A stretch of 64,000 nucleotides of DNA from Flectonema sp. DT1601 (taxonomy: Eukaryota). Below are positions 1-64,000 of this stretch, piece by piece. Both the position numbers and the translations under genes were made by a program. The DNA lies in assembly GCA_964019425.1 (NCBI GenBank), contig OZ025788.1, forward strand, positions 1,488,001 through 1,552,000, in the 5' to 3' direction. Within the stretch, counting starts at the first letter, position 1. Each line of letters begins with the position of its first letter. The notes below the pieces were generated by a model. The model saw only the letters and a program-made list of their open reading frames with translations, did no database searches and was not told the origin of the DNA.

Positions 1-3000
1 GTTACCAACTGCTACTCTGCAATTGTTATCTTCCACGTTAACACAGGAGCAGTTACCAGCTATTCCTACTGCCACAGTGACTCAGCAGCAGATGCCTGTG
101 TTACCAACTGCTACTCTGCAATTGTTATCTTCCACGTTAACACAAGAGCAGTTACCAGCTATTCCTACTGCCACAGTGACTCAGCAGCAGATGCCTGTGT
201 TACCAACTGCTACTCTGCAATTGTTATCTTCCACGTTAACACAGGAGCAGTTACCAGCTATTCCTACTGCCACAGTGACTCAGCAGCAGATGCCTGTGTT
301 ACCAACTGCTACTCTGCAATTGTTATCTTCAACGTTAACACAGGAGCAGTTACCAGTTATTCCTACTGCCACAGTGACTCAGCAGCAGATGCCTGTGTTA
401 CCAACTGCTACTCTGCAATTGTTATCTTCCACGTTAACACAGGAGCAGTTACCAGCTATTCCTACTGCTACAGTAACTCAGCAGCAGATGCCTGTGTTAC
501 CAACTGCTACTCTGCAATTGTTATCTTCCACGTTAACACAAGAGCAGTTACCAGCTATTCCTACTGCCACAGTGACTCAGCAGCAGATGCCTGTGTTACC
601 AACTGCTACTCTGCAATTGTTATCTTCCACGTTAACACAAGAGCAGTTACCAGCTATTCCTACTGCCACGATGACTCAGCAGCAGATGCCTGTGTTACCA
701 ACTGCTACTCTGCAATTGTTATCTTCCACGTTAACACAGGAGCGGTTACCAGTTATTCCTACTGCCACAGTGACTCAGCAGCAGATGCCTGTGTTACCAA
801 CTGCTACTCTGCAATTGTTATCTTCCACGTTAACACAAGAGCAGTTACCAGCTATTCCTACTGCCACAGTGACTCAGCAGCAGATGCCTGTGTTACCAAC
901 TGCTACTCTGCAATTGTTATCTTCCACGTTAACACAGGAGCAGTTACCAGCTATTCCTACTGCCACAGTGACTCAGCAGCAGATGCCTGTGTTACCAACT
1001 GCTACTCTGCAATTGTTATCTTCCACGTTAACACAGGAGCAGTTACCAGCTATTCCTACTGCCACAGTGACTCAGCAGCAGATGCCTGTGTTGCCAACTG
1101 CTACTCTGCAATTGTTATCTTCCACGTTAACACAAGAGCAGTTACCAGCTATTCCTACTGCCACAGTGACTCAGCAGCAGATGCCTGTGTTACCAACTGC
1201 TACTCTGCAATTGTTATCTTCCACGTTAACACAGGAGCAGTTACCAGCTATTCCTACTGCCACAATGACTCAGCAGCAGATTCCTGTGTTACCAACTGCT
1301 ACTCTGCAATTGTTATCTTCCACGTTAACACAGGAGCAGTTACCAGCTATTCCTACTGCCACGATGACTCAGCAGCAGATGCCTGTGTTACCAACTGCTA
1401 CTCTGCAATTGTTATCTTCCACGTTAACACAGGAGCAGTTACCAGCTATTCCTACTGCCACAATGACTCAGCAGCAGATTCCTGTGTTACCAACTGCTAC
1501 TCTGCAATTGTTATCTTCCACGTTAACACAGGAGCAGTTACCAGCTATTCCTACTGCCACGATGACTCAGCAGCAGATGCCTGTGTTACCAACTGCTACT
1601 CTGCAATTGTTATCTTCCACGTTAACACAGGAGCAGTTACCAGCTATTCCTACTGCCACAATGACTCAGCAGCAGATTCCTGTGTTACCAACTGCTACTC
1701 TGCAATTGTTATCTTCCACGTTAACACAGGAGCAGTTACCAGCTATTCCTACTGCCACGATGACTCAGCAGCAGTTGCCTGTGTTACCAACTGCTACTCT
1801 GCAATTGTTATCTTCCACGTTAACACAGGAGCAGTTACCAGCTATTCCTACTGCCACGATGACTCAGCAGCAGTTGCCTGTGTTACCAACTGCTACTCTG
1901 CAATTGTTATCTTCCACGTTAACACAGGAGCAGTTACCATCTATTCCTACTGCTACAATGACTCAGCAGCAGATGCCTGTGTTACCAACTGCTACTCTGC
2001 AATTGTTATCTTCCACGTTAACACAGGAGCAGTTACCAGCTATTCCTACTGCCACAATGACTCAGCAGCAGATGCCTGTGTTGCCAACTGCTACTCTGCA
2101 ATTGTTATCTTCCACGTTAACACAGGAGCAGTTACCAGCTATTCCTACTGCAACAGTGACTCAGCAGCAGATGCCTGTGTTACCAACTGCTACTCTGCAA
2201 TTGTTATCTTCCACGTTAACACAGGAGCAGTTACCAGCTATTCCTACTGCCACAATGACTCAGCAGCAGATTCCTGTGTTACCAACTGCTACTCTGCAAT
2301 TGTTATCTTCCACGTTAACACAGGAGCAGTTACCAGCTATTCCTACTGCAACAGTGACTCAGCAGCAGATGCCTGTGTTACCAACTGCTACTCTGCAATT
2401 GTTATCTTCCACGTTAACACAGGAGCAGTTACCAGCTATTCCTACTGCCACAATGACTCAGCAGCAGATGCCTGTGTTACCAACTGCTACTCTGCAATTG
2501 TTATCTTCCACGTTAACACAGGAGCAGTTACCAGCTATTCCTACTGCCACAATGACTCAGCAGCAGATGCCTGTGTTACCAACTGCTACTCTGCAATTGT
2601 TATCTTCCACGTTAACACAGGAGCAGTTACCATCTATTCCTACTGCTACAATGACTCAGCAGCAGATGCCTGTGTTACCAACTGCTACTCTGCAATTGTT
2701 ATCTTCCACGTTAACACAGGAGCAGTTACCAGCTATTCCTACTGCCACAATGACTCAGCAGCAGATGCCTGTGTTGCCAACTGCTACTCTGCAATTGTTA
2801 TCTTCCACGTTAACACAGGAGCAGTTACCAGCTATTCCTACTGCCACAGTGACTCAGCAGCAGATGCCTGTGTTACCAACCGCTACTCTGCAATTGTTAT
2901 CTTCCACGTTAACACAGGAGCAGTTACCAGCTATTCCTACTGCCACGATGACTCAGCAGCAGATGCCTGTGTTACCAACCGCTACTCTGCAATTGTTATC

Positions 3001-6000
3001 TTCCACGTTAACACAGGAGCAGTTACCAGCTATTCCTACTGCCACAGTGACTCAGCAGCAGATGCCTGTGTTACCAACTGCTACTCTGCAATTGTTATCT
3101 TCCACGTTAACACAGGAGCAGTTACCAGCTATTCCTACTGCCACAGTGACTCAGCAGCAGATGCCTGTGTTACCAACTGGTACTCTGCAATTGTTATCTT
3201 CCACGTTAACACAGGAGCAGTTACCAGCTATTCCTACTGCCACAGTGACTCAGCAGCAGATGCCTGTGTTACCAACTGCTACTCTGCAATTGTTATCTTC
3301 CACGTTAACACAGGAGCAGTTACCAGCTATTCCTACTGCCACAGTGACTCAGCAGCAGTTGCCTGTGTTAGCAACTGCTACTCTGCAATTGTTATCTTCC
3401 ACGTTAACACAGGAGCAGTTACCAGCTATTCCTACTGCCACAGTGACTCAGCAGCAGTTGCCTGTGTTACCAACTGCTACTCTGCAATTGTTATCTTCCA
3501 CGTTAACACAGGAGCAGTTACCAGCTATTCCTACTGCTACAATGACTCAGCAGCAGATGCCTGTGTTACCAACTGCTACTCTGCAATTGTTATCTTCCAC
3601 GTTAACACAGGAGCAGTTACCAGCTATTCCTACTGCCACAATGACTCAGCAGCAGATGCCTGTGTTACCAACTGCTACTCTGCAATTGTTATCTTCCACG
3701 TTAACACAGGAGCAGTTACCATCTATTCCTACTGCTACAATGACTCAGCAGCAGATGCCTGTGTTACCAACTGCTACTCTGCAATTGTTATCTTCCACGT
3801 TAACACAGGAGCAGTTACCAGCTATTCCTACTGCCACAGTGACTCAGCAGCAGATGCCTGTGTTACCAACTGCTACTCTGCAATTGTTATCTTCCACGTT
3901 AACACAGGAGCAGTTACCAGCTATTCCTACTGCCACAGTGACTCAGCAGCAGATGCCTGTGTTACCAACTGGTACTCTGCAATTGTTATCTTCCACGTTA
4001 ACACAGGAGCAGTTACCAGCTATTCCTACTGCCACAGTGACTCAGCAGCAGATGCCTGTGTTACCAACTGCTACTCTGCAATTGTTATCTTCCACGTTAA
4101 CACAGGAGCAGTTACCAGCTATTCCTACTGCCACAATGACTCAGCAGCAGATGCCTGTGTTACCAACTGCTACTCTGCAATTGTTATCTTCCACGTTAAC
4201 ACAGGAGCAGTTACCAGCTATTCCTACTGCCACAGTGACTCAGCAGCAGATGCCTGTGTTACCAACTGCTACTCTGCAATTGTTATCTTCCACGTTAACA
4301 CAGGAGCAGTTACCAGCTATTCCTACTGCCACAATGACTCAGCAGCAGATGCCTGTGTTACCAACTGCTACTCTGCAATTGTTATCTTCCACGTTAACAC
4401 AGGAGCAGTTACCAGCTATTCCTACTGCCACAGTGACTCAGCAGCAGTTGCCTGTGTTACCAACCGCTACTCTGCAATTGTTATCTTCCACGTTAACACA
4501 GGAGCAGTTACCAGCTATTCCTACTGCCACAGTGACTCAGCAGCAGATGCCTGTGTTACCAACTGCTACTCTGCAATTGTTATCTTCCACGTTAACACAG
4601 GAGCAGTTACCAGCTATTCCTACTGCCACAGTGACTCAGCAGCAGATGCCTGTGTTACCAACTGCTACTCTGCAATTGTTATCTTCCACGTTAACACAGG
4701 AGCAGTTACCAGCTATTCCTACTGCCACAGTGACTCAGCAGCAGATGCCTGTGTTACCAACTGCTACTCTGCAATTGTTATCTTCCACGTTAACACAGGA
4801 GCAGTTACCAGCTATTCCTACTGCCACAATGACTCAGCAGCAGATGCCTGTGTTACCAACTGCTACTCTGCAATTGTTATCTTCCACGTTAACACAAGAT
4901 CAGTTACCAGCTATTCCTACTGCCACAATGACTCAGCAGCAGATGCCAGTGTTACCAACTGCTACTCTGCAATTGTCATCTTCCACGTTAACACAGGAGC
5001 AGTTACCAGCTATTCCTACTGCCACAATGACTCAGCAGCAGATGCCAGTGTTACCAACTGCTACTCTGCAATTGTTATCTTCCACGTTAACACAGGAGCA
5101 GTTACCAGCTATTCCTACTGCCACAGTGACTCAGCAGCAGATGCCTGTGTTACCAACTGCTACTCTGCAATTGTTATCTTCCACGTTAACACAGGCGCAG
5201 TTACCAGCTATTCCTACTGCCACAGTGACTCAGCAGCAGATGCCTGTGTTACCAACTGCTACTCTGCAATTGTTATCTTCCACGTTAACACAGGAGCAGT
5301 TACCAGCTATTCCTACTGCCACAGTGACTCAGCAGCAGATGCCTGTGTTACCAACTGCTACTCTGCAATTGTTATCTTCCACGTTAACACAGGCGCAGTT
5401 ACCAGCTATTCCTACTGCCACAGTGACTCAGCAGCAGTTGCCTGTGTTACCAACTGCTACTCTGCAATTGTTATCTTCCACGTTAACACAGGAGCAGTTA
5501 CCAGCTATTCCTACTGCCACAGTGACTCAGCAGCAGATGCCTGTGTTACCAACTGCTACTCTGCAATTGTTATCTTCCACGTTAACACAGGAGCAGTTAC
5601 CAGCTATTCCTACTGCCACAATGACTCAGCAGCAGATGCCTGTGTTACCAACTGCTACTCTGCAATTGTTATCTTCAACGTTAACACAGGAGCAGTTCCC
5701 AGCTATTCCTACTGCCACAGTGACTCAGCAGCAGTTGCCTGTGTTACCAACTGCTACTCTGCAATTGTTATCTTCCACGTTAACACAGGAGCAGTTACCA
5801 GCTATTCCTACTGCCACAATGACTCAGCAGCAGATGCCTGTGTTACCAACTGCTACTCTGCAATTGTTATCTTCCACGTTAACACAGGAGCAGTTACCAG
5901 CTATTCCTACTGCCACAGTGACTCAGCAGCAGTTGCCTGTGTTACCAACTGCTACTCTGCAATTGTTATCTTCCACGTTAACACAGGAGCAGTTACCAGC

Positions 6001-9000
6001 TATTCCTACTGCCACAGTGACTCAGCAGCAGTTGCCTGTGTTGCCAACTGCTACTCTGCAATTGTTATCTTCCACGTTAACACAGGAGCAGTTACCAGCT
6101 ATTCCTACTGCCACAATGACTCAGCAGCAGATGCCTGTGTTACCAACTGCTACTCTGCAATTGTTATCTTCCACGTTAACACAGGAGCAGTTACCAGCTA
6201 TTCCTACTGCCACAGTGACTCAGCAGCAGATGCCTGTGTTTCCAACTGCTACTCTGCAATTGTTATCTTCCACGTTAACACAGGAGCAGTTACCAGCTAT
6301 TCCTACTGCAACAGTGACTCAGCAGCAGATGCCTTTGTTACCAACTGCTACTCTGCAATTGTTATCTTCCACGTTAACACAGGAGCAGTTACCAGCTATT
6401 CCTACTGCCACAGTGACTCAGCAGCAGATGCCTGTGTTTCCAACTGCTACTCTGCAATTGTTATCTTCCACGTTAACACAGGAGCAGTTACCAGCTATTC
6501 CTACTGCCACAGTGACTCAGCAGCAGATGCCTGTGTTACCAACTGCTACTCTGCAATTGTTATCTTCCACGTTAACACAGGAGCAGTTACCAGCTATTCC
6601 TACTGCTACAGTGACTCAGCAGCAGATGCCTGTGTTACCAACTGCTACTCTGCAATTGTTATCTTCCACGTTAACACAGGAGCAGTTACCAGCTATTCCT
6701 ACTGCCACAGTGACTCAGCAGCAGATGCCTGTGTTACCAACTGCTACTCTGCAATTGTTATCTTCCACGTTAACACAAGAGCAGTTACCAGCTATTCCTA
6801 CTGCCACAGTGACTCAGCAGCAGATGCCTGTGTTACCAACTGCTACTCTGCAATTGTTATCTTCCACGTTAACACAGGAGCAGTTACCAGCTATTCCTAC
6901 TGCCACGATGACTCAGCAGCAGATGCCTGTGTTACCAACTGCTACTCTGCAATTGTTATCTTCCACGTTAACACAAGAGCAGTTACCAGCTATTCCTACT
7001 GCCACAGTGACTCAGCAGCAGATGCCTGTGTTACCAACTGCTACTCTGCAATTGTTATCTTCCACGTTAACACAGGAGCAGTTACCAGCTATTCCTACTG
7101 CCACGATGACTCAGCAGCAGTTGCCTGTGTTACCAACTGCTACTCTGCAATTGTTATCTTCCACGTTAACACAAGAGCAGTTACCAGCTATTCCTACTGC
7201 CACGATGACTCAGCAGCAGTTGCCTGTGTTACCAACTGCTACTCTGCAATTGTTATCTTCCACGTTAACACAGGAGCAGTTACCAGCTATTCCTACTGCT
7301 ACAGTGACTCAGCAGCAGATGCCTGTGTTACCAACTGCTACTCTGCAATTGTTATCTTCCACGTTAACACAGGAGCAGTTACCAGCTATTCCTACTGCCA
7401 CAGTGACTCAGCAGCAGATGCCTGTGTTACCAACTGCTACTCTGCAATTGTTATCTTCCACGTTAACACAGGAGCAGTTACCAGCTATTCCTACTGCAAC
7501 AGTGACTCAGCAGCAGATGCCTGTGTTACCAACTGCTACTCTGCAATTGTTATCTTCCACGTTAACACAGGAGCAGTTACCAGCTATTCCTACTGCTACA
7601 GTGACTCAGCAGCAGATGCCTGTGTTACCAACTGCTACTCTGCAATTGTTATCTTCCACGTTAACACAGGAGCAGTTACCAGCTATTCCTACTGCCACGA
7701 TGACTCAGCAGCAGTTGCCTGTGTTACCAACTGCTACTCTGCAATTGTTATCTTCCACGTTAACACAAGAGCAGTTACCAGCTATTCCTACTGCCACAGT
7801 GACTCAGCAGCAGATGCCTGTGTTACCAACTGCTACTCTGCAATTGTTATCTTCCACGTTAACACAAGAGCAGTTACCAGCTATTCCTACTGCCACAGTG
7901 ACTCAGCAGCAGATGCCTGTGTTACCAACTGCTACTCTGCAATTGTTATCTTCCACGTTAACACAGGAGCAGTTACCAGCTATTCCTACTGCCACAGTGA
8001 CTCAGCAGCAGTTGCCTGTGTTAGCAACTGCTACTCTGCAATTGTTATCTTCCACGTTAACACAGGAGCAGTTACCAGCTATTCCTACTGCCACAGTGAC
8101 TCAGCAGCAGTTGCCTGTGTTACCAACTGCTACTCTGCAATTGTTATCTTCCACGTTAACACAGGAGCAGTTACCAGCTATTCCTACTGCTACAGTGACT
8201 CAGCAGCAGATGCCTGTGTTACCAACTGCTACTCTGCAATTGTTATCTTCCACGTTAACACAGGAGCAGTTACCAGCTATTCCTACTGCAACAGTGACTC
8301 AGCAGCAGATGCCTGTGTTAGCAACTGCTACTCTGCAATTGTTATCTTCCACGTTAACACAGGAGCAGTTACCAGCTATTCCTACTGCCACAGTGACTCA
8401 GCAGCAGTTGCCTGTGTTACCAACTGCTACTCTGCAATTGTTATCTTCCACGTTAACACAGGAGCAGTTACCAGCTATTCCTACTGCTACAGTGACTCAG
8501 CAGCAGATGCCTGTGTTACCAACTGCTACTCTGCAATTGTTATCTTCCACGTTAACACAGGAGCAGTTACCAGCTATTCCTACTGCCACGATGACTCAGC
8601 AGCAGATGCCTGTGTTACCAACTGCTACTCTTCAATTGTCATCTTCCACGTTAACACAGGAGCAGTTACCAGCTATTCCTACTGCCACAGTGACTCAGCA
8701 GCAGTTGCCTGTGTTACCAACTGCTACTCTGCAATTGTTATCTTCCACGTTAACACAGGAGCAGTTACCAGCTATTCCTACTGCCACAGTGACTCAGCAG
8801 CAGTTGCCTGTGTTACCAACTGCTACTCTGCAATTGTTATCTTCCACGTTAACACAGGAGCAGTTACCAGCTATTCCTACTGCAACAGTGACTCAGCAGC
8901 AGATGCCTGTGTTACCAACTGCTACTCTGCAATTGTTATCTTCCACGTTAACACAGGAGCAGTTACCAGCTATTCCTACTGCCACAATGACTCAGCAGCA

Positions 9001-12000
9001 GATGCCTGTGTTACCAACTGCTACTCTTCAATTGTCATCTTCCACGTTAACACAGGAGCAGTTACCAGCTATTCCTACTGCCACAGTGACTCAGCAGCAG
9101 TTGCCTGTGTTACCAACTGCTACTCTGCAATTGTTATCTTCCACGTTAACACAGGAGCAGTTACCAGCTATTCCTACTGCAACAGTGACTCAGCAGCAGA
9201 TGCCTGTGTTACCAACTGCTACTCTGCAATTGTTATCTTCCACGTTAACACAGGAGCAGTTACCAGCTATTCCTACTGCAACAGTGACTCAGCAGCAGAT
9301 GCCTGTGTTACCAACTGCTACTCTGCAATTGTTATCTTCCACGTTAACACAGGAGCAGTTACCAGCTATTCCTACTGCCACGATGACTCAGCAGCAGATG
9401 CCTGTGTTACCAACTGCTACTCTTCAATTGTCATCTTCCACGTTAACACAGGAGCAGTTACCAGCTATTCCTACTGCCACAGTGACTCAGCAGCAGTTGC
9501 CTGTGTTACCAACTGCTACTCTGCAATTGTTATCTTCCACGTTAACACAGGAGCAGTTACCAGCTATTCCTACTGCAACAGTGACTCAGCAGCAGATGCC
9601 TGTGTTACCAACTGCTACTCTGCAATTGTTATCTTCCACGTTAACACAGGAGCAGTTACCAGCTATTCCTACTGCCACAATGACTCAGCAGCAGATGCCT
9701 GTGTTACCAACTGCTACTCTTCAATTGTCATCTTCCACGTTAACACAGGAGCAGTTACCAGCTATTCCTACTGCCACAGTGACTCAGCAGCAGTTGCCTG
9801 TGTTACCAACTGCTACTCTGCAATTGTTATCTTCCACGTTAACACAGGAGCAGTTACCAGCTATTCCTACTGCAACAGTGACTCAGCAGCAGATGCCTGT
9901 GTTACCAACTGCTACTCTGCAATTGTTATCTTCCACGTTAACACAGGAGCAGTTACCAGCTATTCCTACTGCAACAGTGACTCAGCAGCAGATGCCTGTG
10001 TTACCAACTGCTACTCTGCAATTGTTATCTTCCACGTTAACACAGGAGCAGTTACCAGCTATTCCTACTGCCACAATGACTCAGCAGCAGATGCCTGTGT
10101 TACCAACTGCTACTCTGCAATTGTTATCTTCCACGTTAACACAGGAGCAGTTACCAGCTATTCCTACTGCCACGATGACTCAGCAGCAGATGCCTGTGTT
10201 ACCAACTGCTACTCTGCAATTGTTATCTTCCACGTTAACACAAGAGCAGTTACCAGCTATTCCTACTGCCACGATGACTCAGCAGCAGATGCCTGTGTTA
10301 CCAACTGCTACTCTGCAATTGTTATCTTCCACGTTAACACAGGAGCAGTTACCAGCTATTCCTACTGCCACAATGACTCAGCAGCAGATGCCTGTGTTAC
10401 CAACTGCTACTCTGCAATTGTTATCTTCCACGTTAACACAGGAGCAGTTACCAGCTATTCCTACTGCCACAGTGACTCAGCAGCAGATGCCTGTGTTACC
10501 AACTGCTACTCTGCAATTGTTATCTTCCACGTTAACACAGGAGCAGTTACCAGCTATTCCTACTGCCACGATGACTCAGCAGCAGATGCCTGTGTTACCA
10601 ACTACTACTCTGCAATTGTTATCTTCCACATTAACACAGGAGCAGTTACCAGCTATTCCTACTGCCACAATGACTCAGCAGCAGTTGCCTGTGTTGCCAA
10701 CTGCTACTCTGCAATTGTTATCTTCCACGTTAACACAGGAGCAGTTACCAGCTATTCCTACTGCCACAATGACTCAGCAGCAGATGCCTGTGTTACCAAC
10801 TGCTACTCTGCAATTGTTATCTTCCACGTTAACACAGGAGCAGTTACCAGCTATTCCTACTGCCACAGTGACTCAGCAGCAGTTGCCTGTGTTACCAACT
10901 GCTACTCTGCAATTGTTATCTTCCACGTTAACACAGGAGCAGTTACCAGCTATTCCTACTGCCACAGTGACTCAGCAGCAGATGCCTGTGTTACCAACTG
11001 CTACTCTGCAATTGTTATCTTCCACGTTAACACAGGAGCAGTTACCAGCTATTCCTACTGCCACGATGACTCAGCAGCAGATGCCTGTGTTACCAACTAC
11101 TACTCTGCAATTGTTATCTTCCACATTAACACAGGAGCAGTTACCAGCTATTCCTACTGCCACAATGACTCAGCAGCAGTTGCCTGTGTTGCCAACTGCT
11201 ACTCTGCAATTGTTATCTTCCACGTTAACACAGGAGCAGTTACCAGCTATTCCTACTGCCACAATGACTCAGCAGCAGATGCCTGTGTTACCAACTGCTA
11301 CTCTGCAATTGTTATCTTCCACGTTAACACAGGAGCAGTTACCAGCTATTCCTACTGCCACAGTGACTCAGCAGCAGATGCCTGTGTTACCAACTGCTAC
11401 TCTGCAATTGTTATCTTCCACGTTAACACAGGAGCAGTTACCAGCTATTCCTACTGCCACGATGACTCAGCAGCAGATGCCTGTGTTACCAACTACTACT
11501 CTGCAATTGTTATCTTCCACATTAACACAGGAGCAGTTACCAGCTATTCCTACTGCCACAATGACTCAGCAGCAGATGCCTGTGTTACCAACTACTACTC
11601 TGCAATTGTTATCTTCCACATTAACACAGGAGCAGTTACCAGCTATTCCTACTGCCACAATGACTCAGCAGCAGTTGCCTGTGTTGCCAACTGCTACTCT
11701 GCAATTGTTATCTTCCACGTTAACACAGGAGCAGTTACCAGCTATTCCTACTGCCACAATGACTCAGCAGCAGATGCCTGTGTTACCAACTGCTACTCTG
11801 CAATTGTTATCTTCCACGTTAACACAGGAGCAGTTACCAGCTATTCCTACTGCCACGATGACTCAGCAGCAGATGCCTGTGTTACCAACTACTACTCTGC
11901 AATTGTTATCTTCCACATTAACACAGGAGCAGTTACCAGCTATTCCTACTGCCACAATGACTCAGCAGCAGTTGCCTGTGTTGCCAACTGCTACTCTGCA

Positions 12001-15000
12001 ATTGTTATCTTCCACGTTAACACAGGAGCAGTTACCAGCTATTCCTACTGCCACAATGACTCAGCAGCAGATGCCTGTGTTACCAACTGCTACTCTGCAA
12101 TTGTTATCTTCCACGTTAACACAGGAGCAGTTACCAGCTATTCCTACTGCCACAGTGACTCAGCAGCAGTTGCCTGTGTTACCAACTGCTACTCTGCAAT
12201 TGTTATCTTCCACGTTAACACAGGAGCAGTTACCAGCTATTCCTACTGCCACGATGACTCAGCAGCAGATGCCTGTGTTACCAACTACTACTCTGCAATT
12301 GTTATCTTCCACATTAACACAGGAGCAGTTACCAGCTATTCCTACTGCCACAATGACTCAGCAGCAGTTGCCTGTGTTGCCAACTGCTACTCTTCAATTG
12401 TCATCTTCCACGTTAACACAGGAGCAGTTACCAGCTATTCCTACTGCCACAATGACTCAGCAGCAGTTGCCTGTGTTGCCAACTGCTACTCTGCAATTGT
12501 TATCTTCCACGTTAACACAGGAGCAGTTACCAGCTATTCCTACTGCCACAATGACTCAGCAGCAGATGCCTGTGTTACCAACTGCTACTCTGCAATTGTT
12601 ATCTTCCACGTTAACACAGGAGCAGTTACCAGCTATTCCTACTGCCACAGTGACTCAGCAGCAGATGCCTGTGTTACCAACTGCTACTCTGCAATTGTTA
12701 TCTTCCACGTTAACACAGGAGCAGTTACCAGCTATTCCTACTGCTACAGTGACTCAGCAGCAGATGCCTGTGTTACCAACTGCTACTCTGCAATTGTTAT
12801 CTTCCACGTTAACACAGGAGCAGTTACCAGCTATTCCTACTGCCACAATGACTCAGCAGCAGTTGCCTGTGTTACCAACTGCTACTCTGCAATTGTTATC
12901 TTCCACGTTAACACAGGAGCAGTTACCAGCTATTCCTACTGCCACAGTGACTCAGCAGCAGTTGCCTGTGTTACCAACTGCTACTCTGCAATTGTTATCT
13001 TCCACCTTAACACAGGAGCAGTTACCAGCTATTCCTACTGCCACAATGACTCAGCAGCAGATGCCTGTGTTACCAACTGCTACTCTGCAATTGTTATCTT
13101 CCACGTTAACACAGGAGCAGTTACCAGCTATTCCTACTGCCACAGTGACTCAGCAGCAGTTGCCTGTGTTACCAACTGCTACTCTGCAATTGTTATCTTC
13201 CACGTTAACACAGGAGCAGTTACCAGCTATTCCTACTGCTACAGTGACTCAGCAGCAGATGCCTGTGTTACCAACTGCTACTCTGCAATTGTTATCTTCC
13301 ACGTTAACACAGGAGCAGTTACCAGCTATTCCTACTGCCACAGTGACTCAGCAGCAGTTGCCTGTGTTACCAACTGCTACTCTGCAATTGTTATCTTCCA
13401 CGTTAACACAGGAGCAGTTACCAGCTATTCCTACTGCCACGATGACTCAGCAGCAGATGCCTGTGTTACCAACTACTACTCTGCAATTGTTATCTTCCAC
13501 ATTAACACAGGAGCAGTTACCAGCTATTCCTACTGCCACAATGACTCAGCAGCAGATGCCTGTGTTACCAACTGCTACTCTGCAATTGTTATCTTCCACG
13601 TTAACACAGGAGCAGTTACCAGCTATTCCTACTGCCACAGTGACTCAGCAGCAGTTGCCTGTGTTACCAACTGCTACTCTGCAATTGTTATCTTCCACGT
13701 TAACACAGGAGCAGTTACCAGCTATTCCTACTACCACGATGACTCAGCAGCAGATGCCTGTGTTACCAACTGCTACTCTGCAATTGTTATCTTCCACGTT
13801 AACACAGGAGCAGTTACCAGCTATTCCTACTGCCACAATGACTCAGCAGCAGATGCCTGTGTTACCAACTGCTACTCTGCAATTGTTATCTTCCACGTTA
13901 ACACAGGAGCAGTTACCAGCTATTCCTACTGCCACGATGACTCAGCAGCAGATGCCTGTGTTACCAACTACTACTCTGCAATTGTTATCTTCCACATTAA
14001 CACAGGAGCAGTTACCAGCTATTCCTACTGCCACAATGACTCAGCAGCAGATGCCTGTGTTACCAACTGCTACTCTGCAATTGTTATCTTCCACGTTAAC
14101 ACAGGAGCAGTTACCAGCTATTCCTACTGCCACAGTGACTCAGCAGCAGATGCCTGTGTTACCAACTGCTACTCTGCAATTGTTATCTTCCACGTTAACA
14201 CAGGAGCAGTTACCAGCTATTCCTACTGCCACAATGACTCAGCAGCAGATGCCTGTGTTACCAACTGCTACTCTGCAATTGTTATCTTCCACGTTAACAC
14301 AGGAGCAGTTACCAGCTATTCCTACTGCCACAGTGACTCAGCAGCAGTTGCCTGTGTTACCAACTGCTACTCTGCAATTGTTATCTTCCACGTTAACACA
14401 GGAGCAGTTACCAGCTATTCCTACTGCCACGATGACTCAGCAGCAGATGCCTGAGTTACCAACTGCTACTCTGCAATTGTTATCTTCCACGTTAACACAG
14501 GAGCAGTTACCAGCTATTCCTACTGCCACAATGACTCAGCAGCAGATGCCTGTGTTACCAACTGCTACTCTGCAATTGTTATCTTCCACGTTAACACAGG
14601 AGCAGTTACCAGCTATTCCTACTGCCACAGTGACTCAGCAGCAGATGCCTGTGTTACCAACTGCTACTCTGCAATTGTTATCTTCCACGTTAACACAGGA
14701 GCAGTTACCAGCTATTCCTACTGCCACGATGACTCAGCAGCAGATGCCTGTGTTACCAACTGCTACTCTGCAATTGTTATCTTCCACGTTAACACAGGAG
14801 CAGTTACCAGCTATTCCTACTGCCACAGTGACTCAGCAGCAGTTGCCTGTGTTACCAACTGCTACTCTGCAATTGTTATCTTCCACGTTAACACAGGAGC
14901 AGTTCCCAGCTATTCCTACTGCCACAGTGACTCAGCAGCAGTTGCCTGTGTTACCAACTGCTACTCTGCAATTGTTATCTTCCACGTTAACACAGGAGCA

Positions 15001-18000
15001 GTTACCAGCTATTCCTACTGCCACAATGACTCAGCAGCAGATGCCTGTGTTACCAACTGCTACTCTGCAATTGTTATCTTCCACGTTAACACAGGAGCAG
15101 TTACCAGCTATTCCTACTGCCACAGTGACTCAGCAGCAGTTGCCTGTGTTACCAACTGCTACTCTGCAATTGTTATCTTCCACGTTAACACAGGAGCAGT
15201 TCCCAGCTATTCCTACTGCCACAGTGACTCAGCAGCAGTTGCCTGTGTTACCAACTGCTACTCTGCAATTGTTATCTTCCACGTTAACACAGGAGCAGTT
15301 ACCAGCTATTCCTACTGCCACAGTGACTCAGCAGCAGTTGCCTGTGTTACCAACTGCTACTCTGCAATTGTTATCTTCCACGTTAACACAGGAGCAGTTC
15401 CCAGCTATTCCTACTGCCACAGTGACTCAGCAGCAGTTGCCTGTGTTACCAACTGCTACTCTGCAATTGTTATCTTCCACGTTAACACAGGAGCAGTTAC
15501 CAGCTATTCCTACTGCCACAGTGACTCAGCAGCAGTTGCCTGTGTTACCAACTGCTACTCTGCAATTGTTATCTTCCACGTTAACACAGGAGCAGTTACC
15601 AGCTATTCCTACTGCCACAATGACTCAGCAGCAGATGCCTGTGTTACCAACTGCTACTCTGCAATTGTTATCTTCCACGTTAACACAGGAGCAGTTACCA
15701 GCTATTCCTACTGCCACAGTGACTCAGCAGCAGTTGCCTGTGTTACCAACTGCTACTCTGCAATTGTTATCTTCCACGTTAACACAGGAGCAGTTCCCAG
15801 CTATTCCTACTGCCACAGTGACTCAGCAGCAGTTGCCTGTGTTACCAACTGCTACTCTGCAATTGTTATCTTCCACGTTAACACAGGAGCAGTTACCAGC
15901 TATTCCTACTGCCACAGTGACTCAGCAGCAGTTGCCTGTGTTACCAACTGCTACTCTGCAATTGTTATCTTCCACGTTAACACAGGAGCAGTTACCAGCT
16001 ATTCCTACTGCCACAATGACTCAGCAGCAGATGCCTGTGTTACCAACTGCTACTCTGCAATTGTTATCTTCCACGTTAACACAGGAGCAGTTCCCAGCTA
16101 TTCCTACTGCCACAGTGACTCAGCAGCAGTTGCCTGTGTTACCAACTGCTACTCTGCAATTGTTATCTTCCACGTTAACACAGGAGCAGTTACCAGCTAT
16201 TCCTACTGCCACAATGACTCAGCAGCAGATGCCTGTGTTACCAACTGCTACTCTGCAATTGTTATCTTCAACGTTAACACAGGAGCAGTTCCCAGCTATT
16301 CCTACTGCCACAGTGACTCAGCAGCAGTTGCCTGTGTTACCAACTGCTACTCTGCAATTGTTATCTTCCACGTTAACACAGGAGCAGTTACCAGCTATTC
16401 CTACTGCCACAGTGACTCAGCAGCAGTTGCCTGTGTTACCAACTGCTACTCTGCAATTGTTATCTTCCACGTTAACACAGGAGCAGTTACCAGCTATTCC
16501 TACTGCCACAATGACTCAGCAGCAGATGCCTGTGTTACCAACTGCTACTCTGCAATTGTTATCTTCAACGTTAACACAGGAGCAGTTCCCAGCTATTCCT
16601 ACTGCCACAATGACTCAGCAGCAGATGCCTGTGTTACCAACTGCTACTCTGCAATTGTTATCTTCCACGTTAACACAGGAGCAGTTACCAGCTATTCCTA
16701 CTGCCACAATGACTCAGCAGCAGATGCCTGTGTTACCAACTGCTACTCTGCAATTGTTATCTTCCACGTTAACACAGGAGCAGTTACCAGCTATTCCTAC
16801 TGCCACAGTGACTCAGCAGCAGTTGCCTGTGTTACCAACTGCTACTCTGCAATTGTTATCTTCCACGTTAACACAGGAGCAGTTACCAGCTATTCCTACT
16901 GCCACAGTGACTCAGCAGCAGTTGCCTGTGTTGCCAACTGCTACTCTGCAATTGTTATCTTCCACGTTAACACAGGAGCAGTTACCAGCTATTCCTACTG
17001 CCACGATGACTCAGCAGCAGTTGCCTGTGTTGCCAACTGCTACTCTTCAATTGTTATCTTCCACGTTAACACAGGAGCAGTTACCAGCTATTCCTACTGC
17101 CACGATGACTCAGCAGCAGATGCCTGTGTTACCAACTGCTACTCTTCAATTGTCATCTTCCACGTTAACACAGGAGCAGTTACCAGCTATTCCTACTGCC
17201 ACAATGACTCAGCAGCAGATGCCTGTGTTACCAACTGCTACTCTGCAATTGTTATCTTCCACGTTAACACAGGAGCAGTTACCAGCTATTCCTACTGCCA
17301 CAGTGACTCAGCAGCAGATGCCTGTGTTACCAACTGCTACTCTGCAATTGTTATCTTCCACGTTAACACAGGAGCAGTTACCAGCTATTCCTACTGCCAC
17401 AATGACTCAGCAGCAGATGCCTGTGTTACCAACTGCTACTCTGCAATTGTTATCTTCCACGTTAACACAGGAGCAGTTACCAGCTATTCCTACTGCCACA
17501 GTGACTCAGCAGCAGATGCCTGTGTTACCAACTGCTACTCTGCAATTGTTATCTTCCACGTTAACACAGGAGCAGTTACCAGCTATTCCTACTGCCACAA
17601 TGACTCAGCAGCAGATGCCTGTGTTACCAACTGCTACTCTGCAATTGTTATCTTCCACGTTAACACAGGAGCAGTTACCAGCTATTCCTACTGCCACAGT
17701 GACTCAGCAGCAGTTGCCTGTGTTACCAACCGCTACTCTGCAATTGTTATCTTCCACGTTAACACAGGAGCAGTTACCAGCTATTCCTACTGCCACAGTG
17801 ACTCAGCAGCAGATGCCTGTGTTACCAACTGCTACTCTGCAATTGTTATCTTCCACGTTAACACAGGAGCAGTTACCAGCTATTCCTACTGCCACAGTGA
17901 CTCAGCAGCAGATGCCTGTGTTACCAACCGCTACTCTGCAATTGTTATCTTCCACGTTAACACAGGAGCAGTTACCAGCTATTCCTACTGCCACAGTGAC

Positions 18001-19658
18001 TCAGCAGCAGATGCCTGTGTTACCAACTGCTACTCTGCAATTGTTATCTTCCACGTTAACACAGGAGCAGTTACCAGCTATTCCTACTGCCACAGTGACT
18101 CAGCAGCAGATGCCTGTGTTACCAACTGGTACTCTGCAATTGTTATCTTCCACGTTAACACAGGAGCAGTTACCAGCTATTCCTACTGCCACAGTGACTC
18201 AGCAGCAGATGCCTGTGTTACCAACTGCTACTCTGCAATTGTTATCTTCCACGTTAACACAGGAGCAGTTACCAGCTATTCCTACTGCCACAGTGACTCA
18301 GCAGCAGATGCCTGTGTTACCAACTGCTACTCTGCAATTGTTATCTTCCACGTTAACACAGGAGCAGTTACCAGCTATTCCTACTGCCACAATGACTCAG
18401 CAGCAGATGCCTGTGTTACCAACTGCTACTCTGCAATTGTTATCTTCCACGTTAACACAGGAGCAGTTACCAGCTATTCCTACTGCCACAGTGACTCAGC
18501 AGCAGATGCCTGTGTTACCAACTGCTACTCTGCAATTGTTATCTTCCACGTTAACACAGGAGCAGTTACCAGCTATTCCTACTGCCACAATGACTCAGCA
18601 GCAGATGCCTGTGTTACCAACTGCTACTCTGCAATTGTTATCTTCCACGTTAACACAGGAGCAGTTACCAGCTATTCCTACTGCCACAATGACTCAGCAG
18701 CAGATGCCTGTGTTACCAACTGCTACTCTGCAATTGTTATCTTCCACGTTAACACAGGAGCAGTTACCAGCTATTCCTACTGCCACAGTGACTCAGCAGC
18801 AGATGCCTGTGTTACCAACTGCTACTCTGCAATTGTTATCTTCCACGTTAACACAGGAGCAGTTACCAGCTATTCCTACTGCCACAGTGACTCAGCAGCA
18901 GATGCCTGTGTTACCAACCGCTACTCTGCAATTGTTATCTTCCACGTTAACACAGGAGCAGTTACCAGCTATTCCTACTGCCACAGTGACTCAGCAGCAG
19001 ATGCCTGTGTTACCAACTGCTACTCTGCAATTGTTATCTTCCACGTTAACACAGGAGCAGTTACCAGCTATTCCTACTGCCACAGTGACTCAGCAGCAGA
19101 TGCCTGTGTTACCAACTGGTACTCTGCAATTGTTATCTTCCACGTTAACACAGGAGCAGTTACCAGCTATTCCTACTGCCACAGTGACTCAGCAGCAGAT
19201 GCCTGTGTTACCAACTGCTACTCTGCAATTGTTATCTTCCACGTTAACACAGGAGCAGTTACCAGCTATTCCTACTGCCACAATGACTCAGCAGCAGATG
19301 CCTGTGTTACCAACTGCTACTCTTCAATTGTCATCTTCCACGTTAACACAGGAGCAGTTACCAGCTATTCCTACTGCCACGATGACTCAGCAGCAGTTGC
19401 CTGTGTTGCCAACTGCTACTCTTCAATTGTTATCTTCCACGTTAACACAGGAGCAGTTACCAGCTATTCCTACTGCCACGATGACTCAGCAGCAGATGCC
19501 TGTGTTACCAACTGCTACTCTTCAATTGTCATCTTCCACGTTAACACAGGAGCAGTTACCAGCTATTCCTACTGCCACGATGACTCAGCAGCAGTTGCCT
19601 GTGTTACCAACTGCTACTCTGCAATTGTTATCTTCCACGTTAACACAGGAGCAGATGC
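1..19658 (+). repeat. Coding tandem repeat, 99-bp / 33-aa unit (QLLSSTLTQEQLPAIPTATVTQQQMPVLPTATL), about 198 copies
   Basis: Directly visible; substitutions only, no frame-breaking indel or stop. Unit is built as 7+13+13 aa. Confidence 0.98.
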
Positions 19659-22171
19659 CAGCGCAAAGTTTTACTTTAAAATTGTCTTCATCGACGTTAA
19701 CGCCGAAGACAGCAAGTTTGACTAATGCGATTGCGATACCTAAAGTTAGTGAGACAGTTAGCGTTGTTCGGTCATTTGCTAGTTTGACTACCACGCTGAC
19801 AAAGTCTTTAATACCAACAGGTTCTTTGACACTCTCTGTGTTGGAAAGATTGGCGACTGCTTCTGTGACTTTAACAGAATCATTAGTATCTACGACACCG
19901 TCAAAGTCGTGGACGGTGCCCTCTTCGTCTCTGACGAATATGCATTCGTTGACTGCTATAACTGTTAGTGATTCAATGACGGCCTTAGTGAAAGCATCAA
20001 CGACTGCGACAGTAATGCAATTGCGTGATACTGCAACAGTAACAATAAGAGTTAAGGAAAGTAGTACCGAGACTTTGTCGCCGACGATTAGTTTAACGTT
20101 TGTACCGACGCCGCTTCCGACAGCAAGCCAACTAGAGAATGTTGGGATGCAGCTGTCTGTTGAAGGAATGGATGCAGGGCATGCAATTCTTCGAACAGTT
20201 CAAAATGCTGTCATGGACGGAGTTGCAGAATTCCTGGGGGTACGTATTGCTGCTATCTTTTGTTGTCATTTTTATATTGTTGATAATATTAGTAAAAGAA
20301 CAAAAAACAGGTATCGCCTGACTACATCACTCTAAACAGCGTAGAGTCCTGGGACGGTGATGCATGGCAGGTATGTTGTTGTTGTACCTAAGTGAAGTTT
20401 TCATAAAAAAATCATAAAAAACAGACGGTGTCTGCTGCTCACAGAAGATTTAAATTACTACAAGTTACTGCGGTTGGCACTATTCGTTTTGTGTTTTCTG
20501 TGAAGTCGCCAGCTGTAGACGTGTCGACGGTATGTTAGTATTGAGGAATAATTTACTCATTTTAGTATTTGGTTCTGCTTCACTACAATTGGAAGTTGTG
20601 ATTCTGTTCAAAGCAATCAATCGATTGACTTTCATAACCTCCCAACAGCTTGTCGCTCGCATCGGGAGCAGCACTACGTCCCGAGAACTCGAGAATGATA
20701 TCAACAAACAACTGACTGCAGTTGGTGTACCTGACATCGTAACTGTAGGTGTGGTCGCTTCTACACCGTCTCCGGTGATAACAGCAGCGGCTTCGAATAA
20801 CGATGATGATGCGTATGTCTTTATTTAATAACGTAACAGATGTCAGCTAAATCGCAATATCTAAAACCAAACAGAATACACTCTCAGTGGTGGTTCTACG
20901 TTGCTTTAGGATGTGTGGCGTTACTTATTGCTGCATCAGTAATATATGCTGCCTGCAGAGTAAAGGAGCCACCAATTGACATTGAGGCACCAAAAGAAGA
21001 TGAGAAAATTAGAACTGCAGATGAGCATTTGGCTGGTAGAAGAGAGGAGGAAATACAACGTCAACATCAGCCGCAACATGTTGTTGTTGTTGATCCTGAA
21101 AGACGGACCCAAGACCATAAACGCGAGAGAGATGATGAGGTAGTCAGCGATGACCACCAGCAACCATTTGAAGTTCATCAGAACCCAATAGAAGCTGGTG
21201 CTCACTTGATGTACTCTGACGCTGAAGGTCAGGTAAGTGAGCACTCTGGTAGTGAAGTCCAGCCGCGATCAAGAAAAGAGAAGAAACATCGCCATCACAA
21301 AAAGCACAATAAGAAGCAAAAATCGAATGCTCAGAGCCCTACTAAAATCGCACTTTCTGGTGTTGTGTTGGAAGAGAAGTCAGGAGCACCCGACACCACT
21401 GTACAAGACATCGAATACGAGAAAGTAGCTCTCGTCATTAGAACTGTTCGCAATATCAGAAGGCAACACAGAGCTAATACGGATGTGAAGTTATCGAAGA
21501 GAGATTTCAAGCGACTTTATCCGGACTTGTACGAAATGAGTGAAGCCGTAAAGAGACTACCAGAGTATAGTTATATAAAGAGCAGACAAGTTCAAAAGAG
21601 ATTAGAATTCGGGGAACCAACAGAACCTTTTGAGGTGTCTGATTTAGACGACAGTTCTTGCAGAGGTCTGGCTGTAGTACAATTGGTGTTGAACATTACA
21701 GGAAAATCTTCTCTCGATAAAGTTGTAGTTTCTGATCTTGGGATGTCACTCATTAACGTAATAATGGGAACTGTCGCAAATTTGCGATCTATCAGAGCTG
21801 CCCAAGGTAGTCGCTTCTCGGTCCGTGATCTCGCCCACCATGAACCTGGTTTGTTCTATTTGTATAAAATTGCAAAGAGCTCGCAGCTCTACGAAACCTT
21901 CCGACACGACCGCGACATCCACAGAAAAGGGAAAATAAGCATTGTTCTCCCTGGACAAGATTCTCCTCGCACTATTTGCTACTCCAGTTCTCTCACAGTT
22001 GCATCAATTAAGGAACTGATCATGTCCGACGTGGGAGTTGCGAATATCGAGTCCATCTCACTGATGATGAAGGAAGCAGAGCTGGGACCGGATACTGTGA
22101 CTGTTGGAAACCTTTCGATAGAAAAGAATGCGACTCTAGAAGTTCGAATCACGCAACCTATTTCCCAGTAG
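1..22171 (+). CDS. Giant mucin-like type I membrane protein, 5' end outside the window. Predicted exons <1..20239, 20311..20370, 20425..20529, 20649..20812, 20875..22171
   Basis: The frame is open through ~20 kb of T/Q/P/L-rich repeats. Four GT..CAG introns (20240-20310, 20371-20424, 20530-20648, 20813-20874) join the 6770-aa, 98-aa and 443-aa ORFs in frame. TM helix WWFYVALGCVALLIAASVIYAAC, a charged tail, and a ubiquitin-like C-terminus follow. Confidence 0.75.
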
Positions 22172-24653
22172 TTCGGTCACAGCGATGACTTGTTTACTAA
22201 TTAAGTGTTAGTAAATAAGTTGTCGAAGAAAAATAAATATTTTGTTACTGGTATATTCTGTTTAGTCTTTTATACGGATCGTTCTCCCCCTCCCTGTCAT
22301 CCCTTTTGTGCCTCCGCAGCTTCATAACAAAAGTTGATGGGGCTACGTGACACTTTCACACGACCATCGAGCTTTTTTTTTTTGTTTTTTTTTGTCTTTT
22401 TTTTAATAATAATCCAGTCCCCTCCCCCGTTGCGTGTTAACCTTGATTTATTATTATCCAAGTCCCCCACCCTCTTTGCAAGGCTTTTTAATTTCTAATT
22501 TCAATGGCTTACGGAGGAACGTTGGCCCACGCCCAACAGCTTTTAAACAACTATTTTGCCTTCCAGATGGCTGTGTTTCTTTGTTACAAATGCAGTTGTT
22601 TCTCCTTCCCAATCCCCGCATTTGCCAAATGTTCATATCTTTGTGGATGTGTTCTGTTTTTATCTGTTTTGTTGAATTTCCTGCCAACATTGCTGTCTGT
22701 GTATGTTGTTTTTTCGTCTGACTGCTCGTTCTTCTGATCTGCCTTGTTGTTGAAGAGGCGACCATTTCATCTCAAATAGAGATCGTTCACCCCGCAATTT
22801 CCCTTTTTTTGGTGCCTTAAAAGCAAAGGAAGCGTTGTTGCTGTTGATAAATAAGACAACTGAAGTCTAACAATAAATAAAAGAAGCTTCTATGGAGCAT
22901 GTTCAGATGTGATCTCGCTTCTGTGAGACAATGTATTCTGCGATTAAAAATTCCGCGGAATTTTCCTTTTTGGAAATTCCGCAAATATGCAGAATCAATC
23001 TTTGCGACTTTTTACCTGTTCTTCCGATGTTACCTTCTTCAATTGGAGCCTTCTTCACCTTCTCGAATTAATCCTTGAGCAGTGAGAGAGTTGCAGCCGA
23101 CCAACTATTGGCATCACTTGGATTTCACTACATTATTGTGGTTCTAGATAAGCGGTCTTTTCCCTTGATCAGATCTATTGCGGCAAAGAGTAGGTCAGTG
23201 GATTGTTTGAGTACAAGCAAATCCTAAATACTTAATTAATTGTTTAGATATCATTTCTTTTAATCACTTTCGTTTTTTCTTCTTTTTATTGAATAGTTTT
23301 CTACTTCTGTCGTCAGCGAGTGTTGCTTGCATGACTAGTAGTTGCAAGCAACCAGCATAGTCCACTCTTTTCTTAATATTCGTGTCTTAGATTTATAGAA
23401 ACAGTAGAGAAAAGAGTGTTTTTTTTTTCATTCAAATGGAGAGGTTCCATGCATACTACATCTGTTCGCAGTGACAGGTCGAAACAGTTTTTTCGACTAA
23501 GGTGGCGATCGTTTACTTGTCCCATCAGAACAGCTGCTGCGCTGTCTGCTCACTTGATTGACCACTTGTGGTGGTTGTGCGTTTTGCTTCTAAGTTTCTA
23601 CATTCTTCCAACTGCTGTGGCAAATGGAATGAACCATCGAAACAGAGAATCGAACTCTTGGCGCAATATTTGTCTTCGTCATCCTTACTTCCTTACAAAC
23701 AAACTCACAATAGATAATTAGTCTCCTCCCATTGAGTGTAACAGTAAGGCATTGAAACGGCCTCGCTGACATTCAAGAAGCACTCTGCGGATATTTATTA
23801 CCATGTGTAGTACCTCACTACTCTCCACCCAGACCCTTGAGGCAAAACCCAAAACAGTCTCCGGGTCTGAATCGATACCCACGACACTGGGTGCCCCTTC
23901 CGACCGCTGCAGATAAAGGATTGATTTTTTAGGAGCGTTTGTGGTACGTTCAATCGCATTTGCGATTATGTTGTGCTTTATTCTGTGTTTTTACTTCGTT
24001 TAAAAAGAATTGTTTTTCATGCCGAAGACAATCGTCCAAAGGATGGATATTTTTGGCTGATTATGGCCGCTCAAACGAGTCAATAAAATAAAAGTGAGAA
24101 CGAAACGGGGAAATCACACTTTCCCTGGTGACATGGAACAGAATCATGTCGTTGTTACGTCGTTGTGGATATTAACAACAGGATTGTAGTTGAACGGGGG
24201 AATAGGAATTTTTTGCAAAATAAACTCCGCCATTATTCTCTCCTTGAACTATTGCTTCATACAAGCATCTGACCATTTCTCAACAAGCGACGTTTACTAA
24301 CTAGTAGAATGTCTGATAGAAAGGTCTTTTCCCCTAATTATTTTCGAAAATGCTCAGGGTGTTCCAATTCTTACTTCCGCAAGTGTAAGGTGTTTAGTTT
24401 CACATCGTGCAGCGTTTTTTTTTCGCAATTTGCATTATTTTCAACTCAATAACCTGCTGAAGCGCATTCCCATTCGATCAGGTGCAGCTTAAGCCGCCGT
24501 AAAGTTACGAAGTTGCTTTGTGTTTGATCTTAGAACTTTATTATTTAACAGGTGTTTAAAAACTATTACTTCAATTGATTTTGGGGTATGCGAGTTATCA
24601 ATCCGAACTTATCAAACGTGAGAGAAACTTGATATTATGACAGACACACAACA

Positions 24654-26349
24654 ATGGGAGGCAAGGAACTTCTGATACTTCTGCTCTGGGCAGTAGTTTG
24701 CCAGGGAAGCGATAATTTCGACCCGAAGGACACTATTGTACTCGACGAGAATAACTTCTCACAAGTGAAAGATGACACCTGGATGGTAATGTTTTGGGCT
24801 CCGTGGTGCGCTCACTGCAGAAGAGTGAAACCGCTATTTGCAGAAGCCAGTGAAAAGGTGAAAAAGGGGGTCAGCCTCGGAATGGTGGACTGCACGGCTG
24901 ACAACGGTAAACCAGTTTGCGATGCCCTGGGAGTAACTTCATACCCAACATTTAAATATTCTATCCCTGGGGAAGAGATGATGAAGTATGACGGACCACG
25001 ACAGACTGAAGACTTCATTCGTTTTATTGACAGATTGGGAGATCCATCAGTCCACGTCCTGAAATTTAACGCTGCTGACATTCAGGAACTACAAAAGCGA
25101 GATGATGTTAACGTCTTCGTCTTCTGTACACCGGAAGGTCAAATAACTCCTCACACGACCTGGTTGGCTCGTCGGGGTCTCACTTTTGGGCGAAGTCACT
25201 TTGGGACTCATCCCATTCAGAGTACTCTTTGTGACAGTAAGCAAACAGCCTTTTTAATTAATGACATCGGAACTACAGAAATCCACATCCCAACCGATGA
25301 GAACGAGGAAGGCAATCTTGAGAGCATCATGACGGGAGACTTGGATCTGCACAATTTAAAAATTGCTTTGGATTGGATTGAAAAACACAAACACCTCACT
25401 GTTGATAGAATCGACCAGGCGACCTTTCACCATTTGACAAAATCAAACAAGACATTCCTCGCAATGTACGTAAGCGCAGAAGGCGAATGGGACGATCAGC
25501 GTCCTTACTTAGAAGTCCTCCGCAAGTTAGTTGGAAAGTCGCATGCGGAGAGAGTTTCTTTTGGCTGGTTGTGCGGAGTTCTGTATGCGGAGTGGGTGGC
25601 TGATTTAGTGTCTGTAGATACATTGCCTACTGTTTTGGTTTATAATTTAGATGAGGAGTCTGTCTTAACAACTGAAGAGATGCGAATCGCTGTCCATCAT
25701 GCGGTGAAGCAGCGCGGAGATCATGACGGTGCCATGGAAGCAGCTGTAGACGACCTCATTGAGGGAATCCACTCCGGTAGATACCAAATGACATATAAGG
25801 GACACGCCGGCATCGTTCTCGGTGCAGCCCAACGTTTTGCTCCATTCCTCCTCCCACATCTAAATGAGCTGCGTCGAGCAACACAATCGGATCTTCTTTT
25901 CATGTGCGTTATCTCAGTTGTTGTTGTACTCATTGTATGTACTTAAGCAAAGTGCTTTTTTATTTTTGGGAAAACCTCTAATCAACTCAACACAAAAAAA
26001 GTGCCTTGTGACCTGTGGTTAAAAAATCTGTCACCCAGAATCCCAATAGGGGTTTTCCCTTTATTTTTTTCTTACGCAAAAAAATAAACAAATTTAATAA
26101 ACCCAGTTTACAATTCTGACGAACATCTTGCAACTTGCTTGTGGGAGCGTTGATGATGATGAGGCTAAAAAGCGGGAGATGGCAACTCAAGTATGTATTC
26201 TAATTCTGTGAAGGAATTACCGGCACATCATTCAACAAATAACTTTACAGTTGTTGCAACGCAAACAGCAGTTGGTCACAGCTGCTGCCTCCCAGTTGCG
26301 AAATGCGGGTGCCCCAACTGCAGGAGCGGAGGACAAGAAGAACCAATAG
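24654..26349 (+). CDS. Membrane-anchored protein disulfide isomerase / TMX-like thioredoxin protein. Predicted exons 24654..25934, 26107..26190, 26251..26349
   Basis: Signal peptide, FWAPWCAHC active site, YPT cis-Pro loop, redox-inactive thioredoxin-like regions and a hydrophobic C-terminal segment. Two GTATGT..CAG introns give an in-frame end ...AEDKKNQ* (KKxx ER-retrieval signal). Confidence 0.85.
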
Positions 26350-26646
26350 CTGTACAGGACTAGTTGCACCCACTATTCTATTCATGCACTTTCTCTTAGT
26401 TTTGTTCGCAGTTGAGTGTTTGCTTCTGTTTGGGTTACTTGCAAGTAGCTGAATATTTAAAGGGAAAAAAATATACCATGAAGTCAAGTTTACTTAATTT
26501 ACAGCAATAACCAAAAGACAAATGATGCTTGCTGATTCATTGTTGCTTACCACAAAGCCTGTGTCGGCCTACTAGGACGATTCCGGTTAGTTTCTTTGGT
26601 AATTTTCTAAAGGGAAAAAATCAATTCACAGTTTGACACAGCTGAA

Positions 26647-29121
26647 ATGGGATGGCGATGGTGGCGCAATGATGACGAAAATAAAACCTTCGTCAGGCAA
26701 TTTGAAGGGCAACGAGATGGCGAAGTCGACGACACATGGCGTGCGAATTACGCAGATGCAAGGGACTTGCTCCGACATTGCGAGCGACACAAAGGTGATG
26801 GGGGTGACGAAGGGATGTCGCTTTTGATGGATTCTATTTTTGAGGAGGCAATTGTCAGACCCAGAGATGCATTTACGAAACAGTTGAATCTCTTGAAGGC
26901 ACACTGGAAGCCACTCCAAGCCACGCTCACTGATTACGAAGGACAAATTAAGTCAACTCTGAAAAAGTCCGACAAGACTTTTAACATTCTAACAAAAGTT
27001 GTGGAAGATCACTACAGGGGGCTCCTGCAATTGCAAGTTTTTCAATATTGGCACAGAGTGCTTTACGATCGAGCAGAAGCTCTCCTATCCTACGATGATA
27101 AGATGCGGATATCCTCGCGGTATGAAATGTATAGAATAGAGACTCGTGATTTTCGTCAGCCGAGACTCCTTGGCTCGGAGATGAGAGCCATTGTCGAACG
27201 ATATGCAACGTTTTTGCATAATCACAACTGTGATATAGCTGGTATCTCGAGAGGTCATCACACTCAAATTGTTAAGCAAGAAGAGGCGGAAGCACTTCTC
27301 TCCCGACGACGAATGGATGTTCCAACTCCTCCGATCGATATATTCTTACTTGGATTGTATGTCGGTACTGCCACGTGTTTCTCCATCATAATTATGTATG
27401 TTATCCTGTACGCTACACCGATTCCTAGTTATGACGAATCGATTCATTTCTGGCCAGTTGTCCCTCTATTTCGTGGATACTTTGTAATTGAAATCGCACT
27501 TGTGTGTTGGGCACTTGTGATGCACGTCATGGATAAGCGTCGTATCAACTATCCATACTTATTGGGTTTGACGGGAGAGACGATCAGCAGTGCGCATTTG
27601 ATGAAAATAAGCTGTTTTTTTGTATCATTTTCTGTAGTAATATTCGCTGTGTACCTTCTTCACGTCAAGTGTGGAGTTGTAGTGCCACTGTTGGGGTTTG
27701 AGAATCCACTTAATTATATTTTATTTCATACGGTTGTTCCTGCAGCGGTGTTCTTGTTCCCACTGGACTTCTTTCACAGGTCGAGTAGGTGGTGGCTGCT
27801 CAAGACAGTCGCTTTGGTATTTGCTACACCTGCTGTCGCAAAGGTAACATTCGCTGCTAACTTTGTTACGGATTTCATGACCTCCATGGTGAAACCTATT
27901 TCGGACGTTGTCGCTGCCTGGTATGTTGTGTGTTCCTATGAAACTCCTTCGAACTACCAACTTCCAACATTTGCTGCTGAACTCTGCGTTCTATTGCCGC
28001 TTTCTATTAGGTTTATGCAATGTGTTAGGAAGGCTGTTATCGATCCGTATCTTTACATCTTGAAACACAGAAGGAAGCGAAAGGAGGACATTGAGCAGCC
28101 GTCCCCTCAGAGGGATTTGGAGAAGTTATGCGGAACATGGGATATATCGGGAACCAGTAGCACAGCTACAATAATAACAGAAAATGAGAAAGGAATTAAG
28201 AAAACCTTATTAAAATCTCATGATGAAGTCGGAGAGTTGCTAGCAACTGAAGACAGTACTGCTGGAGGATACTCTTACAGATGTGAATTGACGGGTCCTT
28301 CATCACCTCATCCAAAGCAAGTTGAATTAGTCAAGCTTGATAGGTACACTCTTCAAGCTACCTGTACGATACCTGCAACTGGATTCCAGAAAACCTGTCT
28401 TGCAAAAAAACGTAACGGTCTTGCCCGTTTTATTCTTATACCTCACGGATTGAACACTTTGAAGTATGTCTGTTCATTAGCTCCTATCTTCTTCTCTTCG
28501 ATTTTTGAGAACGTTTACGCTAATTTGATATTTCTGATAGTCAGTGCTGCCTACTTTTTTTTTTGGGACTTGTTTATGGATTGGGGACTGTGGAAGAGAG
28601 ACACGTTTCCACCGAGAGGGCTGAAGCCATTCGCCTTTGGTCTTGTTTGGAGGAGGACTTCTGTTGAGTTGACTCCAGCAAATAAATTATTTTACTACTT
28701 TCTCGTACTTCTGAATCTTGTGGGACGTTGTGCGTGGGCCTTCACTCTTACACAACCAAAGCTACTCGGGATTACCGACAAAGCGACTACGGAAATGTTA
28801 GTTTTATGTACGTCTGTTATAGAAGTCATCAGACGTTGCGTGTGGGCCAGAATGAGACTTGGACACGAGCAGCAAGTTGACATTGGTCAATTTAGACAGG
28901 GAGATGGATACCGCAATGTACCTCCTCTCATTTCAAAACAAACCCCGTGGACTACACCAGGAGAGTTTGCTGTTCTTCGAAAGTTGAAGGTCGACCCTGG
29001 GGAACTTCAGGAATTCATCGCTGATCAGGAAAACCATGAGAGGTCAAAAGGATGGGTAGCGTTGAAGGATATGATGAAATCGGGAAGCGTGCAATCCTCT
29101 CAAAAAAATAAAAACAAATAA
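26647..29121 (+). CDS. EXS-domain multi-pass membrane protein (XPR1/PHO1/ERD1-like); start codon uncertain
   Basis: Motifs INYPYLL, FAANFVTDFMTS, IRFMQCVR, HGLNTLKY, WDLFMDWGL, NLVGRCAW, IEVIRRCVW..R..HEQ, plus many TM segments. Confidence 0.85.
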   Translation: MGWRWWRNDDENKTFVRQFEGQRDGEVDDTWRANYADARDLLRHCERHKGDGGDEGMSLLMDSIFEEAIVRPRDAFTKQLNLLKAHWKPLQATLTDYEGQIKSTLKKSDKTFNILTKVVEDHYRGLLQLQVFQYWHRVLYDRAEALLSYDDKMRISSRYEMYRIETRDFRQPRLLGSEMRAIVERYATFLHNHNCDIAGISRGHHTQIVKQEEAEALLSRRRMDVPTPPIDIFLLGLYVGTATCFSIIIMYVILYATPIPSYDESIHFWPVVPLFRGYFVIEIALVCWALVMHVMDKRRINYPYLLGLTGETISSAHLMKISCFFVSFSVVIFAVYLLHVKCGVVVPLLGFENPLNYILFHTVVPAAVFLFPLDFFHRSSRWWLLKTVALVFATPAVAKVTFAANFVTDFMTSMVKPISDVVAAWYVVCSYETPSNYQLPTFAAELCVLLPLSIRFMQCVRKAVIDPYLYILKHRRKRKEDIEQPSPQRDLEKLCGTWDISGTSSTATIITENEKGIKKTLLKSHDEVGELLATEDSTAGGYSYRCELTGPSSPHPKQVELVKLDRYTLQATCTIPATGFQKTCLAKKRNGLARFILIPHGLNTLKYVCSLAPIFFSSIFENVYANLIFLIVSAAYFFFWDLFMDWGLWKRDTFPPRGLKPFAFGLVWRRTSVELTPANKLFYYFLVLLNLVGRCAWAFTLTQPKLLGITDKATTEMLVLCTSVIEVIRRCVWARMRLGHEQQVDIGQFRQGDGYRNVPPLISKQTPWTTPGEFAVLRKLKVDPGELQEFIADQENHERSKGWVALKDMMKSGSVQSSQKNKNK

Positions 29122-29349
29122 ACCGTAAAAGCGTTCTTTCCGCTTTCGTTATTTGAAAACTTCCTCTCCAACTCTTTTATTTATAGTGTGTAACCACAGC
29201 CGAGTTCGTTCTCGAGCAATTCACTCACGGCTCTTGATGAGCCACGATTCGTTAATGATATTTCTAAAATATCAGATATAGCCGTTGACGAGCTGGGGAT
29301 GTCCAAGTAATCTTTTTTTTCTTATCATATTATTACTGACGACAGATAT

Positions 29350-30830
29350 ATAAATATTATGGGAAATTGCGTGTGCCCAAGAGCCGAAGTAATGTTCAAC
29401 AACGTCCTCCGTCGGTAAAAAGTAGGGCGGCAATGCCTCAGATAGATCCTCCTAAAAATGAAGGGAAGCCTCCAGAGAGTTTGATATTGACGAAGCTAAA
29501 GCTAACGAGGTTCACTTTGACGCAAATGCAGTACTTGAATGTCATCATCAGGGAGTGAAGAACGAATCTTTAACATGTCACAAACATATCGACGCCCTAG
29601 CGAGATCCATATCACTTGAAATGATAACTGACTCTTTGGAACGCTCTCCAAAACAAATTGGTGCAGAAATGATTTGCGAACTTGTAGAAGTCTCACACAG
29701 AAATGGTGATTTTAAGAAAGCTACGATGTCAAGGTTAACTGGCAACCCTGATAGGGACATCGCCATCCGCATTGTGTTGTGTTGGAACTACATGGGGAAG
29801 TGCGGTACCACAATTTCCAAAGAAAAGTTGATTCCTTTTCAGATCTGGATATCCACACTGCAATCGAGTTTGCTCGCCGGTTGCTGAAGATACCGAAAGA
29901 TGCCCATGTTCTCCTTGCAGTTGACGAATTGACCAAGACTGGGAATCCCCCACTCTACCTTACATGTCTGACCAAAGCGATGACCGAATCCTTTGAGAAA
30001 TCGAAGAATATAGGTGGAAGCCTTGGCGTTATGTACATTGTAGCTTCCGCTTATAACTCTATCGATCCATTGTCCCTCACAACAAATAGCAATCGACAGG
30101 TGGTCATGCAGGAGCTAGCTCCTTTGGTATGCTCATCCCAAATGTTTGACGCAGTCAACAAGGACTGGGATCTGAAGGGGAACAGGCGTGTGTATTTCCC
30201 CAGGTCAAAGTGCTGGAGAGATCTACATACAAAGGTGGGGAATACCATCCGAATCTCGATCATGCGGGTATTATGGGAATGTGCTGGACATCCACGTCTA
30301 CTGGAACATGTCATTGACCGGTTCAGACTCCAGCCAAAAGTAATGAAAGTTGATGCTTTCAAAGAGTGGGCTGACTTGACCCTGCTTTTGCAGAGGTGCA
30401 ACTGGCGGGATTGATTTCGAAGAGAGAACAGGGAGGATGATCCATGAGGAAAACCCTAAGTGGCCACCTTCCTTCTTCGAAGGTTGTTCAGGAGAGGGCC
30501 AACGGCAAAGGAATCAAAAGAACTCAAAGATCCAGAAAAAAGAGCTTTCCATTTTGCACAAATAAAGGGATTTGTCGCGAAGAGTTGATTGGACTCACAA
30601 CCATTCGCATGGAGTGAAAGGTACAGGCAAAACAGCGGTCATGCGAGCAATGGTCGGATTCGAGGAGAAGCCAGGGTGGATTCAGGCAGCTGACCCAAGG
30701 GCTGTGACATCTTCCTTCAATGAAGCTGGTGGCAGCGTTAGCAATTTCAGAAATGATTGCAAGAAACTAGGTTTACATCGGACAGACACTCTGTTTCGGT
30801 AGGCACATCTTAAGGTACAACGGGATGCGT
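29350..30830 (+). pseudogene. Frameshifted fragments of a multicopy P-loop NTPase gene (Crinkler/RHS-like)
   Basis: Broken overlapping ORFs with Walker B-like LLAVDELTK, helical motif CAGHPRLLE, and a Walker A GVKGTGKT in a separate downstream fragment. Confidence 0.5.
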
Positions 30831-30879
30831 GAAGAGGATGTTCAAAGGATTGGTAGGTCCTGTCATTTTTGTCATGTCA

Positions 30880-31370
30880 CCCGCAAACCTGCAAACCAAC
30901 ACTCAGACTGGGAACTGCACGAAAGAGAACAGGAATGATACTTAAACAACGTTTAACGTAGATCAATGAAAAGGTAAATATTATAAGAGTATTTTGCCTA
31001 ACAGCGCAATACAGCTTCACGTGGTCGGCCTGGGTTCAAACCCGCCCCGCCCCGGTTGGGTAACTGCATATCACCTTCGGAGTTGTCGAAGTGTCTCTTC
31101 CAACACTCCTGTCTCCATGTGTCCAATTTCAAGGACGCGTGACCATTTCTTTTTTTCTGTTGCCGCTCTTCTTACATCCTCAGGCGGGCCCGCAAACCCG
31201 CAAACCCGCAAACCCGCAAACCCGCAAACCCGCAAACCCGCAAACCAACACTCAGACTGGGAACTGCACAAAAGGCAAGTGAAGTACGATATACTCTTAT
31301 AATATTTAACTTTTCGTTGATCTACGTTAAACGTTGTTTAAGTATTATTTCTGTTCTCTTGTCTTTATTT
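30880..31370. repeat. Rearranged satellite border: short CCCGCAAA tracts (30880-30897, 31189-31246), a duplicated element end, and a ~70-bp inverted duplication
   Basis: GCAAACC-AACACTCAGACTGGGAACTGCAC occurs twice. 30923-30992 is the reverse complement of ~31291-31360 with about 4 mismatches. Confidence 0.8.
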
Positions 31371-31778
31371 CAGAATTATCATTTCACTGTTTCTCTTATC
31401 ATTATTTTATTGTACTCATTTATTCAGGCTAGGAAGGGTCTTAACGCAAAGCGTTTTCCCACCCGCCCTACCCCTGTAACGGTGCCAACCTTTCCCCCGG
31501 CCGATTTTAGGCCGTGGTCGAACATGCAATTGTACAAGCATGCGGTGCCGTTTTCCCATTACCCCTTCGTGAATGAGTTGCTTCGTGTTAACTTGGTTCT
31601 CCTTTGTCTTTCTCATCATCATTTTCTTCAGCTGAGAAAATGGGAAAGCTAAGACGACATGAGGCTTATGATGCTAGTATCTTGTTATGTGGTTAATTCG
31701 TGTGATTGTTTTTATCAGACTCTCCTTTATGACTTTTCCTTTTCAACAGTACTTCACTGAGAATGCCGAGCGGTTCCC
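31245..31778 (+). mobile_element. Putative short non-autonomous YR-type element inserted in the CCCGCAAA repeat
   Basis: Left junction GCAAACC|AACACTCAGACTGGGAAC and right junction GGTTCCCC-GCAAA reproduce the 2-C / 4-C junctions of the full YR element at 52020-56874; no credible ORF. Confidence 0.6.
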
Positions 31779-31811
31779 CGCAAACCCGCAAACCCGCAAA
31801 CCCGCAAACCC
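31777..31811. repeat. Short (CCCGCAAA)n tract
   Basis: About 4 units visible. Confidence 0.95.
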
Positions 31812-32186
31812 TAGAATTCATTCAGGTAATTTTCCACCAAGCTTAGCACCGGAAAGAAATAATCAAAGGAATCAGACAGAAAAGTGTATGATTCCGAAGT
31901 TGGAAAAATGAACAAAACAACAGACATTTTTTATATATTCTTTAGCCTTCTATTTTTCAAAAAGAAATTCTTTATACAGCTCGATCACTTCTTTCTCTCA
32001 CACTCACGTTTTCGAAGCCCACCCTCCTCACCCCTCCACCCCGTGGTGGAGCTGAGTCCAACGAAAACGGACTTCAGTTACCCCGCCGCAGCGAGCCACC
32101 TTGAACCAGGGTATTCTTGCAATCGCGCGTTCTAGTGTAATCGCTTGTTATTGGTGCGTGTGTAGTTTTTAAGTTTTATTATTTCG

Positions 32187-32598
32187 AACCCGCAAACCCG
32201 CAAACCCGCAAACCCGCAAACCCGCAAACCCGCAAACCCGCAAACCCGCAAACCCGCAAACCCGCAAACCCGCAAACCCGCAAACCCGCAAACCCGCAAA
32301 CCCGCAAACCCGCAAACCCGCAAACCCGCAAACCCGCAAACCCGCAAACCCGCAAACCCGCAAACCCCGCAAACCCGCAAACCCCGCAAACCCGCAAACC
32401 CGCAAACCCGCAAACCCGCAAACCCGCAAACCCGCAAACCCGCAAACCCGCAAACCCCGCAAACCCGCAAACCCCGCAAACCCGCAAACCCGCAAACCCG
32501 CAAACCCGCAAACCCGCAAACCCGCAAACCCGCAAACCCGCAAACCCGCAAACCCGCAAACCCGCAAACCCGCAAACCCGCAAACCCGCAAACCCGCA
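32187..32598. repeat. (CCCGCAAA)n satellite tract with a few 9-bp CCCCGCAAA variants
   Basis: Directly visible, about 51 units. Confidence 0.98.
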
Positions 32599-32617
32599 CT
32601 AGAGATACCCCTTCCAG

Positions 32618-32632
32618 GCTCGCGTTGCTCGC
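32618..32632 (-). other. Helitron 3' subterminal hairpin GCGAGCAACGCGAGC
   Basis: Lies 15 nt before the terminal CTAG; GC-AAC-GC core; identical in the second element. Confidence 0.7.
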
Positions 32633-32729
32633 ACACAATTTTTTTTTTTTAAATCTTTCTGAACAAACCTTATTTTTACAACCAAGTCACGTCTGTTTTT
32701 ATTCCCTGTGTCTAGCTAGGTACCCGTCC

Positions 32730-32798
32730 AGGATTCAAAATTGGACTTAACTTTACGCTCGCTTCGCTCGCGTTAAGTTAAGTCCAATTTTGTATCCT
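32730..32798. repeat. Inverted repeat with ~29-bp arms near the Helitron 3' end
   Basis: AGGATTCAAAATTGGACTTAACTTTACGC / GCGTTAAGTTAAGTCCAATTTTGTATCCT, 2 mismatches; shorter version at 45566-45597. Confidence 0.9.
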
Positions 32799-33296
32799 CA
32801 TCGCAATCTTTTTATTATTCATTTATTACTTTTCTGTCCCAACGGGACGACAAATGAAAAATGTCCTCCCTTAGCTGAAAATGCACACTGCACCCTGTTT
32901 TATCAAGTCATATCACAGAATGGACGAAGATAAGGTTATTCTTTATTTATTGTTTTTGTTTTTCTGAAAGATAGTTATATTAATATGCTAGCACGAAAAC
33001 GACGGCTAGGTTTATGATGATTGGATATGTGGCTTAGGTTATCTGTTTGTTTCATTTGGAAATATTTTATAAACCATTCACAACAGGTTTATCGAACTTG
33101 TATCTGCAATGTGTGCGACCCTGGGATGGAAATATAGGAATTTAGTTATATTAATAAGGTTATCGTTCATTACATTATTTTCAATAAAATAGATATGTGA
33201 GAAGAACTACGGGATGGGGAATAACAGTGGTGAAAAAAGCATCAGCCGATTGCGGGTTTATAGTGCTTCTGTATGTATGTGGGGTGGGTGACTATT

Positions 33297-33882
33297 CTAC
33301 TTCGGCCTCTTGATGCCTTGGGTTCTTCCAGTGGTTGATCTTTGTTTCGCCTGCTGAGGCTTTCACCGCCAGCGCTTCCTTCTGTCGAAAATGGTAGCTC
33401 CTCGAGCGGCCACCCTGCAGGCTATCGAGACATCCCGAGCCGCAGCCTTTACCTCCTGCTGACGTTTCTCAACATCAGTTGCCGCTTCCCCTTCGTCGAA
33501 GAGCAGCCGCCACCTTCCGAGCAGACTCTGCCATTTGTTCCTTCTGCTGACGTTCCCTCAATAGGATCTCCACCTCCAATGGTTCCTTCCTTTCGGGCTG
33601 GTGTGTGTGTGTGTTGTCGTACTCCTTCAGCTCACGTTCCTTTGCCATGACTGCCGAAGCTTGGAGCTTCAACGCTTCTCTTCGACGAAGGGTTGCTTCT
33701 CGAGCAGCCTTTCGAGCTGCTATCTGGAGTTCCTTCTGCTTTAGTAAGTTCACCTCCAAGGCTTCTTTCCTTTGAAGGGCACATTCTCGAGCCTCTATCT
33801 CCTTCAATCGCTTCTGCTCTGGCTCCTTCGCCATGACTGCGTGCCACCGCCGGCGTCTTGCTTCCAAGGTGTCCTTAACCAT
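33297..33882 (-). pseudogene. Diverged, frameshifted duplicate of the RepHel C-terminal coiled-coil region
   Basis: LEARRRRWHAVMAKE...RKEALEVNLLKQKEL...KVAAALRRR matches the RepHel C-terminus (34196-34820). Nucleotide similarity continues to the same stop context (CTACTTCGGCCTCTTGATG). Confidence 0.8.
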
Positions 33883-34195
33883 GATGTTGTTACTGTTGTG
33901 GAATTATATTTTAGATTTGAGTTTAATAATGTTATTCAAAACAGGTTAATACATAAACCCAAAAAATGTGCCGCGTGATCGCGTATTGAACCCTCAGTCA
34001 CAGGAATGCAAGAGCGATTAGTCGACGACCATATTATTATTATTTATTTATTTATTTATTTATTTATTGTGTGTTGCTATCCTAGGATGAAAATAAGGGT
34101 TTATTGTGCATTAACTTAATTTCCGTCCTGCTCAGTGTTCCAAAACGAAAATGTGAACTTCTGTATGTGCTAGTTTTGCGGGTGACTGTTGTTGT

Positions 34196-35831
34196 CTACT
34201 TCGGCCTCTTGATGCGCTGGGATTTTGCGGGGGGTGCTTTCCGCTTCATTGCAGCTGGCTTCTGGGACGAAGTTCCAGGCTTTTCTTTCGCCTGCTTTCG
34301 GGAGGTTCTCACCGCCAGGGCTTCTTTTCGTCGAATGGCAGCTTCTCGAGCGGCCACCCTGCGGGCTATGGAAGCATCCCGAGCCGCAGCCTTTACCACC
34401 TGCTGACGTTTCTCAACATCAGTTGCCGCTTCCCTTCGTCGAAGAGCAGCCGCCACCTTCTGAGCAGACTCTGCCTTTTGTTCCTTCTGCTGACGTTCCC
34501 TCAACAGGATCTCCACCTCCAATGCTTCCTTCCTTCGGGCTGGCGTGTCGAACTCCTTCAGCTCACGTTCCTTCGCCATGACCGGCGGCGAAGCTTCCAA
34601 CTTCAACGTTTCTCTTCGACGAAGGGTTGCTTCTCGAGCAGCCTTTCGGGCCGCTATCTCGAGTTCCTTCTGCTTGAGTAACTTCACCTCCAAGGCTTCT
34701 TTCCTTCGAAGGGCAGATTCTCGAGCCTCAACCTCCAGAGCCAGTGACCTCATTCGCTTCTGCTCTCGCTCCTTCGCCGTGACTGCATGCCACCGCTGGC
34801 GTCTTGCTTCCAAGGGGTCGTTAGCCGTCAGGCGGTATGTATCACGCAACCTGATGAGTGCTTCCTCTGGACTGCGGGACCGCAGGTTGACGTAATGCAG
34901 ACCTAGTGCATGGATGATTTCCCCCAGCTGATTCCAAATGAAGATAGTTCCGTTGGTGTGGTGGGTTAGAAGAAATGAGAAATGGTCGTGAACCTCATTT
35001 TGGTCTTCCGTAAAGAAACACGACTCCGGGAAGAACCCTCCAACTCGTAGCCCGTCTTGCTGTAGTACGACGATTTTTATATGTAGCAGCACCGCGGCTG
35101 CGTCGATTGCCTCGTTCGTCAGCCAAGACCCGTCGGTTCGATATTGCTCGACCCAGGATGAGTCACTACCTGCGCGGACCATCTCTTCGCAGATCTGGTG
35201 TCGGAGGTCTCCATGGGAAGGGATATCCGCATTCGCATACCAGTGGACATCACGGAGCGCATTCTGTATGGCATATAGAAGGCAGTTACCGTCCGATCCT
35301 GTTCGCCGCATCTCGAGCCCAAAGAGATGCCACATGACGTAGGCGTATTCTTGTGATGGGTGAGTGAATGTTGGATCCAAACGGGTTGCTGAACCGAGGT
35401 AAGCCTGAGGATCGAAGGCAGGAAGTTCCATCCTCTTCCGTTTTCGAGCAACTTCTGAAGGCGCACGCGTCGAAGAAGAAGATGGATCCTTTTTTTGTGC
35501 CGCGATCTTGTGCCACACGGTGGACAGCGATTCGAGAGATGTTTTTACTCCGAAGAAAGGTTTCAAATTGATGTAGTGGGTGTGCAGGCCCCCTGCCGTT
35601 TCGCAACTCCACAGGAAGATGACCCTGGAACTCTGCAACAACAGCCATCTGAGTTCTTCATGCACGGTTCTCTGTGAAGCCCCCTCCTCCTCCTTCTTCT
35701 CTGGGAAGGTAACGATCTGACTGAGGCCGTCTTGTTTCAGCAGCACAATGTCTAACTGCAGGATTCTGGAAGCCGCGTCGACTGCTCGATCCGTGAGCCA
35801 TGCTGATCTCCAACTGCTGTGTTCGGAATCC

Positions 35832-35862
<31 letters not shown>

Positions 35863-38800
35863 GGCAACCGTCGTCACTTCTCTGCTGCTGCTCATCTAAG
35901 AGTTGTATCTGCTGACCGATATACTTGCGGAAGCTTTCCGGATCCGAAGTGATGGAAGCAGTATCCACAAACCACGCGGAATCACCGAGCGCAGTGCAGA
36001 TGGCGGAATGCAGACAATCACAGTCAGCCTTGGTGTTTCCGAGGGCCAAGCCGAAGAGGCTTTGCAGCACATGGTCGTAGACATGCATCGGATACGACCG
36101 CTCGCTGTCGAGGCGCACTCCAGGAGCGAGGTATATCTCAGGGCTGAGCCACTTCGGCAGGCTAAGCCCCGCTGTCTGGTCGGGTTCGAAGGTGTCGGGT
36201 ATTCTGGTCCACTCTTCAACTTGCTGTGAAACGCCGACGAACTGCTGCTCTTTGATGTTTTGTTGCTCTTCCACGACAGCGTCCGGGTCTTGCGGTGCGT
36301 CCGTCCACTCGTGGTACTCTTCGACCCCAGCTGGCCTTGCAACGTTGCCCCTCGCTGCCTTCGAAGCTTCTTCAGCGACTCTGCGGATCTCCGCTCGGGA
36401 TCGCGGACTGAGGGGATGGCCGCGGATTGCCTGCTCGACGCTGCTAATGACGTTCAGCTGGACGGGATTCCTGAACGACTCCCTCTTAGCCGGCTGCGTT
36501 GCGACGCGAATATCAGCAGCGTGTCGGACGCGCGTAAATGCCACGTAGGCTTGTCCGTGTGCGAAGAACTCCGATTTCGTCAAGTCAAGCCCAAGACGAT
36601 CAACGGTTTGCCCCTGGAGCTTATTCACTGTGAGGGCAAACGCATTACGCACGGGAAACTGAACACGCTCCATCTCGAAGGGGACTTTTCCTGGTTCCGG
36701 TGTCAGCTTGATCCTAGGGATCAGCACGAACTCCCTTGTCCTGCGGTCCTGGCAATAGAGTACTTTCCGGTGACAGCGGATGACCACCAGCCTCGACCCG
36801 TTGCAGATGCGTGCACCGCTTCCGGAGTAAATGTTCCGAGTGCAGATGATCGGAGAGTTCACCTTGAGCAGCAGCTTTTGGGGAGGCAGCCCTGCGGTGA
36901 CTTGCGACATGTAGTCCTCGGTGGCCAAGTCAGGCGAGGCAGTCTCGGTGCAGCGATTGGCGGCGATGAATTCGAACACCCTGCCTGGGAAGGTATTGAG
37001 GCAAGCAGCGTTTAGCTCGTCGACGTCGCTGTTGAGTAGGGAGGCAATTGCAACGTTCTCGTCGATGATGCCTTCGTCCAGCTGGGGATACACGAAATTG
37101 ATGAGGTCTTGCCGTACGTAGATGCGTTCTCCGGAGTTGCCAATCCTGCCGTACAATCGTGTCCAGCCGTTGATGTCACAATTAACACCCTTCCCGAGGC
37201 CCTGAGTCCACTTCAAGTAACCCTCATCCTGAATCCGCATGCTCTTTGTCAACTCCACCGCCTGAAACCCGTCACCACCCCAGAGATACGATGTATGAAG
37301 CGAAGCATTTAAAGCAGGCATGTCGCCATCTGCCCTCACAATCGGAAGTGTCTGCTGTAAGTCGGCGATGATAATCATGGGGCACCCTCCGAACCGCTTG
37401 TTCCACTTGTGTGAACGGATGCGACGCATGGTCCTGTCGAGCAACTCAAAATGGCGGCGGTCCGTCATTCCTGCTTCGTCCCATAAGATGCAACTGCACT
37501 CCTGCAGCGCCCTCCACTGCTTGCCGTATTCTGTGATGTTGAGCACCTGCAGTTGTTGGTTGTCGTTCAGGACGATGGGGAGTCGGAAGCGCGAGTGAGC
37601 GGTTGTTCCAAGCTCGAGCAAGGTAGCGGCAATTCCCGTCGAAGCAACCGCAATCACACTCCGTGGTACACAGATTCCCTGTTCTCCGCGGGTACTCCTC
37701 GCCCAATTCAGGAAGCAGTTGGCAAGAAATGTTTTACCGGTTCCAGCTGGGGCCTGCACAAAGATGGTGTCACCTGCGCCGCCTCCCTCTGCCTTGCGAA
37801 CCGCGTTCTGCAGCATCTCCAACGCCGCAGATTGGTCGCGGTTGCTGCTTCGGATGAGTACCGCACTCTTTTCGTAGGCAGAGTAGTATTCCTCGGCCTT
37901 CCTCCTAGCAAGCATGACCCCCATTGGGATGGACACTCCTCCGGTCGGCAGCGGCAGCGGAAGCTCTTCGTCGAGATTAACCATCGGCAACCCATCCTCG
38001 TTGCTGAGTAGCTGGTGGATGTCGAGAATGCACTCGCGCTCGCGCTCGGGTGGGATGAATCCAACACCGTGAACCTCCTCTTGCAGCTGCCGCTCCTGCG
38101 CGCTGAGACGCTCGTCGTAGCACATCTTGCCTCTGAATCGCTCCCAAGCGCCCTTGATGCAGTTGAGCATCCCGCAGCTGATCAGAACGGCGAAAAGGTA
38201 CCGAACATACATCGAGGAGTAGCACTTCGCTGCTTCGAGCGCCGACTCCGCCTCCTTGTCGTCGAGAAAGAGCCCAAGTGCTGTCGCAGCAGCCAGCATC
38301 GTGTCGTGAACCACGCCGTCGACCGTCATGGCATCATCGAAGCTCTTCAGGCCTGGGCGCGCGTTGAGGATCAGCCGCAGGCAATACGCTTCGGTGTCAC
38401 GGGGTGATACCCAAAAAATCCTGCCTATTTGAACGTCGGTCCAGCGCCTACCTGTTGTGTCCTTGCGCCGGAAGCGAGATTCTTCGCGCGAATACTCATA
38501 TCCTTGGCGCAGCTTCCACTCACCCTTGACGTAGCTAAAATAGGTGGGGAAGTCGCGGTACAACAGGGTGCGACAACCGTCGGATTGGTTCTTGTCGTTG
38601 AAATTGAACCAAGCCAGCAGTGTGGTGCTTTTGGACGCGACCTTCTCGGCCAACTCATCCACGGTGTCGTCGCTGTTGAAGAAGATGGTCTCCTTCCCCT
38701 TGACGTGGATGTCAAGCCGTTTGACAGCTGGGACGTTGGAGTGTTGAGGCATGCTCAGAAGGCGGCCCGCAGCCTCGCAAGAACCCATGACCCTTGCATT

Positions 38801-41800
38801 CTGGTACTGGGTCACTTCGTCTTGCACTTCCCTCGCACCTTCCTGCTTCAAGACAAAGCTCAGTCCAGGCTCTGCCTTCGTAATGTACTTGAATAAGTAC
38901 CCGACGCAGTCGCCCATGCCGTTGGTTAACTCGACGTTGATGTGAGTTTGGTACCTCATCATCAAGCCGGCGTTGTAGGGAACCACCCATTCGTTCCCCT
39001 GTCCTCTGTGAGTGGTGACGCCTGTCCGACGTCGGCGAATGGTCGAGAACCCGGACACACCTATGTGCGATATGTCCGTGAATGGTTTCGGGAAGTTGTT
39101 CTTGCAGTAGAGTTTCCCATCCTTCCCTTGCTTGTGGCACGGGCAGATCACGCCCTGGCGAGAGCAGTCGTTGTGCACCATCTTCGAAGCAATGAGGCTG
39201 TAGAGGGCTGGCTGCCTTACCGGGTCGGGTAGTTCGGCATGGACCACCGAGTCGATGTCCTCAGCTGCTGCTGGTGGATGCTTGTTCCAGGCGAGGAGGT
39301 GCATGTGCGGAAGTCCCCGCTGCTGATACTCGTAAACCCAGACAATGGCGTTGTTCTTGCCGAGAACCCCGCTTCGGATGTCTTCGCGCAGAGCACGTGC
39401 CTTGCCGTCCCAGACACGCATGATGAGCTCCGGTCGGTCGTTGGGTCTCTGGTTCAAAGCCTCCCCGCCTTCTCGCAAGATCTGCTGGATCTCCGGCCAC
39501 TGGGTGTTGCATGTCATGGTGACGAAGAAGGTTGGTTTGCCGTATTTCGCCATGATCGCAAGCGCGTCTTCCCGCAGCTCTCTCTTCCCGCGGGGTCCGC
39601 CTTTGAACGAAACCGGAAGAATGATGCGTCGGTTTTCGATTGCGGTGGCTGCCTCATTCTGCTGCACCGCCTGCCTGACGTCGCTGGCCGCCGCCTTCCT
39701 GCTGTGCCGAGCTCCAAAGGGTGATCGATACCAGTTGAGACGCAGATGCTCTGCACGTGCCGCCATGTCCAGTATGTACACCTGGGTCAACTTGCCAAGG
39801 CGCAGGAGCATGTTCTTTCCAGTCCTGAGAGGCCGTTCAAACATGTGAAATCCACCGTACTCCGTGGCACTCACGAAGGAGCGCCTGCTGTTATCAGTGT
39901 TTTCGGCAGCATAATCGCCATTGTAATCTACCTCACGGCCAGCGTCGCTGTTGTTGTTTCGGGGACGAAATCTCCTGTACTTGCCTAAACCCCAACCGCA
40001 GTGGAAGACACGCACTGCATCTTCCTGACCACCACCGCTGGCCTTCCACTCCCAAGACGGGGTGGGAAAGATCACGGGGTAACTCAGAATCTCGTACAAC
40101 GGATCTTTCTCATCAATGAACAGCTTCCGACTTCGTGGGGCGGGTACCGATGCCGAATCTCCAAAAAACAACGTGATCTTCCGATTGTCCCTCTTGATGG
40201 AGTCGTGGTCCAGGTCGAGGACGATCCTGATCTCGTCGAAGAACTCCTTCGAGGTGTGATCTTCTGCACGGGACGGCTGGTGGCGCTCAAGGTTTATGCT
40301 GATGGCTATATCTGTCGTTCTACGGTCCCCGTCCTGTTCCTTCGCCAGCGCTTTCTCAGCAGCATCGAGGCACTCTAGGAAGGGGTGCTGCCTGTTGCTG
40401 CTCCCTTTTCTGATGATGACTGCAAGGCGTTTTGCGAAGCCGTGCTCCGTCCCTAACTTGCGGATTTGCGAGTTTGCGTTGTCGAGGTCGCCAGCAATGT
40501 ACCAGCTTTGTCTCGGGTTGGTTTTGTCAATCACGGGATCGGTGATGTGATGTGTCCTGCCCTGAATGGAAACTGACTGGGGACCTGTTGGCTTGGATAG
40601 GCAGCTGCGACGCATCAGCGGAACAGCGAATGACAACCTGCTGTTGACAATGTGCGAGACGCTGCGAAACTTTGATGTCTTCAACATGTCCTCGACTTCG
40701 GGGTGGATGGAGATAAGGTCAAGCTTCGAGGCAGTCCCTGCCGCGCAACACCGTGATGAAGGCTCATAGCAATAGCGCTCAGCCCCGCACCATTCGCACA
40801 AAGTGGGGTCAAGCTGCAGTGGGTTGTACCGAAAATGTGGCAGTTCCGAAATTGGTGTGGGGGATTCGTTCACTTCATCAAGCGTGATGCAACATGACCC
40901 ATGCAACTTCCTTCTCCTTCGTCGGAATCTCCTAGGTCTCTTCCATCCTTCCTGGTCTCCCACTGCCAAGGCTGCCGTTCGTTCAACATCTATCTCCTTG
41001 TCCTGAATCTCCGATCGAACACAGCGCTCAAGGAGTCGCACCCTCTCAGGAATTAGCATCCCACAGATCTCAGCTGCTTCGCGCATTCTGAACACTTCCC
41101 TTGCACTGACAGCCATGTCGGCCTTTATCTGGGTGTTGAATCTTTCTTCCAACAGGCGACGTCCGATGGCAATCCACCAGCCAGTCAATGCACTGAACTT
41201 GGCAGCGATTCCTTGTTGCTGCCATGCACGTATTCCCTCCAGCGGGCGCACTGCTGTGGTGGTGGTGGTGGTGGTGGCTGGCGATGAAGTGTTCTTCCTT
41301 CTTGTCATCGAAGTGATGGCGACAACACCTGCAAGCAAGATGATTGTTGAAGCGGATGCTGTAGCTGAAAGACGGATGTGAGACTTGTACCGAACACCGT
41401 TGTTGCCATCGAATCGAAAGGGGTTCATGTAGCAGGCAAGTATGTGTTTACTAAGACCTCTTGGATCGAAGCTCCTTTCACAGTAACCACACTTCCTTTT
41501 ACAGGCCTTTTCATGTTCTTCCAGGGCTACCAATGTTCTGAGTGGCGATCCACAGTTCTTGCAGTGATTCTGCTGACCGAACTGGTTGCGAAGTGCAAGG
41601 GAAGCAACACATGGAGCATGCCTGCCTGCGACGGTGTCAGCCACCGCATGTTGCATCTGCTTCAAGATAGCTTCAATTTGCGAAAGGTGTGCACCTGATT
41701 TGAGGACGGTATCCACAATCACAGTAAGCCTGCCGATAAGCGCAGCACAGACATTCTTATCATTGTTGTTGTTGTTCATTCCTCCGGGCAGTTGTTGCAG

Positions 41801-42544
41801 TAAGTGCCACCATTTTCTTGCCTGCTGGAGTCGGTACAGGCATCCAACATGCTGGTGTGCCTGGAGATGCAGGAGCTTATTGTGGTATGTTGGGAGCTGT
41901 GCTGATTCCTTTGTCGCATGCAACGCCAGAATAGCAGCTGCAAGAACTGCACATGGATACCCCATACTTGTGTCGTTCTTGGTGGTGGAGGTATAGTATA
42001 AAGGTTTCCATTCTGCTGTTCGTGCGTCAGCCTGGAAGGGATTCCCTGGACAGAATGCAATATGTTTAAAAAGTCGATTTCTCCCAAAGTACAAACCACA
42101 GAAACCACAGGTTCCACTGCACTCAGAAGCGTGCTTCTTTACATATTCAGCAGGGTTGTTGTTGTTGTTGTTGATTCTTCCTGGGTCCGTGAGCTGCAGC
42201 CCACAGTTTGTGCACTTGCCTTGCACAATGGAATCTTGGTACAATAGTCCATCATCGCTGCTGTCATCACTTCCAACCTCGAAGTCCGTCAATATTTCTT
42301 CTTGGAAGTCAAACACTGTTGCAACTGCAGTGGTAGTTGGTGTTACCCTACTGCCTCGTGCAAACTTGCTGGGTGGTTTTGGCAAGCTCCTACCAAAGTC
42401 GAAGTCCATCAATCTTGCCAGTGCAGGGGTCTGTTGTACACTTTGGACCCTGCTGCCTCGTGTAAACATGCTGGGTGGCTTTGGTGCACCCCTTGGCAAG
42501 TCCATCAACATTACTACTGGCTTGTTAGCTGGTTTGTCAGGCAT
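34196..42544 (-). CDS. Helitron RepHel protein (~2780 aa): Zn-finger-like motifs, HUH/Y2 Rep, PIF1-family helicase, two OTU-like domains, basic coiled-coil tail
   Basis: Rep motifs FVTMTCNTQWPEI, EYQQRGLPHMHLL, YLFKYITK. Helicase motifs APAGTGKT, ASTGIAA, WDEAGM, DLQQTLP, QFPVRNAFALTVNKLQGQT, HGQAYVAFTRV. OTU-like motifs ADCDCLHSAI..WLT..HY and SDGNCLLYAI..WLT..HY. First ATG at 42544 follows a T-tract+CAG acceptor. Confidence 0.95.
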
Positions 42545-43373
42545 TTTACTTATTATCACTGAAAAAAACAGGTTAATAAAACATTTTTGAATATCAACTT
42601 AATGTACAATGTAATAATAAAGTGTGCTACTGACTGATGTTCTGTCCTGTGCCAAAAAAAAAAAAAAAAATGAAATTGAAAAAATGGAATTCAAAGATTT
42701 TTCTTTTACTTTTATTGGTTAGATGTGACAAAGTGGAAATAACTGCAACAAAACTTAACTATAACAAAAAGACAGCTTGGCACCTAAAATTTTCTCCACT
42801 CAGGAATTTATGAAGAGGTCAAGAGATAACTATAAAAAATGTGTTCCCATCTTTTTTAGGAGATCTGTAGCAAAAACCTATAGCAAAAAAAATTGAAAAA
42901 ATAAAATTTTTCAGAAAATATTATGAAGAATTTTTTTTTTACCAAATTGGCAACCTTACACCTAAATTTCAAAACCATACCAAAAAAAAATTTTCATCAC
43001 ATTTTATACTTTAAGAAAATGGTTACCCATCTTTTCTAGACCTGCTTGGGCACAAAAATCCAGCATTTTTCCTTAGGCAAAATTTTTTCTTTGTGTTCAA
43101 AAAAAAAAAAAATGAAATTGCTGTAACAAAGGCAAATAACTGCAAAAGTGAAAGAATTAGAGTGAAAAAAAGATCTGTAGCAAAAAAATTGAAAAAATAA
43201 ATTTTTCAGAAAATATTATAAAGGAAAATTTTTTTCTGAAGAATTTTTTTTTTACCAAATTGGCAACCATACACCCACAATTTCAAAACCATACCACTTA
43301 CTAACAAAATTTGTACTCTTTTCCTTGCTGTTTTCTTCTTACTAATTTTCCTGGTTGAAAAACACAAAAAATA

Positions 43374-43455
43374 TGCCGTAACAGGGAATTGAACCCGTGC
43401 CACGGCTACCGAATAGACTTAAGGTCGGTGACCATATCCACTCGGCTATGCAGGC
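43374..43455 (-). ncRNA. tRNA-like (pseudo-tRNA / Pol III A-box + B-box) element inside the Helitron
   Basis: 82 nt; A box TAGCCGAGTGG, B box GGTTCAATTCC, D stem GCC/GGT, ACCGA/TCGGT stem with an oversized loop, mismatched acceptor stem, followed by T6. Confidence 0.6.
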
Positions 43456-44075
43456 CCTGGGATGTTCCATTTTTTATTCCATTTCTTATTTATTTAGTCA
43501 CATCCCCCCCCTGTCTTTCCACTTTATTTTTCTTCATTCTGAGCATTTTATAAACCATTCACAACAGGTTTATCGAACTTGTATCTGCAATGTGTGCGAC
43601 CCTGGGATGGAAATATAGGAATTTGGTTATATTAATAAGGGAATGACCATCTTCATCCATTTTGTATTGTTAAACTAATTAAGACAAAATTAAGAATTGA
43701 ACTGAGGTTATCGTTCATTACATTATTTTCAATAAAATAGAAATGTGAGAAGAACTACGGGATGGGGAATTTGGCGGAACGCAAGCCCCCCCCCCCCTCT
43801 GCCGTATTACATTATACCCTGGTTTTGGTTTCCCAGGGCTCACGATTAATTCAAAATTGAATAACTCGATTCCGTACTGCACTGAATGACAACACGGAAA
43901 AAGAGATGTGTATGCAGCTAAGTTAGAAACATTTATTATAATGTAAAGTATTTACGTCAATCGCAGAGTGTATACCTGCACTAACATTACCTTTAGTCAC
44001 TGTATCTCAGAACTAATGTTAAATTATCGTCTATGATACAAAACATTTGTATTTTACGTACAAACTCGAACAGTT

Positions 44076-44370
44076 AACCCCCCCCCAACCCCCCCAAGGG
44101 GGGGGAGCCACTAATAAAAGCCAACCTCTCCCGTACAAAGCCTGCCTGTCCCGTACAAAGTCCAACCTGAAAAACAAATTTGCTACTAATGGATGATTAA
44201 GCTGGGAAGAGTGCAAGCCCCCCCCCCAACCCCCCCCAAGGGGGGGGAGCCACTAATAAAAGCCAACCTCCCCTGTACAAAGTCTGCCTGTCCCGTACAA
44301 AGTCCAAGTTGAAAAACAAATTTGCTACTAATGGATGATTAAGCTGGGAAGAGTGCAAGCCCCCCCCCAA
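44076..44370. repeat. Tandem ~140-bp duplication containing C7-AA-G7/8 palindromes in the Helitron 5' region
   Basis: CCCCCCCAAGGGGGGGAGCCACTAATAAAAGCCAACCTC...GCTGGGAAGAGTGCAAGCCC occurs twice. Confidence 0.85.
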
Positions 44371-45323
44371 GTTTACTATTTGTGTAGGAAAGACCCCTTT
44401 ACCCAAAAAAAAATGAAATCAAAGATTGCTTTTTCAGAATAGCGAGATGTAACAGAGTGGCAAATAACTGCAAAAGTGAAAGAATTTATTTATTAAAACC
44501 CAAATTGTCTAAACTGTAACAAAAAGACAGCTTGGCACCTAAAATTTATTAAAAAGGAAAAAATTATTTCAAAAAAAAAAATTTTGCTAAATTGGCAACC
44601 ATACACCTAAATTTCAAAACCATACCAAAAAAAATTTTTCATCACATTTTATACTTTAAGAAAATGGTTACCCATCTTTTCTAGACCTGCCCGGGCGCAA
44701 AAATCCAGCATTTTTCCTTAGGCAAAATTTTTTCTTACATTTCTTACTTACTTCCTACTGAAGAAAATTGGCAGCTTAAATTTGCCCAGAAGTGCTACAT
44801 AAGCATTGGTAGTGGAAAGGTGGCAAATAACTGCAAAAATGAATGGGATTATTTATTACAACCCAAATTGTCTAAACCACAACAAAAAGACAGCTTGGCA
44901 CCAACTAAAATCTTCCTTCCACCTAGAATTTGTGAAGGCTTTTCAAGACCGATAGGTTGAGAGATAACCATAAAAAAGGTGTACCCATGTTTTTTTGGAG
45001 GTGAGTGGCGCAAAAAGCAGTAAAAAATAAAAAAAAAAAATTTCATGACAAAGGCAAAAGCAGCAATTTTCTTTCCACAAACGCATCAGACTGTCATTTG
45101 GTGGCGCCAACTTGCTACAGGTAAAACTCCACTTTTCTTTCCGCAATGTGCAACACCAGCCAACACTTACATAGCATTTAGAACCAGACCTTCTTGCGGG
45201 AAGGCACAGAAGCCTCATTCCCAGTGTGTAATTAGGTGAGGCCTGGCCTGGGTACCTGGCCCAGGACTTGGTGGATTTCCTCAGAACCCAAAATATCCCC
45301 GATGCTGACAACTATATAGGAGA

Positions 45324-45427
45324 AACCCGCAAACCCGCAAACCCGCAAACCCGCAAACCCGCAAACCCGCAAACCCGCAAACCCGCAAACCCGCAAACCC
45401 GCAAACCCGCAAACCCGCAAACCCGCA
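45324..45427. repeat. (CCCGCAAA)n spacer, 13 units, between the two Helitrons
   Basis: 104 bp of perfect repeat. Confidence 0.98.
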
Positions 45428-48400
45428 CTAGAGATACCCCTTCCAGGCTCGCGTTGCTCGCACACAACTTTTTCTTTTTAAGCTTTCTGAACAAACATTA
45501 TTTTTACAACCAAGTCACGTCTGTTTTTATTCCCTGGCTAGGTACCCGTCCAGGGTACAAATTTGAACTTAACTTCACGCTCGCGTAAAGTTAAGTTTGA
45601 AAGCAACTTTTTATTATTATTACTTTTCTGCAATTTTTATTTATAAATAAGTTTTCGATAAGGTGGGAAGTAACGGACTGGGAGCTTTTGGCTCCTGCCC
45701 TATTCCTCCTGATGTAAACATTCTTTTTTTTTTTTTTTTTTCTTTTTAACAGGCCCAAAGGGCGACAATGAAAGATGCTGACCAAGGAAAAATATTCAAA
45801 TGAATTTTCGTTTCAAAGAAACGAACAGGATTAAGGGAGAGGCAGAAAAAAAAAAAAAAAATAATATGAAGAGGAAATAATCAAACATGAAAAAAAAAAA
45901 AAAAATAAAAATAAATAAATAAACGTTATATATAAGCAATTTCTTTTTTCTTTCGCAATTTTTTATTTATTTATTACTTTCCTGTCCCAACGGGACGACA
46001 AATGAAAAATGTCCTCCCTTAGCTGAAAATGCACACTGCACCCTGTTTTATCAAGTCCTTTGTTTTTGTTTTTCTGAAAGATATCTGTAGTTGTTGTTAT
46101 ATTAATATGCTAGCACGAAAACGACGGCTAGGTTTATGATGGTTGGATATGTGGCTTAGGTTATCTGTTTGTTACATTTGGAAGTATTTTACAACAGGTT
46201 TATCGAACCTGTATCTGTATCAATGTGTGCGACCCTGGGATGGGAATATAGGAATTTAGTTATATTAATAAGGTTATCGTTCATTATTCCCAATGAAATA
46301 GAAATGTGGGAAGAACTATGGGATGGCAGAACGCAGCCCCCCCCCCCAACCCCCCCCAAGGGGGGAGCCACTAATAAAGGCCAACCTCCTGAAAAAGAAT
46401 CAAGAAAAAACAAAAATGCCCTCACCCAAGGTCGAACTGGACGGTTTACAGCCATTTTGGGGTTTGTAAAGAATGGTTAGTTCGAAAGAAAGATTTTTTC
46501 TGAAGAATTTTTTTTTAACTACCTACTAAATTGGCAACCATACACTTAAATTTCAAAACCATACTAAAAAAGAAATTTCATCACATTTTATACTTTAAGA
46601 AAATGGTTACCCATCTTTTTTAGACCTGCTCGGGCACAAAAATCCAGCATTTTTCCTTAGGCAAAAATAAATCTTACTTACTTCCTACTGAAGAAAATTG
46701 GCAGCTTAAATTTGTTTGCAGGAAAAAAGTAAGCAGCTAAGATTTGCTTGTGGGAAGAAAATAAGCAGCCAAAATTTGCTTGCGGGAAGAGAATCAGCAG
46801 CCAAAATTTGCTTGCGGGAAGAAAATAAGCAGCTAAAATTTGCTTGCGGGAAGAAAATAAGCAGCCAAAATTTGCTTGCGGGAAGGGAATCAGCAGCCAA
46901 AATTTGCTTGCGGGAAGAAAATAAGCAGCCAAAATTTGCTTGCGGGAAGAAAATAAGCAGCTAAGATTTGCTTGCGGGAAGAAAATAAGCAGCTAAAATT
47001 TGCTAGCGGGAAGAAAATAAGCAGCCAAAATTTGCTTGCGGGAAGAAAATAAGCAGCTAAGATTTGCTTGCGGGAAGAAAATAAGCAGCTAAAATTTGCT
47101 TGCGGGAAGAAAATAAGCAGCTAAAATTTGCTAGCGGGAAGAAAATAAGCAGCCAAAATTTGCTTGCGGGAAGAAAATAAGCAGCTAAAATTTGCTTGCG
47201 GGAAGAAAATAAGCAGCTAAAATTTGCTTGCGGGAAGAGAATCAGCAGCCAAAATTTGCTTGCGGGAAGAAAATAAGCAGCCAAAATTTGCTTGCGGGAA
47301 GAAAATAAGCAGCCAAAAATTGCTTGCGGGAAGAGAATCAGCAGCCAAAATTTGCTTGCGGGAAGAAAATAAGCAGCCAAAATTTGCTTGCGGGAAGAAA
47401 ATAAGCAGCTAAAATTTGCTTGCGGGAAGAAAATAAGCAGCCAAAATTTGCTTGCGGGAAGAGAATCAGCAGCCAAAATTTGCTTGCAGGAAGAAAATAT
47501 GCAGCCAAAATTTGCTTGCGGGAAGAAAATAAGCAGCCAAAATTTGCTTGCGGGAAGAAAATAAGCAGCCAAAAATTGCTTGCGGGAAGAGAATCAGCAG
47601 CCAAAATTTGCTTGCGGGAAGAAAATAAGCAGCCAAAATTTGCTTGCGGGAAGAGAATCAGCAGCCAAAATTTGCTTGCAGGAAGAGAATCAGCAGCCAA
47701 AATTTGCTTGCGGGAAGAAAATAAGCAGCCAAAATTTGCTTGCGGGAAGAAAATAAGCAGCCAAAAATTGCTTGCGGGAAGAGAATCAGCAGCCAAAATT
47801 TGCTTGCGGGAAGAAAATAAGCAGCCAAAATTTGCTTGCGGGAAGAGAATCAGCAGCCAAAATTTGCTTGCAGGAAGAAAATATGCAGCCAAAATTTGCT
47901 TGCGGGAAGAAAATAAGCAGCCAAAATTTGCTTGCGGGAAGAGAATCAGCAGCCAAAATTTGCTTGCGGGAAGAAAATAAGCAGCCAAAATTTGCTTGCG
48001 GGAAGAAAATAAGCAGCCAAAATTTGCTTGCGGGAAGAGAATCAGTAGCCAAAACTTGCTTGCGGGAAGAAAATAAGCAGCTAAAATTTGCTTGCGGGAA
48101 GAAAATAAGCAGCTAAAATTTGCTTGCGGGAAGAAAATAAGCAGCTAAGATTTGCTTGCGGGAAGAGAATCAGCAGCCAAAATTTGCTTGCGGGAAGAGA
48201 ATCAGCAGCTAAAATTTGCTTGCAAGAAGAAAATTAGCAGCCAAAATTTGCTCAGGGGTGCTACATAAGCATTGGTTGCAGAAAAGTGGCAAAAATGAAA
48301 GGAATTATTTATTAAAACCCAAATTGTCTAAACCATAACAAAAAGACAGCTTGGCACCAAAACTCTAAAACCTATTCTCCTCAGGGGATTTGTGAAGCCT

Positions 48401-49313
48401 TTTCGAGATCGATAGGCCAAGGGATAACCATAAAAAAGGTGTAACCATGATTTCTTGGAGGTGAGTGGCACAAAGAGCAGTAAAAAAAAATATCCCGTGA
48501 CAAAGGCAAATAACTGCAAAAGCAGCAATTCTCTTTCCGCAAACGCCCCCCCGTGGGTCATCAGGTCATTTGGTAGTGCCAACCTGCAACAGGTTAACAT
48601 GCAACACCCTACCCTACTCTACCCCACTCTACCCTACTTTCTTCCCGCAATGCGTGACACCATTCAACACTTACGTAGCACTTAGCACCAGGCCTGCTTG
48701 CGGGGAGAAACAGAAGCCCCATTCCCAGTACGGAAGTAGCTAGGCCTGGCGCTTACATAGCACTTCTGGGCGACCTAATATTATCCCTGTAATGCGTGGC
48801 ACTATTACGTAGCACTCAGCACCAGGCCTGCTAGCAGGAAGAAACAGAAGCCTCATTCCCAGTACGGAAGTAGCTAGGCCTGGCCAGCTTACAGTGCTGC
48901 GTAAGTTCTGACTGGCAAACAACTGCAAAACTTTTTTCTCCACACAGAAATTTGAAGACTTTTTGGGGCCGATAGATCGAGAGATAACCATAAAAAAAGC
49001 AAAAAGTGGTAAAAAAAAAAAAAAAAATTCAGTGACAAAGGCAAATTTCTTTCTGCAAACGCCCGCCGTGGATCATCAGACTGTCATTTGGTAGCGCCGA
49101 CTTGCCACAGGTCAATATGCAACGCTACTTTTCTTTCTGTAATGCGTGGCACCAGTCAACACTTATGTTGCACTTAGAACCAGACCTTCTTGCGGGAATG
49201 CAAAGAAGAATTAGTGTGTAATTAGGTGAGGCCTGGCCTGGGTACCTGGCCCAGGACTTGGTGGATTTCCTCAGAACCCAAAATATCCCCAATGCTGACA
49301 ATTATATAGGAGA
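45428..49313 (-). mobile_element. Non-autonomous Helitron (3,886 bp) of the same family
   Basis: Same 5' TCTCCTATATA and 3' GGGGTATCTCTAG termini, homologous subterminal regions, no RepHel ORF, same insertion phase. Confidence 0.92.
46690..48252. repeat. 32-bp minisatellite AAATTTGCTTGCGGGAAGAAAATAAGCAGCCA, about 48 copies, inside the non-autonomous Helitron
   Basis: Directly visible, with variant units (GAGAATCA, GCTAA). Confidence 0.95.
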
Positions 49314-52021
49314 AACCCGCAAACCCGCAAACCCGCAAACCCGCAAACCCGCAAACCCGCAAACCCGCAAACCCGCAAACCCGCAAACCCGCAAACCCGC
49401 AAACCCGCAAACCCGCAAACCCGCAAACCCGCAAACCCGCAAACCCGCAAACCCGCAAACCCGCAAACCCGCAAACCCGCAAACCCGCAAACCCGCAAAC
49501 CCGCAAACCCGCAAACCCGCAAACCCGCAAACCCGCAAACCCGCAAACCCGCAAACCCGCAAACCCGCAAACCCGCAAACCCGCAAACCCGCAAACCCGC
49601 AAACCCGCAAACCCGCAAACCCGCAAACCCGCAAACCCGCAAACCCGCAAACCCGCAAACCCGCAAACCCGCAAACCCGCAAACCCGCAAACCCGCAAAC
49701 CCGCAAACCCGCAAACCCGCAAACCCGCAAACCCGCAAACCCGCAAACCCGCAAACCCGCAAACCCGCAAACCCGCAAACCCGCAAACCCGCAAACCCGC
49801 AAACCCGCAAACCCGCAAACCCGCAAACCCGCAAACCCGCAAACCCGCAAACCCGCAAACCCGCAAACCCGCAAACCCGCAAACCCGCAAACCCGCAAAC
49901 CCGCAAACCCGCAAACCCGCAAACCCGCAAACCCGCAAACCCGCAAACCCGCAAACCCGCAAACCCGCAAACCCGCAAACCCGCAAACCCGCAAACCCGC
50001 AAACCCGCAAACCCGCAAACCCGCAAACCCGCAAACCCGCAAACCCGCAAACCCGCAAACCCGCAAACCCGCAAACCCGCAAACCCGCAAACCCGCAAAC
50101 CCGCAAACCCGCAAACCCGCAAACCCGCAAACCCGCAAACCCGCAAACCCGCAAACCCGCAAACCCGCAAACCCGCAAACCCGCAAACCCGCAAACCCGC
50201 AAACCCGCAAACCCGCAAACCCGCAAACCCGCAAACCCGCAAACCCGCAAACCCGCAAACCCGCAAACCCGCAAACCCGCAAACCCGCAAACCCGCAAAC
50301 CCGCAAACCCGCAAACCCGCAAACCCGCAAACCCGCAAACCCGCAAACCCGCAAACCCGCAAACCCGCAAACCCGCAAACCCGCAAACCCGCAAACCCGC
50401 AAACCCGCAAACCCGCAAACCCGCAAACCCGCAAACCCGCAAACCCGCAAACCCGCAAACCCGCAAACCCGCAAACCCGCAAACCCGCAAACCCGCAAAC
50501 CCGCAAACCCGCAAACCCGCAAACCCGCAAACCCGCAAACCCGCAAACCCGCAAACCCGCAAACCCGCAAACCCGCAAACCCGCAAACCCGCAAACCCGC
50601 AAACCCGCAAACCCGCAAACCCGCAAACCCGCAAACCCGCAAACCCGCAAACCCGCAAACCCGCAAACCCGCAAACCCGCAAACCCGCAAACCCGCAAAC
50701 CCGCAAACCCGCAAACCCGCAAACCCGCAAACCCGCAAACCCGCAAACCCGCAAACCCGCAAACCCGCAAACCCGCAAACCCGCAAACCCGCAAACCCGC
50801 AAACCCGCAAACCCGCAAACCCGCAAACCCGCAAACCCGCAAACCCGCAAACCCGCAAACCCGCAAACCCGCAAACCCGCAAACCCGCAAACCCGCAAAC
50901 CCGCAAACCCGCAAACCCGCAAACCCGCAAACCCGCAAACCCGCAAACCCGCAAACCCGCAAACCCGCAAACCCGCAAACCCGCAAACCCGCAAACCCGC
51001 AAACCCGCAAACCCGCAAACCCGCAAACCCGCAAACCCGCAAACCCGCAAACCCGCAAACCCGCAAACCCGCAAACCCGCAAACCCGCAAACCCGCAAAC
51101 CCGCAAACCCGCAAACCCGCAAACCCGCAAACCCGCAAACCCGCAAACCCGCAAACCCGCAAACCCGCAAACCCGCAAACCCGCAAACCCGCAAACCCGC
51201 AAACCCGCAAACCCGCAAACCCGCAAACCCGCAAACCCGCAAACCCGCAAACCCGCAAACCCGCAAACCCGCAAACCCGCAAACCCGCAAACCCGCAAAC
51301 CCGCAAACCCGCAAACCCGCAAACCCGCAAACCCGCAAACCCGCAAACCCGCAAACCCGCAAACCCGCAAACCCGCAAACCCGCAAACCCGCAAACCCGC
51401 AAACCCGCAAACCCGCAAACCCGCAAACCCGCAAACCCGCAAACCCGCAAACCCGCAAACCCGCAAACCCGCAAACCCGCAAACCCGCAAACCCGCAAAC
51501 CCGCAAACCCGCAAACCCGCAAACCCGCAAACCCGCAAACCCGCAAACCCGCAAACCCGCAAACCCGCAAACCCGCAAACCCGCAAACCCGCAAACCCGC
51601 AAACCCGCAAACCCGCAAACCCGCAAACCCGCAAACCCGCAAACCCGCAAACCCGCAAACCCGCAAACCCGCAAACCCGCAAACCCGCAAACCCGCAAAC
51701 CCGCAAACCCGCAAACCCGCAAACCCGCAAACCCGCAAACCCGCAAACCCGCAAACCCGCAAACCCGCAAACCCGCAAACCCGCAAACCCGCAAACCCGC
51801 AAACCCGCAAACCCGCAAACCCGCAAACCCGCAAACCCGCAAACCCGCAAACCCGCAAACCCGCAAACCCGCAAACCCGCAAACCCGCAAACCCGCAAAC
51901 CCGCAAACCCGCAAACCCGCAAACCCGCAAACCCGCAAACCCGCAAACCCGCAAACCCGCAAACCCGCAAACCCGCAAACCCGCAAACCCGCAAACCCGC
52001 AAACCCGCAAACCCGCAAACC
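49314..52021. repeat. (CCCGCAAA)n satellite, about 338 units
   Basis: Perfect 8-bp repeat. Confidence 0.99.
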
Positions 52022-52208
52022 TAACTACAGCGGGGAACCGGAACTTCGAAGTACAGCCGTCAGCATCATTTTCTCGCCATCGTTTGGCGCATCGATACAT
52101 CCTATCAGAATATATTTCATTTTATTTAGAGCTGTTTAACTCATGTTTACCTTTCCTTTTCTTTCAGCCGACGGGTTCGACCTATTAAACACTTAAACAA
52201 AAAGAAAA
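52020..52208 (+). repeat. Split direct repeat A1 (189 bp)
   Basis: Identical by eye to 56406-56594; contains a pyrimidine tract+CAG just before ORF1. Confidence 0.95.
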
Positions 52209-53441
52209 ATGGGTGATACTTATGACTTCGAATTTCCTAACTCATTAGTTACGCTATGGGGAAATACCGGTGAGGAACTGCTACCGAGAAGACACATAAA
52301 TATGCCAGATGTATTGGGTCGGATCCCATGGGCTGATTGGACAAGTGAAGCAGGCAAAATGATGATGATAATGGTGCTTGCAAGGTGCCTTGGGTGTGAT
52401 AGAGAAGTAATTCAAGGTATTTCACCGAGAAAGGTTGCAATATTAATTGACGCGCTGCGAGGTCGGAATAATTTAATTGTTGATAGCATCGCCGAAGCTG
52501 TACAGAACGGGACACTAGCAAGCCTTTCTGGGATGCCTCAAGATCCGTTTAGAAAAGTTGAAGCGATTGTAACGACAGTTGCAAATAGACAAAGCCAGCA
52601 AGACGAGAATCTCACAGGACTGTATCGTAGTACCGCTCAAGAATTTGCGAAGCATGAAGGAGCGATCCGTGCAGTAAGTAGCGAAGCAGCAAATGCCACG
52701 GCCGCCGCGACAACAGCTGTTAAAAGTACCAATGATAGACAAGATTCGCTCGAGTCACGAACGGATGCTTTCGCAACAGATGTACTGAGTAGGCTGAACA
52801 GGCAGTCAAAGCTTATTGAGGAGCAGCAGGAAATGATCTCTAAGCAAGATAAACAAATTGCAAACTTGATGCGGGCGTCGTACAGATACGTCCACCCAAT
52901 GAGCGCGCAACCGGCGCCTCGCACGACTGCACCTGAACAGCCGGAGCCAAGGGCTCGGTATGAAGAACCGACTTCCGCTGAAGAAACAAGAATTCACAAT
53001 CCAGTCTCGCATACTGTCCGTTCCGTTGCGGAAGACCCTGATAGGTGGATGGAGTACGCAGATGCCAGTAACTTCCAACTGACGGAATTAATTCGAGAGT
53101 TGCGAACATGGGTTCCTAGCAAGAAAGGGGATCTGCAAGATGGGATGGAGGCGGTGATCGGTGCGATCGAAGTCATCTTGCATCCGGAACGGGACGCTGA
53201 AGACGCTGTGCTTGCCCTTGCCGACAGCTTGCAGGTATTAAGGTGTAAGGCAAGGGATGGATGGAAGGCGGCTGAAGCTTTTAAAGGTGAACTCTGGAGG
53301 GAACAGAATGTTGCCCCACGTTATGCGAAAGCATGGCGGGCGTCTAGCACAGCTAAGGTGAAGTCAAACTACGCTGCGCGGAAAGAAGTCTCTAGAGGTT
53401 CAAAAAACGAAGCTTCAAAGGGCGGCAGGTCCCATCAATGA
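52209..53441 (+). CDS. ORF1, gag-like coiled-coil protein of the YR retrotransposon
   Basis: 410-aa first ORF directly after repeat A1, with a central coiled coil and basic C-terminus; assigned by position. Confidence 0.75.
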   Translation: MGDTYDFEFPNSLVTLWGNTGEELLPRRHINMPDVLGRIPWADWTSEAGKMMMIMVLARCLGCDREVIQGISPRKVAILIDALRGRNNLIVDSIAEAVQNGTLASLSGMPQDPFRKVEAIVTTVANRQSQQDENLTGLYRSTAQEFAKHEGAIRAVSSEAANATAAATTAVKSTNDRQDSLESRTDAFATDVLSRLNRQSKLIEEQQEMISKQDKQIANLMRASYRYVHPMSAQPAPRTTAPEQPEPRARYEEPTSAEETRIHNPVSHTVRSVAEDPDRWMEYADASNFQLTELIRELRTWVPSKKGDLQDGMEAVIGAIEVILHPERDAEDAVLALADSLQVLRCKARDGWKAAEAFKGELWREQNVAPRYAKAWRASSTAKVKSNYAARKEVSRGSKNEASKGGRSHQ

Positions 53442-56146
53442 AAAGAACGCAAGTGGTTGGGGACGGGCGCACCAGCCACGCGAAAGTTAAAATGGCGCCG
53501 AAATTACCAGAAAAGTCCATTGTCCGGGTTGCAACCGACTTTTCCTACTACCCAAGAGACCCAACCGGAGCTGCCTATTCTGACGAGGGAAATTTTAAAC
53601 CATCTTGGGAAGAAAGACCGAACTCGCTCTGCGCATACAGAGGACGGCGTCAGCGCGGAAGACGCTTCGAAGAAGCTGGCCGACGTGGTCGGGAAGATGT
53701 GGGCAGCGAGTACATCGGCGAAGAGACGAAACCTCTGGGCAAGACTCTTATCGTGGGCGGAAGTGAACAGCTTGCCAGTAAACGCGGAAACCGCTGTCTT
53801 ATTCGTCCTTGCCACGAGGGTGAAACCACAAGGGCTACTTCAGTATGCAAAGTCCCTATCAGCAATCATGAAGTGTCTGGGAATGGACAATCGACAGCTA
53901 CTAACTCTTGCCACCGCGCTACGAGCAGACGGCGCAGCTATTCCGACAAAGCAAGCACGGCCAATTACAAGGGAGGCTCTCATGGCCTGGGCGGAGTCAT
54001 CATCGGACGAACTATGGCTGGCAACAATGATCTGCTGGAAGACAGCCTCAAGATGGGGCGAGGTTCAGGCACTCACGTCGGAGCAATTCATTCGAGTGGA
54101 GAGGGAGGAAGTGATCATCGACTGGCTCAGCACGCCGAAGCTTCGATCAGCAAATCCATTCGTCCCGTCACGTTGGACTGTGATACGGGGGAGCATGACG
54201 GGAGAGATCTGGTTGCTTTTAAAGGACAAGATTCCATTCGGGGCACTCACAAACAGAACAACAGAAATGTTGGATCGGATGTGGGGAAGGGATCCGAACA
54301 TGAAGGGATTTACAGCACACTCGATAAAGCGCGGCGCAGCAACAGTACTTTACGAAAACCTTGCAAAGGGAGCGGACTTACCGGAGCACATTATCTCTCG
54401 GACCCTGAAGCATGCGGAGAAGGAGACAGGGATATCATCAACATCGCTGAGGTACGGGGGTGCGCCAGCCGACATGGCAGTTGCTCTACAGACTTGGAAA
54501 GCCACCCAGCTCTTGTAAAACATGCACCGCATAGCATCTCGAGAAGGGGCCAGCGGACGAGGCTACCTGTCACAGCGGAAGAGAAGGCATCACCGCTTCA
54601 TGTTTCTTCTATAAAACTAATGAATGTTGACGGGCTTCGAGGGAGGCTGAACGACTCGGCAAGGGTGCGGTTTGATAGTGTCTGGGATATGGTATTCCCA
54701 AGGCAAACACCACCTTCGCGAAGCAGCACACACTCGAAACACTCAACTCTCCAGCCTAGCCATGCTGACGAACTGGTTAGTCGCTCTATCGCACGCCATG
54801 CTGAAGCAGGGGGGGTAATGCAAAATGTGCCGTTCACTGTTGTTGAGGAGAAGGCTGAGGGCTTACGCCAGCGATTCATACTCTGGACAAAGGGACTGAA
54901 CGACTGGGGCGAGGGTACTGGGTACCAAGCCGCCGTTCCACTGAAGCACATCTCAGCTTATCTTGGTGCTGTCAAGCAGGAGTGCGCCACAACTCGTGAC
55001 TTCAGAACAGGATTCTTTGCGATTGAAATTCCAACATATGCAAGACATCTCTTCAGGTTCCAAGATAGCTCTGGAAGATGGTTCGAGATGCAACGACTAC
55101 CGATGGGACATATTGGCGCCCCGGAACTAATGCACACGCTCGCCGCATCCGCTGCAGGACATCCCGACTACGTTAGAAGTGACATTGCCGTGCACTCCGT
55201 TGGTATTGACATCTTTATTGACAATATAAGGTACACAGGGGAGCGGAAGCATATTCTCGATGCGACGACAGTGCTTGATGAGACTGCTTCGGGTATGTCT
55301 ATTACATGGAAGGCTTCCGACTCACATACTGCTGCGACAACCTACACGTTCCTCGGGGCGGACTTTAATCATGAGCTTCGTACGGTAAGGGCTTCTGAGA
55401 AAATTCGACGCAAGATAAGTGGTGTGAATCTTTCCAACTGCACAGCTTCACAGCTCGAGTCACTCGGAGGAAGACTTGTTCACGCAAGCGCAATTGCAGG
55501 CGTTCCGATGGGTCAGTTCTGGTATGCAGTGAAGTTCCTTCGAAGGCTTGTCAACGGTCTCAATAGGGGGACCCGCCGTCCAGAAGCGAATGTTAACATC
55601 CCGCCGTCAGTTACCGCACAACTCTCTGCATGGTGCACTGCGGCTCTCAAGCAACAGACGATCTTCCAGCATGATAGCAGAAATTCAGTTACAACGTTCA
55701 TCGACGCTTCTATGACGGGATGGGGCGGCGTTATTATTGATGACTCAACAGCTGAAATTATTATCCTCGGCGGCTCCTGGACGCCATCAGAAGCACGCCT
55801 CCACATCAACGTTCTCGAATCTCTTGCATTATCTAAGACGCTTTCTCAGCTTCCCGTAAGATATAAGGGTGGCACCCTATCACTCTGGATCGATAACACT
55901 TCTGTTGTTGGTGCACTTCGAAAGAAACTCTGTGCTAGGTCAGCAGACTTAAACAAGAATGTCGTTCTTTCTTCTATAATATTCAAGAACCTCCAGCTCG
56001 ATGTTAACATCGGATGGGTCGCGTCAGCTAACAATCCAGCTGACATCCCATCACGCCTCCCAGAACACAAAATCTCATCGGCATCAACACTGCATACTGT
56101 CGAACTTGCGCTGCGGAGGTTTATTACAAGCGACGGGGTGGAGTGA
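53438..56146 (+). CDS. Reverse transcriptase / RNase H ORF; its N-terminal ~360 aa overlap the YR gene in another frame
   Basis: RT motifs RQRFIL, DFRTGFFAI, RLPMG, FIDN, FLG; RNase H motifs FIDAS, HINVLE, WIDNT, NPADIPSR. Confidence 0.92.
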   Translation: MKRTQVVGDGRTSHAKVKMAPKLPEKSIVRVATDFSYYPRDPTGAAYSDEGNFKPSWEERPNSLCAYRGRRQRGRRFEEAGRRGREDVGSEYIGEETKPLGKTLIVGGSEQLASKRGNRCLIRPCHEGETTRATSVCKVPISNHEVSGNGQSTATNSCHRATSRRRSYSDKASTANYKGGSHGLGGVIIGRTMAGNNDLLEDSLKMGRGSGTHVGAIHSSGEGGSDHRLAQHAEASISKSIRPVTLDCDTGEHDGRDLVAFKGQDSIRGTHKQNNRNVGSDVGKGSEHEGIYSTLDKARRSNSTLRKPCKGSGLTGAHYLSDPEACGEGDRDIINIAEVRGCASRHGSCSTDLESHPALVKHAPHSISRRGQRTRLPVTAEEKASPLHVSSIKLMNVDGLRGRLNDSARVRFDSVWDMVFPRQTPPSRSSTHSKHSTLQPSHADELVSRSIARHAEAGGVMQNVPFTVVEEKAEGLRQRFILWTKGLNDWGEGTGYQAAVPLKHISAYLGAVKQECATTRDFRTGFFAIEIPTYARHLFRFQDSSGRWFEMQRLPMGHIGAPELMHTLAASAAGHPDYVRSDIAVHSVGIDIFIDNIRYTGERKHILDATTVLDETASGMSITWKASDSHTAATTYTFLGADFNHELRTVRASEKIRRKISGVNLSNCTASQLESLGGRLVHASAIAGVPMGQFWYAVKFLRRLVNGLNRGTRRPEANVNIPPSVTAQLSAWCTAALKQQTIFQHDSRNSVTTFIDASMTGWGGVIIDDSTAEIIILGGSWTPSEARLHINVLESLALSKTLSQLPVRYKGGTLSLWIDNTSVVGALRKKLCARSADLNKNVVLSSIIFKNLQLDVNIGWVASANNPADIPSRLPEHKISSASTLHTVELALRRFITSDGVE
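53457..54518 (+). CDS. Tyrosine recombinase (start uncertain)
   Basis: Catalytic-type motifs WKTASRWGEV (R), TPK (K), HSIKRG, LKH, SLRY (Y). Confidence 0.88.
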   Translation: MGTGAPATRKLKWRRNYQKSPLSGLQPTFPTTQETQPELPILTREILNHLGKKDRTRSAHTEDGVSAEDASKKLADVVGKMWAASTSAKRRNLWARLLSWAEVNSLPVNAETAVLFVLATRVKPQGLLQYAKSLSAIMKCLGMDNRQLLTLATALRADGAAIPTKQARPITREALMAWAESSSDELWLATMICWKTASRWGEVQALTSEQFIRVEREEVIIDWLSTPKLRSANPFVPSRWTVIRGSMTGEIWLLLKDKIPFGALTNRTTEMLDRMWGRDPNMKGFTAHSIKRGAATVLYENLAKGADLPEHIISRTLKHAEKETGISSTSLRYGGAPADMAVALQTWKATQLL

Positions 56147-56874
56147 GGCAGGCCAACCGGTGCCGCTACTCGGACTGCTCACTCACATGGCTTTCTGCCA
56201 CGCTCAGCCGATAGCGACCACCACCTGCGGTCTACTTACCTCACTTCGTGAAAAGAATTTGTGAACTCTTATAGTTTAATTTCTCTATCCTTCCTAGTGA
56301 TAGACGAGCTACTTAGTTTTATCCATAGTTTCATGTTTTACTATTACATTTCTTCTACTCTTATCTTTCCTTCCTTTCTTTCAGGCTGTACAGGGGTTAT
56401 GGTTCCCTAACTACAGCGGGGAACCGGAACTTCGAAGTACAGCCGTCAGCATCATTTTCTCGCCATCGTTTGGCGCATCGATACATCCTATCAGAATATA
56501 TTTCATTTTATTTAGAGCTGTTTAACTCATGTTTACCTTTCCTTTTCTTTCAGCCGACGGGTTCGACCTATTAAACACTTAAACAAAAAGAAAACCCACC
56601 CACCGACCCCCTCGGCAGGCCAACCGGTGCCGCTACTCGGACTGCTCACTCACATGGCTTTCTGCCACGCTCAGCCGATAGCGACCACCACCTGCGGTCT
56701 ACTTACCTCACTTCGTGAAAAGAATTTGTGAACTCTTATAGTTTAATTTCTCTATCCTTCCTAGTGATAGACGAGCTACTTAGTTTTATCCATAGTTTCA
56801 TGTTTTACTATTACATTTCTTCTACTCTTATCTTTCCTTCCTTTCTTTCAGGCTGTACAGGGGTTATGGTTCCC
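56147..56874 (+). repeat. 3' repeat block B1 (56147-56407), A2 (56406-56594), 19-nt C-rich spacer, B2 (56614-56874)
   Basis: Direct sequence comparison; B copies are 261 bp and identical by eye. Confidence 0.95.
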
Positions 56875-59800
56875 CGCAAACCCGCAAACCCGCAAACCCG
56901 CAAACCCGCAAACCCGCAAACCCACAAACCCGCAAACCCGCAAACCCGCAAACCCGCAAACCCGCAAACCCGCAAACCCGCAAACCCGCAAACCCGCAAA
57001 CCCGCAAACCCGCAAACCCGCAAACCCGCAAACCCGCAAACCCGCAAACCCGCAAACCCGCAAACCCGCAAACCCGCAAACCCGCAAACCCGCAAACCCG
57101 CAAACCCGCAAACCCGCAAACCCGCAAACCCGCAAACCCGCAAACCCGCAAACCCGCAAACCCGCAAACCCGCAAACCCGCAAACCCGCAAACCCGCAAA
57201 CCCGCAAACCCGCAAACCCGCAAACCCGCAAACCCGCAAACCCGCAAACCCGCAAACCCGCAAACCCGCAAACCCGCAAACCCGCAAACCCGCAAACCCG
57301 CAAACCCGCAAACCCGCAAACCCGCAAACCCGCAAACCCGCAAACCCGCAAACCCGCAAACCCGCAAACCCGCAAACCCGCAAACCCGCAAACCCGCAAA
57401 CCCGCAAACCCGCAAACCCGCAAACCCGCAAACCCGCAAACCCGCAAACCCGCAAACCCGCAAACCCGCAAACCCGCAAACCCGCAAACCCGCAAACCCG
57501 CAAACCCGCAAACCCGCAAACCCGCAAACCCGCAAACCCGCAAACCCGCAAACCCGCAAACCCGCAAACCCGCAAACCCGCAAACCCGCAAACCCGCAAA
57601 CCCGCAAACCCGCAAACCCGCAAACCCGCAAACCCGCAAACCCGCAAACCCGCAAACCCGCAAACCCGCAAACCCGCAAACCCGCAAACCCGCAAACCCG
57701 CAAACCCGCAAACCCGCAAACCCGCAAACCCGCAAACCCGCAAACCCGCAAACCCGCAAACCCGCAAACCCGCAAACCCGCAAACCCGCAAACCCGCAAA
57801 CCCGCAAACCCGCAAACCCGCAAACCCGCAAACCCGCAAACCCGCAAACCCGCAAACCCGCAAACCCGCAAACCCGCAAACCCGCAAACCCGCAAACCCG
57901 CAAACCCGCAAACCCGCAAACCCGCAAACCCGCAAACCCGCAAACCCGCAAACCCGCAAACCCGCAAACCCGCAAACCCGCAAACCCGCAAACCCGCAAA
58001 CCCGCAAACCCGCAAACCCGCAAACCCGCAAACCCGCAAACCCGCAAACCCGCAAACCCGCAAACCCGCAAACCCGCAAACCCGCAAACCCGCAAACCCG
58101 CAAACCCGCAAACCCGCAAACCCGCAAACCCGCAAACCCGCAAACCCGCAAACCCGCAAACCCGCAAACCCGCAAACCCGCAAACCCGCAAACCCGCAAA
58201 CCCGCAAACCCGCAAACCCGCAAACCCGCAAACCCGCAAACCCGCAAACCCGCAAACCCGCAAACCCGCAAACCCGCAAACCCGCAAACCCGCAAACCCG
58301 CAAACCCGCAAACCCGCAAACCCGCAAACCCGCAAACCCGCAAACCCGCAAACCCGCAAACCCGCAAACCCGCAAACCCGCAAACCCGCAAACCCGCAAA
58401 CCCGCAAACCCGCAAACCCGCAAACCCGCAAACCCGCAAACCCGCAAACCCGCAAACCCGCAAACCCGCAAACCCGCAAACCCGCAAACCCGCAAACCCG
58501 CAAACCCGCAAACCCGCAAACCCGCAAACCCGCAAACCCGCAAACCCGCAAACCCGCAAACCCGCAAACCCGCAAACCCGCAAACCCGCAAACCCGCAAA
58601 CCCGCAAACCCGCAAACCCGCAAACCCGCAAACCCGCAAACCCGCAAACCCGCAAACCCGCAAACCCGCAAACCCGCAAACCCGCAAACCCGCAAACCCG
58701 CAAACCCGCAAACCCGCAAACCCGCAAACCCGCAAACCCGCAAACCCGCAAACCCGCAAACCCGCAAACCCGCAAACCCGCAAACCCGCAAACCCGCAAA
58801 CCCGCAAACCCGCAAACCCGCAAACCCGCAAACCCGCAAACCCGCAAACCCGCAAACCCGCAAACCCGCAAACCCGCAAACCCGCAAACCCGCAAACCCG
58901 CAAACCCGCAAACCCGCAAACCCGCAAACCCGCAAACCCGCAAACCCGCAAACCCGCAAACCCGCAAACCCGCAAACCCGCAAACCCGCAAACCCGCAAA
59001 CCCGCAAACCCGCAAACCCGCAAACCCGCAAACCCGCAAACCCGCAAACCCGCAAACCCGCAAACCCGCAAACCCGCAAACCCGCAAACCCGCAAACCCG
59101 CAAACCCGCAAACCCGCAAACCCGCAAACCCGCAAACCCGCAAACCCGCAAACCCGCAAACCCGCAAACCCGCAAACCCGCAAACCCGCAAACCCGCAAA
59201 CCCGCAAACCCGCAAACCCGCAAACCCGCAAACCCGCAAACCCGCAAACCCGCAAACCCGCAAACCCGCAAACCCGCAAACCCGCAAACCCGCAAACCCG
59301 CAAACCCGCAAACCCGCAAACCCGCAAACCCGCAAACCCGCAAACCCGCAAACCCGCAAACCCGCAAACCCGCAAACCCGCAAACCCGCAAACCCGCAAA
59401 CCCGCAAACCCGCAAACCCGCAAACCCGCAAACCCGCAAACCCGCAAACCCGCAAACCCGCAAACCCGCAAACCCGCAAACCCGCAAACCCGCAAACCCG
59501 CAAACCCGCAAACCCGCAAACCCGCAAACCCGCAAACCCGCAAACCCGCAAACCCGCAAACCCGCAAACCCGCAAACCCGCAAACCCGCAAACCCGCAAA
59601 CCCGCAAACCCGCAAACCCGCAAACCCGCAAACCCGCAAACCCGCAAACCCGCAAACCCGCAAACCCGCAAACCCGCAAACCCGCAAACCCGCAAACCCG
59701 CAAACCCGCAAACCCGCAAACCCGCAAACCCGCAAACCCGCAAACCCGCAAACCCGCAAACCCGCAAACCCGCAAACCCGCAAACCCGCAAACCCGCAAA

Positions 59801-62800
59801 CCCGCAAACCCGCAAACCCGCAAACCCGCAAACCCGCAAACCCGCAAACCCGCAAACCCGCAAACCCGCAAACCCGCAAACCCGCAAACCCGCAAACCCG
59901 CAAACCCGCAAACCCGCAAACCCGCAAACCCGCAAACCCGCAAACCCGCAAACCCGCAAACCCGCAAACCCGCAAACCCGCAAACCCGCAAACCCGCAAA
60001 CCCGCAAACCCGCAAACCCGCAAACCCGCAAACCCGCAAACCCGCAAACCCGCAAACCCGCAAACCCGCAAACCCGCAAACCCGCAAACCCGCAAACCCG
60101 CAAACCCGCAAACCCGCAAACCCGCAAACCCGCAAACCCGCAAACCCGCAAACCCGCAAACCCGCAAACCCGCAAACCCGCAAACCCGCAAACCCGCAAA
60201 CCCGCAAACCCGCAAACCCGCAAACCCGCAAACCCGCAAACCCGCAAACCCGCAAACCCGCAAACCCGCAAACCCGCAAACCCGCAAACCCGCAAACCCG
60301 CAAACCCGCAAACCCGCAAACCCGCAAACCCGCAAACCCGCAAACCCGCAAACCCGCAAACCCGCAAACCCGCAAACCCGCAAACCCGCAAACCCGCAAA
60401 CCCGCAAACCCGCAAACCCGCAAACCCGCAAACCCGCAAACCCGCAAACCCGCAAACCCGCAAACCCGCAAACCCGCAAACCCGCAAACCCGCAAACCCG
60501 CAAACCCGCAAACCCGCAAACCCGCAAACCCGCAAACCCGCAAACCCGCAAACCCGCAAACCCGCAAACCCGCAAACCCGCAAACCCGCAAACCCGCAAA
60601 CCCGCAAACCCGCAAACCCGCAAACCCGCAAACCCGCAAACCCGCAAACCCGCAAACCCGCAAACCCGCAAACCCGCAAACCCGCAAACCCGCAAACCCG
60701 CAAACCCGCAAACCCGCAAACCCGCAAACCCGCAAACCCGCAAACCCGCAAACCCGCAAACCCGCAAACCCGCAAACCCGCAAACCCGCAAACCCGCAAA
60801 CCCGCAAACCCGCAAACCCGCAAACCCGCAAACCCGCAAACCCGCAAACCCGCAAACCCGCAAACCCGCAAACCCGCAAACCCGCAAACCCGCAAACCCG
60901 CAAACCCGCAAACCCGCAAACCCGCAAACCCGCAAACCCGCAAACCCGCAAACCCGCAAACCCGCAAACCCGCAAACCCGCAAACCCGCAAACCCGCAAA
61001 CCCGCAAACCCGCAAACCCGCAAACCCGCAAACCCGCAAACCCGCAAACCCGCAAACCCGCAAACCCGCAAACCCGCAAACCCGCAAACCCGCAAACCCG
61101 CAAACCCGCAAACCCGCAAACCCGCAAACCCGCAAACCCGCAAACCCGCAAACCCGCAAACCCGCAAACCCGCAAACCCGCAAACCCGCAAACCCGCAAA
61201 CCCGCAAACCCGCAAACCCGCAAACCCGCAAACCCGCAAACCCGCAAACCCGCAAACCCGCAAACCCGCAAACCCGCAAACCCGCAAACCCGCAAACCCG
61301 CAAACCCGCAAACCCGCAAACCCGCAAACCCGCAAACCCGCAAACCCGCAAACCCGCAAACCCGCAAACCCGCAAACCCGCAAACCCGCAAACCCGCAAA
61401 CCCGCAAACCCGCAAACCCGCAAACCCGCAAACCCGCAAACCCGCAAACCCGCAAACCCGCAAACCCGCAAACCCGCAAACCCGCAAACCCGCAAACCCG
61501 CAAACCCGCAAACCCGCAAACCCGCAAACCCGCAAACCCGCAAACCCGCAAACCCGCAAACCCGCAAACCCGCAAACCCGCAAACCCGCAAACCCGCAAA
61601 CCCGCAAACCCGCAAACCCGCAAACCCGCAAACCCGCAAACCCGCAAACCCGCAAACCCGCAAACCCGCAAACCCGCAAACCCGCAAACCCGCAAACCCG
61701 CAAACCCGCAAACCCGCAAACCCGCAAACCCGCAAACCCGCAAACCCGCAAACCCGCAAACCCGCAAACCCGCAAACCCGCAAACCCGCAAACCCGCAAA
61801 CCCGCAAACCCGCAAACCCGCAAACCCGCAAACCCGCAAACCCGCAAACCCGCAAACCCGCAAACCCGCAAACCCGCAAACCCGCAAACCCGCAAACCCG
61901 CAAACCCGCAAACCCGCAAACCCGCAAACCCGCAAACCCGCAAACCCGCAAACCCGCAAACCCGCAAACCCGCAAACCCGCAAACCCGCAAACCCGCAAA
62001 CCCGCAAACCCGCAAACCCGCAAACCCGCAAACCCGCAAACCCGCAAACCCGCAAACCCGCAAACCCGCAAACCCGCAAACCCGCAAACCCGCAAACCCG
62101 CAAACCCGCAAACCCGCAAACCCGCAAACCCGCAAACCCGCAAACCCGCAAACCCGCAAACCCGCAAACCCGCAAACCCGCAAACCCGCAAACCCGCAAA
62201 CCCGCAAACCCGCAAACCCGCAAACCCGCAAACCCGCAAACCCGCAAACCCGCAAACCCGCAAACCCGCAAACCCGCAAACCCGCAAACCCGCAAACCCG
62301 CAAACCCGCAAACCCGCAAACCCGCAAACCCGCAAACCCGCAAACCCGCAAACCCGCAAACCCGCAAACCCGCAAACCCGCAAACCCGCAAACCCGCAAA
62401 CCCGCAAACCCGCAAACCCGCAAACCCGCAAACCCGCAAACCCGCAAACCCGCAAACCCGCAAACCCGCAAACCCGCAAACCCGCAAACCCGCAAACCCG
62501 CAAACCCGCAAACCCGCAAACCCGCAAACCCGCAAACCCGCAAACCCGCAAACCCGCAAACCCGCAAACCCGCAAACCCGCAAACCCGCAAACCCGCAAA
62601 CCCGCAAACCCGCAAACCCGCAAACCCGCAAACCCGCAAACCCGCAAACCCGCAAACCCGCAAACCCGCAAACCCGCAAACCCGCAAACCCGCAAACCCG
62701 CAAACCCGCAAACCCGCAAACCCGCAAACCCGCAAACCCGCAAACCCGCAAACCCGCAAACCCGCAAACCCGCAAACCCGCAAACCCGCAAACCCGCAAA

Positions 62801-64000
62801 CCCGCAAACCCGCAAACCCGCAAACCCGCAAACCCGCAAACCCGCAAACCCGCAAACCCGCAAACCCGCAAACCCGCAAACCCGCAAACCCGCAAACCCG
62901 CAAACCCGCAAACCCGCAAACCCGCAAACCCGCAAACCCGCAAACCCGCAAACCCGCAAACCCGCAAACCCGCAAACCCGCAAACCCGCAAACCCGCAAA
63001 CCCGCAAACCCGCAAACCCGCAAACCCGCAAACCCGCAAACCCGCAAACCCGCAAACCCGCAAACCCGCAAACCCGCAAACCCGCAAACCCGCAAACCCG
63101 CAAACCCGCAAACCCGCAAACCCGCAAACCCGCAAACCCGCAAACCCGCAAACCCGCAAACCCGCAAACCCGCAAACCCGCAAACCCGCAAACCCGCAAA
63201 CCCGCAAACCCGCAAACCCGCAAACCCGCAAACCCGCAAACCCGCAAACCCGCAAACCCGCAAACCCGCAAACCCGCAAACCCGCAAACCCGCAAACCCG
63301 CAAACCCGCAAACCCGCAAACCCGCAAACCCGCAAACCCGCAAACCCGCAAACCCGCAAACCCGCAAACCCGCAAACCCGCAAACCCGCAAACCCGCAAA
63401 CCCGCAAACCCGCAAACCCGCAAACCCGCAAACCCGCAAACCCGCAAACCCGCAAACCCGCAAACCCGCAAACCCGCAAACCCGCAAACCCGCAAACCCG
63501 CAAACCCGCAAACCCGCAAACCCGCAAACCCGCAAACCCGCAAACCCGCAAACCCGCAAACCCGCAAACCCGCAAACCCGCAAACCCGCAAACCCGCAAA
63601 CCCGCAAACCCGCAAACCCGCAAACCCGCAAACCCGCAAACCCGCAAACCCGCAAACCCGCAAACCCGCAAACCCGCAAACCCGCAAACCCGCAAACCCG
63701 CAAACCCGCAAACCCGCAAACCCGCAAACCCGCAAACCCGCAAACCCGCAAACCCGCAAACCCGCAAACCCGCAAACCCGCAAACCCGCAAACCCGCAAA
63801 CCCGCAAACCCGCAAACCCGCAAACCCGCAAACCCGCAAACCCGCAAACCCGCAAACCCGCAAACCCGCAAACCCGCAAACCCGCAAACCCGCAAACCCG
63901 CAAACCCGCAAACCCGCAAACCCGCAAACCCGCAAACCCGCAAACCCGCAAACCCGCAAACCCGCAAACCCGCAAACCCGCAAACCCGCAAACCCGCAAA
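56873..64000. repeat. (CCCGCAAA)n satellite, >7.1 kb, running off the window
   Basis: Near-perfect 8-bp repeat; one CCCACAAA variant near 56921. Confidence 0.99.

What the first reader, a model, noticed from the sequence alone, without database searches (positions are those of the whole stretch)
30880..64000. One 8-bp satellite is a shared landing pad for two unrelated transposon classes, each with an autonomous and a short partner
Seen: at least four insertions interrupt the same-orientation CCCGCAAA array. The Helitrons sit in the AAA run and the YR-type elements in the CCC run, each class at a constant phase and strand. No such elements occur in the adjacent 30 kb of genes, which includes a 20-kb coding repeat. 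Inference: a safe-harbour niche that a HUH rolling-circle enzyme and a tyrosine recombinase target convergently, possibly through a host repeat-binding protein. The array could be centromeric or telomere-related chromatin.
Basis: partly seen in the sequence, partly recalled or inferred. Interest (0 to 1): 0.8.

Follow-up and report, generated by a model that had tools for sequence, protein, structure and literature searches.

The report
Repeat array shared by unrelated transposons
In a marine protist (a diplonemid), a near-perfect 8-letter DNA repeat is interrupted at fixed positions by two unrelated kinds of jumping gene, likely because each one's enzyme reads the repeat directly; such repeat-targeting is known from telomeres, but this array might mark the group's still-unmapped centromeres.

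Summary
Six insertions interrupt a one-orientation (CCCGCAAA)n array in a diplonemid genome. They are an intact 12.7-kb Helitron and its 3.9-kb ORF-less derivative (both at GGGTT^TGCGG, no duplication), an intact 4.85-kb VIPER/TATE-like tyrosine-recombinase retrotransposon, two short elements at the retrotransposon's phase, and one unassigned insert. Proteins from other contigs that read through the repeat show one exact and three compatible junctions at the same phases, so this is no local artefact.

The interpretation needs trimming. Fixed strand is forced by composition (T only on one strand, CC only on the other). Absence from the flanking 30 kb is not significant once genes are excluded (P 0.12-0.17). 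The short 'YR partner' shares only end motifs with the retrotransposon. Nothing points to a host tether; direct sequence read-out plus neutral retention suffices.

Precedents: TATE in Leishmania telomeres, Paramecium telomeric Helitrons, TRAS/SART. What the array is remains open. Its polarity is wrong for a canonical right-hand telomere; a centromere is plausible but untested. New variant of a known kind.

The parts
30880..30897 (+). Degenerate left edge of the CCCGCAAA array (two units, one variant)
30898..31190 (+). S1: decayed short element at the YR phase; shares a 28-bp head and an inverted 70-bp piece with S2
31191..31246 (+). Array, about 7 units
31247..31778 (+). S2: 532-bp non-coding element with YR-type ends (GGTTCCC at the right, GGGAAC arm near the left), no duplication; likely solo A-B module of a sister YR family
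   Evidence: same left junction in P0104 on another contig
31779..31811 (+). Array, about 4 units
31812..32186 (.). X: 375-bp insert of a third, unassigned type; fits a 5-bp AACCC duplication, or off-phase TC...CTAG ends
32187..32598 (+). Array, 51 units with four 9-bp variants
32599..45323 (-). Long Helitron, 12,725 bp, 5'-TC...CTAG-3', inserted at GGGTT^TGCGG without duplication
34196..42544 (-). Intact RepHel ORF (2,782 aa from first Met): Helitron_like_N, HUH motif RGLPHMH, YLFKY tyrosines, PIF1 helicase, C-terminal OTU-like domain, no AP endonuclease hit
   Evidence: (Helraiser 7lcc, E 2.9e-138)
45324..45427 (+). Array, 13 units between the two Helitrons
45428..49313 (-). Short ORF-less Helitron derivative, 3,886 bp, same termini and phase, with a 32-bp satellite of 49 copies (46690-48252)
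49314..52021 (+). Array, 338 perfect units
52022..56874 (+). Intact VIPER/TATE-like tyrosine-recombinase retrotransposon; split direct repeats A1 52022-52208 = A2 56408-56594 and B1 56147-56405 = B2 56614-56872 (both 100%); no duplication
52209..53441 (+). ORF1, gag-like by position only (410 aa, no Pfam hit)
53442..54518 (+). Tyrosine recombinase frame with R, HSIKR, H and Y signature residues
   Evidence: (PF00589, E 0.019, below cut-off)
53438..56146 (+). RT/RNase H ORF (902 aa) overlapping the recombinase frame; active-site motif FIDN
56875..64000 (+). Array, about 891 units, one variant, runs off the window edge

Best explanation
A near-perfect (CCCGCAAA)n array in a diplonemid genome is interrupted by an intact Helitron, an intact VIPER/TATE-like tyrosine-recombinase retrotransposon and short relatives of both classes at fixed phases, likely because each enzyme reads the repeat sequence directly and insertions there are likely tolerated, rather than through a shared host tether. 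Shown: element anatomy, intact enzymes, clean empty sites, phases. Inferred, Helitron: the HUH nuclease nicks GGGTT^T, a context that an inserted copy has at its own 5' end (GGGTT^TC) and that the target offers once per unit (GGGTT^TG), only on the G strand. Inferred, retrotransposon: the split repeats template a circular cDNA whose junction equals the internal B1|A2 sequence (inverted arms GGTTCCC and GGGAACC), and the recombinase crosses a 2-bp CC core of that junction with the CCC run, which exists only on the C strand. Inferred, short elements: the short Helitron is moved in trans; S2 and S1 are solo terminal modules of a sister YR family, comparable to SIRE. The array is most likely an internal block at the end of a co-oriented gene cluster.
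For: Empty sites are perfect for 4 of 6 inserts, and the dinucleotide inventory shows no AT on either strand, T only on the G strand and CC only on the C strand. The YR left junction has 2 C, the right 4 C and the internal junction 3 C, the same offset register in YR and S2, although an in-register CCC crossover was available. Split repeats are 100% identical and four near-identical RT ORFs (0-19 differences in 902 aa) lie on four contigs, so the family is young. Other contigs: of 15 proteins that read through the repeat (2, 13), 8 with exact arrays were kept. Of their 7 junctions entering the G-strand array, 1 is the S2 end at the identical phase (P0104), 3 are compatible with CTAG^TGCGGG (P0098, P0099, P0109; 2.5-3.7% each by chance given the phase), 1 is the P0099 element with one substitution (P0105), and 2 are unassigned. 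Precedent for direct repeat targeting.
Against: No genome, reads or DNA from other contigs could be examined. The outside junctions are read from amino acids, are biased toward ORFs that cross an array, and may come from several organisms; short runs of this repeat (up to 10 units) also occur in bacteria, so P0109 (about 8 units) may be unrelated. Copies outside arrays were never counted. Four outside junctions join the array to the inside of TE-like coding sequence (P0041, P0098, P0101, P0104), which clean targeted insertion does not explain. X does not fit either phase. The S2-to-YR module alignment (z 4.3) has a reverse-strand control almost as high (z 3.3).
Confidence: 0.68

Rival explanations
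1. The array is the core of a regional centromere, and the elements accumulate in its flanks through chromatin tethering or retention. This is compatible with direct sequence read-out setting the phase.
For: Homogeneous multi-kb core with degenerate, TE-laden edge at the end of a co-oriented gene cluster. T. cruzi centromeres are GC-rich, near strand switches and enriched 6-fold in VIPER (PMC13508446 passages). Arrays occur on several large contigs. Diplonemids have a CENP-A candidate, and the passages seen give no centromere DNA sequence (10.1101/2024.08.06.606595).
Against: No direct evidence. Number and position of blocks per chromosome are unknown, and the outside arrays seen are short (about 8-65 units).
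Confidence: 0.25
2. No real targeting: both families insert widely at short motifs and simply survive in the array, because insertions in the gene-dense neighbourhood are purged.
For: The window alone gives P 0.12-0.17 for all insertions lying in the array. Strand constancy is forced by composition.
Against: Several different element ends meet the array at the same phase on other contigs. The YR uses an offset register in 2 of 2 complete copies plus P0104.
Confidence: 0.2
3. TTTGCGGG is this lineage's telomerase repeat. The block is either telomere-derived but internal (fusion or insertion), or, more boldly, a true chromosome end whose C/A-rich strand runs to the 3' end.
For: The G strand is telomere-like and matches a G3 quadruplex pattern throughout. 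The gradient genes, broken gene, short degenerate runs, long perfect run resembles a subtelomere. The Helitron 5' end faces the long array, as in Paramecium. The YR site is compatible with TATE's GGG^TTA register.
Against: Read toward the long array the strand is C/A-rich, the reverse of a canonical right-hand telomere. Euglena telomerase makes TTAGGG (PMC3622300 passages). The outside arrays seen are flanked on both sides, except P0101, which starts inside one. Nothing beyond base 64000 is visible.
Confidence: 0.15
4. The block is an assembly artefact.
For: Long perfect repeats are often mis-sized or mis-joined, and no reads could be laid on it.
Against: Base-precise, mechanism-consistent junctions, intact ORFs, diverged Helitron copies, and an identical junction on another contig.
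Confidence: 0.04

Closest known systems
TATE (Leishmania braziliensis) and VIPER/SIRE (Trypanosoma cruzi), the VIPER-like YR retrotransposons (PMC6681497, sections 6, 7, 9 and passages; PMC12278014 passages)
   Same: A1-ORFs-B1-A2-B2 split repeats of similar size, gag-like ORF plus overlapping YR and RT/RH, no target duplication, euglenozoan host. TATE inserts at a constant position at the GGG run of a simple repeat; SIRE is the A2-B2 module, like S2.
   Different: Target here is (TTTGCGGG)n, not (TTAGGG)n, and is not shown to be telomeric. Phylogenetic placement next to TATE or VIPER could not be tested.
Paramecium Helitrons inserted in C4A2 telomeric repeats (PMC13085455, section 18 part 1 and passages)
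   Same: Helitrons flanked by a simple repeat on both sides, fixed strand, 5' end toward the long array, internal satellites, ORF-less derivatives.
   Different: Paramecium elements sit on the C-rich strand at proven chromosome ends and form their own clade. Here the element sits on the G-rich strand, has canonical TC/CTAG ends and a canonical-type Rep motif, and shares the array with a YR retrotransposon.
Canonical Helitrons (Helraiser, PDB 7lcc) versus Helentron/Helitron2 (PMC4067079 passages)
   Same: Rep motif RGLPH, no endonuclease hit and TC...CTAG ends as in canonical Helitrons. T^T target and an OTU-like domain as in Helentrons.
   Different: Mixed: canonical protein signature with a T^T rather than A^T target, no asymmetric inverted repeats, and only a weak hairpin next to the 3' end.
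TRAS and SART in Bombyx telomeric repeats (PMC10088271 passages)
   Same: Two families share one simple-repeat array in opposite orientations.
   Different: TRAS and SART both belong to the R1 retrotransposons. Here the two enzymes are unrelated (HUH nuclease and tyrosine recombinase).
Trypanosoma cruzi centromeres enriched in L1Tc and VIPER (PMC13508446 passages)
   Same: VIPER-like elements in a GC-rich, gene-poor block next to a gene cluster.
   Different: T. cruzi centromeres lack tandem repeats; centromere function here is untested.

Membership tests
VIPER-like YR retrotransposons (VIPER/TATE) | Split direct repeats A1 ... B1 A2 B2 | tested here: met
   A 187 bp and B 259 bp, both 100% identical
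VIPER-like YR retrotransposons (VIPER/TATE) | gag-like ORF followed by overlapping YR and RT/RH ORFs | tested here: met
   gag assigned by position only
VIPER-like YR retrotransposons (VIPER/TATE) | No target-site duplication | tested here: met
   empty site restores a perfect array
VIPER-like YR retrotransposons (VIPER/TATE) | RT clusters with named VIPER/TATE sequences | tested here: inconclusive
   tree of 161 RT domains places it with Diplonema sequences; none of 20 outside clusters looked up, of the 150 hits listed, carried an informative name
TATE in the strict sense | Insertion in (TTAGGG)n telomeric hexamers | tested here: not met
   no TTAGGG in the window and only four isolated CCCTAA; target is the 8-mer
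Canonical Helitron (HLE1) | RepHel with HUH, two tyrosines and PIF1 helicase; L in Rep motif 2; no AP endonuclease | tested here: met
   diagnostic from PMC4067079
Canonical Helitron (HLE1) | 5'-TC and CTRR-3' ends, no duplication | tested here: met
   2 of 2 copies
Canonical Helitron (HLE1) | Insertion between A and T | tested here: not met
   inserted T^T; the array has no AT dinucleotide
Canonical Helitron (HLE1) | [quoted passage not shown] | tested here: inconclusive
   last 60 nt fold at only -3.8 kcal/mol; a long hairpin lies about 130-200 nt inside
Helentron / Helitron2 | T^T target | tested here: met
Helentron / Helitron2 | Asymmetric terminal inverted repeats; S in Rep motif 2; AP endonuclease (Helentron) | tested here: not met
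   only one 8-mer match, starting about 50 nt from the 5' end; motif has L; no endonuclease family
SIRE-like solo module (S2) | Corresponds to the A2-B2 region of an autonomous element | tested here: inconclusive
   similar length, end motifs and layout; junction alignment 5 of 2000 shuffles, but whole-length test not clean; parent element not in the window
Canonical telomere | G-rich strand runs 5' to 3' away from the genes toward the end | tested here: not met
   C/A-rich strand runs from the genes into the array
Canonical telomere | Array terminates the chromosome and is made by telomerase | not testable with these tools
   no genome held; window ends inside the array
Centromeric satellite | One block per chromosome, bound by CENP-A/kinetochore | not testable with these tools
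   no genome or chromatin data

The most novel reading that the evidence does not exclude
(CCCGCAAA)n blocks are a structural chromosome element of diplonemids: the centromere core (about 0.25) or, more boldly, a telomere whose C/A-rich strand runs to the 3' end (about 0.05). At least three unrelated transposon classes (Helitron, YR retrotransposon, CRE-like element) have converged on it, which would give a direct sequence handle on diplonemid chromosome segregation.
Probability: 0.3. Interest if true: 0.8.

Novelty: new variant of a known kind. Interest (0 to 1): 0.52.

Why it matters
Repeat-targeting by YR retrotransposons (TATE) and by Helitrons (Paramecium) is each known from telomeres. 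Both classes sharing one array was not found in my 10 literature searches (listings only, open-access library). The intact Helitron pairs a canonical Rep signature with a T^T target, and both intact enzymes have base-defined targets, so their specificity can be assayed. Diplonemids are abundant marine protists with an apparently unusual kinetochore; I found no report of their centromere or telomere DNA in those searches. This array is a concrete candidate to test by CENP-A mapping.

Tried and rejected
No whole genome is held and no sequencing runs could be examined, so genome-wide enrichment and read support stay open.

The metagenome scan with the single RT protein gave 1 weak locus (E 2e-4) that did not match the element proteins on re-test. 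The viral-contig scans gave nothing. The prokaryote scan gave 65 short repeat loci, none with any match to the elements.

ARAGORN found no tRNA at default settings and only noise at lowered thresholds. Rfam gave two chance-level hits. The single-sequence AlphaFold model of the recombinase was unusable (pLDDT 38.9), so no fold search was run. Earlier scan notes were empty in four look-ups.

Passages of the D. japonicum genome paper and the supplements of the D. papillatum paper (7 files searched) gave no telomere or centromere repeat; a file not held as text could bear on this.

Seven of 15 repeat-reading proteins (P0102, P0103, P0106, P0107, P0108, P0110, P0111) were set aside as degenerate, variant or probably bacterial before counting junctions. 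Rejected: that S1/S2 are deletion derivatives of the YR element in this window; that the Helitron is a Helentron; that X is a Helitron at the family phase.
Full report
Host. The window is from a diplonemid. The disulfide-isomerase-like gene at 24633-25946 is 89% identical to a Flectonema neradi protein, and the informatively named relatives of the retrotransposon's RT are Diplonema papillatum proteins. The left 30.9 kb holds co-oriented ORFs on the + strand: a 99-bp coding repeat open from base 2 to 20332, a ubiquitin-like protein, a thioredoxin protein, an EXS protein and a frameshifted gene. No genome is held.

Observation. All array runs read CCCGCAAA on the + strand, from a degenerate start at 30880 to a 7.1-kb run at the window edge with 1 variant in 891 units. 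Six inserts interrupt it. Removing each restores a perfect array without duplication for 4 of 6: both Helitrons, the YR element and S2. S1 shares the YR phase but is decayed, and X needs a 5-bp duplication.

Helitrons. The long copy (32599-45323, minus strand) has TC and CTAG ends and one 2,782-aa ORF with Helitron_like_N, PIF1 and OTU-like domains. It matches Helraiser at E 2.9e-138 with HUH, tyrosine and Walker A motifs intact. Rep motif 2 reads RGLPH, the canonical-Helitron diagnostic (PMC4067079 passages), yet the target is T^T, and the array has no AT dinucleotide. The short copy (45428-49313) has 98 of 100 identical bases at the 5' end and 40 identical at the 3' end, is a mosaic of the long copy's non-coding blocks, and carries a 32-bp satellite. 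It is a real non-autonomous partner.

YR retrotransposon. 52022-56874 has A1, three ORFs, then B1, A2, B2, with both repeat pairs 100% identical. This is the VIPER/TATE layout (PMC6681497 sections 6-7). Recombinase signature residues are present; the RT motif is FIDN, and a pattern count over stored relatives gave 160 DN against 28 DD. Four RT ORFs with 0-19 differences lie on four contigs. The internal B1|A2 junction, which I infer equals the circle junction, has three C between inverted arms. The left junction has two C and the right four, which fits a crossover over a 2-bp CC core. That site is compatible with TATE's GGG^TTA position, but any crossover in the G run would be. Placement beside named TATE or VIPER was not possible: none of 20 outside clusters looked up, of 150 hits listed, had an informative name.

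Short YR-phase elements. S2 has no significant BLAST match to the YR element. It shares the GGTTCCC end, the GGGAAC arm, the register and the rough layout of the A2-B2 module. The junction alignment beat all but 5 of 2000 shuffles, partly because CCC is fixed by the target. The whole-length test was not clean (z 4.3; reverse-strand control 3.3). Related RT subfamilies at 51-58% identity lie on contigs of similar size. I read S2 as a SIRE-like solo module of a sister family; its mobility is not shown.

Beyond the window. I searched with translations of the repeat itself and obtained 15 proteins, keeping 8 with exact arrays. Of 7 junctions entering the G-strand array, P0104 reproduces the S2 end at the identical phase on a 515,557-bp contig. 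P0098, P0099 and P0109 are compatible with CTAG^TGCGGG (2.5-3.7% each by chance given the phase). P0105 is the P0099 element with one change, and two are unassigned. These ends differ from the window's Helitron, so several families may share the site. Caveats: amino-acid level only, possibly several organisms, and bacteria carry runs of up to 10 units.

Results that do not fit clean insertion. Four outside junctions join the array to TE-like coding interiors. P0041 is a YR RT cut off mid-ORF. P0104's far side matches a YR-region frame weakly (E 0.002). P0098 looks like a CRE-type endonuclease end and P0101 like an OTU fragment; both assignments rest on recalled motifs, and Pfam found nothing. 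Truncation, deletion or new array seeding could explain them.

How much needs explaining. Strand constancy follows from composition. Phase constancy has few alternatives: two T^T sites per unit, and two or three CC registers. The absence of elements from the left flank is weak evidence, since only 4,490 bp are outside ORFs (P 0.12-0.17). Direct read-out by each enzyme plus neutral retention is therefore sufficient, and nothing here calls for a host tether.

What the array is. The layout resembles a subtelomere, and the Helitron's 5' end faces the long array as in Paramecium (PMC13085455 section 18 part 1). But the strand running away from the genes is C/A-rich, the reverse of a canonical telomere, and Euglena telomerase makes TTAGGG (PMC3622300 passages). 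A homogeneous core with TE-laden edges also fits a regional centromere. VIPER is enriched at T. cruzi centromeres (PMC13508446 passages), and diplonemids have a CENP-A candidate (10.1101/2024.08.06.606595 passages). D. papillatum gene clusters are separated by TE-rich repeats, with TATE- and Helitron-like ORFs noted (PMC10161547 passages). A search for the 8-mer with 'telomer' listed 20 of 135 papers, none about this repeat by title or abstract start.

Verdict. A real, base-precise case of two unrelated transposon classes sharing one simple repeat. Each half has a telomeric precedent, and TRAS/SART precede the sharing (PMC10088271 passages). It is a new variant of a known kind, with upside if the array proves centromeric.

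Noticed in passing
window 43375-43455 (-) and 33970-34040 (-): Two tRNA-like cassettes flank the Helitron ORF, each with a B-box and a following T run; the first also has an A-box and a Leu(TAA)-like loop (read by eye). ARAGORN and Rfam did not call them. S1 has a similar B-box at 31033.
   Followed up: partly
window 33341-33880 versus 34282-34826: The 3' end of the Helitron ORF is duplicated downstream at 86% identity, and 33064-33222 recurs at 43545-43770 at 99%.
   Followed up: no
window 32730-32798: A long hairpin 130-200 bp inside the Helitron 3' end, partly kept in the short copy; it may replace the usual terminal hairpin.
   Followed up: partly
window 31812-32186: Insert X fits neither phase; 5-bp duplication or off-phase TC...CTAG ends; no significant match to the other elements.
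   Followed up: partly
window 56397-56411: The YR internal junction contains GGGGTTA and CCCTAAC, short matches to the TTAGGG telomere repeat. Possibly a relic of telomere targeting; S2 lacks it.
   Followed up: no
window 2-20332: An open frame of more than 6,700 codons made of a 33-aa Thr/Gln-rich repeat (199 copies), likely a giant surface protein.
   Followed up: no
window 29462-30800: A frameshifted gene directly abuts the array; no Pfam hit. Its motifs recall Crinkler/RHS-type NTPases (recalled, untested).
   Followed up: no
P0098 (762,624-bp contig): A CRE-like endonuclease C-terminus (recalled motifs) reads straight into the array, which then meets a Helitron-type end: a possible third class using the array.
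   Followed up: partly
P0102 (488,002-bp contig); P0103, P0106: A variant 8-mer array and degenerate arrays behind a shared upstream sequence; P0105 lies on a 1.3-Mb contig of the same length as that of RT relative P0020, hinting that the repeat exists in more than one genome.
   Followed up: no

Follow-up and report, generated by a model that had tools for sequence, protein, structure and literature searches.

The window analyzed here, a 64,000-nt stretch of the assembly of Flectonema sp. DT1601, a marine diplonemid protist, contains an octamer array, CCCGCAAA on the C-rich strand and TTTGCGGG on the G-rich strand, that is interrupted by mobile elements (Table 1). Two of these, the autonomous H1 and its non-autonomous relative H2, are Helitrons which on the minus strand start with TCTCCTATATA and end with GGGGTATCTCTAG. 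The junctions of both read GCGGGTT|TC...CTAG|TGCGGG on that strand, the C-strand unit being interrupted after base 6 on both sides of each element, and excision of either H1 or H2 in silico yields a perfect array. The coordinates, strand, ends and phase proposed for the two elements in a preliminary description of this locus are exact. Among the boundary pairs tried for array restoration (start ±3, end −4 to +3), only two give a perfect array: TC...CTAG at T|T and, after a 1-nt slide, C...CTAGT at T|G. The target is T|T in two of two copies and the usual A|T target, which is a preference of canonical Helitrons and not a strict rule, is absent.

Table 1. Elements, protein domains and repeat tracts in the window.
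Feature	Coordinates	Strand	Remarks
Element B, non-coding, 532 bp	31247..31778	+	ends GGTTCCC like the YR element, same register
(CCCGCAAA)n array left of H1	32187..32598	.	four CCCCGCAAA variants within
H1, autonomous Helitron, 5'-TC...CTAG-3', 12,725 bp	32599..45323	-	at GCGGGTT|TGCGGG, without target duplication
Long subterminal hairpin of H1	32731..32798	-	130-200 nt from 3' end; H2 counterpart 45566-45597
RepHel ORF, intact, intronless, 2782 aa (P0001)	34196..42544	-	
OTU-like protease domain, aa 2417-2498	35051..35296	-	fused in frame after helicase
PIF1 helicase core, aa 1568-1774	37223..37843	-	
Rep (HUH) domain	39293..39817	-	motif 2 YEYQQRGLPHMH at aa 1071, Helitron 'L' type
Three CxxC-x11/12-H-x3-C (C2HC-like) finger motifs, aa 146, 328, 352	41432..42109	-	pattern match
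Spacer H2/H1	45324..45427	.	13 perfect octamer units, 104 bp
H2, non-autonomous mosaic relative of H1, 3,886 bp	45428..49313	-	ends and phase as H1
32-bp minisatellite within H2, 48.8 copies	46690..48252	.	
(CCCGCAAA)n array	49314..52021	.	338 perfect units
TATE/VIPER-structured YR element	52022..56874	+	inserted in array at GGG|TTT
(CCCGCAAA)n array	56875..64000	.	~890 units, one substitution, continues past window edge

That the repeat is itself part of the elements was ruled out by the unequal lengths of array flanking them (412, 104 and 2708 bp), and internal G-strand runs of at least 7 are absent outside the ORF. A segment at 31812-32186 with CTAG/TCGA-like edges was rejected as a third mini-Helitron; its removal leaves the array unrestored (phases 3 and 7) and neither H1 nor H2 is homologous to it. 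Rfam gave no matches within 19600-57000.

The ORF of H1 joins an HUH Rep domain and a Pif1 helicase, with domain matches to Helitron_like_N, PIF1 and OTU and a second OTU-like copy near aa 2127-2381. No APE endonuclease was matched in it at E<=0.01, in agreement with the preliminary description. The N-terminal C2HC-like fingers, identified by pattern, are a candidate recognition module; the region misses the Pfam cut-off (zf-C2HC_2, E=0.011) and its single-sequence fold has a mean pLDDT of 39. RepHel matches Helraiser at E=2.8e-138, and its best relative is 36% identical. In a tree of 76 sequences that lacks outgroups from HLE2 and Paramecium, P0001 groups as sister to 7 proteins (support 0.999), and the ESM Atlas returned only generic Helitron and RT clusters. 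The sister clade (P0007/P0009) counts 29 members, which lie on Mb-size contigs. Motif 2 in its context, IVWVYEYQQRGLPHMH, contains the L (RGLPH) and has no F/Y-x-R immediately before it, with YLFKY sitting 133 aa past the motif; an L in motif 2 together with no F/Y-x-R just before it is the rule given for HLE1 in PMC4067079. By these motifs RepHel is classed as HLE1-type.

The elements resemble HLE1 and Helraiser, as these are described in the literature (PDB 7LCC; PMC4778049, PMC11417382), in their 5'-TC and CTAG-3' ends, the lack of a target site duplication, the T of the 3' flank, the RGLPH motif 2 and the combination of Rep and Pif1. They differ in having T and not A in the 5' flank, in targeting a GC-rich repeat and in apparently lacking a strong hairpin within 60 nt of the 3' end. 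The RepHel of H1 further differs in its N-terminal C2HC fingers and its in-frame C-terminal OTU domain; HELIANO reports OTU upstream of RepHel (PMC11417382). The ends had been called canonical, which holds for the TC...CTAG termini but needs a qualification for the terminal fold: folding of the last 62-63 nt is no stronger than that of shuffled sequences (z −0.27 and 0.37, with stems of 3 bp only), and a strong hairpin lies instead ~130-200 nt upstream of the 3' end (z −8.7 for H1 and −3.5 for H2 against shuffles). Helentrons and Helitron2 (HLE2; PMC4067079) share the T|T target and the OTU cargo. Unlike the HLE2 elements described there, H1 and H2 lack subterminal inverted repeats of at least 11 bp (best 8 bp, starting 52 nt in, compared with 11-18 bp in HLE2) as well as the APE domain that is a Helentron trait, and motif 2 has L, not S.

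H2 is homologous to H1 over 1829 of its 3886 bases, in 14 aligned segments with 4-18% substitutions and many indels; about half of it has no H1 counterpart, and tblastn gave no RepHel remnant in it. The termini of the two elements differ at 2 sites in the first 100 nt and at none in the last 40 nt, and the 104-bp spacer has no mismatches. Repeat arrays recombine readily, and the adjacency, shared orientation and common ends of H1 and H2 would suit a single original insertion, with H2 derived from H1 by unequal exchange and in-place decay, or with H2, spacer and H1 forming one read-through unit; the junctions would then not be independent. Read-through at the 3' end is established for Helitrons (PMC4778049). 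However, in-place decay of 4-18% should also have affected the spacer, for which the probability of no changes is 0.005 at 5% and 0.07 at 2.5% lineage divergence, and it would not have left the termini intact. H2 moreover has a rearranged mosaic structure and carries a satellite of its own as well as unique sequence, contigs of sequencing run X3 hold additional deletion and indel variants, and even a composite unit presupposes that its two inner junctions arose within the repeat. Because H1 and H2 have diverged into mosaics while their ends are conserved and the spacer between them is flawless, a single duplicated insertion, including the segmental duplication that the preliminary description had raised against its own reading, is quite improbable. 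The data fit separate RepHel-driven histories for H1 and H2.

Elements inside long perfect repeats are prone to repeat-mediated misjoins, and an assembly artefact was considered on this account. A misjoin may shuffle the order of elements but cannot create a type of element-repeat junction, and the four junctions are all exact to the base and share one phase. A 31,788-bp contig appears to carry three neighboring host genes together with an N-terminal RepHel fragment. H1 is also matched in contigs of 4 independent sequencing runs, at a depth of ~2 and with 0-1 differences over parts of the element; these contigs end short of either H1 terminus. The 4 runs come from 5 that were listed as matching, with no RNA run among those listed. 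We regard an artefact as highly improbable.

Judging from the 15 of 19 RepHel cluster members listed, the family is young, multicopy and dispersed: these members lie on 9 contigs of 32-837 kb with 94.8-99.9% identity, and the RepHel fragments within each contig do not overlap. Large contigs hold one copy each, which random dispersal fits equally well as a location at chromosome ends. Contigs bearing RepHel and contigs bearing the YR element are similar in size, an observation to which we give no weight. The exact 3'-end pattern had no match in metagenome contigs; the octamer pattern occurs there at 56 loci, in short runs of 20-108 bp, and none of these loci (0/56) matches the elements of the window by blastn or tblastn. 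The repeat pattern had no match in viral contigs. Scans for related loci retained 1 viral and 80 genome loci, mostly prokaryotic Pif1, and the six best RepHel-like loci (L057-L062) had their top scores against ordinary HLE1, with none of the six in the P0001 clade.

The array has no AT dinucleotides on either strand, compared with 57-69 per kb in neighboring DNA, and its T residues lie on the G-strand only. The orientation of the insertions is therefore forced under any 3'-T rule, and, as the preliminary description had cautioned, such a rule leaves just three sites per unit, with the phase matching by chance in 1/3 of cases under N|T and 1/2 under T|T. Shared phase alone is thus weak evidence for targeting. 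The real signal is the occurrence of two non-AT insertions in an array of 62.5% GC. For Helraiser, 46 of 1751 insertions fell on non-AT sites, and the element favors an AT-rich context (PMC4778049); at that rate two non-AT events have p ~7e-4.

Alternatively, insertion may be genome-wide under a relaxed dinucleotide rule (N|T or T|T), with copies accumulating or surviving in the gene-free array and sharing their phase by luck. The phase match costs this explanation only 1/2 to 1/3, TT is the commonest alternative site of Helraiser (PMC4778049), T|T sites are frequent in the array (250 TT/AA per kb compared with 191 in host genes), and selection may act against insertions outside the array in this gene-dense window. 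Yet two copies would have had to land independently in GC-rich sequence at 104 bp from each other, Helraiser had no local hopping among the 701 sites reported (PMC4778049), and the remaining ~35 kb of non-array DNA in the window holds no further family copy or terminus. We consider a relaxed rule unlikely, if by no means negligible. The best reading, and in our judgment a probable one, is that the H1/H2 family inserts preferentially into the G-rich strand of (TTTGCGGG)n, as seen in two copies 104 bp apart at one locus.

The elements had been described as homing to a satellite. Repeat-directed insertion stands as the best reading, but the repeat is probably a telomere-type repeat of the host rather than a plain satellite, because of the register of its TATE-like neighbor. 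The octamer has the form T3-GC-G3 and is nearly perfect over more than 7 kb, with purity increasing toward the window edge. A second site-specific class occupies the array at GGG|TTT, with 2 full elements (the YR element and element B) and 1 degenerate junction. Near element B, a degenerate second left end is located at ~30898. The closest named relatives of the YR element are unannotated Diplonema papillatum proteins (49-52%). In Leishmania telomeres TATE inserts at GGG|TTA (PMC6681497), and the YR element shares its layout and GGG|T register with the TATE of Leishmania braziliensis as described in PMC6681497 and PMC12278014; it fits TATE or VIPER, and TATE is a YR retroelement, unlike H1 and H2. 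Read outward from the genes toward the window edge, the array is C-rich, a polarity opposite to that of a canonical right-hand telomere, and the telomeric status is therefore unproven. Within the open-licence literature we found no paper describing the octamer and no report of a telomeric repeat in a diplonemid, TTAGGG included; if the family is confirmed, (TTTGCGGG)n would be the first candidate telomere-type repeat for a diplonemid in that literature.

Helitrons were long considered to insert with almost no specificity (A|T or T|T), and the preliminary description knew homing of this kind mainly from retroelements. This is out of date, as Paramecium aurelia Helitrons inserted in telomeric repeats have been reported (Arnaiz et al., 2026; PMC13085455), a single divergent class that forms a third RepHel clade with a CCAA 3' end and C-strand insertion. 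As described there, these elements share with H1 and H2 large intact RepHel ORFs, repeat on both sides in variable lengths and a fixed orientation without target duplication. Both groups also include derivatives that lack an ORF and are rich in satellite, and both contain blocks of internal repeats with a single polarity. The H1/H2 family differs in its HLE1 motifs, its TC...CTAG ends, its octamer target and its T|T insertion site on the G-rich strand; in Paramecium the telomeric location was established for many ends, whereas here n=2 and the telomeric status is inferred. By its HLE1-likeness and the traits described, the RepHel of H1 appears distinct from the Paramecium class. H1 and H2 look like a convergent HLE1, G-strand, fixed-phase variant of telomere-inserting Helitrons. 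If this is confirmed, repeat homing would have evolved a second time, from ordinary HLE1 elements, with the opposite strand as target and one fixed base as insertion point.

A stronger proposal, which we advance tentatively as possible but somewhat short of probable, is that an HLE1 lineage with canonical ends independently evolved strict homing, specific in phase, to the G-strand of a so far undescribed telomere repeat (TTTGCGGG) by means of its own zinc fingers. Under the main reading of preferential insertion, and by analogy with the Helraiser model, RepHel would nick the TC end and then peel off a single strand, the circle would close at CTAG|TC, and a single-stranded target would be nicked before a T and joined to the element without duplication. 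In this case the T-bearing G-strand would serve as target when exposed as an overhang, a loop or a replication-fork template, and the repeat might be recognized by the clade-specific N-terminal C2HC fingers or through tethering to a host repeat-binding protein. The benefit would lie in a multicopy, harmless landing site that the TATE-like element also uses. In the stronger form of the proposal, repeat targeting may extend to all members of the clade with its C2HC fingers and OTU fusions, and a sequence-specific rolling-circle transposase from eukaryotes would then be available as an intact natural copy. If confirmed, the family would also supply an intact and recent RepHel, near enough to the structure-solved Helraiser for Helitron target choice to become testable by domain swaps.

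The bacterial HUH transposons IS91 and IS200-IS605 nick and join into short, defined single-stranded targets of four or five nucleotides (tetra- or pentanucleotides), and IS605 uses guide pairing to do so. The termini of H1 and H2 bear no trace of such pairing: guide-like complementarity to the target does not exceed that of shuffled sequences within 300 nt of either end (p 0.23-1.0). One 10-nt target match in the H1 3' UTR (p 0.015, one of 7 regions tested) is a lead only.

The right half of the window is an (CCCGCAAA)n array broken up by mobile elements; no plus-strand run of TTTGCGGG occurs in it. On the minus strand, the autonomous Helitron H1 and its non-autonomous relative H2 both read GCGGGTT/TCTCCTATATA...GGGGTATCTCTAG/TGCGGG (slashes mark junctions), and taking out either regains a perfect array. 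The sole other boundary is a 1-nt slide that costs the TC and CTAG ends. The preliminary description of the pair proved exact in coordinates, minus-strand ends, phase and array restoration, and the two-Helitron feature is real. From 31189 to 64000 the array grows longer and purer rightwards, being C-rich on the strand leading off from the gene cluster.

Coordinates of the array, its mobile elements and neighbouring features in the window
Feature	Position	Remarks
Giant frame	2-20333	window opens inside it
Frameshifted remnant	29462-30800	directly before the arrays
(CCCGCAAA)n runs	31189-31246, 31777-31811, 32187-32598, 45323-45427, 49313-52021, 56873-64000	single polarity
532-bp non-coding element	31247-31778	GGTTCCC end as in YR element
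Unique segment, 375 bp	31812-32186	between two arrays; phase not regained on its removal
H1	32599-45323 (-)	autonomous Helitron
H2	45428-49313 (-)	non-autonomous Helitron
YR retroelement	52022-56874	complete, apparently intact; VIPER/TATE layout; GGG/TTT insertion

Since the octamer contains no AT on either strand and carries T on its G-rich strand (G-strand) only, the orientation of H1 and H2 is forced and their phase match has a chance of 1/2-1/3. The informative signal is not this match but the presence, twice, of a Helitron with canonical (HLE1) ends at non-AT, GC-rich sites (2/2 insertions, 62.5% GC DNA). Helraiser, a well-studied HLE1 element, used a non-AT target in 46/1751 insertions, prefers AT-rich surroundings and does not hop locally (PMC4778049). 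The H1/H2 family therefore follows a changed target rule. The new rule is either the octamer itself or merely T/T, both being compatible with two copies. Searches for the flanks of further family copies yielded none. With n=2, we lean modestly towards homing to the octamer repeat.

Over 14 aligned segments H1 and H2 differ by 4-18% substitutions and many indels, while their ends are common to both: the first 100 nt carry 2 changes and the last 40 nt 0. Pieces of the left end are duplicated in H2, which also contains a 49-copy minisatellite with a 32-bp unit and lacks homology to H1 over 2057 bases; the octamer spacer between the elements has no flaw. The preliminary description had allowed for one segmental duplication instead of separate insertions, but a duplicate of H1 decaying in place fits less well with spared termini and a flawless spacer beside so diverged a body, although homogenisation of the array could make the spacer less telling. 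Because the body is diverged and rearranged, the termini spared and the spacer flawless, H2 is better explained as a separately inserted non-autonomous lineage, presumably kept mobile by the RepHel transposase.

H1 encodes an intact 2782-aa RepHel (P0001) with Rep, PIF1 and C-terminal OTU domains; the domain search returned no APE endonuclease match, in agreement with the preliminary description. Motif 2 reads RGLPH, as in Helitrons, and not the S form of Helentrons, and Helraiser matches P0001 at E=2.8e-138; the best-scoring matches outside its own cluster in two large searches have 28-37% identity. Near-full-length matches (208/263) were thinned to the top 30 and one in four of the others, giving 76 sequences and 1024 columns. 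In the resulting FastTree phylogeny, midpoint-rooted with no Helentron/Helitron2 (HLE2) outgroup, P0001 is sister (support 0.999) to seven unnamed proteins (P0007, P0009, P0004, P0006, P0166, P0167 and P0187). A C2HC finger pattern occurs in 4/8 proteins of this clade, three of the other four having almost no N-terminus, and in 1/93 other matches whose N-terminus measures 150 aa or more. Pfam scored a C-terminal OTU in P0001, P0166 and P0167; HELIANO puts OTU upstream of RepHel (PMC11417382). The P0001 family is young, since the 15 of 19 cluster members listed, on 9 contigs and 2 of them full length, share 94.8-99.9% identity. Fragments do not overlap on any of the 5 multi-fragment contigs among these 9, which suggests one copy on each. 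In the P0009 cluster, the 15 of 29 members listed already spread over no fewer than 13 contigs, 0.15-1.8 Mb in size. The 3' UTR of H1 contains a second copy, 86% identical, of the final ~550 nt of its RepHel ORF stretch (32960-33700 and 33900-34830).

H1 and H2 lack subterminal inverted repeats of the type seen in HLE2; the short 3' hairpin expected of Helitrons is weak, and a long hairpin ~130-200 nt upstream of the 3' end is common to both. GCGAGC-N3-GCGAGC, which H1 (32599-32800) carries once within its terminal 40 nt and again in the loop of its long hairpin, resembles the target's GCGGG and is a possible RepHel binding motif. Anatomy, catalytic motifs and junctions are established. By the Helraiser model (PMC4778049), a left-end nick would be followed by circle formation, and nick-and-join would occur before a T in a single-stranded target, without duplication. 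The target would be the octamer G-strand while single-stranded, with specificity perhaps provided by the C2HC fingers or a host repeat-binding partner. A search for guide pairing found no sign of it in H1 or H2.

The tyrosine-recombinase (YR) retroelement and the 532-bp element both lie at AAA[CC]CGC, which is GGG/TTT on the G-strand. The former has 100% identical split repeats, an RT whose cluster comprises 4 members, one on each of 4 contigs, and a YR protein with D. papillatum relatives at 49-52%; the latter is likely its non-autonomous partner. A degenerate second left end of the 532-bp type lies at about 30898. Leishmania TATE inserts at GGG/TTA of the telomere hexamer (PMC6681497), matching the GGG/T register but with TTA in place of TTT. 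Given this register, the CCCTAA inside the YR element's internal junction (GGTTCCCTAAC), the T3-GC-G3 form, and the length and purity, the octamer is likely a telomere-type repeat. Array polarity is opposite to that of a canonical right-hand telomere; the block may be interstitial, left by end fusion, of unusual polarity or non-telomeric. A GCGGG/CCCGC micro-palindrome (31184-31193) starts the first perfect array, and on either side of that array 30923-30992 is an inverted copy of 31291-31360 (94%), together possibly a fold-back or end-fusion scar. The octamer as a whole word was absent from the literature searched.

The preliminary description held such behaviour to be known mainly from retroelements. 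Helitron insertion in telomeric repeats is, however, already known from Paramecium (PMC13085455), and subtelomeric expansions derived from Helitrons are reported in cnidarians (PMC11934779). The Paramecium elements form a third clade with CCAA ends and C-strand insertion, whereas H1 and H2 are HLE1-type with TC and CTAG ends and lie in the G-strand. No such fixed-phase Helitron was found for Euglenozoa in the literature searched.

Judging by its PDI gene product, which matches a protein of Diplonema papillatum at 55% identity and a transcript product of Flectonema neradi, from the same cluster, at 88.9%, the host is a diplonemid. Uncharacterised TATE and Helitron ORFs are reported in D. papillatum; a search of the supplement gave no match for Helitrons or telomere repeats (PMC10161547). 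Another diplonemid divides 62 Mb among 118 chromosomes (PMC13598402), so in this group a contig of 0.2-0.8 Mb can have the size of a chromosome. The giant frame (6,777 codons, built of a 99-bp repeat) encodes largely a Thr/Gln/Pro-rich 33-aa repeat in about 199 copies, a mucin-like gene starting before the window, and is followed by co-oriented genes. The frameshifted remnant has no Pfam match; it carries LLAVDEL and WECAGHPRLL motifs and resembles a P-loop NTPase of the RHS/Crinkler type.

What the first reader, a model, noticed from the sequence alone, without database searches (positions are those of the whole stretch)
52020..56874. Intact, young VIPER/TATE-like YR retrotransposon inserted in a non-TTAGGG repeat, with a readable recombination core
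Seen: order gag-YR-RT/RH and identical split direct repeats. The internal B1/A2 junction reads GGTTCCCTAACT, the left flank AAACC-TAACT and the right flank GGTTCCCC-GCAAA. These fit a crossover between a circle junction GGTTC[CC]TAACT and the target AAA[CC]CGC, with all six Cs conserved. Known: Leishmania TATE inserts at a fixed position in TTAGGG telomeric repeats. Inference: a relative that uses a different repeat. Its junction still contains CCCTAAC, resembling the canonical telomere repeat, which may be a relic or chance.
Basis: partly seen in the sequence, partly recalled or inferred. Interest (0 to 1): 0.72.

Follow-up and report, generated by a model that had tools for sequence, protein, structure and literature searches.

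The report
VIPER retrotransposon targeting an octamer array
This is an intact, recently copied jumping gene of the VIPER type, probably from a diplonemid protist; it and a sister family sit at the same base of an eight-letter repeat, so its recombinase likely recognises that repeat, which would give a simple handle on how this little-studied class inserts itself.

Summary
52020-56874 has gag, a tyrosine recombinase (YR) with its catalytic residues, RT/RNase H and 100% identical split direct repeats. Only three cut points, all inside the CC core, reproduce both junctions.

The interpretation needs correcting. YR and RT motifs match published VIPER, not TATE. TATE uses a TT core on the opposite strand sense, and the array has the wrong polarity for a right-hand telomere. 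The "telomere relic" is unsupported.

Added here:
(1) A 530-bp solo repeat of a sister VIPER family (31245-31778) sits in the same octamer at the same register, and a third family's 5' junction fits.
(2) Both in-window families carry a GGTTCCC...GGGAAC inverted repeat across the circle junction.
(3) Two Helitron-type elements occupy the same array at one fixed register.
(4) A slippery heptamer, then gag-TGA-YR in one frame, with pol in -1, recurs in 5 of 5 published VIPER records read. This predicts frameshift plus readthrough; I found no paper on it.

Missing: a tree with named references, flanks of other full-length copies, and the array's role. Earlier scan notes saw related elements elsewhere, but none on this DNA.

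The parts
49313..52021 (+). Left (AAACCCGC)n array, 338 perfect units; target of the insertion
52020..52208 (+). A1 repeat; starts with the CC core; GGGAAC 11 nt inside; pyrimidine tract near its end
52209..53441 (+). gag-like ORF, 410 aa, ends in TGA; no Pfam family; named by position only
53402..53408 (+). Slippery heptamer A-AAA-AAC in the gag frame, 10 codons before the gag stop; predicted -1 frameshift into pol
   Evidence: same arrangement in published VIPER copies
53442..54518 (+). Tyrosine recombinase ORF, same frame as gag directly behind the TGA; R204 K233 H293 R297 H324 Y338; first Met is residue 86
53396..56146 (+). pol ORF in the -1 frame, stop-free across the whole YR gene; RT (FIDN motif) and RNase H in 54521-56143
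56147..56407 (+). B1 repeat
56401..56425 (+). B1/A2 junction = model of the circle junction: inverted repeat GGTTCCC-n11-GGGAACC with the CC core at the end of the left arm
   Evidence: (z -2.3; 5 of 200 shuffles fold as well)
56406..56594 (+). A2 repeat
56595..56613 (+). C-rich linker (CCCACC...); similar linkers in VIPER, TATE and the short element
56614..56874 (+). B2 repeat, ends GGTTCCC
56873..64000 (+). Right (AAACCCGC)n array, about 891 units, in phase with the left array, one variant unit, runs off the window
31245..31778 (+). Solo A-linker-B (SIRE-like) remnant of a sister VIPER family, inserted in a small octamer array at the same register; ends GGTTCC, GGGAAC 12 nt inside the 5' end
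32599..45323 (-). Helitron, 12.7 kb, 5' TC ... CTAG 3', inserted in the octamer array at GGGTT^T; Rep/helicase/OTU ORF 34196-42544
45428..49313 (-). Non-autonomous partner of that Helitron, 3.9 kb, same ends, same register in the array

Best explanation
This is an intact, young VIPER-type tyrosine-recombinase retrotransposon sitting at one fixed register of the (AAACCCGC)n array, likely because its recombinase recognises that repeat. Shown in the sequence: gene order, identical split repeats, a full catalytic residue set, clean junctions with a 2-nt CC core, and the same register in a second family. Inferred from the model for split-repeat elements: RNA is reverse-transcribed, the internal B1/A2 copy serves as template to rejoin the ends into a circle, and YR recombines the circle junction GGTTC[CC]TAAC with the target AAA[CC]CGC without a target duplication. 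Inferred: the GGTTCCC...GGGAAC inverted repeat is the recombinase's site on the element, either as duplex arms or as a folded single strand. Inferred: one mRNA gives Gag, Gag-pol by -1 frameshift at A-AAA-AAC, and Gag-YR by readthrough of the TGA. A solo A-B remnant would arise by A1 x A2 recombination and keeps both junctions. The host is likely a diplonemid. The array is not a plain chromosome end; it behaves as a shared landing pad, and its role is untested.
For: Anatomy. Crossover enumeration. Youth: repeats 100% identical; four full-length 902-aa pol proteins on four contigs differ from the window's by 0, 1, 2 and 19 residues, the identical one possibly the window's own. Second family: same left and right junctions although its repeats do not align with the main ones (406 and 303 of 500 shuffles reach the score). 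Its A+linker is fused to a pol 99% identical to the sister family P0002 in ORF P0246 (tblastn E 1e-12); P0002 is in the same clade as the window's pol (FastTree support 0.985). Third junction: the tail of P0041 after an octamer run is compatible with GGGAAC at exactly 11 nt and at no other offset of 40 tested; 128 of 20000 random peptides fit at offset 11 or 12. Recoding: 0 stops in the pol frame over YR against a mean of 9.4 in synonymous resampling (1 of 5000 with none). 13 of 15 overlap changes in P0239 map to sites synonymous in YR. Slippery heptamer 7-14 codons before an in-frame gag-TGA-YR junction in 5 of 5 VIPER records read.
Against: Only two complete insertions are seen, plus one back-translated half junction; the flanks of the other full-length copies were out of reach (no genome; searches gave no flanks). 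The 5' end at 30897 shares 47 nt including flank with the short element, so it may be a local duplication and is not counted. No named VIPER or TATE was found among 30 relatives looked up, so membership rests on motifs read by eye. The junction hairpin is modest (z -2.3) and I did not see it in the C. fasciculata or T. cruzi junctions. No strong structure follows the slippery site (z -0.76). An AUG overlaps the gag stop, so pol could start by stop-restart instead; in T. cruzi an ATG directly follows the TGA in the YR frame, so readthrough is not needed there.
Confidence: 0.75

Rival explanations
1. An ordinary VIPER with no real sequence preference: it needs only a CC match, inserts widely, and copies survive in the array because it is large and gene-free.
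For: The array covers more than 9 kb of this window and also holds Helitrons; few insertions seen. T. cruzi VIPER is dispersed and merely enriched at centromeres (PMC13508446, passages).
Against: Both in-window families use the same strand and the same one of two CC positions in the unit; a third fits. The short element sits in an array of only about 12 units next to unique DNA.
Confidence: 0.14
2. One reading: a TATE relative that moved from TTAGGG to a different telomeric repeat and keeps CCCTAAC as a relic of the old target.
For: Both targets contain GGGTT, and the cut GGG^TT is among the compatible cut points for both. The junction has a 7-nt match to the hexamer repeat.
Against: Motifs are VIPER's, not TATE's. 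The YR ORF is 358 codons against about 980 aa in L. braziliensis TATE. Core and orientation differ. The sister family lacks the T of CCCTAAC. The array is C-rich on + with genes to its left, the wrong polarity for a right telomere.
Confidence: 0.07
3. The context is secondary or an artefact: the array expanded or was homogenised after a random insertion, or the assembler stitched the element into a collapsed repeat.
For: 338 perfect units in a row suggest recent homogenisation or consensus smoothing. No long read spanning the junctions was seen.
Against: Junctions are base-exact and in phase and recur in a short array flanked by unique DNA. Two Helitron-type elements share their own different fixed register.
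Confidence: 0.04

Closest known systems
VIPER of Trypanosoma cruzi Dm28c and Crithidia fasciculata, with its short form SIRE (PMC6681497: abstract, results, discussion and three of six parts of supplement MOESM10 read)
   Same: gag-YR-RT/RH with pol overlapping YR; A1...B1-A2-B2 of similar size (T. cruzi 173/219 bp); C-rich linker; YR motifs MW..ST, W.TASRW, HSIKRGA; RT motifs PF.VVEEK, RLPMG, IDNIR; slippery site and in-frame TGA at the gag end; short A-linker-B form.
   Different: No fixed repeat target is described for VIPER in the papers read; the host is likely a diplonemid; no CCHC box in gag (by eye); a junction inverted repeat that I did not see in the kinetoplastid copies read.
TATE of Leishmania braziliensis (PMC2696322 section 6 read; PMC6681497 part 1 of 4 of MOESM11 and two passages of MOESM9)
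   Same: Works alike: fixed-register insertion in a short GGGTT-containing tandem repeat through a 2-nt core; same repeat layout; TCAAAAAAC slippery motifs.
   Different: Different YR and RT motifs, a much longer YR ORF, a TT core, sense along the G-rich strand, and a telomeric hexamer target.
DIRS1-like elements (PMC3266345, PMC7192593; passages)
   Same: Integration modelled as recombination between a short circle-junction word and the same word in the target, with no duplication.
   Different: They have inverted terminal repeats and an internal complementary region, and a 3-nt core, mostly NTT.
Ngaro elements of Cafeteria burkhardae (PMC8547959; passages)
   Same: Split direct repeats, solo AB remnants, biased insertion into another repeated element.
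   Different: RT is ORF2 and precedes YR; the bias is for virophage DNA, not for a base in a tandem repeat.
'TATE'-like ORFs of Diplonema papillatum (PMC10161547; passage)
   Same: Nearest named proteins: 19 of 62 RT hits (40-49% identity) and 2 of 21 YR hits (49-52%) are D. papillatum proteins.
   Different: Mentioned only as ORFs resembling TATE, without structure, ends or target; by motif these relatives are VIPER-type.

Membership tests
VIPER-like superfamily (order DIRS) | Three ORFs in the order gag, YR, RT/RH, with YR and RT/RH overlapping | tested here: met
VIPER-like superfamily (order DIRS) | Split direct repeats A1 ... B1-A2-B2 | tested here: met
   100% identity
VIPER-like superfamily (order DIRS) | No target-site duplication | tested here: met
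   holds modulo the 8-bp period
VIPER-like superfamily (order DIRS) | YR catalytic residues R-K-H-R-H-Y | tested here: met
   R204 K233 H293 R297 H324 Y338; Cre-like fold
VIPER clade | RT/RH groups with named VIPER sequences in a tree | tested here: inconclusive
   Tree of 149 of 198 proteins holds no named kinetoplastid sequence; 0 of 30 looked up were named VIPER or TATE
VIPER clade | VIPER-type YR and RT motifs | tested here: met
   By eye against published copies; B. saltans VIPER is more divergent
TATE | TATE-type YR and RT motifs and long YR ORF | tested here: not met
TATE | Insertion at GGG^TTA of the telomeric hexamer with a TT core | tested here: not met
   CC core in AAACCCGC, opposite strand sense
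Ngaro / PAT | RT/RH precedes YR | tested here: not met
   YR precedes RT; Ngaro order from the passage, PAT order recalled
DIRS1-like | Inverted terminal repeats and internal complementary region | tested here: not met
   0 inverted pairs of 20 nt or more
Order DIRS in general | Circular DNA intermediate carrying the B/A junction | not testable with these tools
   Only low-depth contigs were available; the junction also exists internally, so short reads cannot show a circle
Helitron (neighbouring element) | Rep and PIF1 helicase ORF; 5' TC and 3' CTRR ends | tested here: met
   inserted T^T rather than the usual A^T (recalled); the 3' hairpin was not tested

The most novel reading that the evidence does not exclude
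The GC-rich (AAACCCGC)n array is the centromeric repeat of this likely diplonemid, and two unrelated machines, VIPER recombinases of several families and a Helitron, have each evolved base-exact targeting of it. VIPER acquired repeat targeting independently of TATE, and VIPERs in general make Gag, Gag-YR and Gag-pol from one mRNA by paired readthrough and -1 frameshift signals about 30 bases apart.
Probability: 0.2. Interest if true: 0.82.

Novelty: new variant of a known kind. Interest (0 to 1): 0.56.

Why it matters
Integration by split-repeat YR retrotransposons rests largely on a model. Intact copies with a trivial synthetic target (an 8-mer repeat), a 2-nt core and a shared junction motif make that step directly assayable. 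They would also show that repeat targeting arose twice within the VIPER-like group. The paired recoding signals answer how three overlapping genes can be expressed in hosts with polycistronic transcription, and they are testable in T. cruzi VIPER too. Diplonemid kinetochores are largely unexplained, with only a CENP-A candidate (bioRxiv 10.1101/2024.08.06.606595; passages). VIPER is enriched at GC-rich T. cruzi centromeres (PMC13508446; passages). An internal GC-rich array that collects mobile elements is therefore a concrete centromere candidate.

Tried and rejected
No whole genome was held, so no genome-wide flank logo.

Sequencing runs: one holder at depth about 2, contigs only, no RNA holder listed. 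Laying them gave no loose ends or joints.

The search for related loci found no relatives in metagenome contigs (76 pattern matches, 0 confirmed) or viral contigs (13, 0 confirmed).

Naming distant relatives failed: 0 of 30 were named kinetoplastid proteins. The tree dropped 49 of 198 proteins (2 without a profile hit, 47 partial) and is midpoint-rooted, so it shows only the local clade.

The protein atlas did not complete. A PDB sequence search with YR found nothing significant. No tRNA genes in the window.

Rejected: my first idea that the octamer is a microsatellite inside one dispersed repeat; the shared flanks are the two ends of Helitron-type elements. Rejected: nucleotide homology between the two families' repeats. 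Not counted as independent: the 5' fragment at 30879-30992.

Literature: the octamer in five rotations or strands found 0 papers. Searches for VIPER frameshift or readthrough (term look-ups) found no description. Lorenzi 2006, Peacock 2007 and Poulter's reviews were not read, nor the .fas supplements or Fig. 2 of PMC6681497, and any of these may mention the frames or target sites. Two diplonemid genome notes say nothing on telomeres or transposons in their main text.

Full report
Observation. The stretch 52020-56874 lies between two in-phase arrays of AAACCCGC, with 338 units on the left and about 891 on the right, running off the window. It has split direct repeats A1 ... B1-A2-linker-B2, each pair 100% identical (189 and 261 nt), and three intact ORFs. 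Pfam barely sees them. The YR alignment shows R204, K233, H293, H324 and Y338 invariant in 19 sequences, with R297 in the window's copy, and its model (pLDDT 81.6) matches Cre. The pol model (pLDDT 91.3) matches retroviral and caulimoviral RTs. The RT motif is FIDN; an xxDN form dominates the 196 relatives scored and is seen in published VIPER and TATE, so it is a family trait, not damage. Four full-length pol proteins on four contigs differ from the window's by 0, 1, 2 and 19 residues, so the family is young; the identical one may be the window's own.

The core. Taking the internal B1/A2 junction as the circle junction, only three cut points reproduce both flanks, all within CC. It is also what the standard model of this order predicts: recombination between a short junction word and the same word in the target, without duplication (PMC3266345 and PMC7192593, passages). 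One insertion cannot show specificity, and whole 8-bp units gained or lost would be invisible.

Which family. The nearest named proteins are from Diplonema papillatum: 19 of 62 RT hits at 40-49% and 2 of 21 YR hits. With the long, co-oriented, uninterrupted host ORFs at 92-29121, this makes a diplonemid host likely but not shown. No named VIPER or TATE turned up among 30 relatives looked up, so the tree cannot place the element against references. I therefore compared it by eye with the published copies in the supplements of PMC6681497. C. fasciculata and T. cruzi VIPER encode MW..ST, W.TASRW, HSIKRGA, PF.VVEEK, RLPMG and WIDNIR, as here. L. braziliensis TATE encodes WGFAAR, PSIRKG, FTVPELKG and RTLPTG and has a YR ORF near 980 aa. 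The element is VIPER-type, not TATE. TATE has a TT core at GGG^TTA (PMC2696322, section 6) and reads along the G-rich strand; this element has a CC core and reads along the C-rich strand. It works like TATE but is not one.

Evidence for targeting. A 530-bp piece at 31245-31778 interrupts a small octamer array with the same left junction (AAACC|) and the same right junction (GGTTCC|CCGCAAA); the 13-mer GGTTCCCCGCAAA occurs only at these two places in the window. Its sequence does not align with the main repeats (406 and 303 of 500 shuffles score as high), so it is not a copy of this element. It has an A-linker-B layout with a C-rich linker like SIRE or the solo AB repeats of Ngaro (PMC6681497; PMC8547959). 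Its A and linker match the start of ORF P0246 (E 1e-12), whose remainder is 99% identical to pol of the sister family P0002. A third family may add a half junction: P0041, a truncated pol, runs through octamer repeats into a tail compatible with GGGAAC at offset 11 only; 128 of 20000 random peptides fit at 11 or 12. This is back-translation and is weak. The main and short elements have GGGAAC at 11 and 12 nt, the partner of the terminal GGTTCCC. The main junction folds as a hairpin (z -2.3; 5 of 200 shuffles). I take this inverted repeat as the likely recombinase site; I did not see it in the kinetoplastid junctions read. CCCTAAC is not shared by the sister family, which argues against a needed telomere relic.

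The array. It is 62.5% GC against about 40-45% in the host genes. It is C-rich on the + strand with genes to its left, the reverse of a right-hand telomere. It is also split by a 12.7-kb Helitron (PIF1 E 2e-43, Helitron_like_N E 9e-42) and a 3.9-kb element with the same TC...CTAG ends, both at GGGTT^T on the minus strand. The block from 31.2 kb to the window end is thus one repeat with at least four insertions of two classes, each class at its own fixed base. The octamer was found in 0 papers. T. cruzi centromeres are GC-rich and VIPER-enriched (PMC13508446, passages) and diplonemid kinetochores are largely unexplained, so a centromeric role is a lead, not a result.

Expression. YR follows gag in the same frame behind one TGA; its first Met is residue 86, at the end of a predicted helix conserved in relatives. 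Pol is in the -1 frame and opens two codons before A-AAA-AAC, one of 2 slippery heptamers in the gag frame. It stays stop-free over all of YR: 0 stops against a mean of 9.4, and 1 of 5000 synonymous resamplings had none. In copy P0239, 15 of 19 changes fall in the overlap and 13 of them map to sites synonymous in YR, so the extension is kept open rather than conserved as protein. In the 5 published VIPER records whose junction I read (B. saltans 1, C. fasciculata 3, T. cruzi 1; parts 1, 2 and 5 of 6 of MOESM10), all 5 have a slippery heptamer 7-14 codons before a TGA followed by YR in frame (frames counted by eye). I infer -1 frameshift for pol and readthrough for YR. Against this: no strong downstream structure, an AUG overlapping the stop that could restart pol, an own ATG for YR in T. 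cruzi, and the option of internal trans-splicing. My searches found no description, but the original VIPER paper was not available.

Verdict. Real and intact; a VIPER, not a TATE; probably targeted to the octamer, on two full insertions and one half. This is a new variant of a known kind. Its value lies in making integration and recoding testable and in pointing at the array. Earlier scan notes describe related elements in other genomes and nothing on this DNA; one led me to the solo-AB paper.

Noticed in passing
window 32599-45323 and 45428-49313 (-): Autonomous Helitron with OTU domains and zinc-finger-like N-terminus, plus a non-autonomous partner, both inserted at the same T^T register of the octamer array: possible repeat-targeted Helitron.
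   Followed up: partly
window 31811-32187 (-): 377-bp insert between two small octamer arrays that also ends in CTAG, at a different register; family unknown.
   Followed up: no
window 30879-30992: Fragment repeating the 5' junction of the short element (47 nt, including a variant octamer flank) followed by an inverted 70-nt piece of its A repeat.
   Followed up: partly
window 92-20335 (+): 6747-aa ORF made of about 199 copies of a 33-aa Thr/Gln/Leu/Pro-rich unit (99-bp repeat, 97% matches), mucin-like; open at full length.
   Followed up: no
window 46690-48252: 32-bp tandem array (about 49 copies) inside the non-autonomous Helitron; its unit contains TTGCGGG, seven letters of the octamer's other strand.
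   Followed up: no
window 33341-33880 and 34282-34826: Duplicated 3' part of the Helitron ORF (86% identity) giving a 135-aa ORF at 33475-33882 (-).
   Followed up: no
window 43376-43460: tRNA-gene-like sequence inside the Helitron (by eye, minus strand); ARAGORN called nothing.
   Followed up: partly
window 29120-30900: Broken ORF pieces (longest 144 aa, 29980-30414) between the last host gene and the first octamer array; not identified.
   Followed up: no
window 24654-25946 and 26647-29121 (+): Host genes: a thioredoxin-domain (PDI-like) protein and an EXS-family protein, both uninterrupted.
   Followed up: partly
proteins P0072-P0198: 1134 cluster representatives score E 1e-30 or better to the RT/RH profile; the 30 relatives looked up were unnamed metagenome or assembly proteins, so VIPER-like elements appear far more diverse than the named set.
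   Followed up: no
PMC6681497 supplement MOESM11, L. braziliensis TATE: TCAAAAAAC at the gag stop and TCAAAAAACGAA inside the YR ORF (the same 12-mer as window 53400-53411): TATE may use two -1 frameshifts.
   Followed up: no
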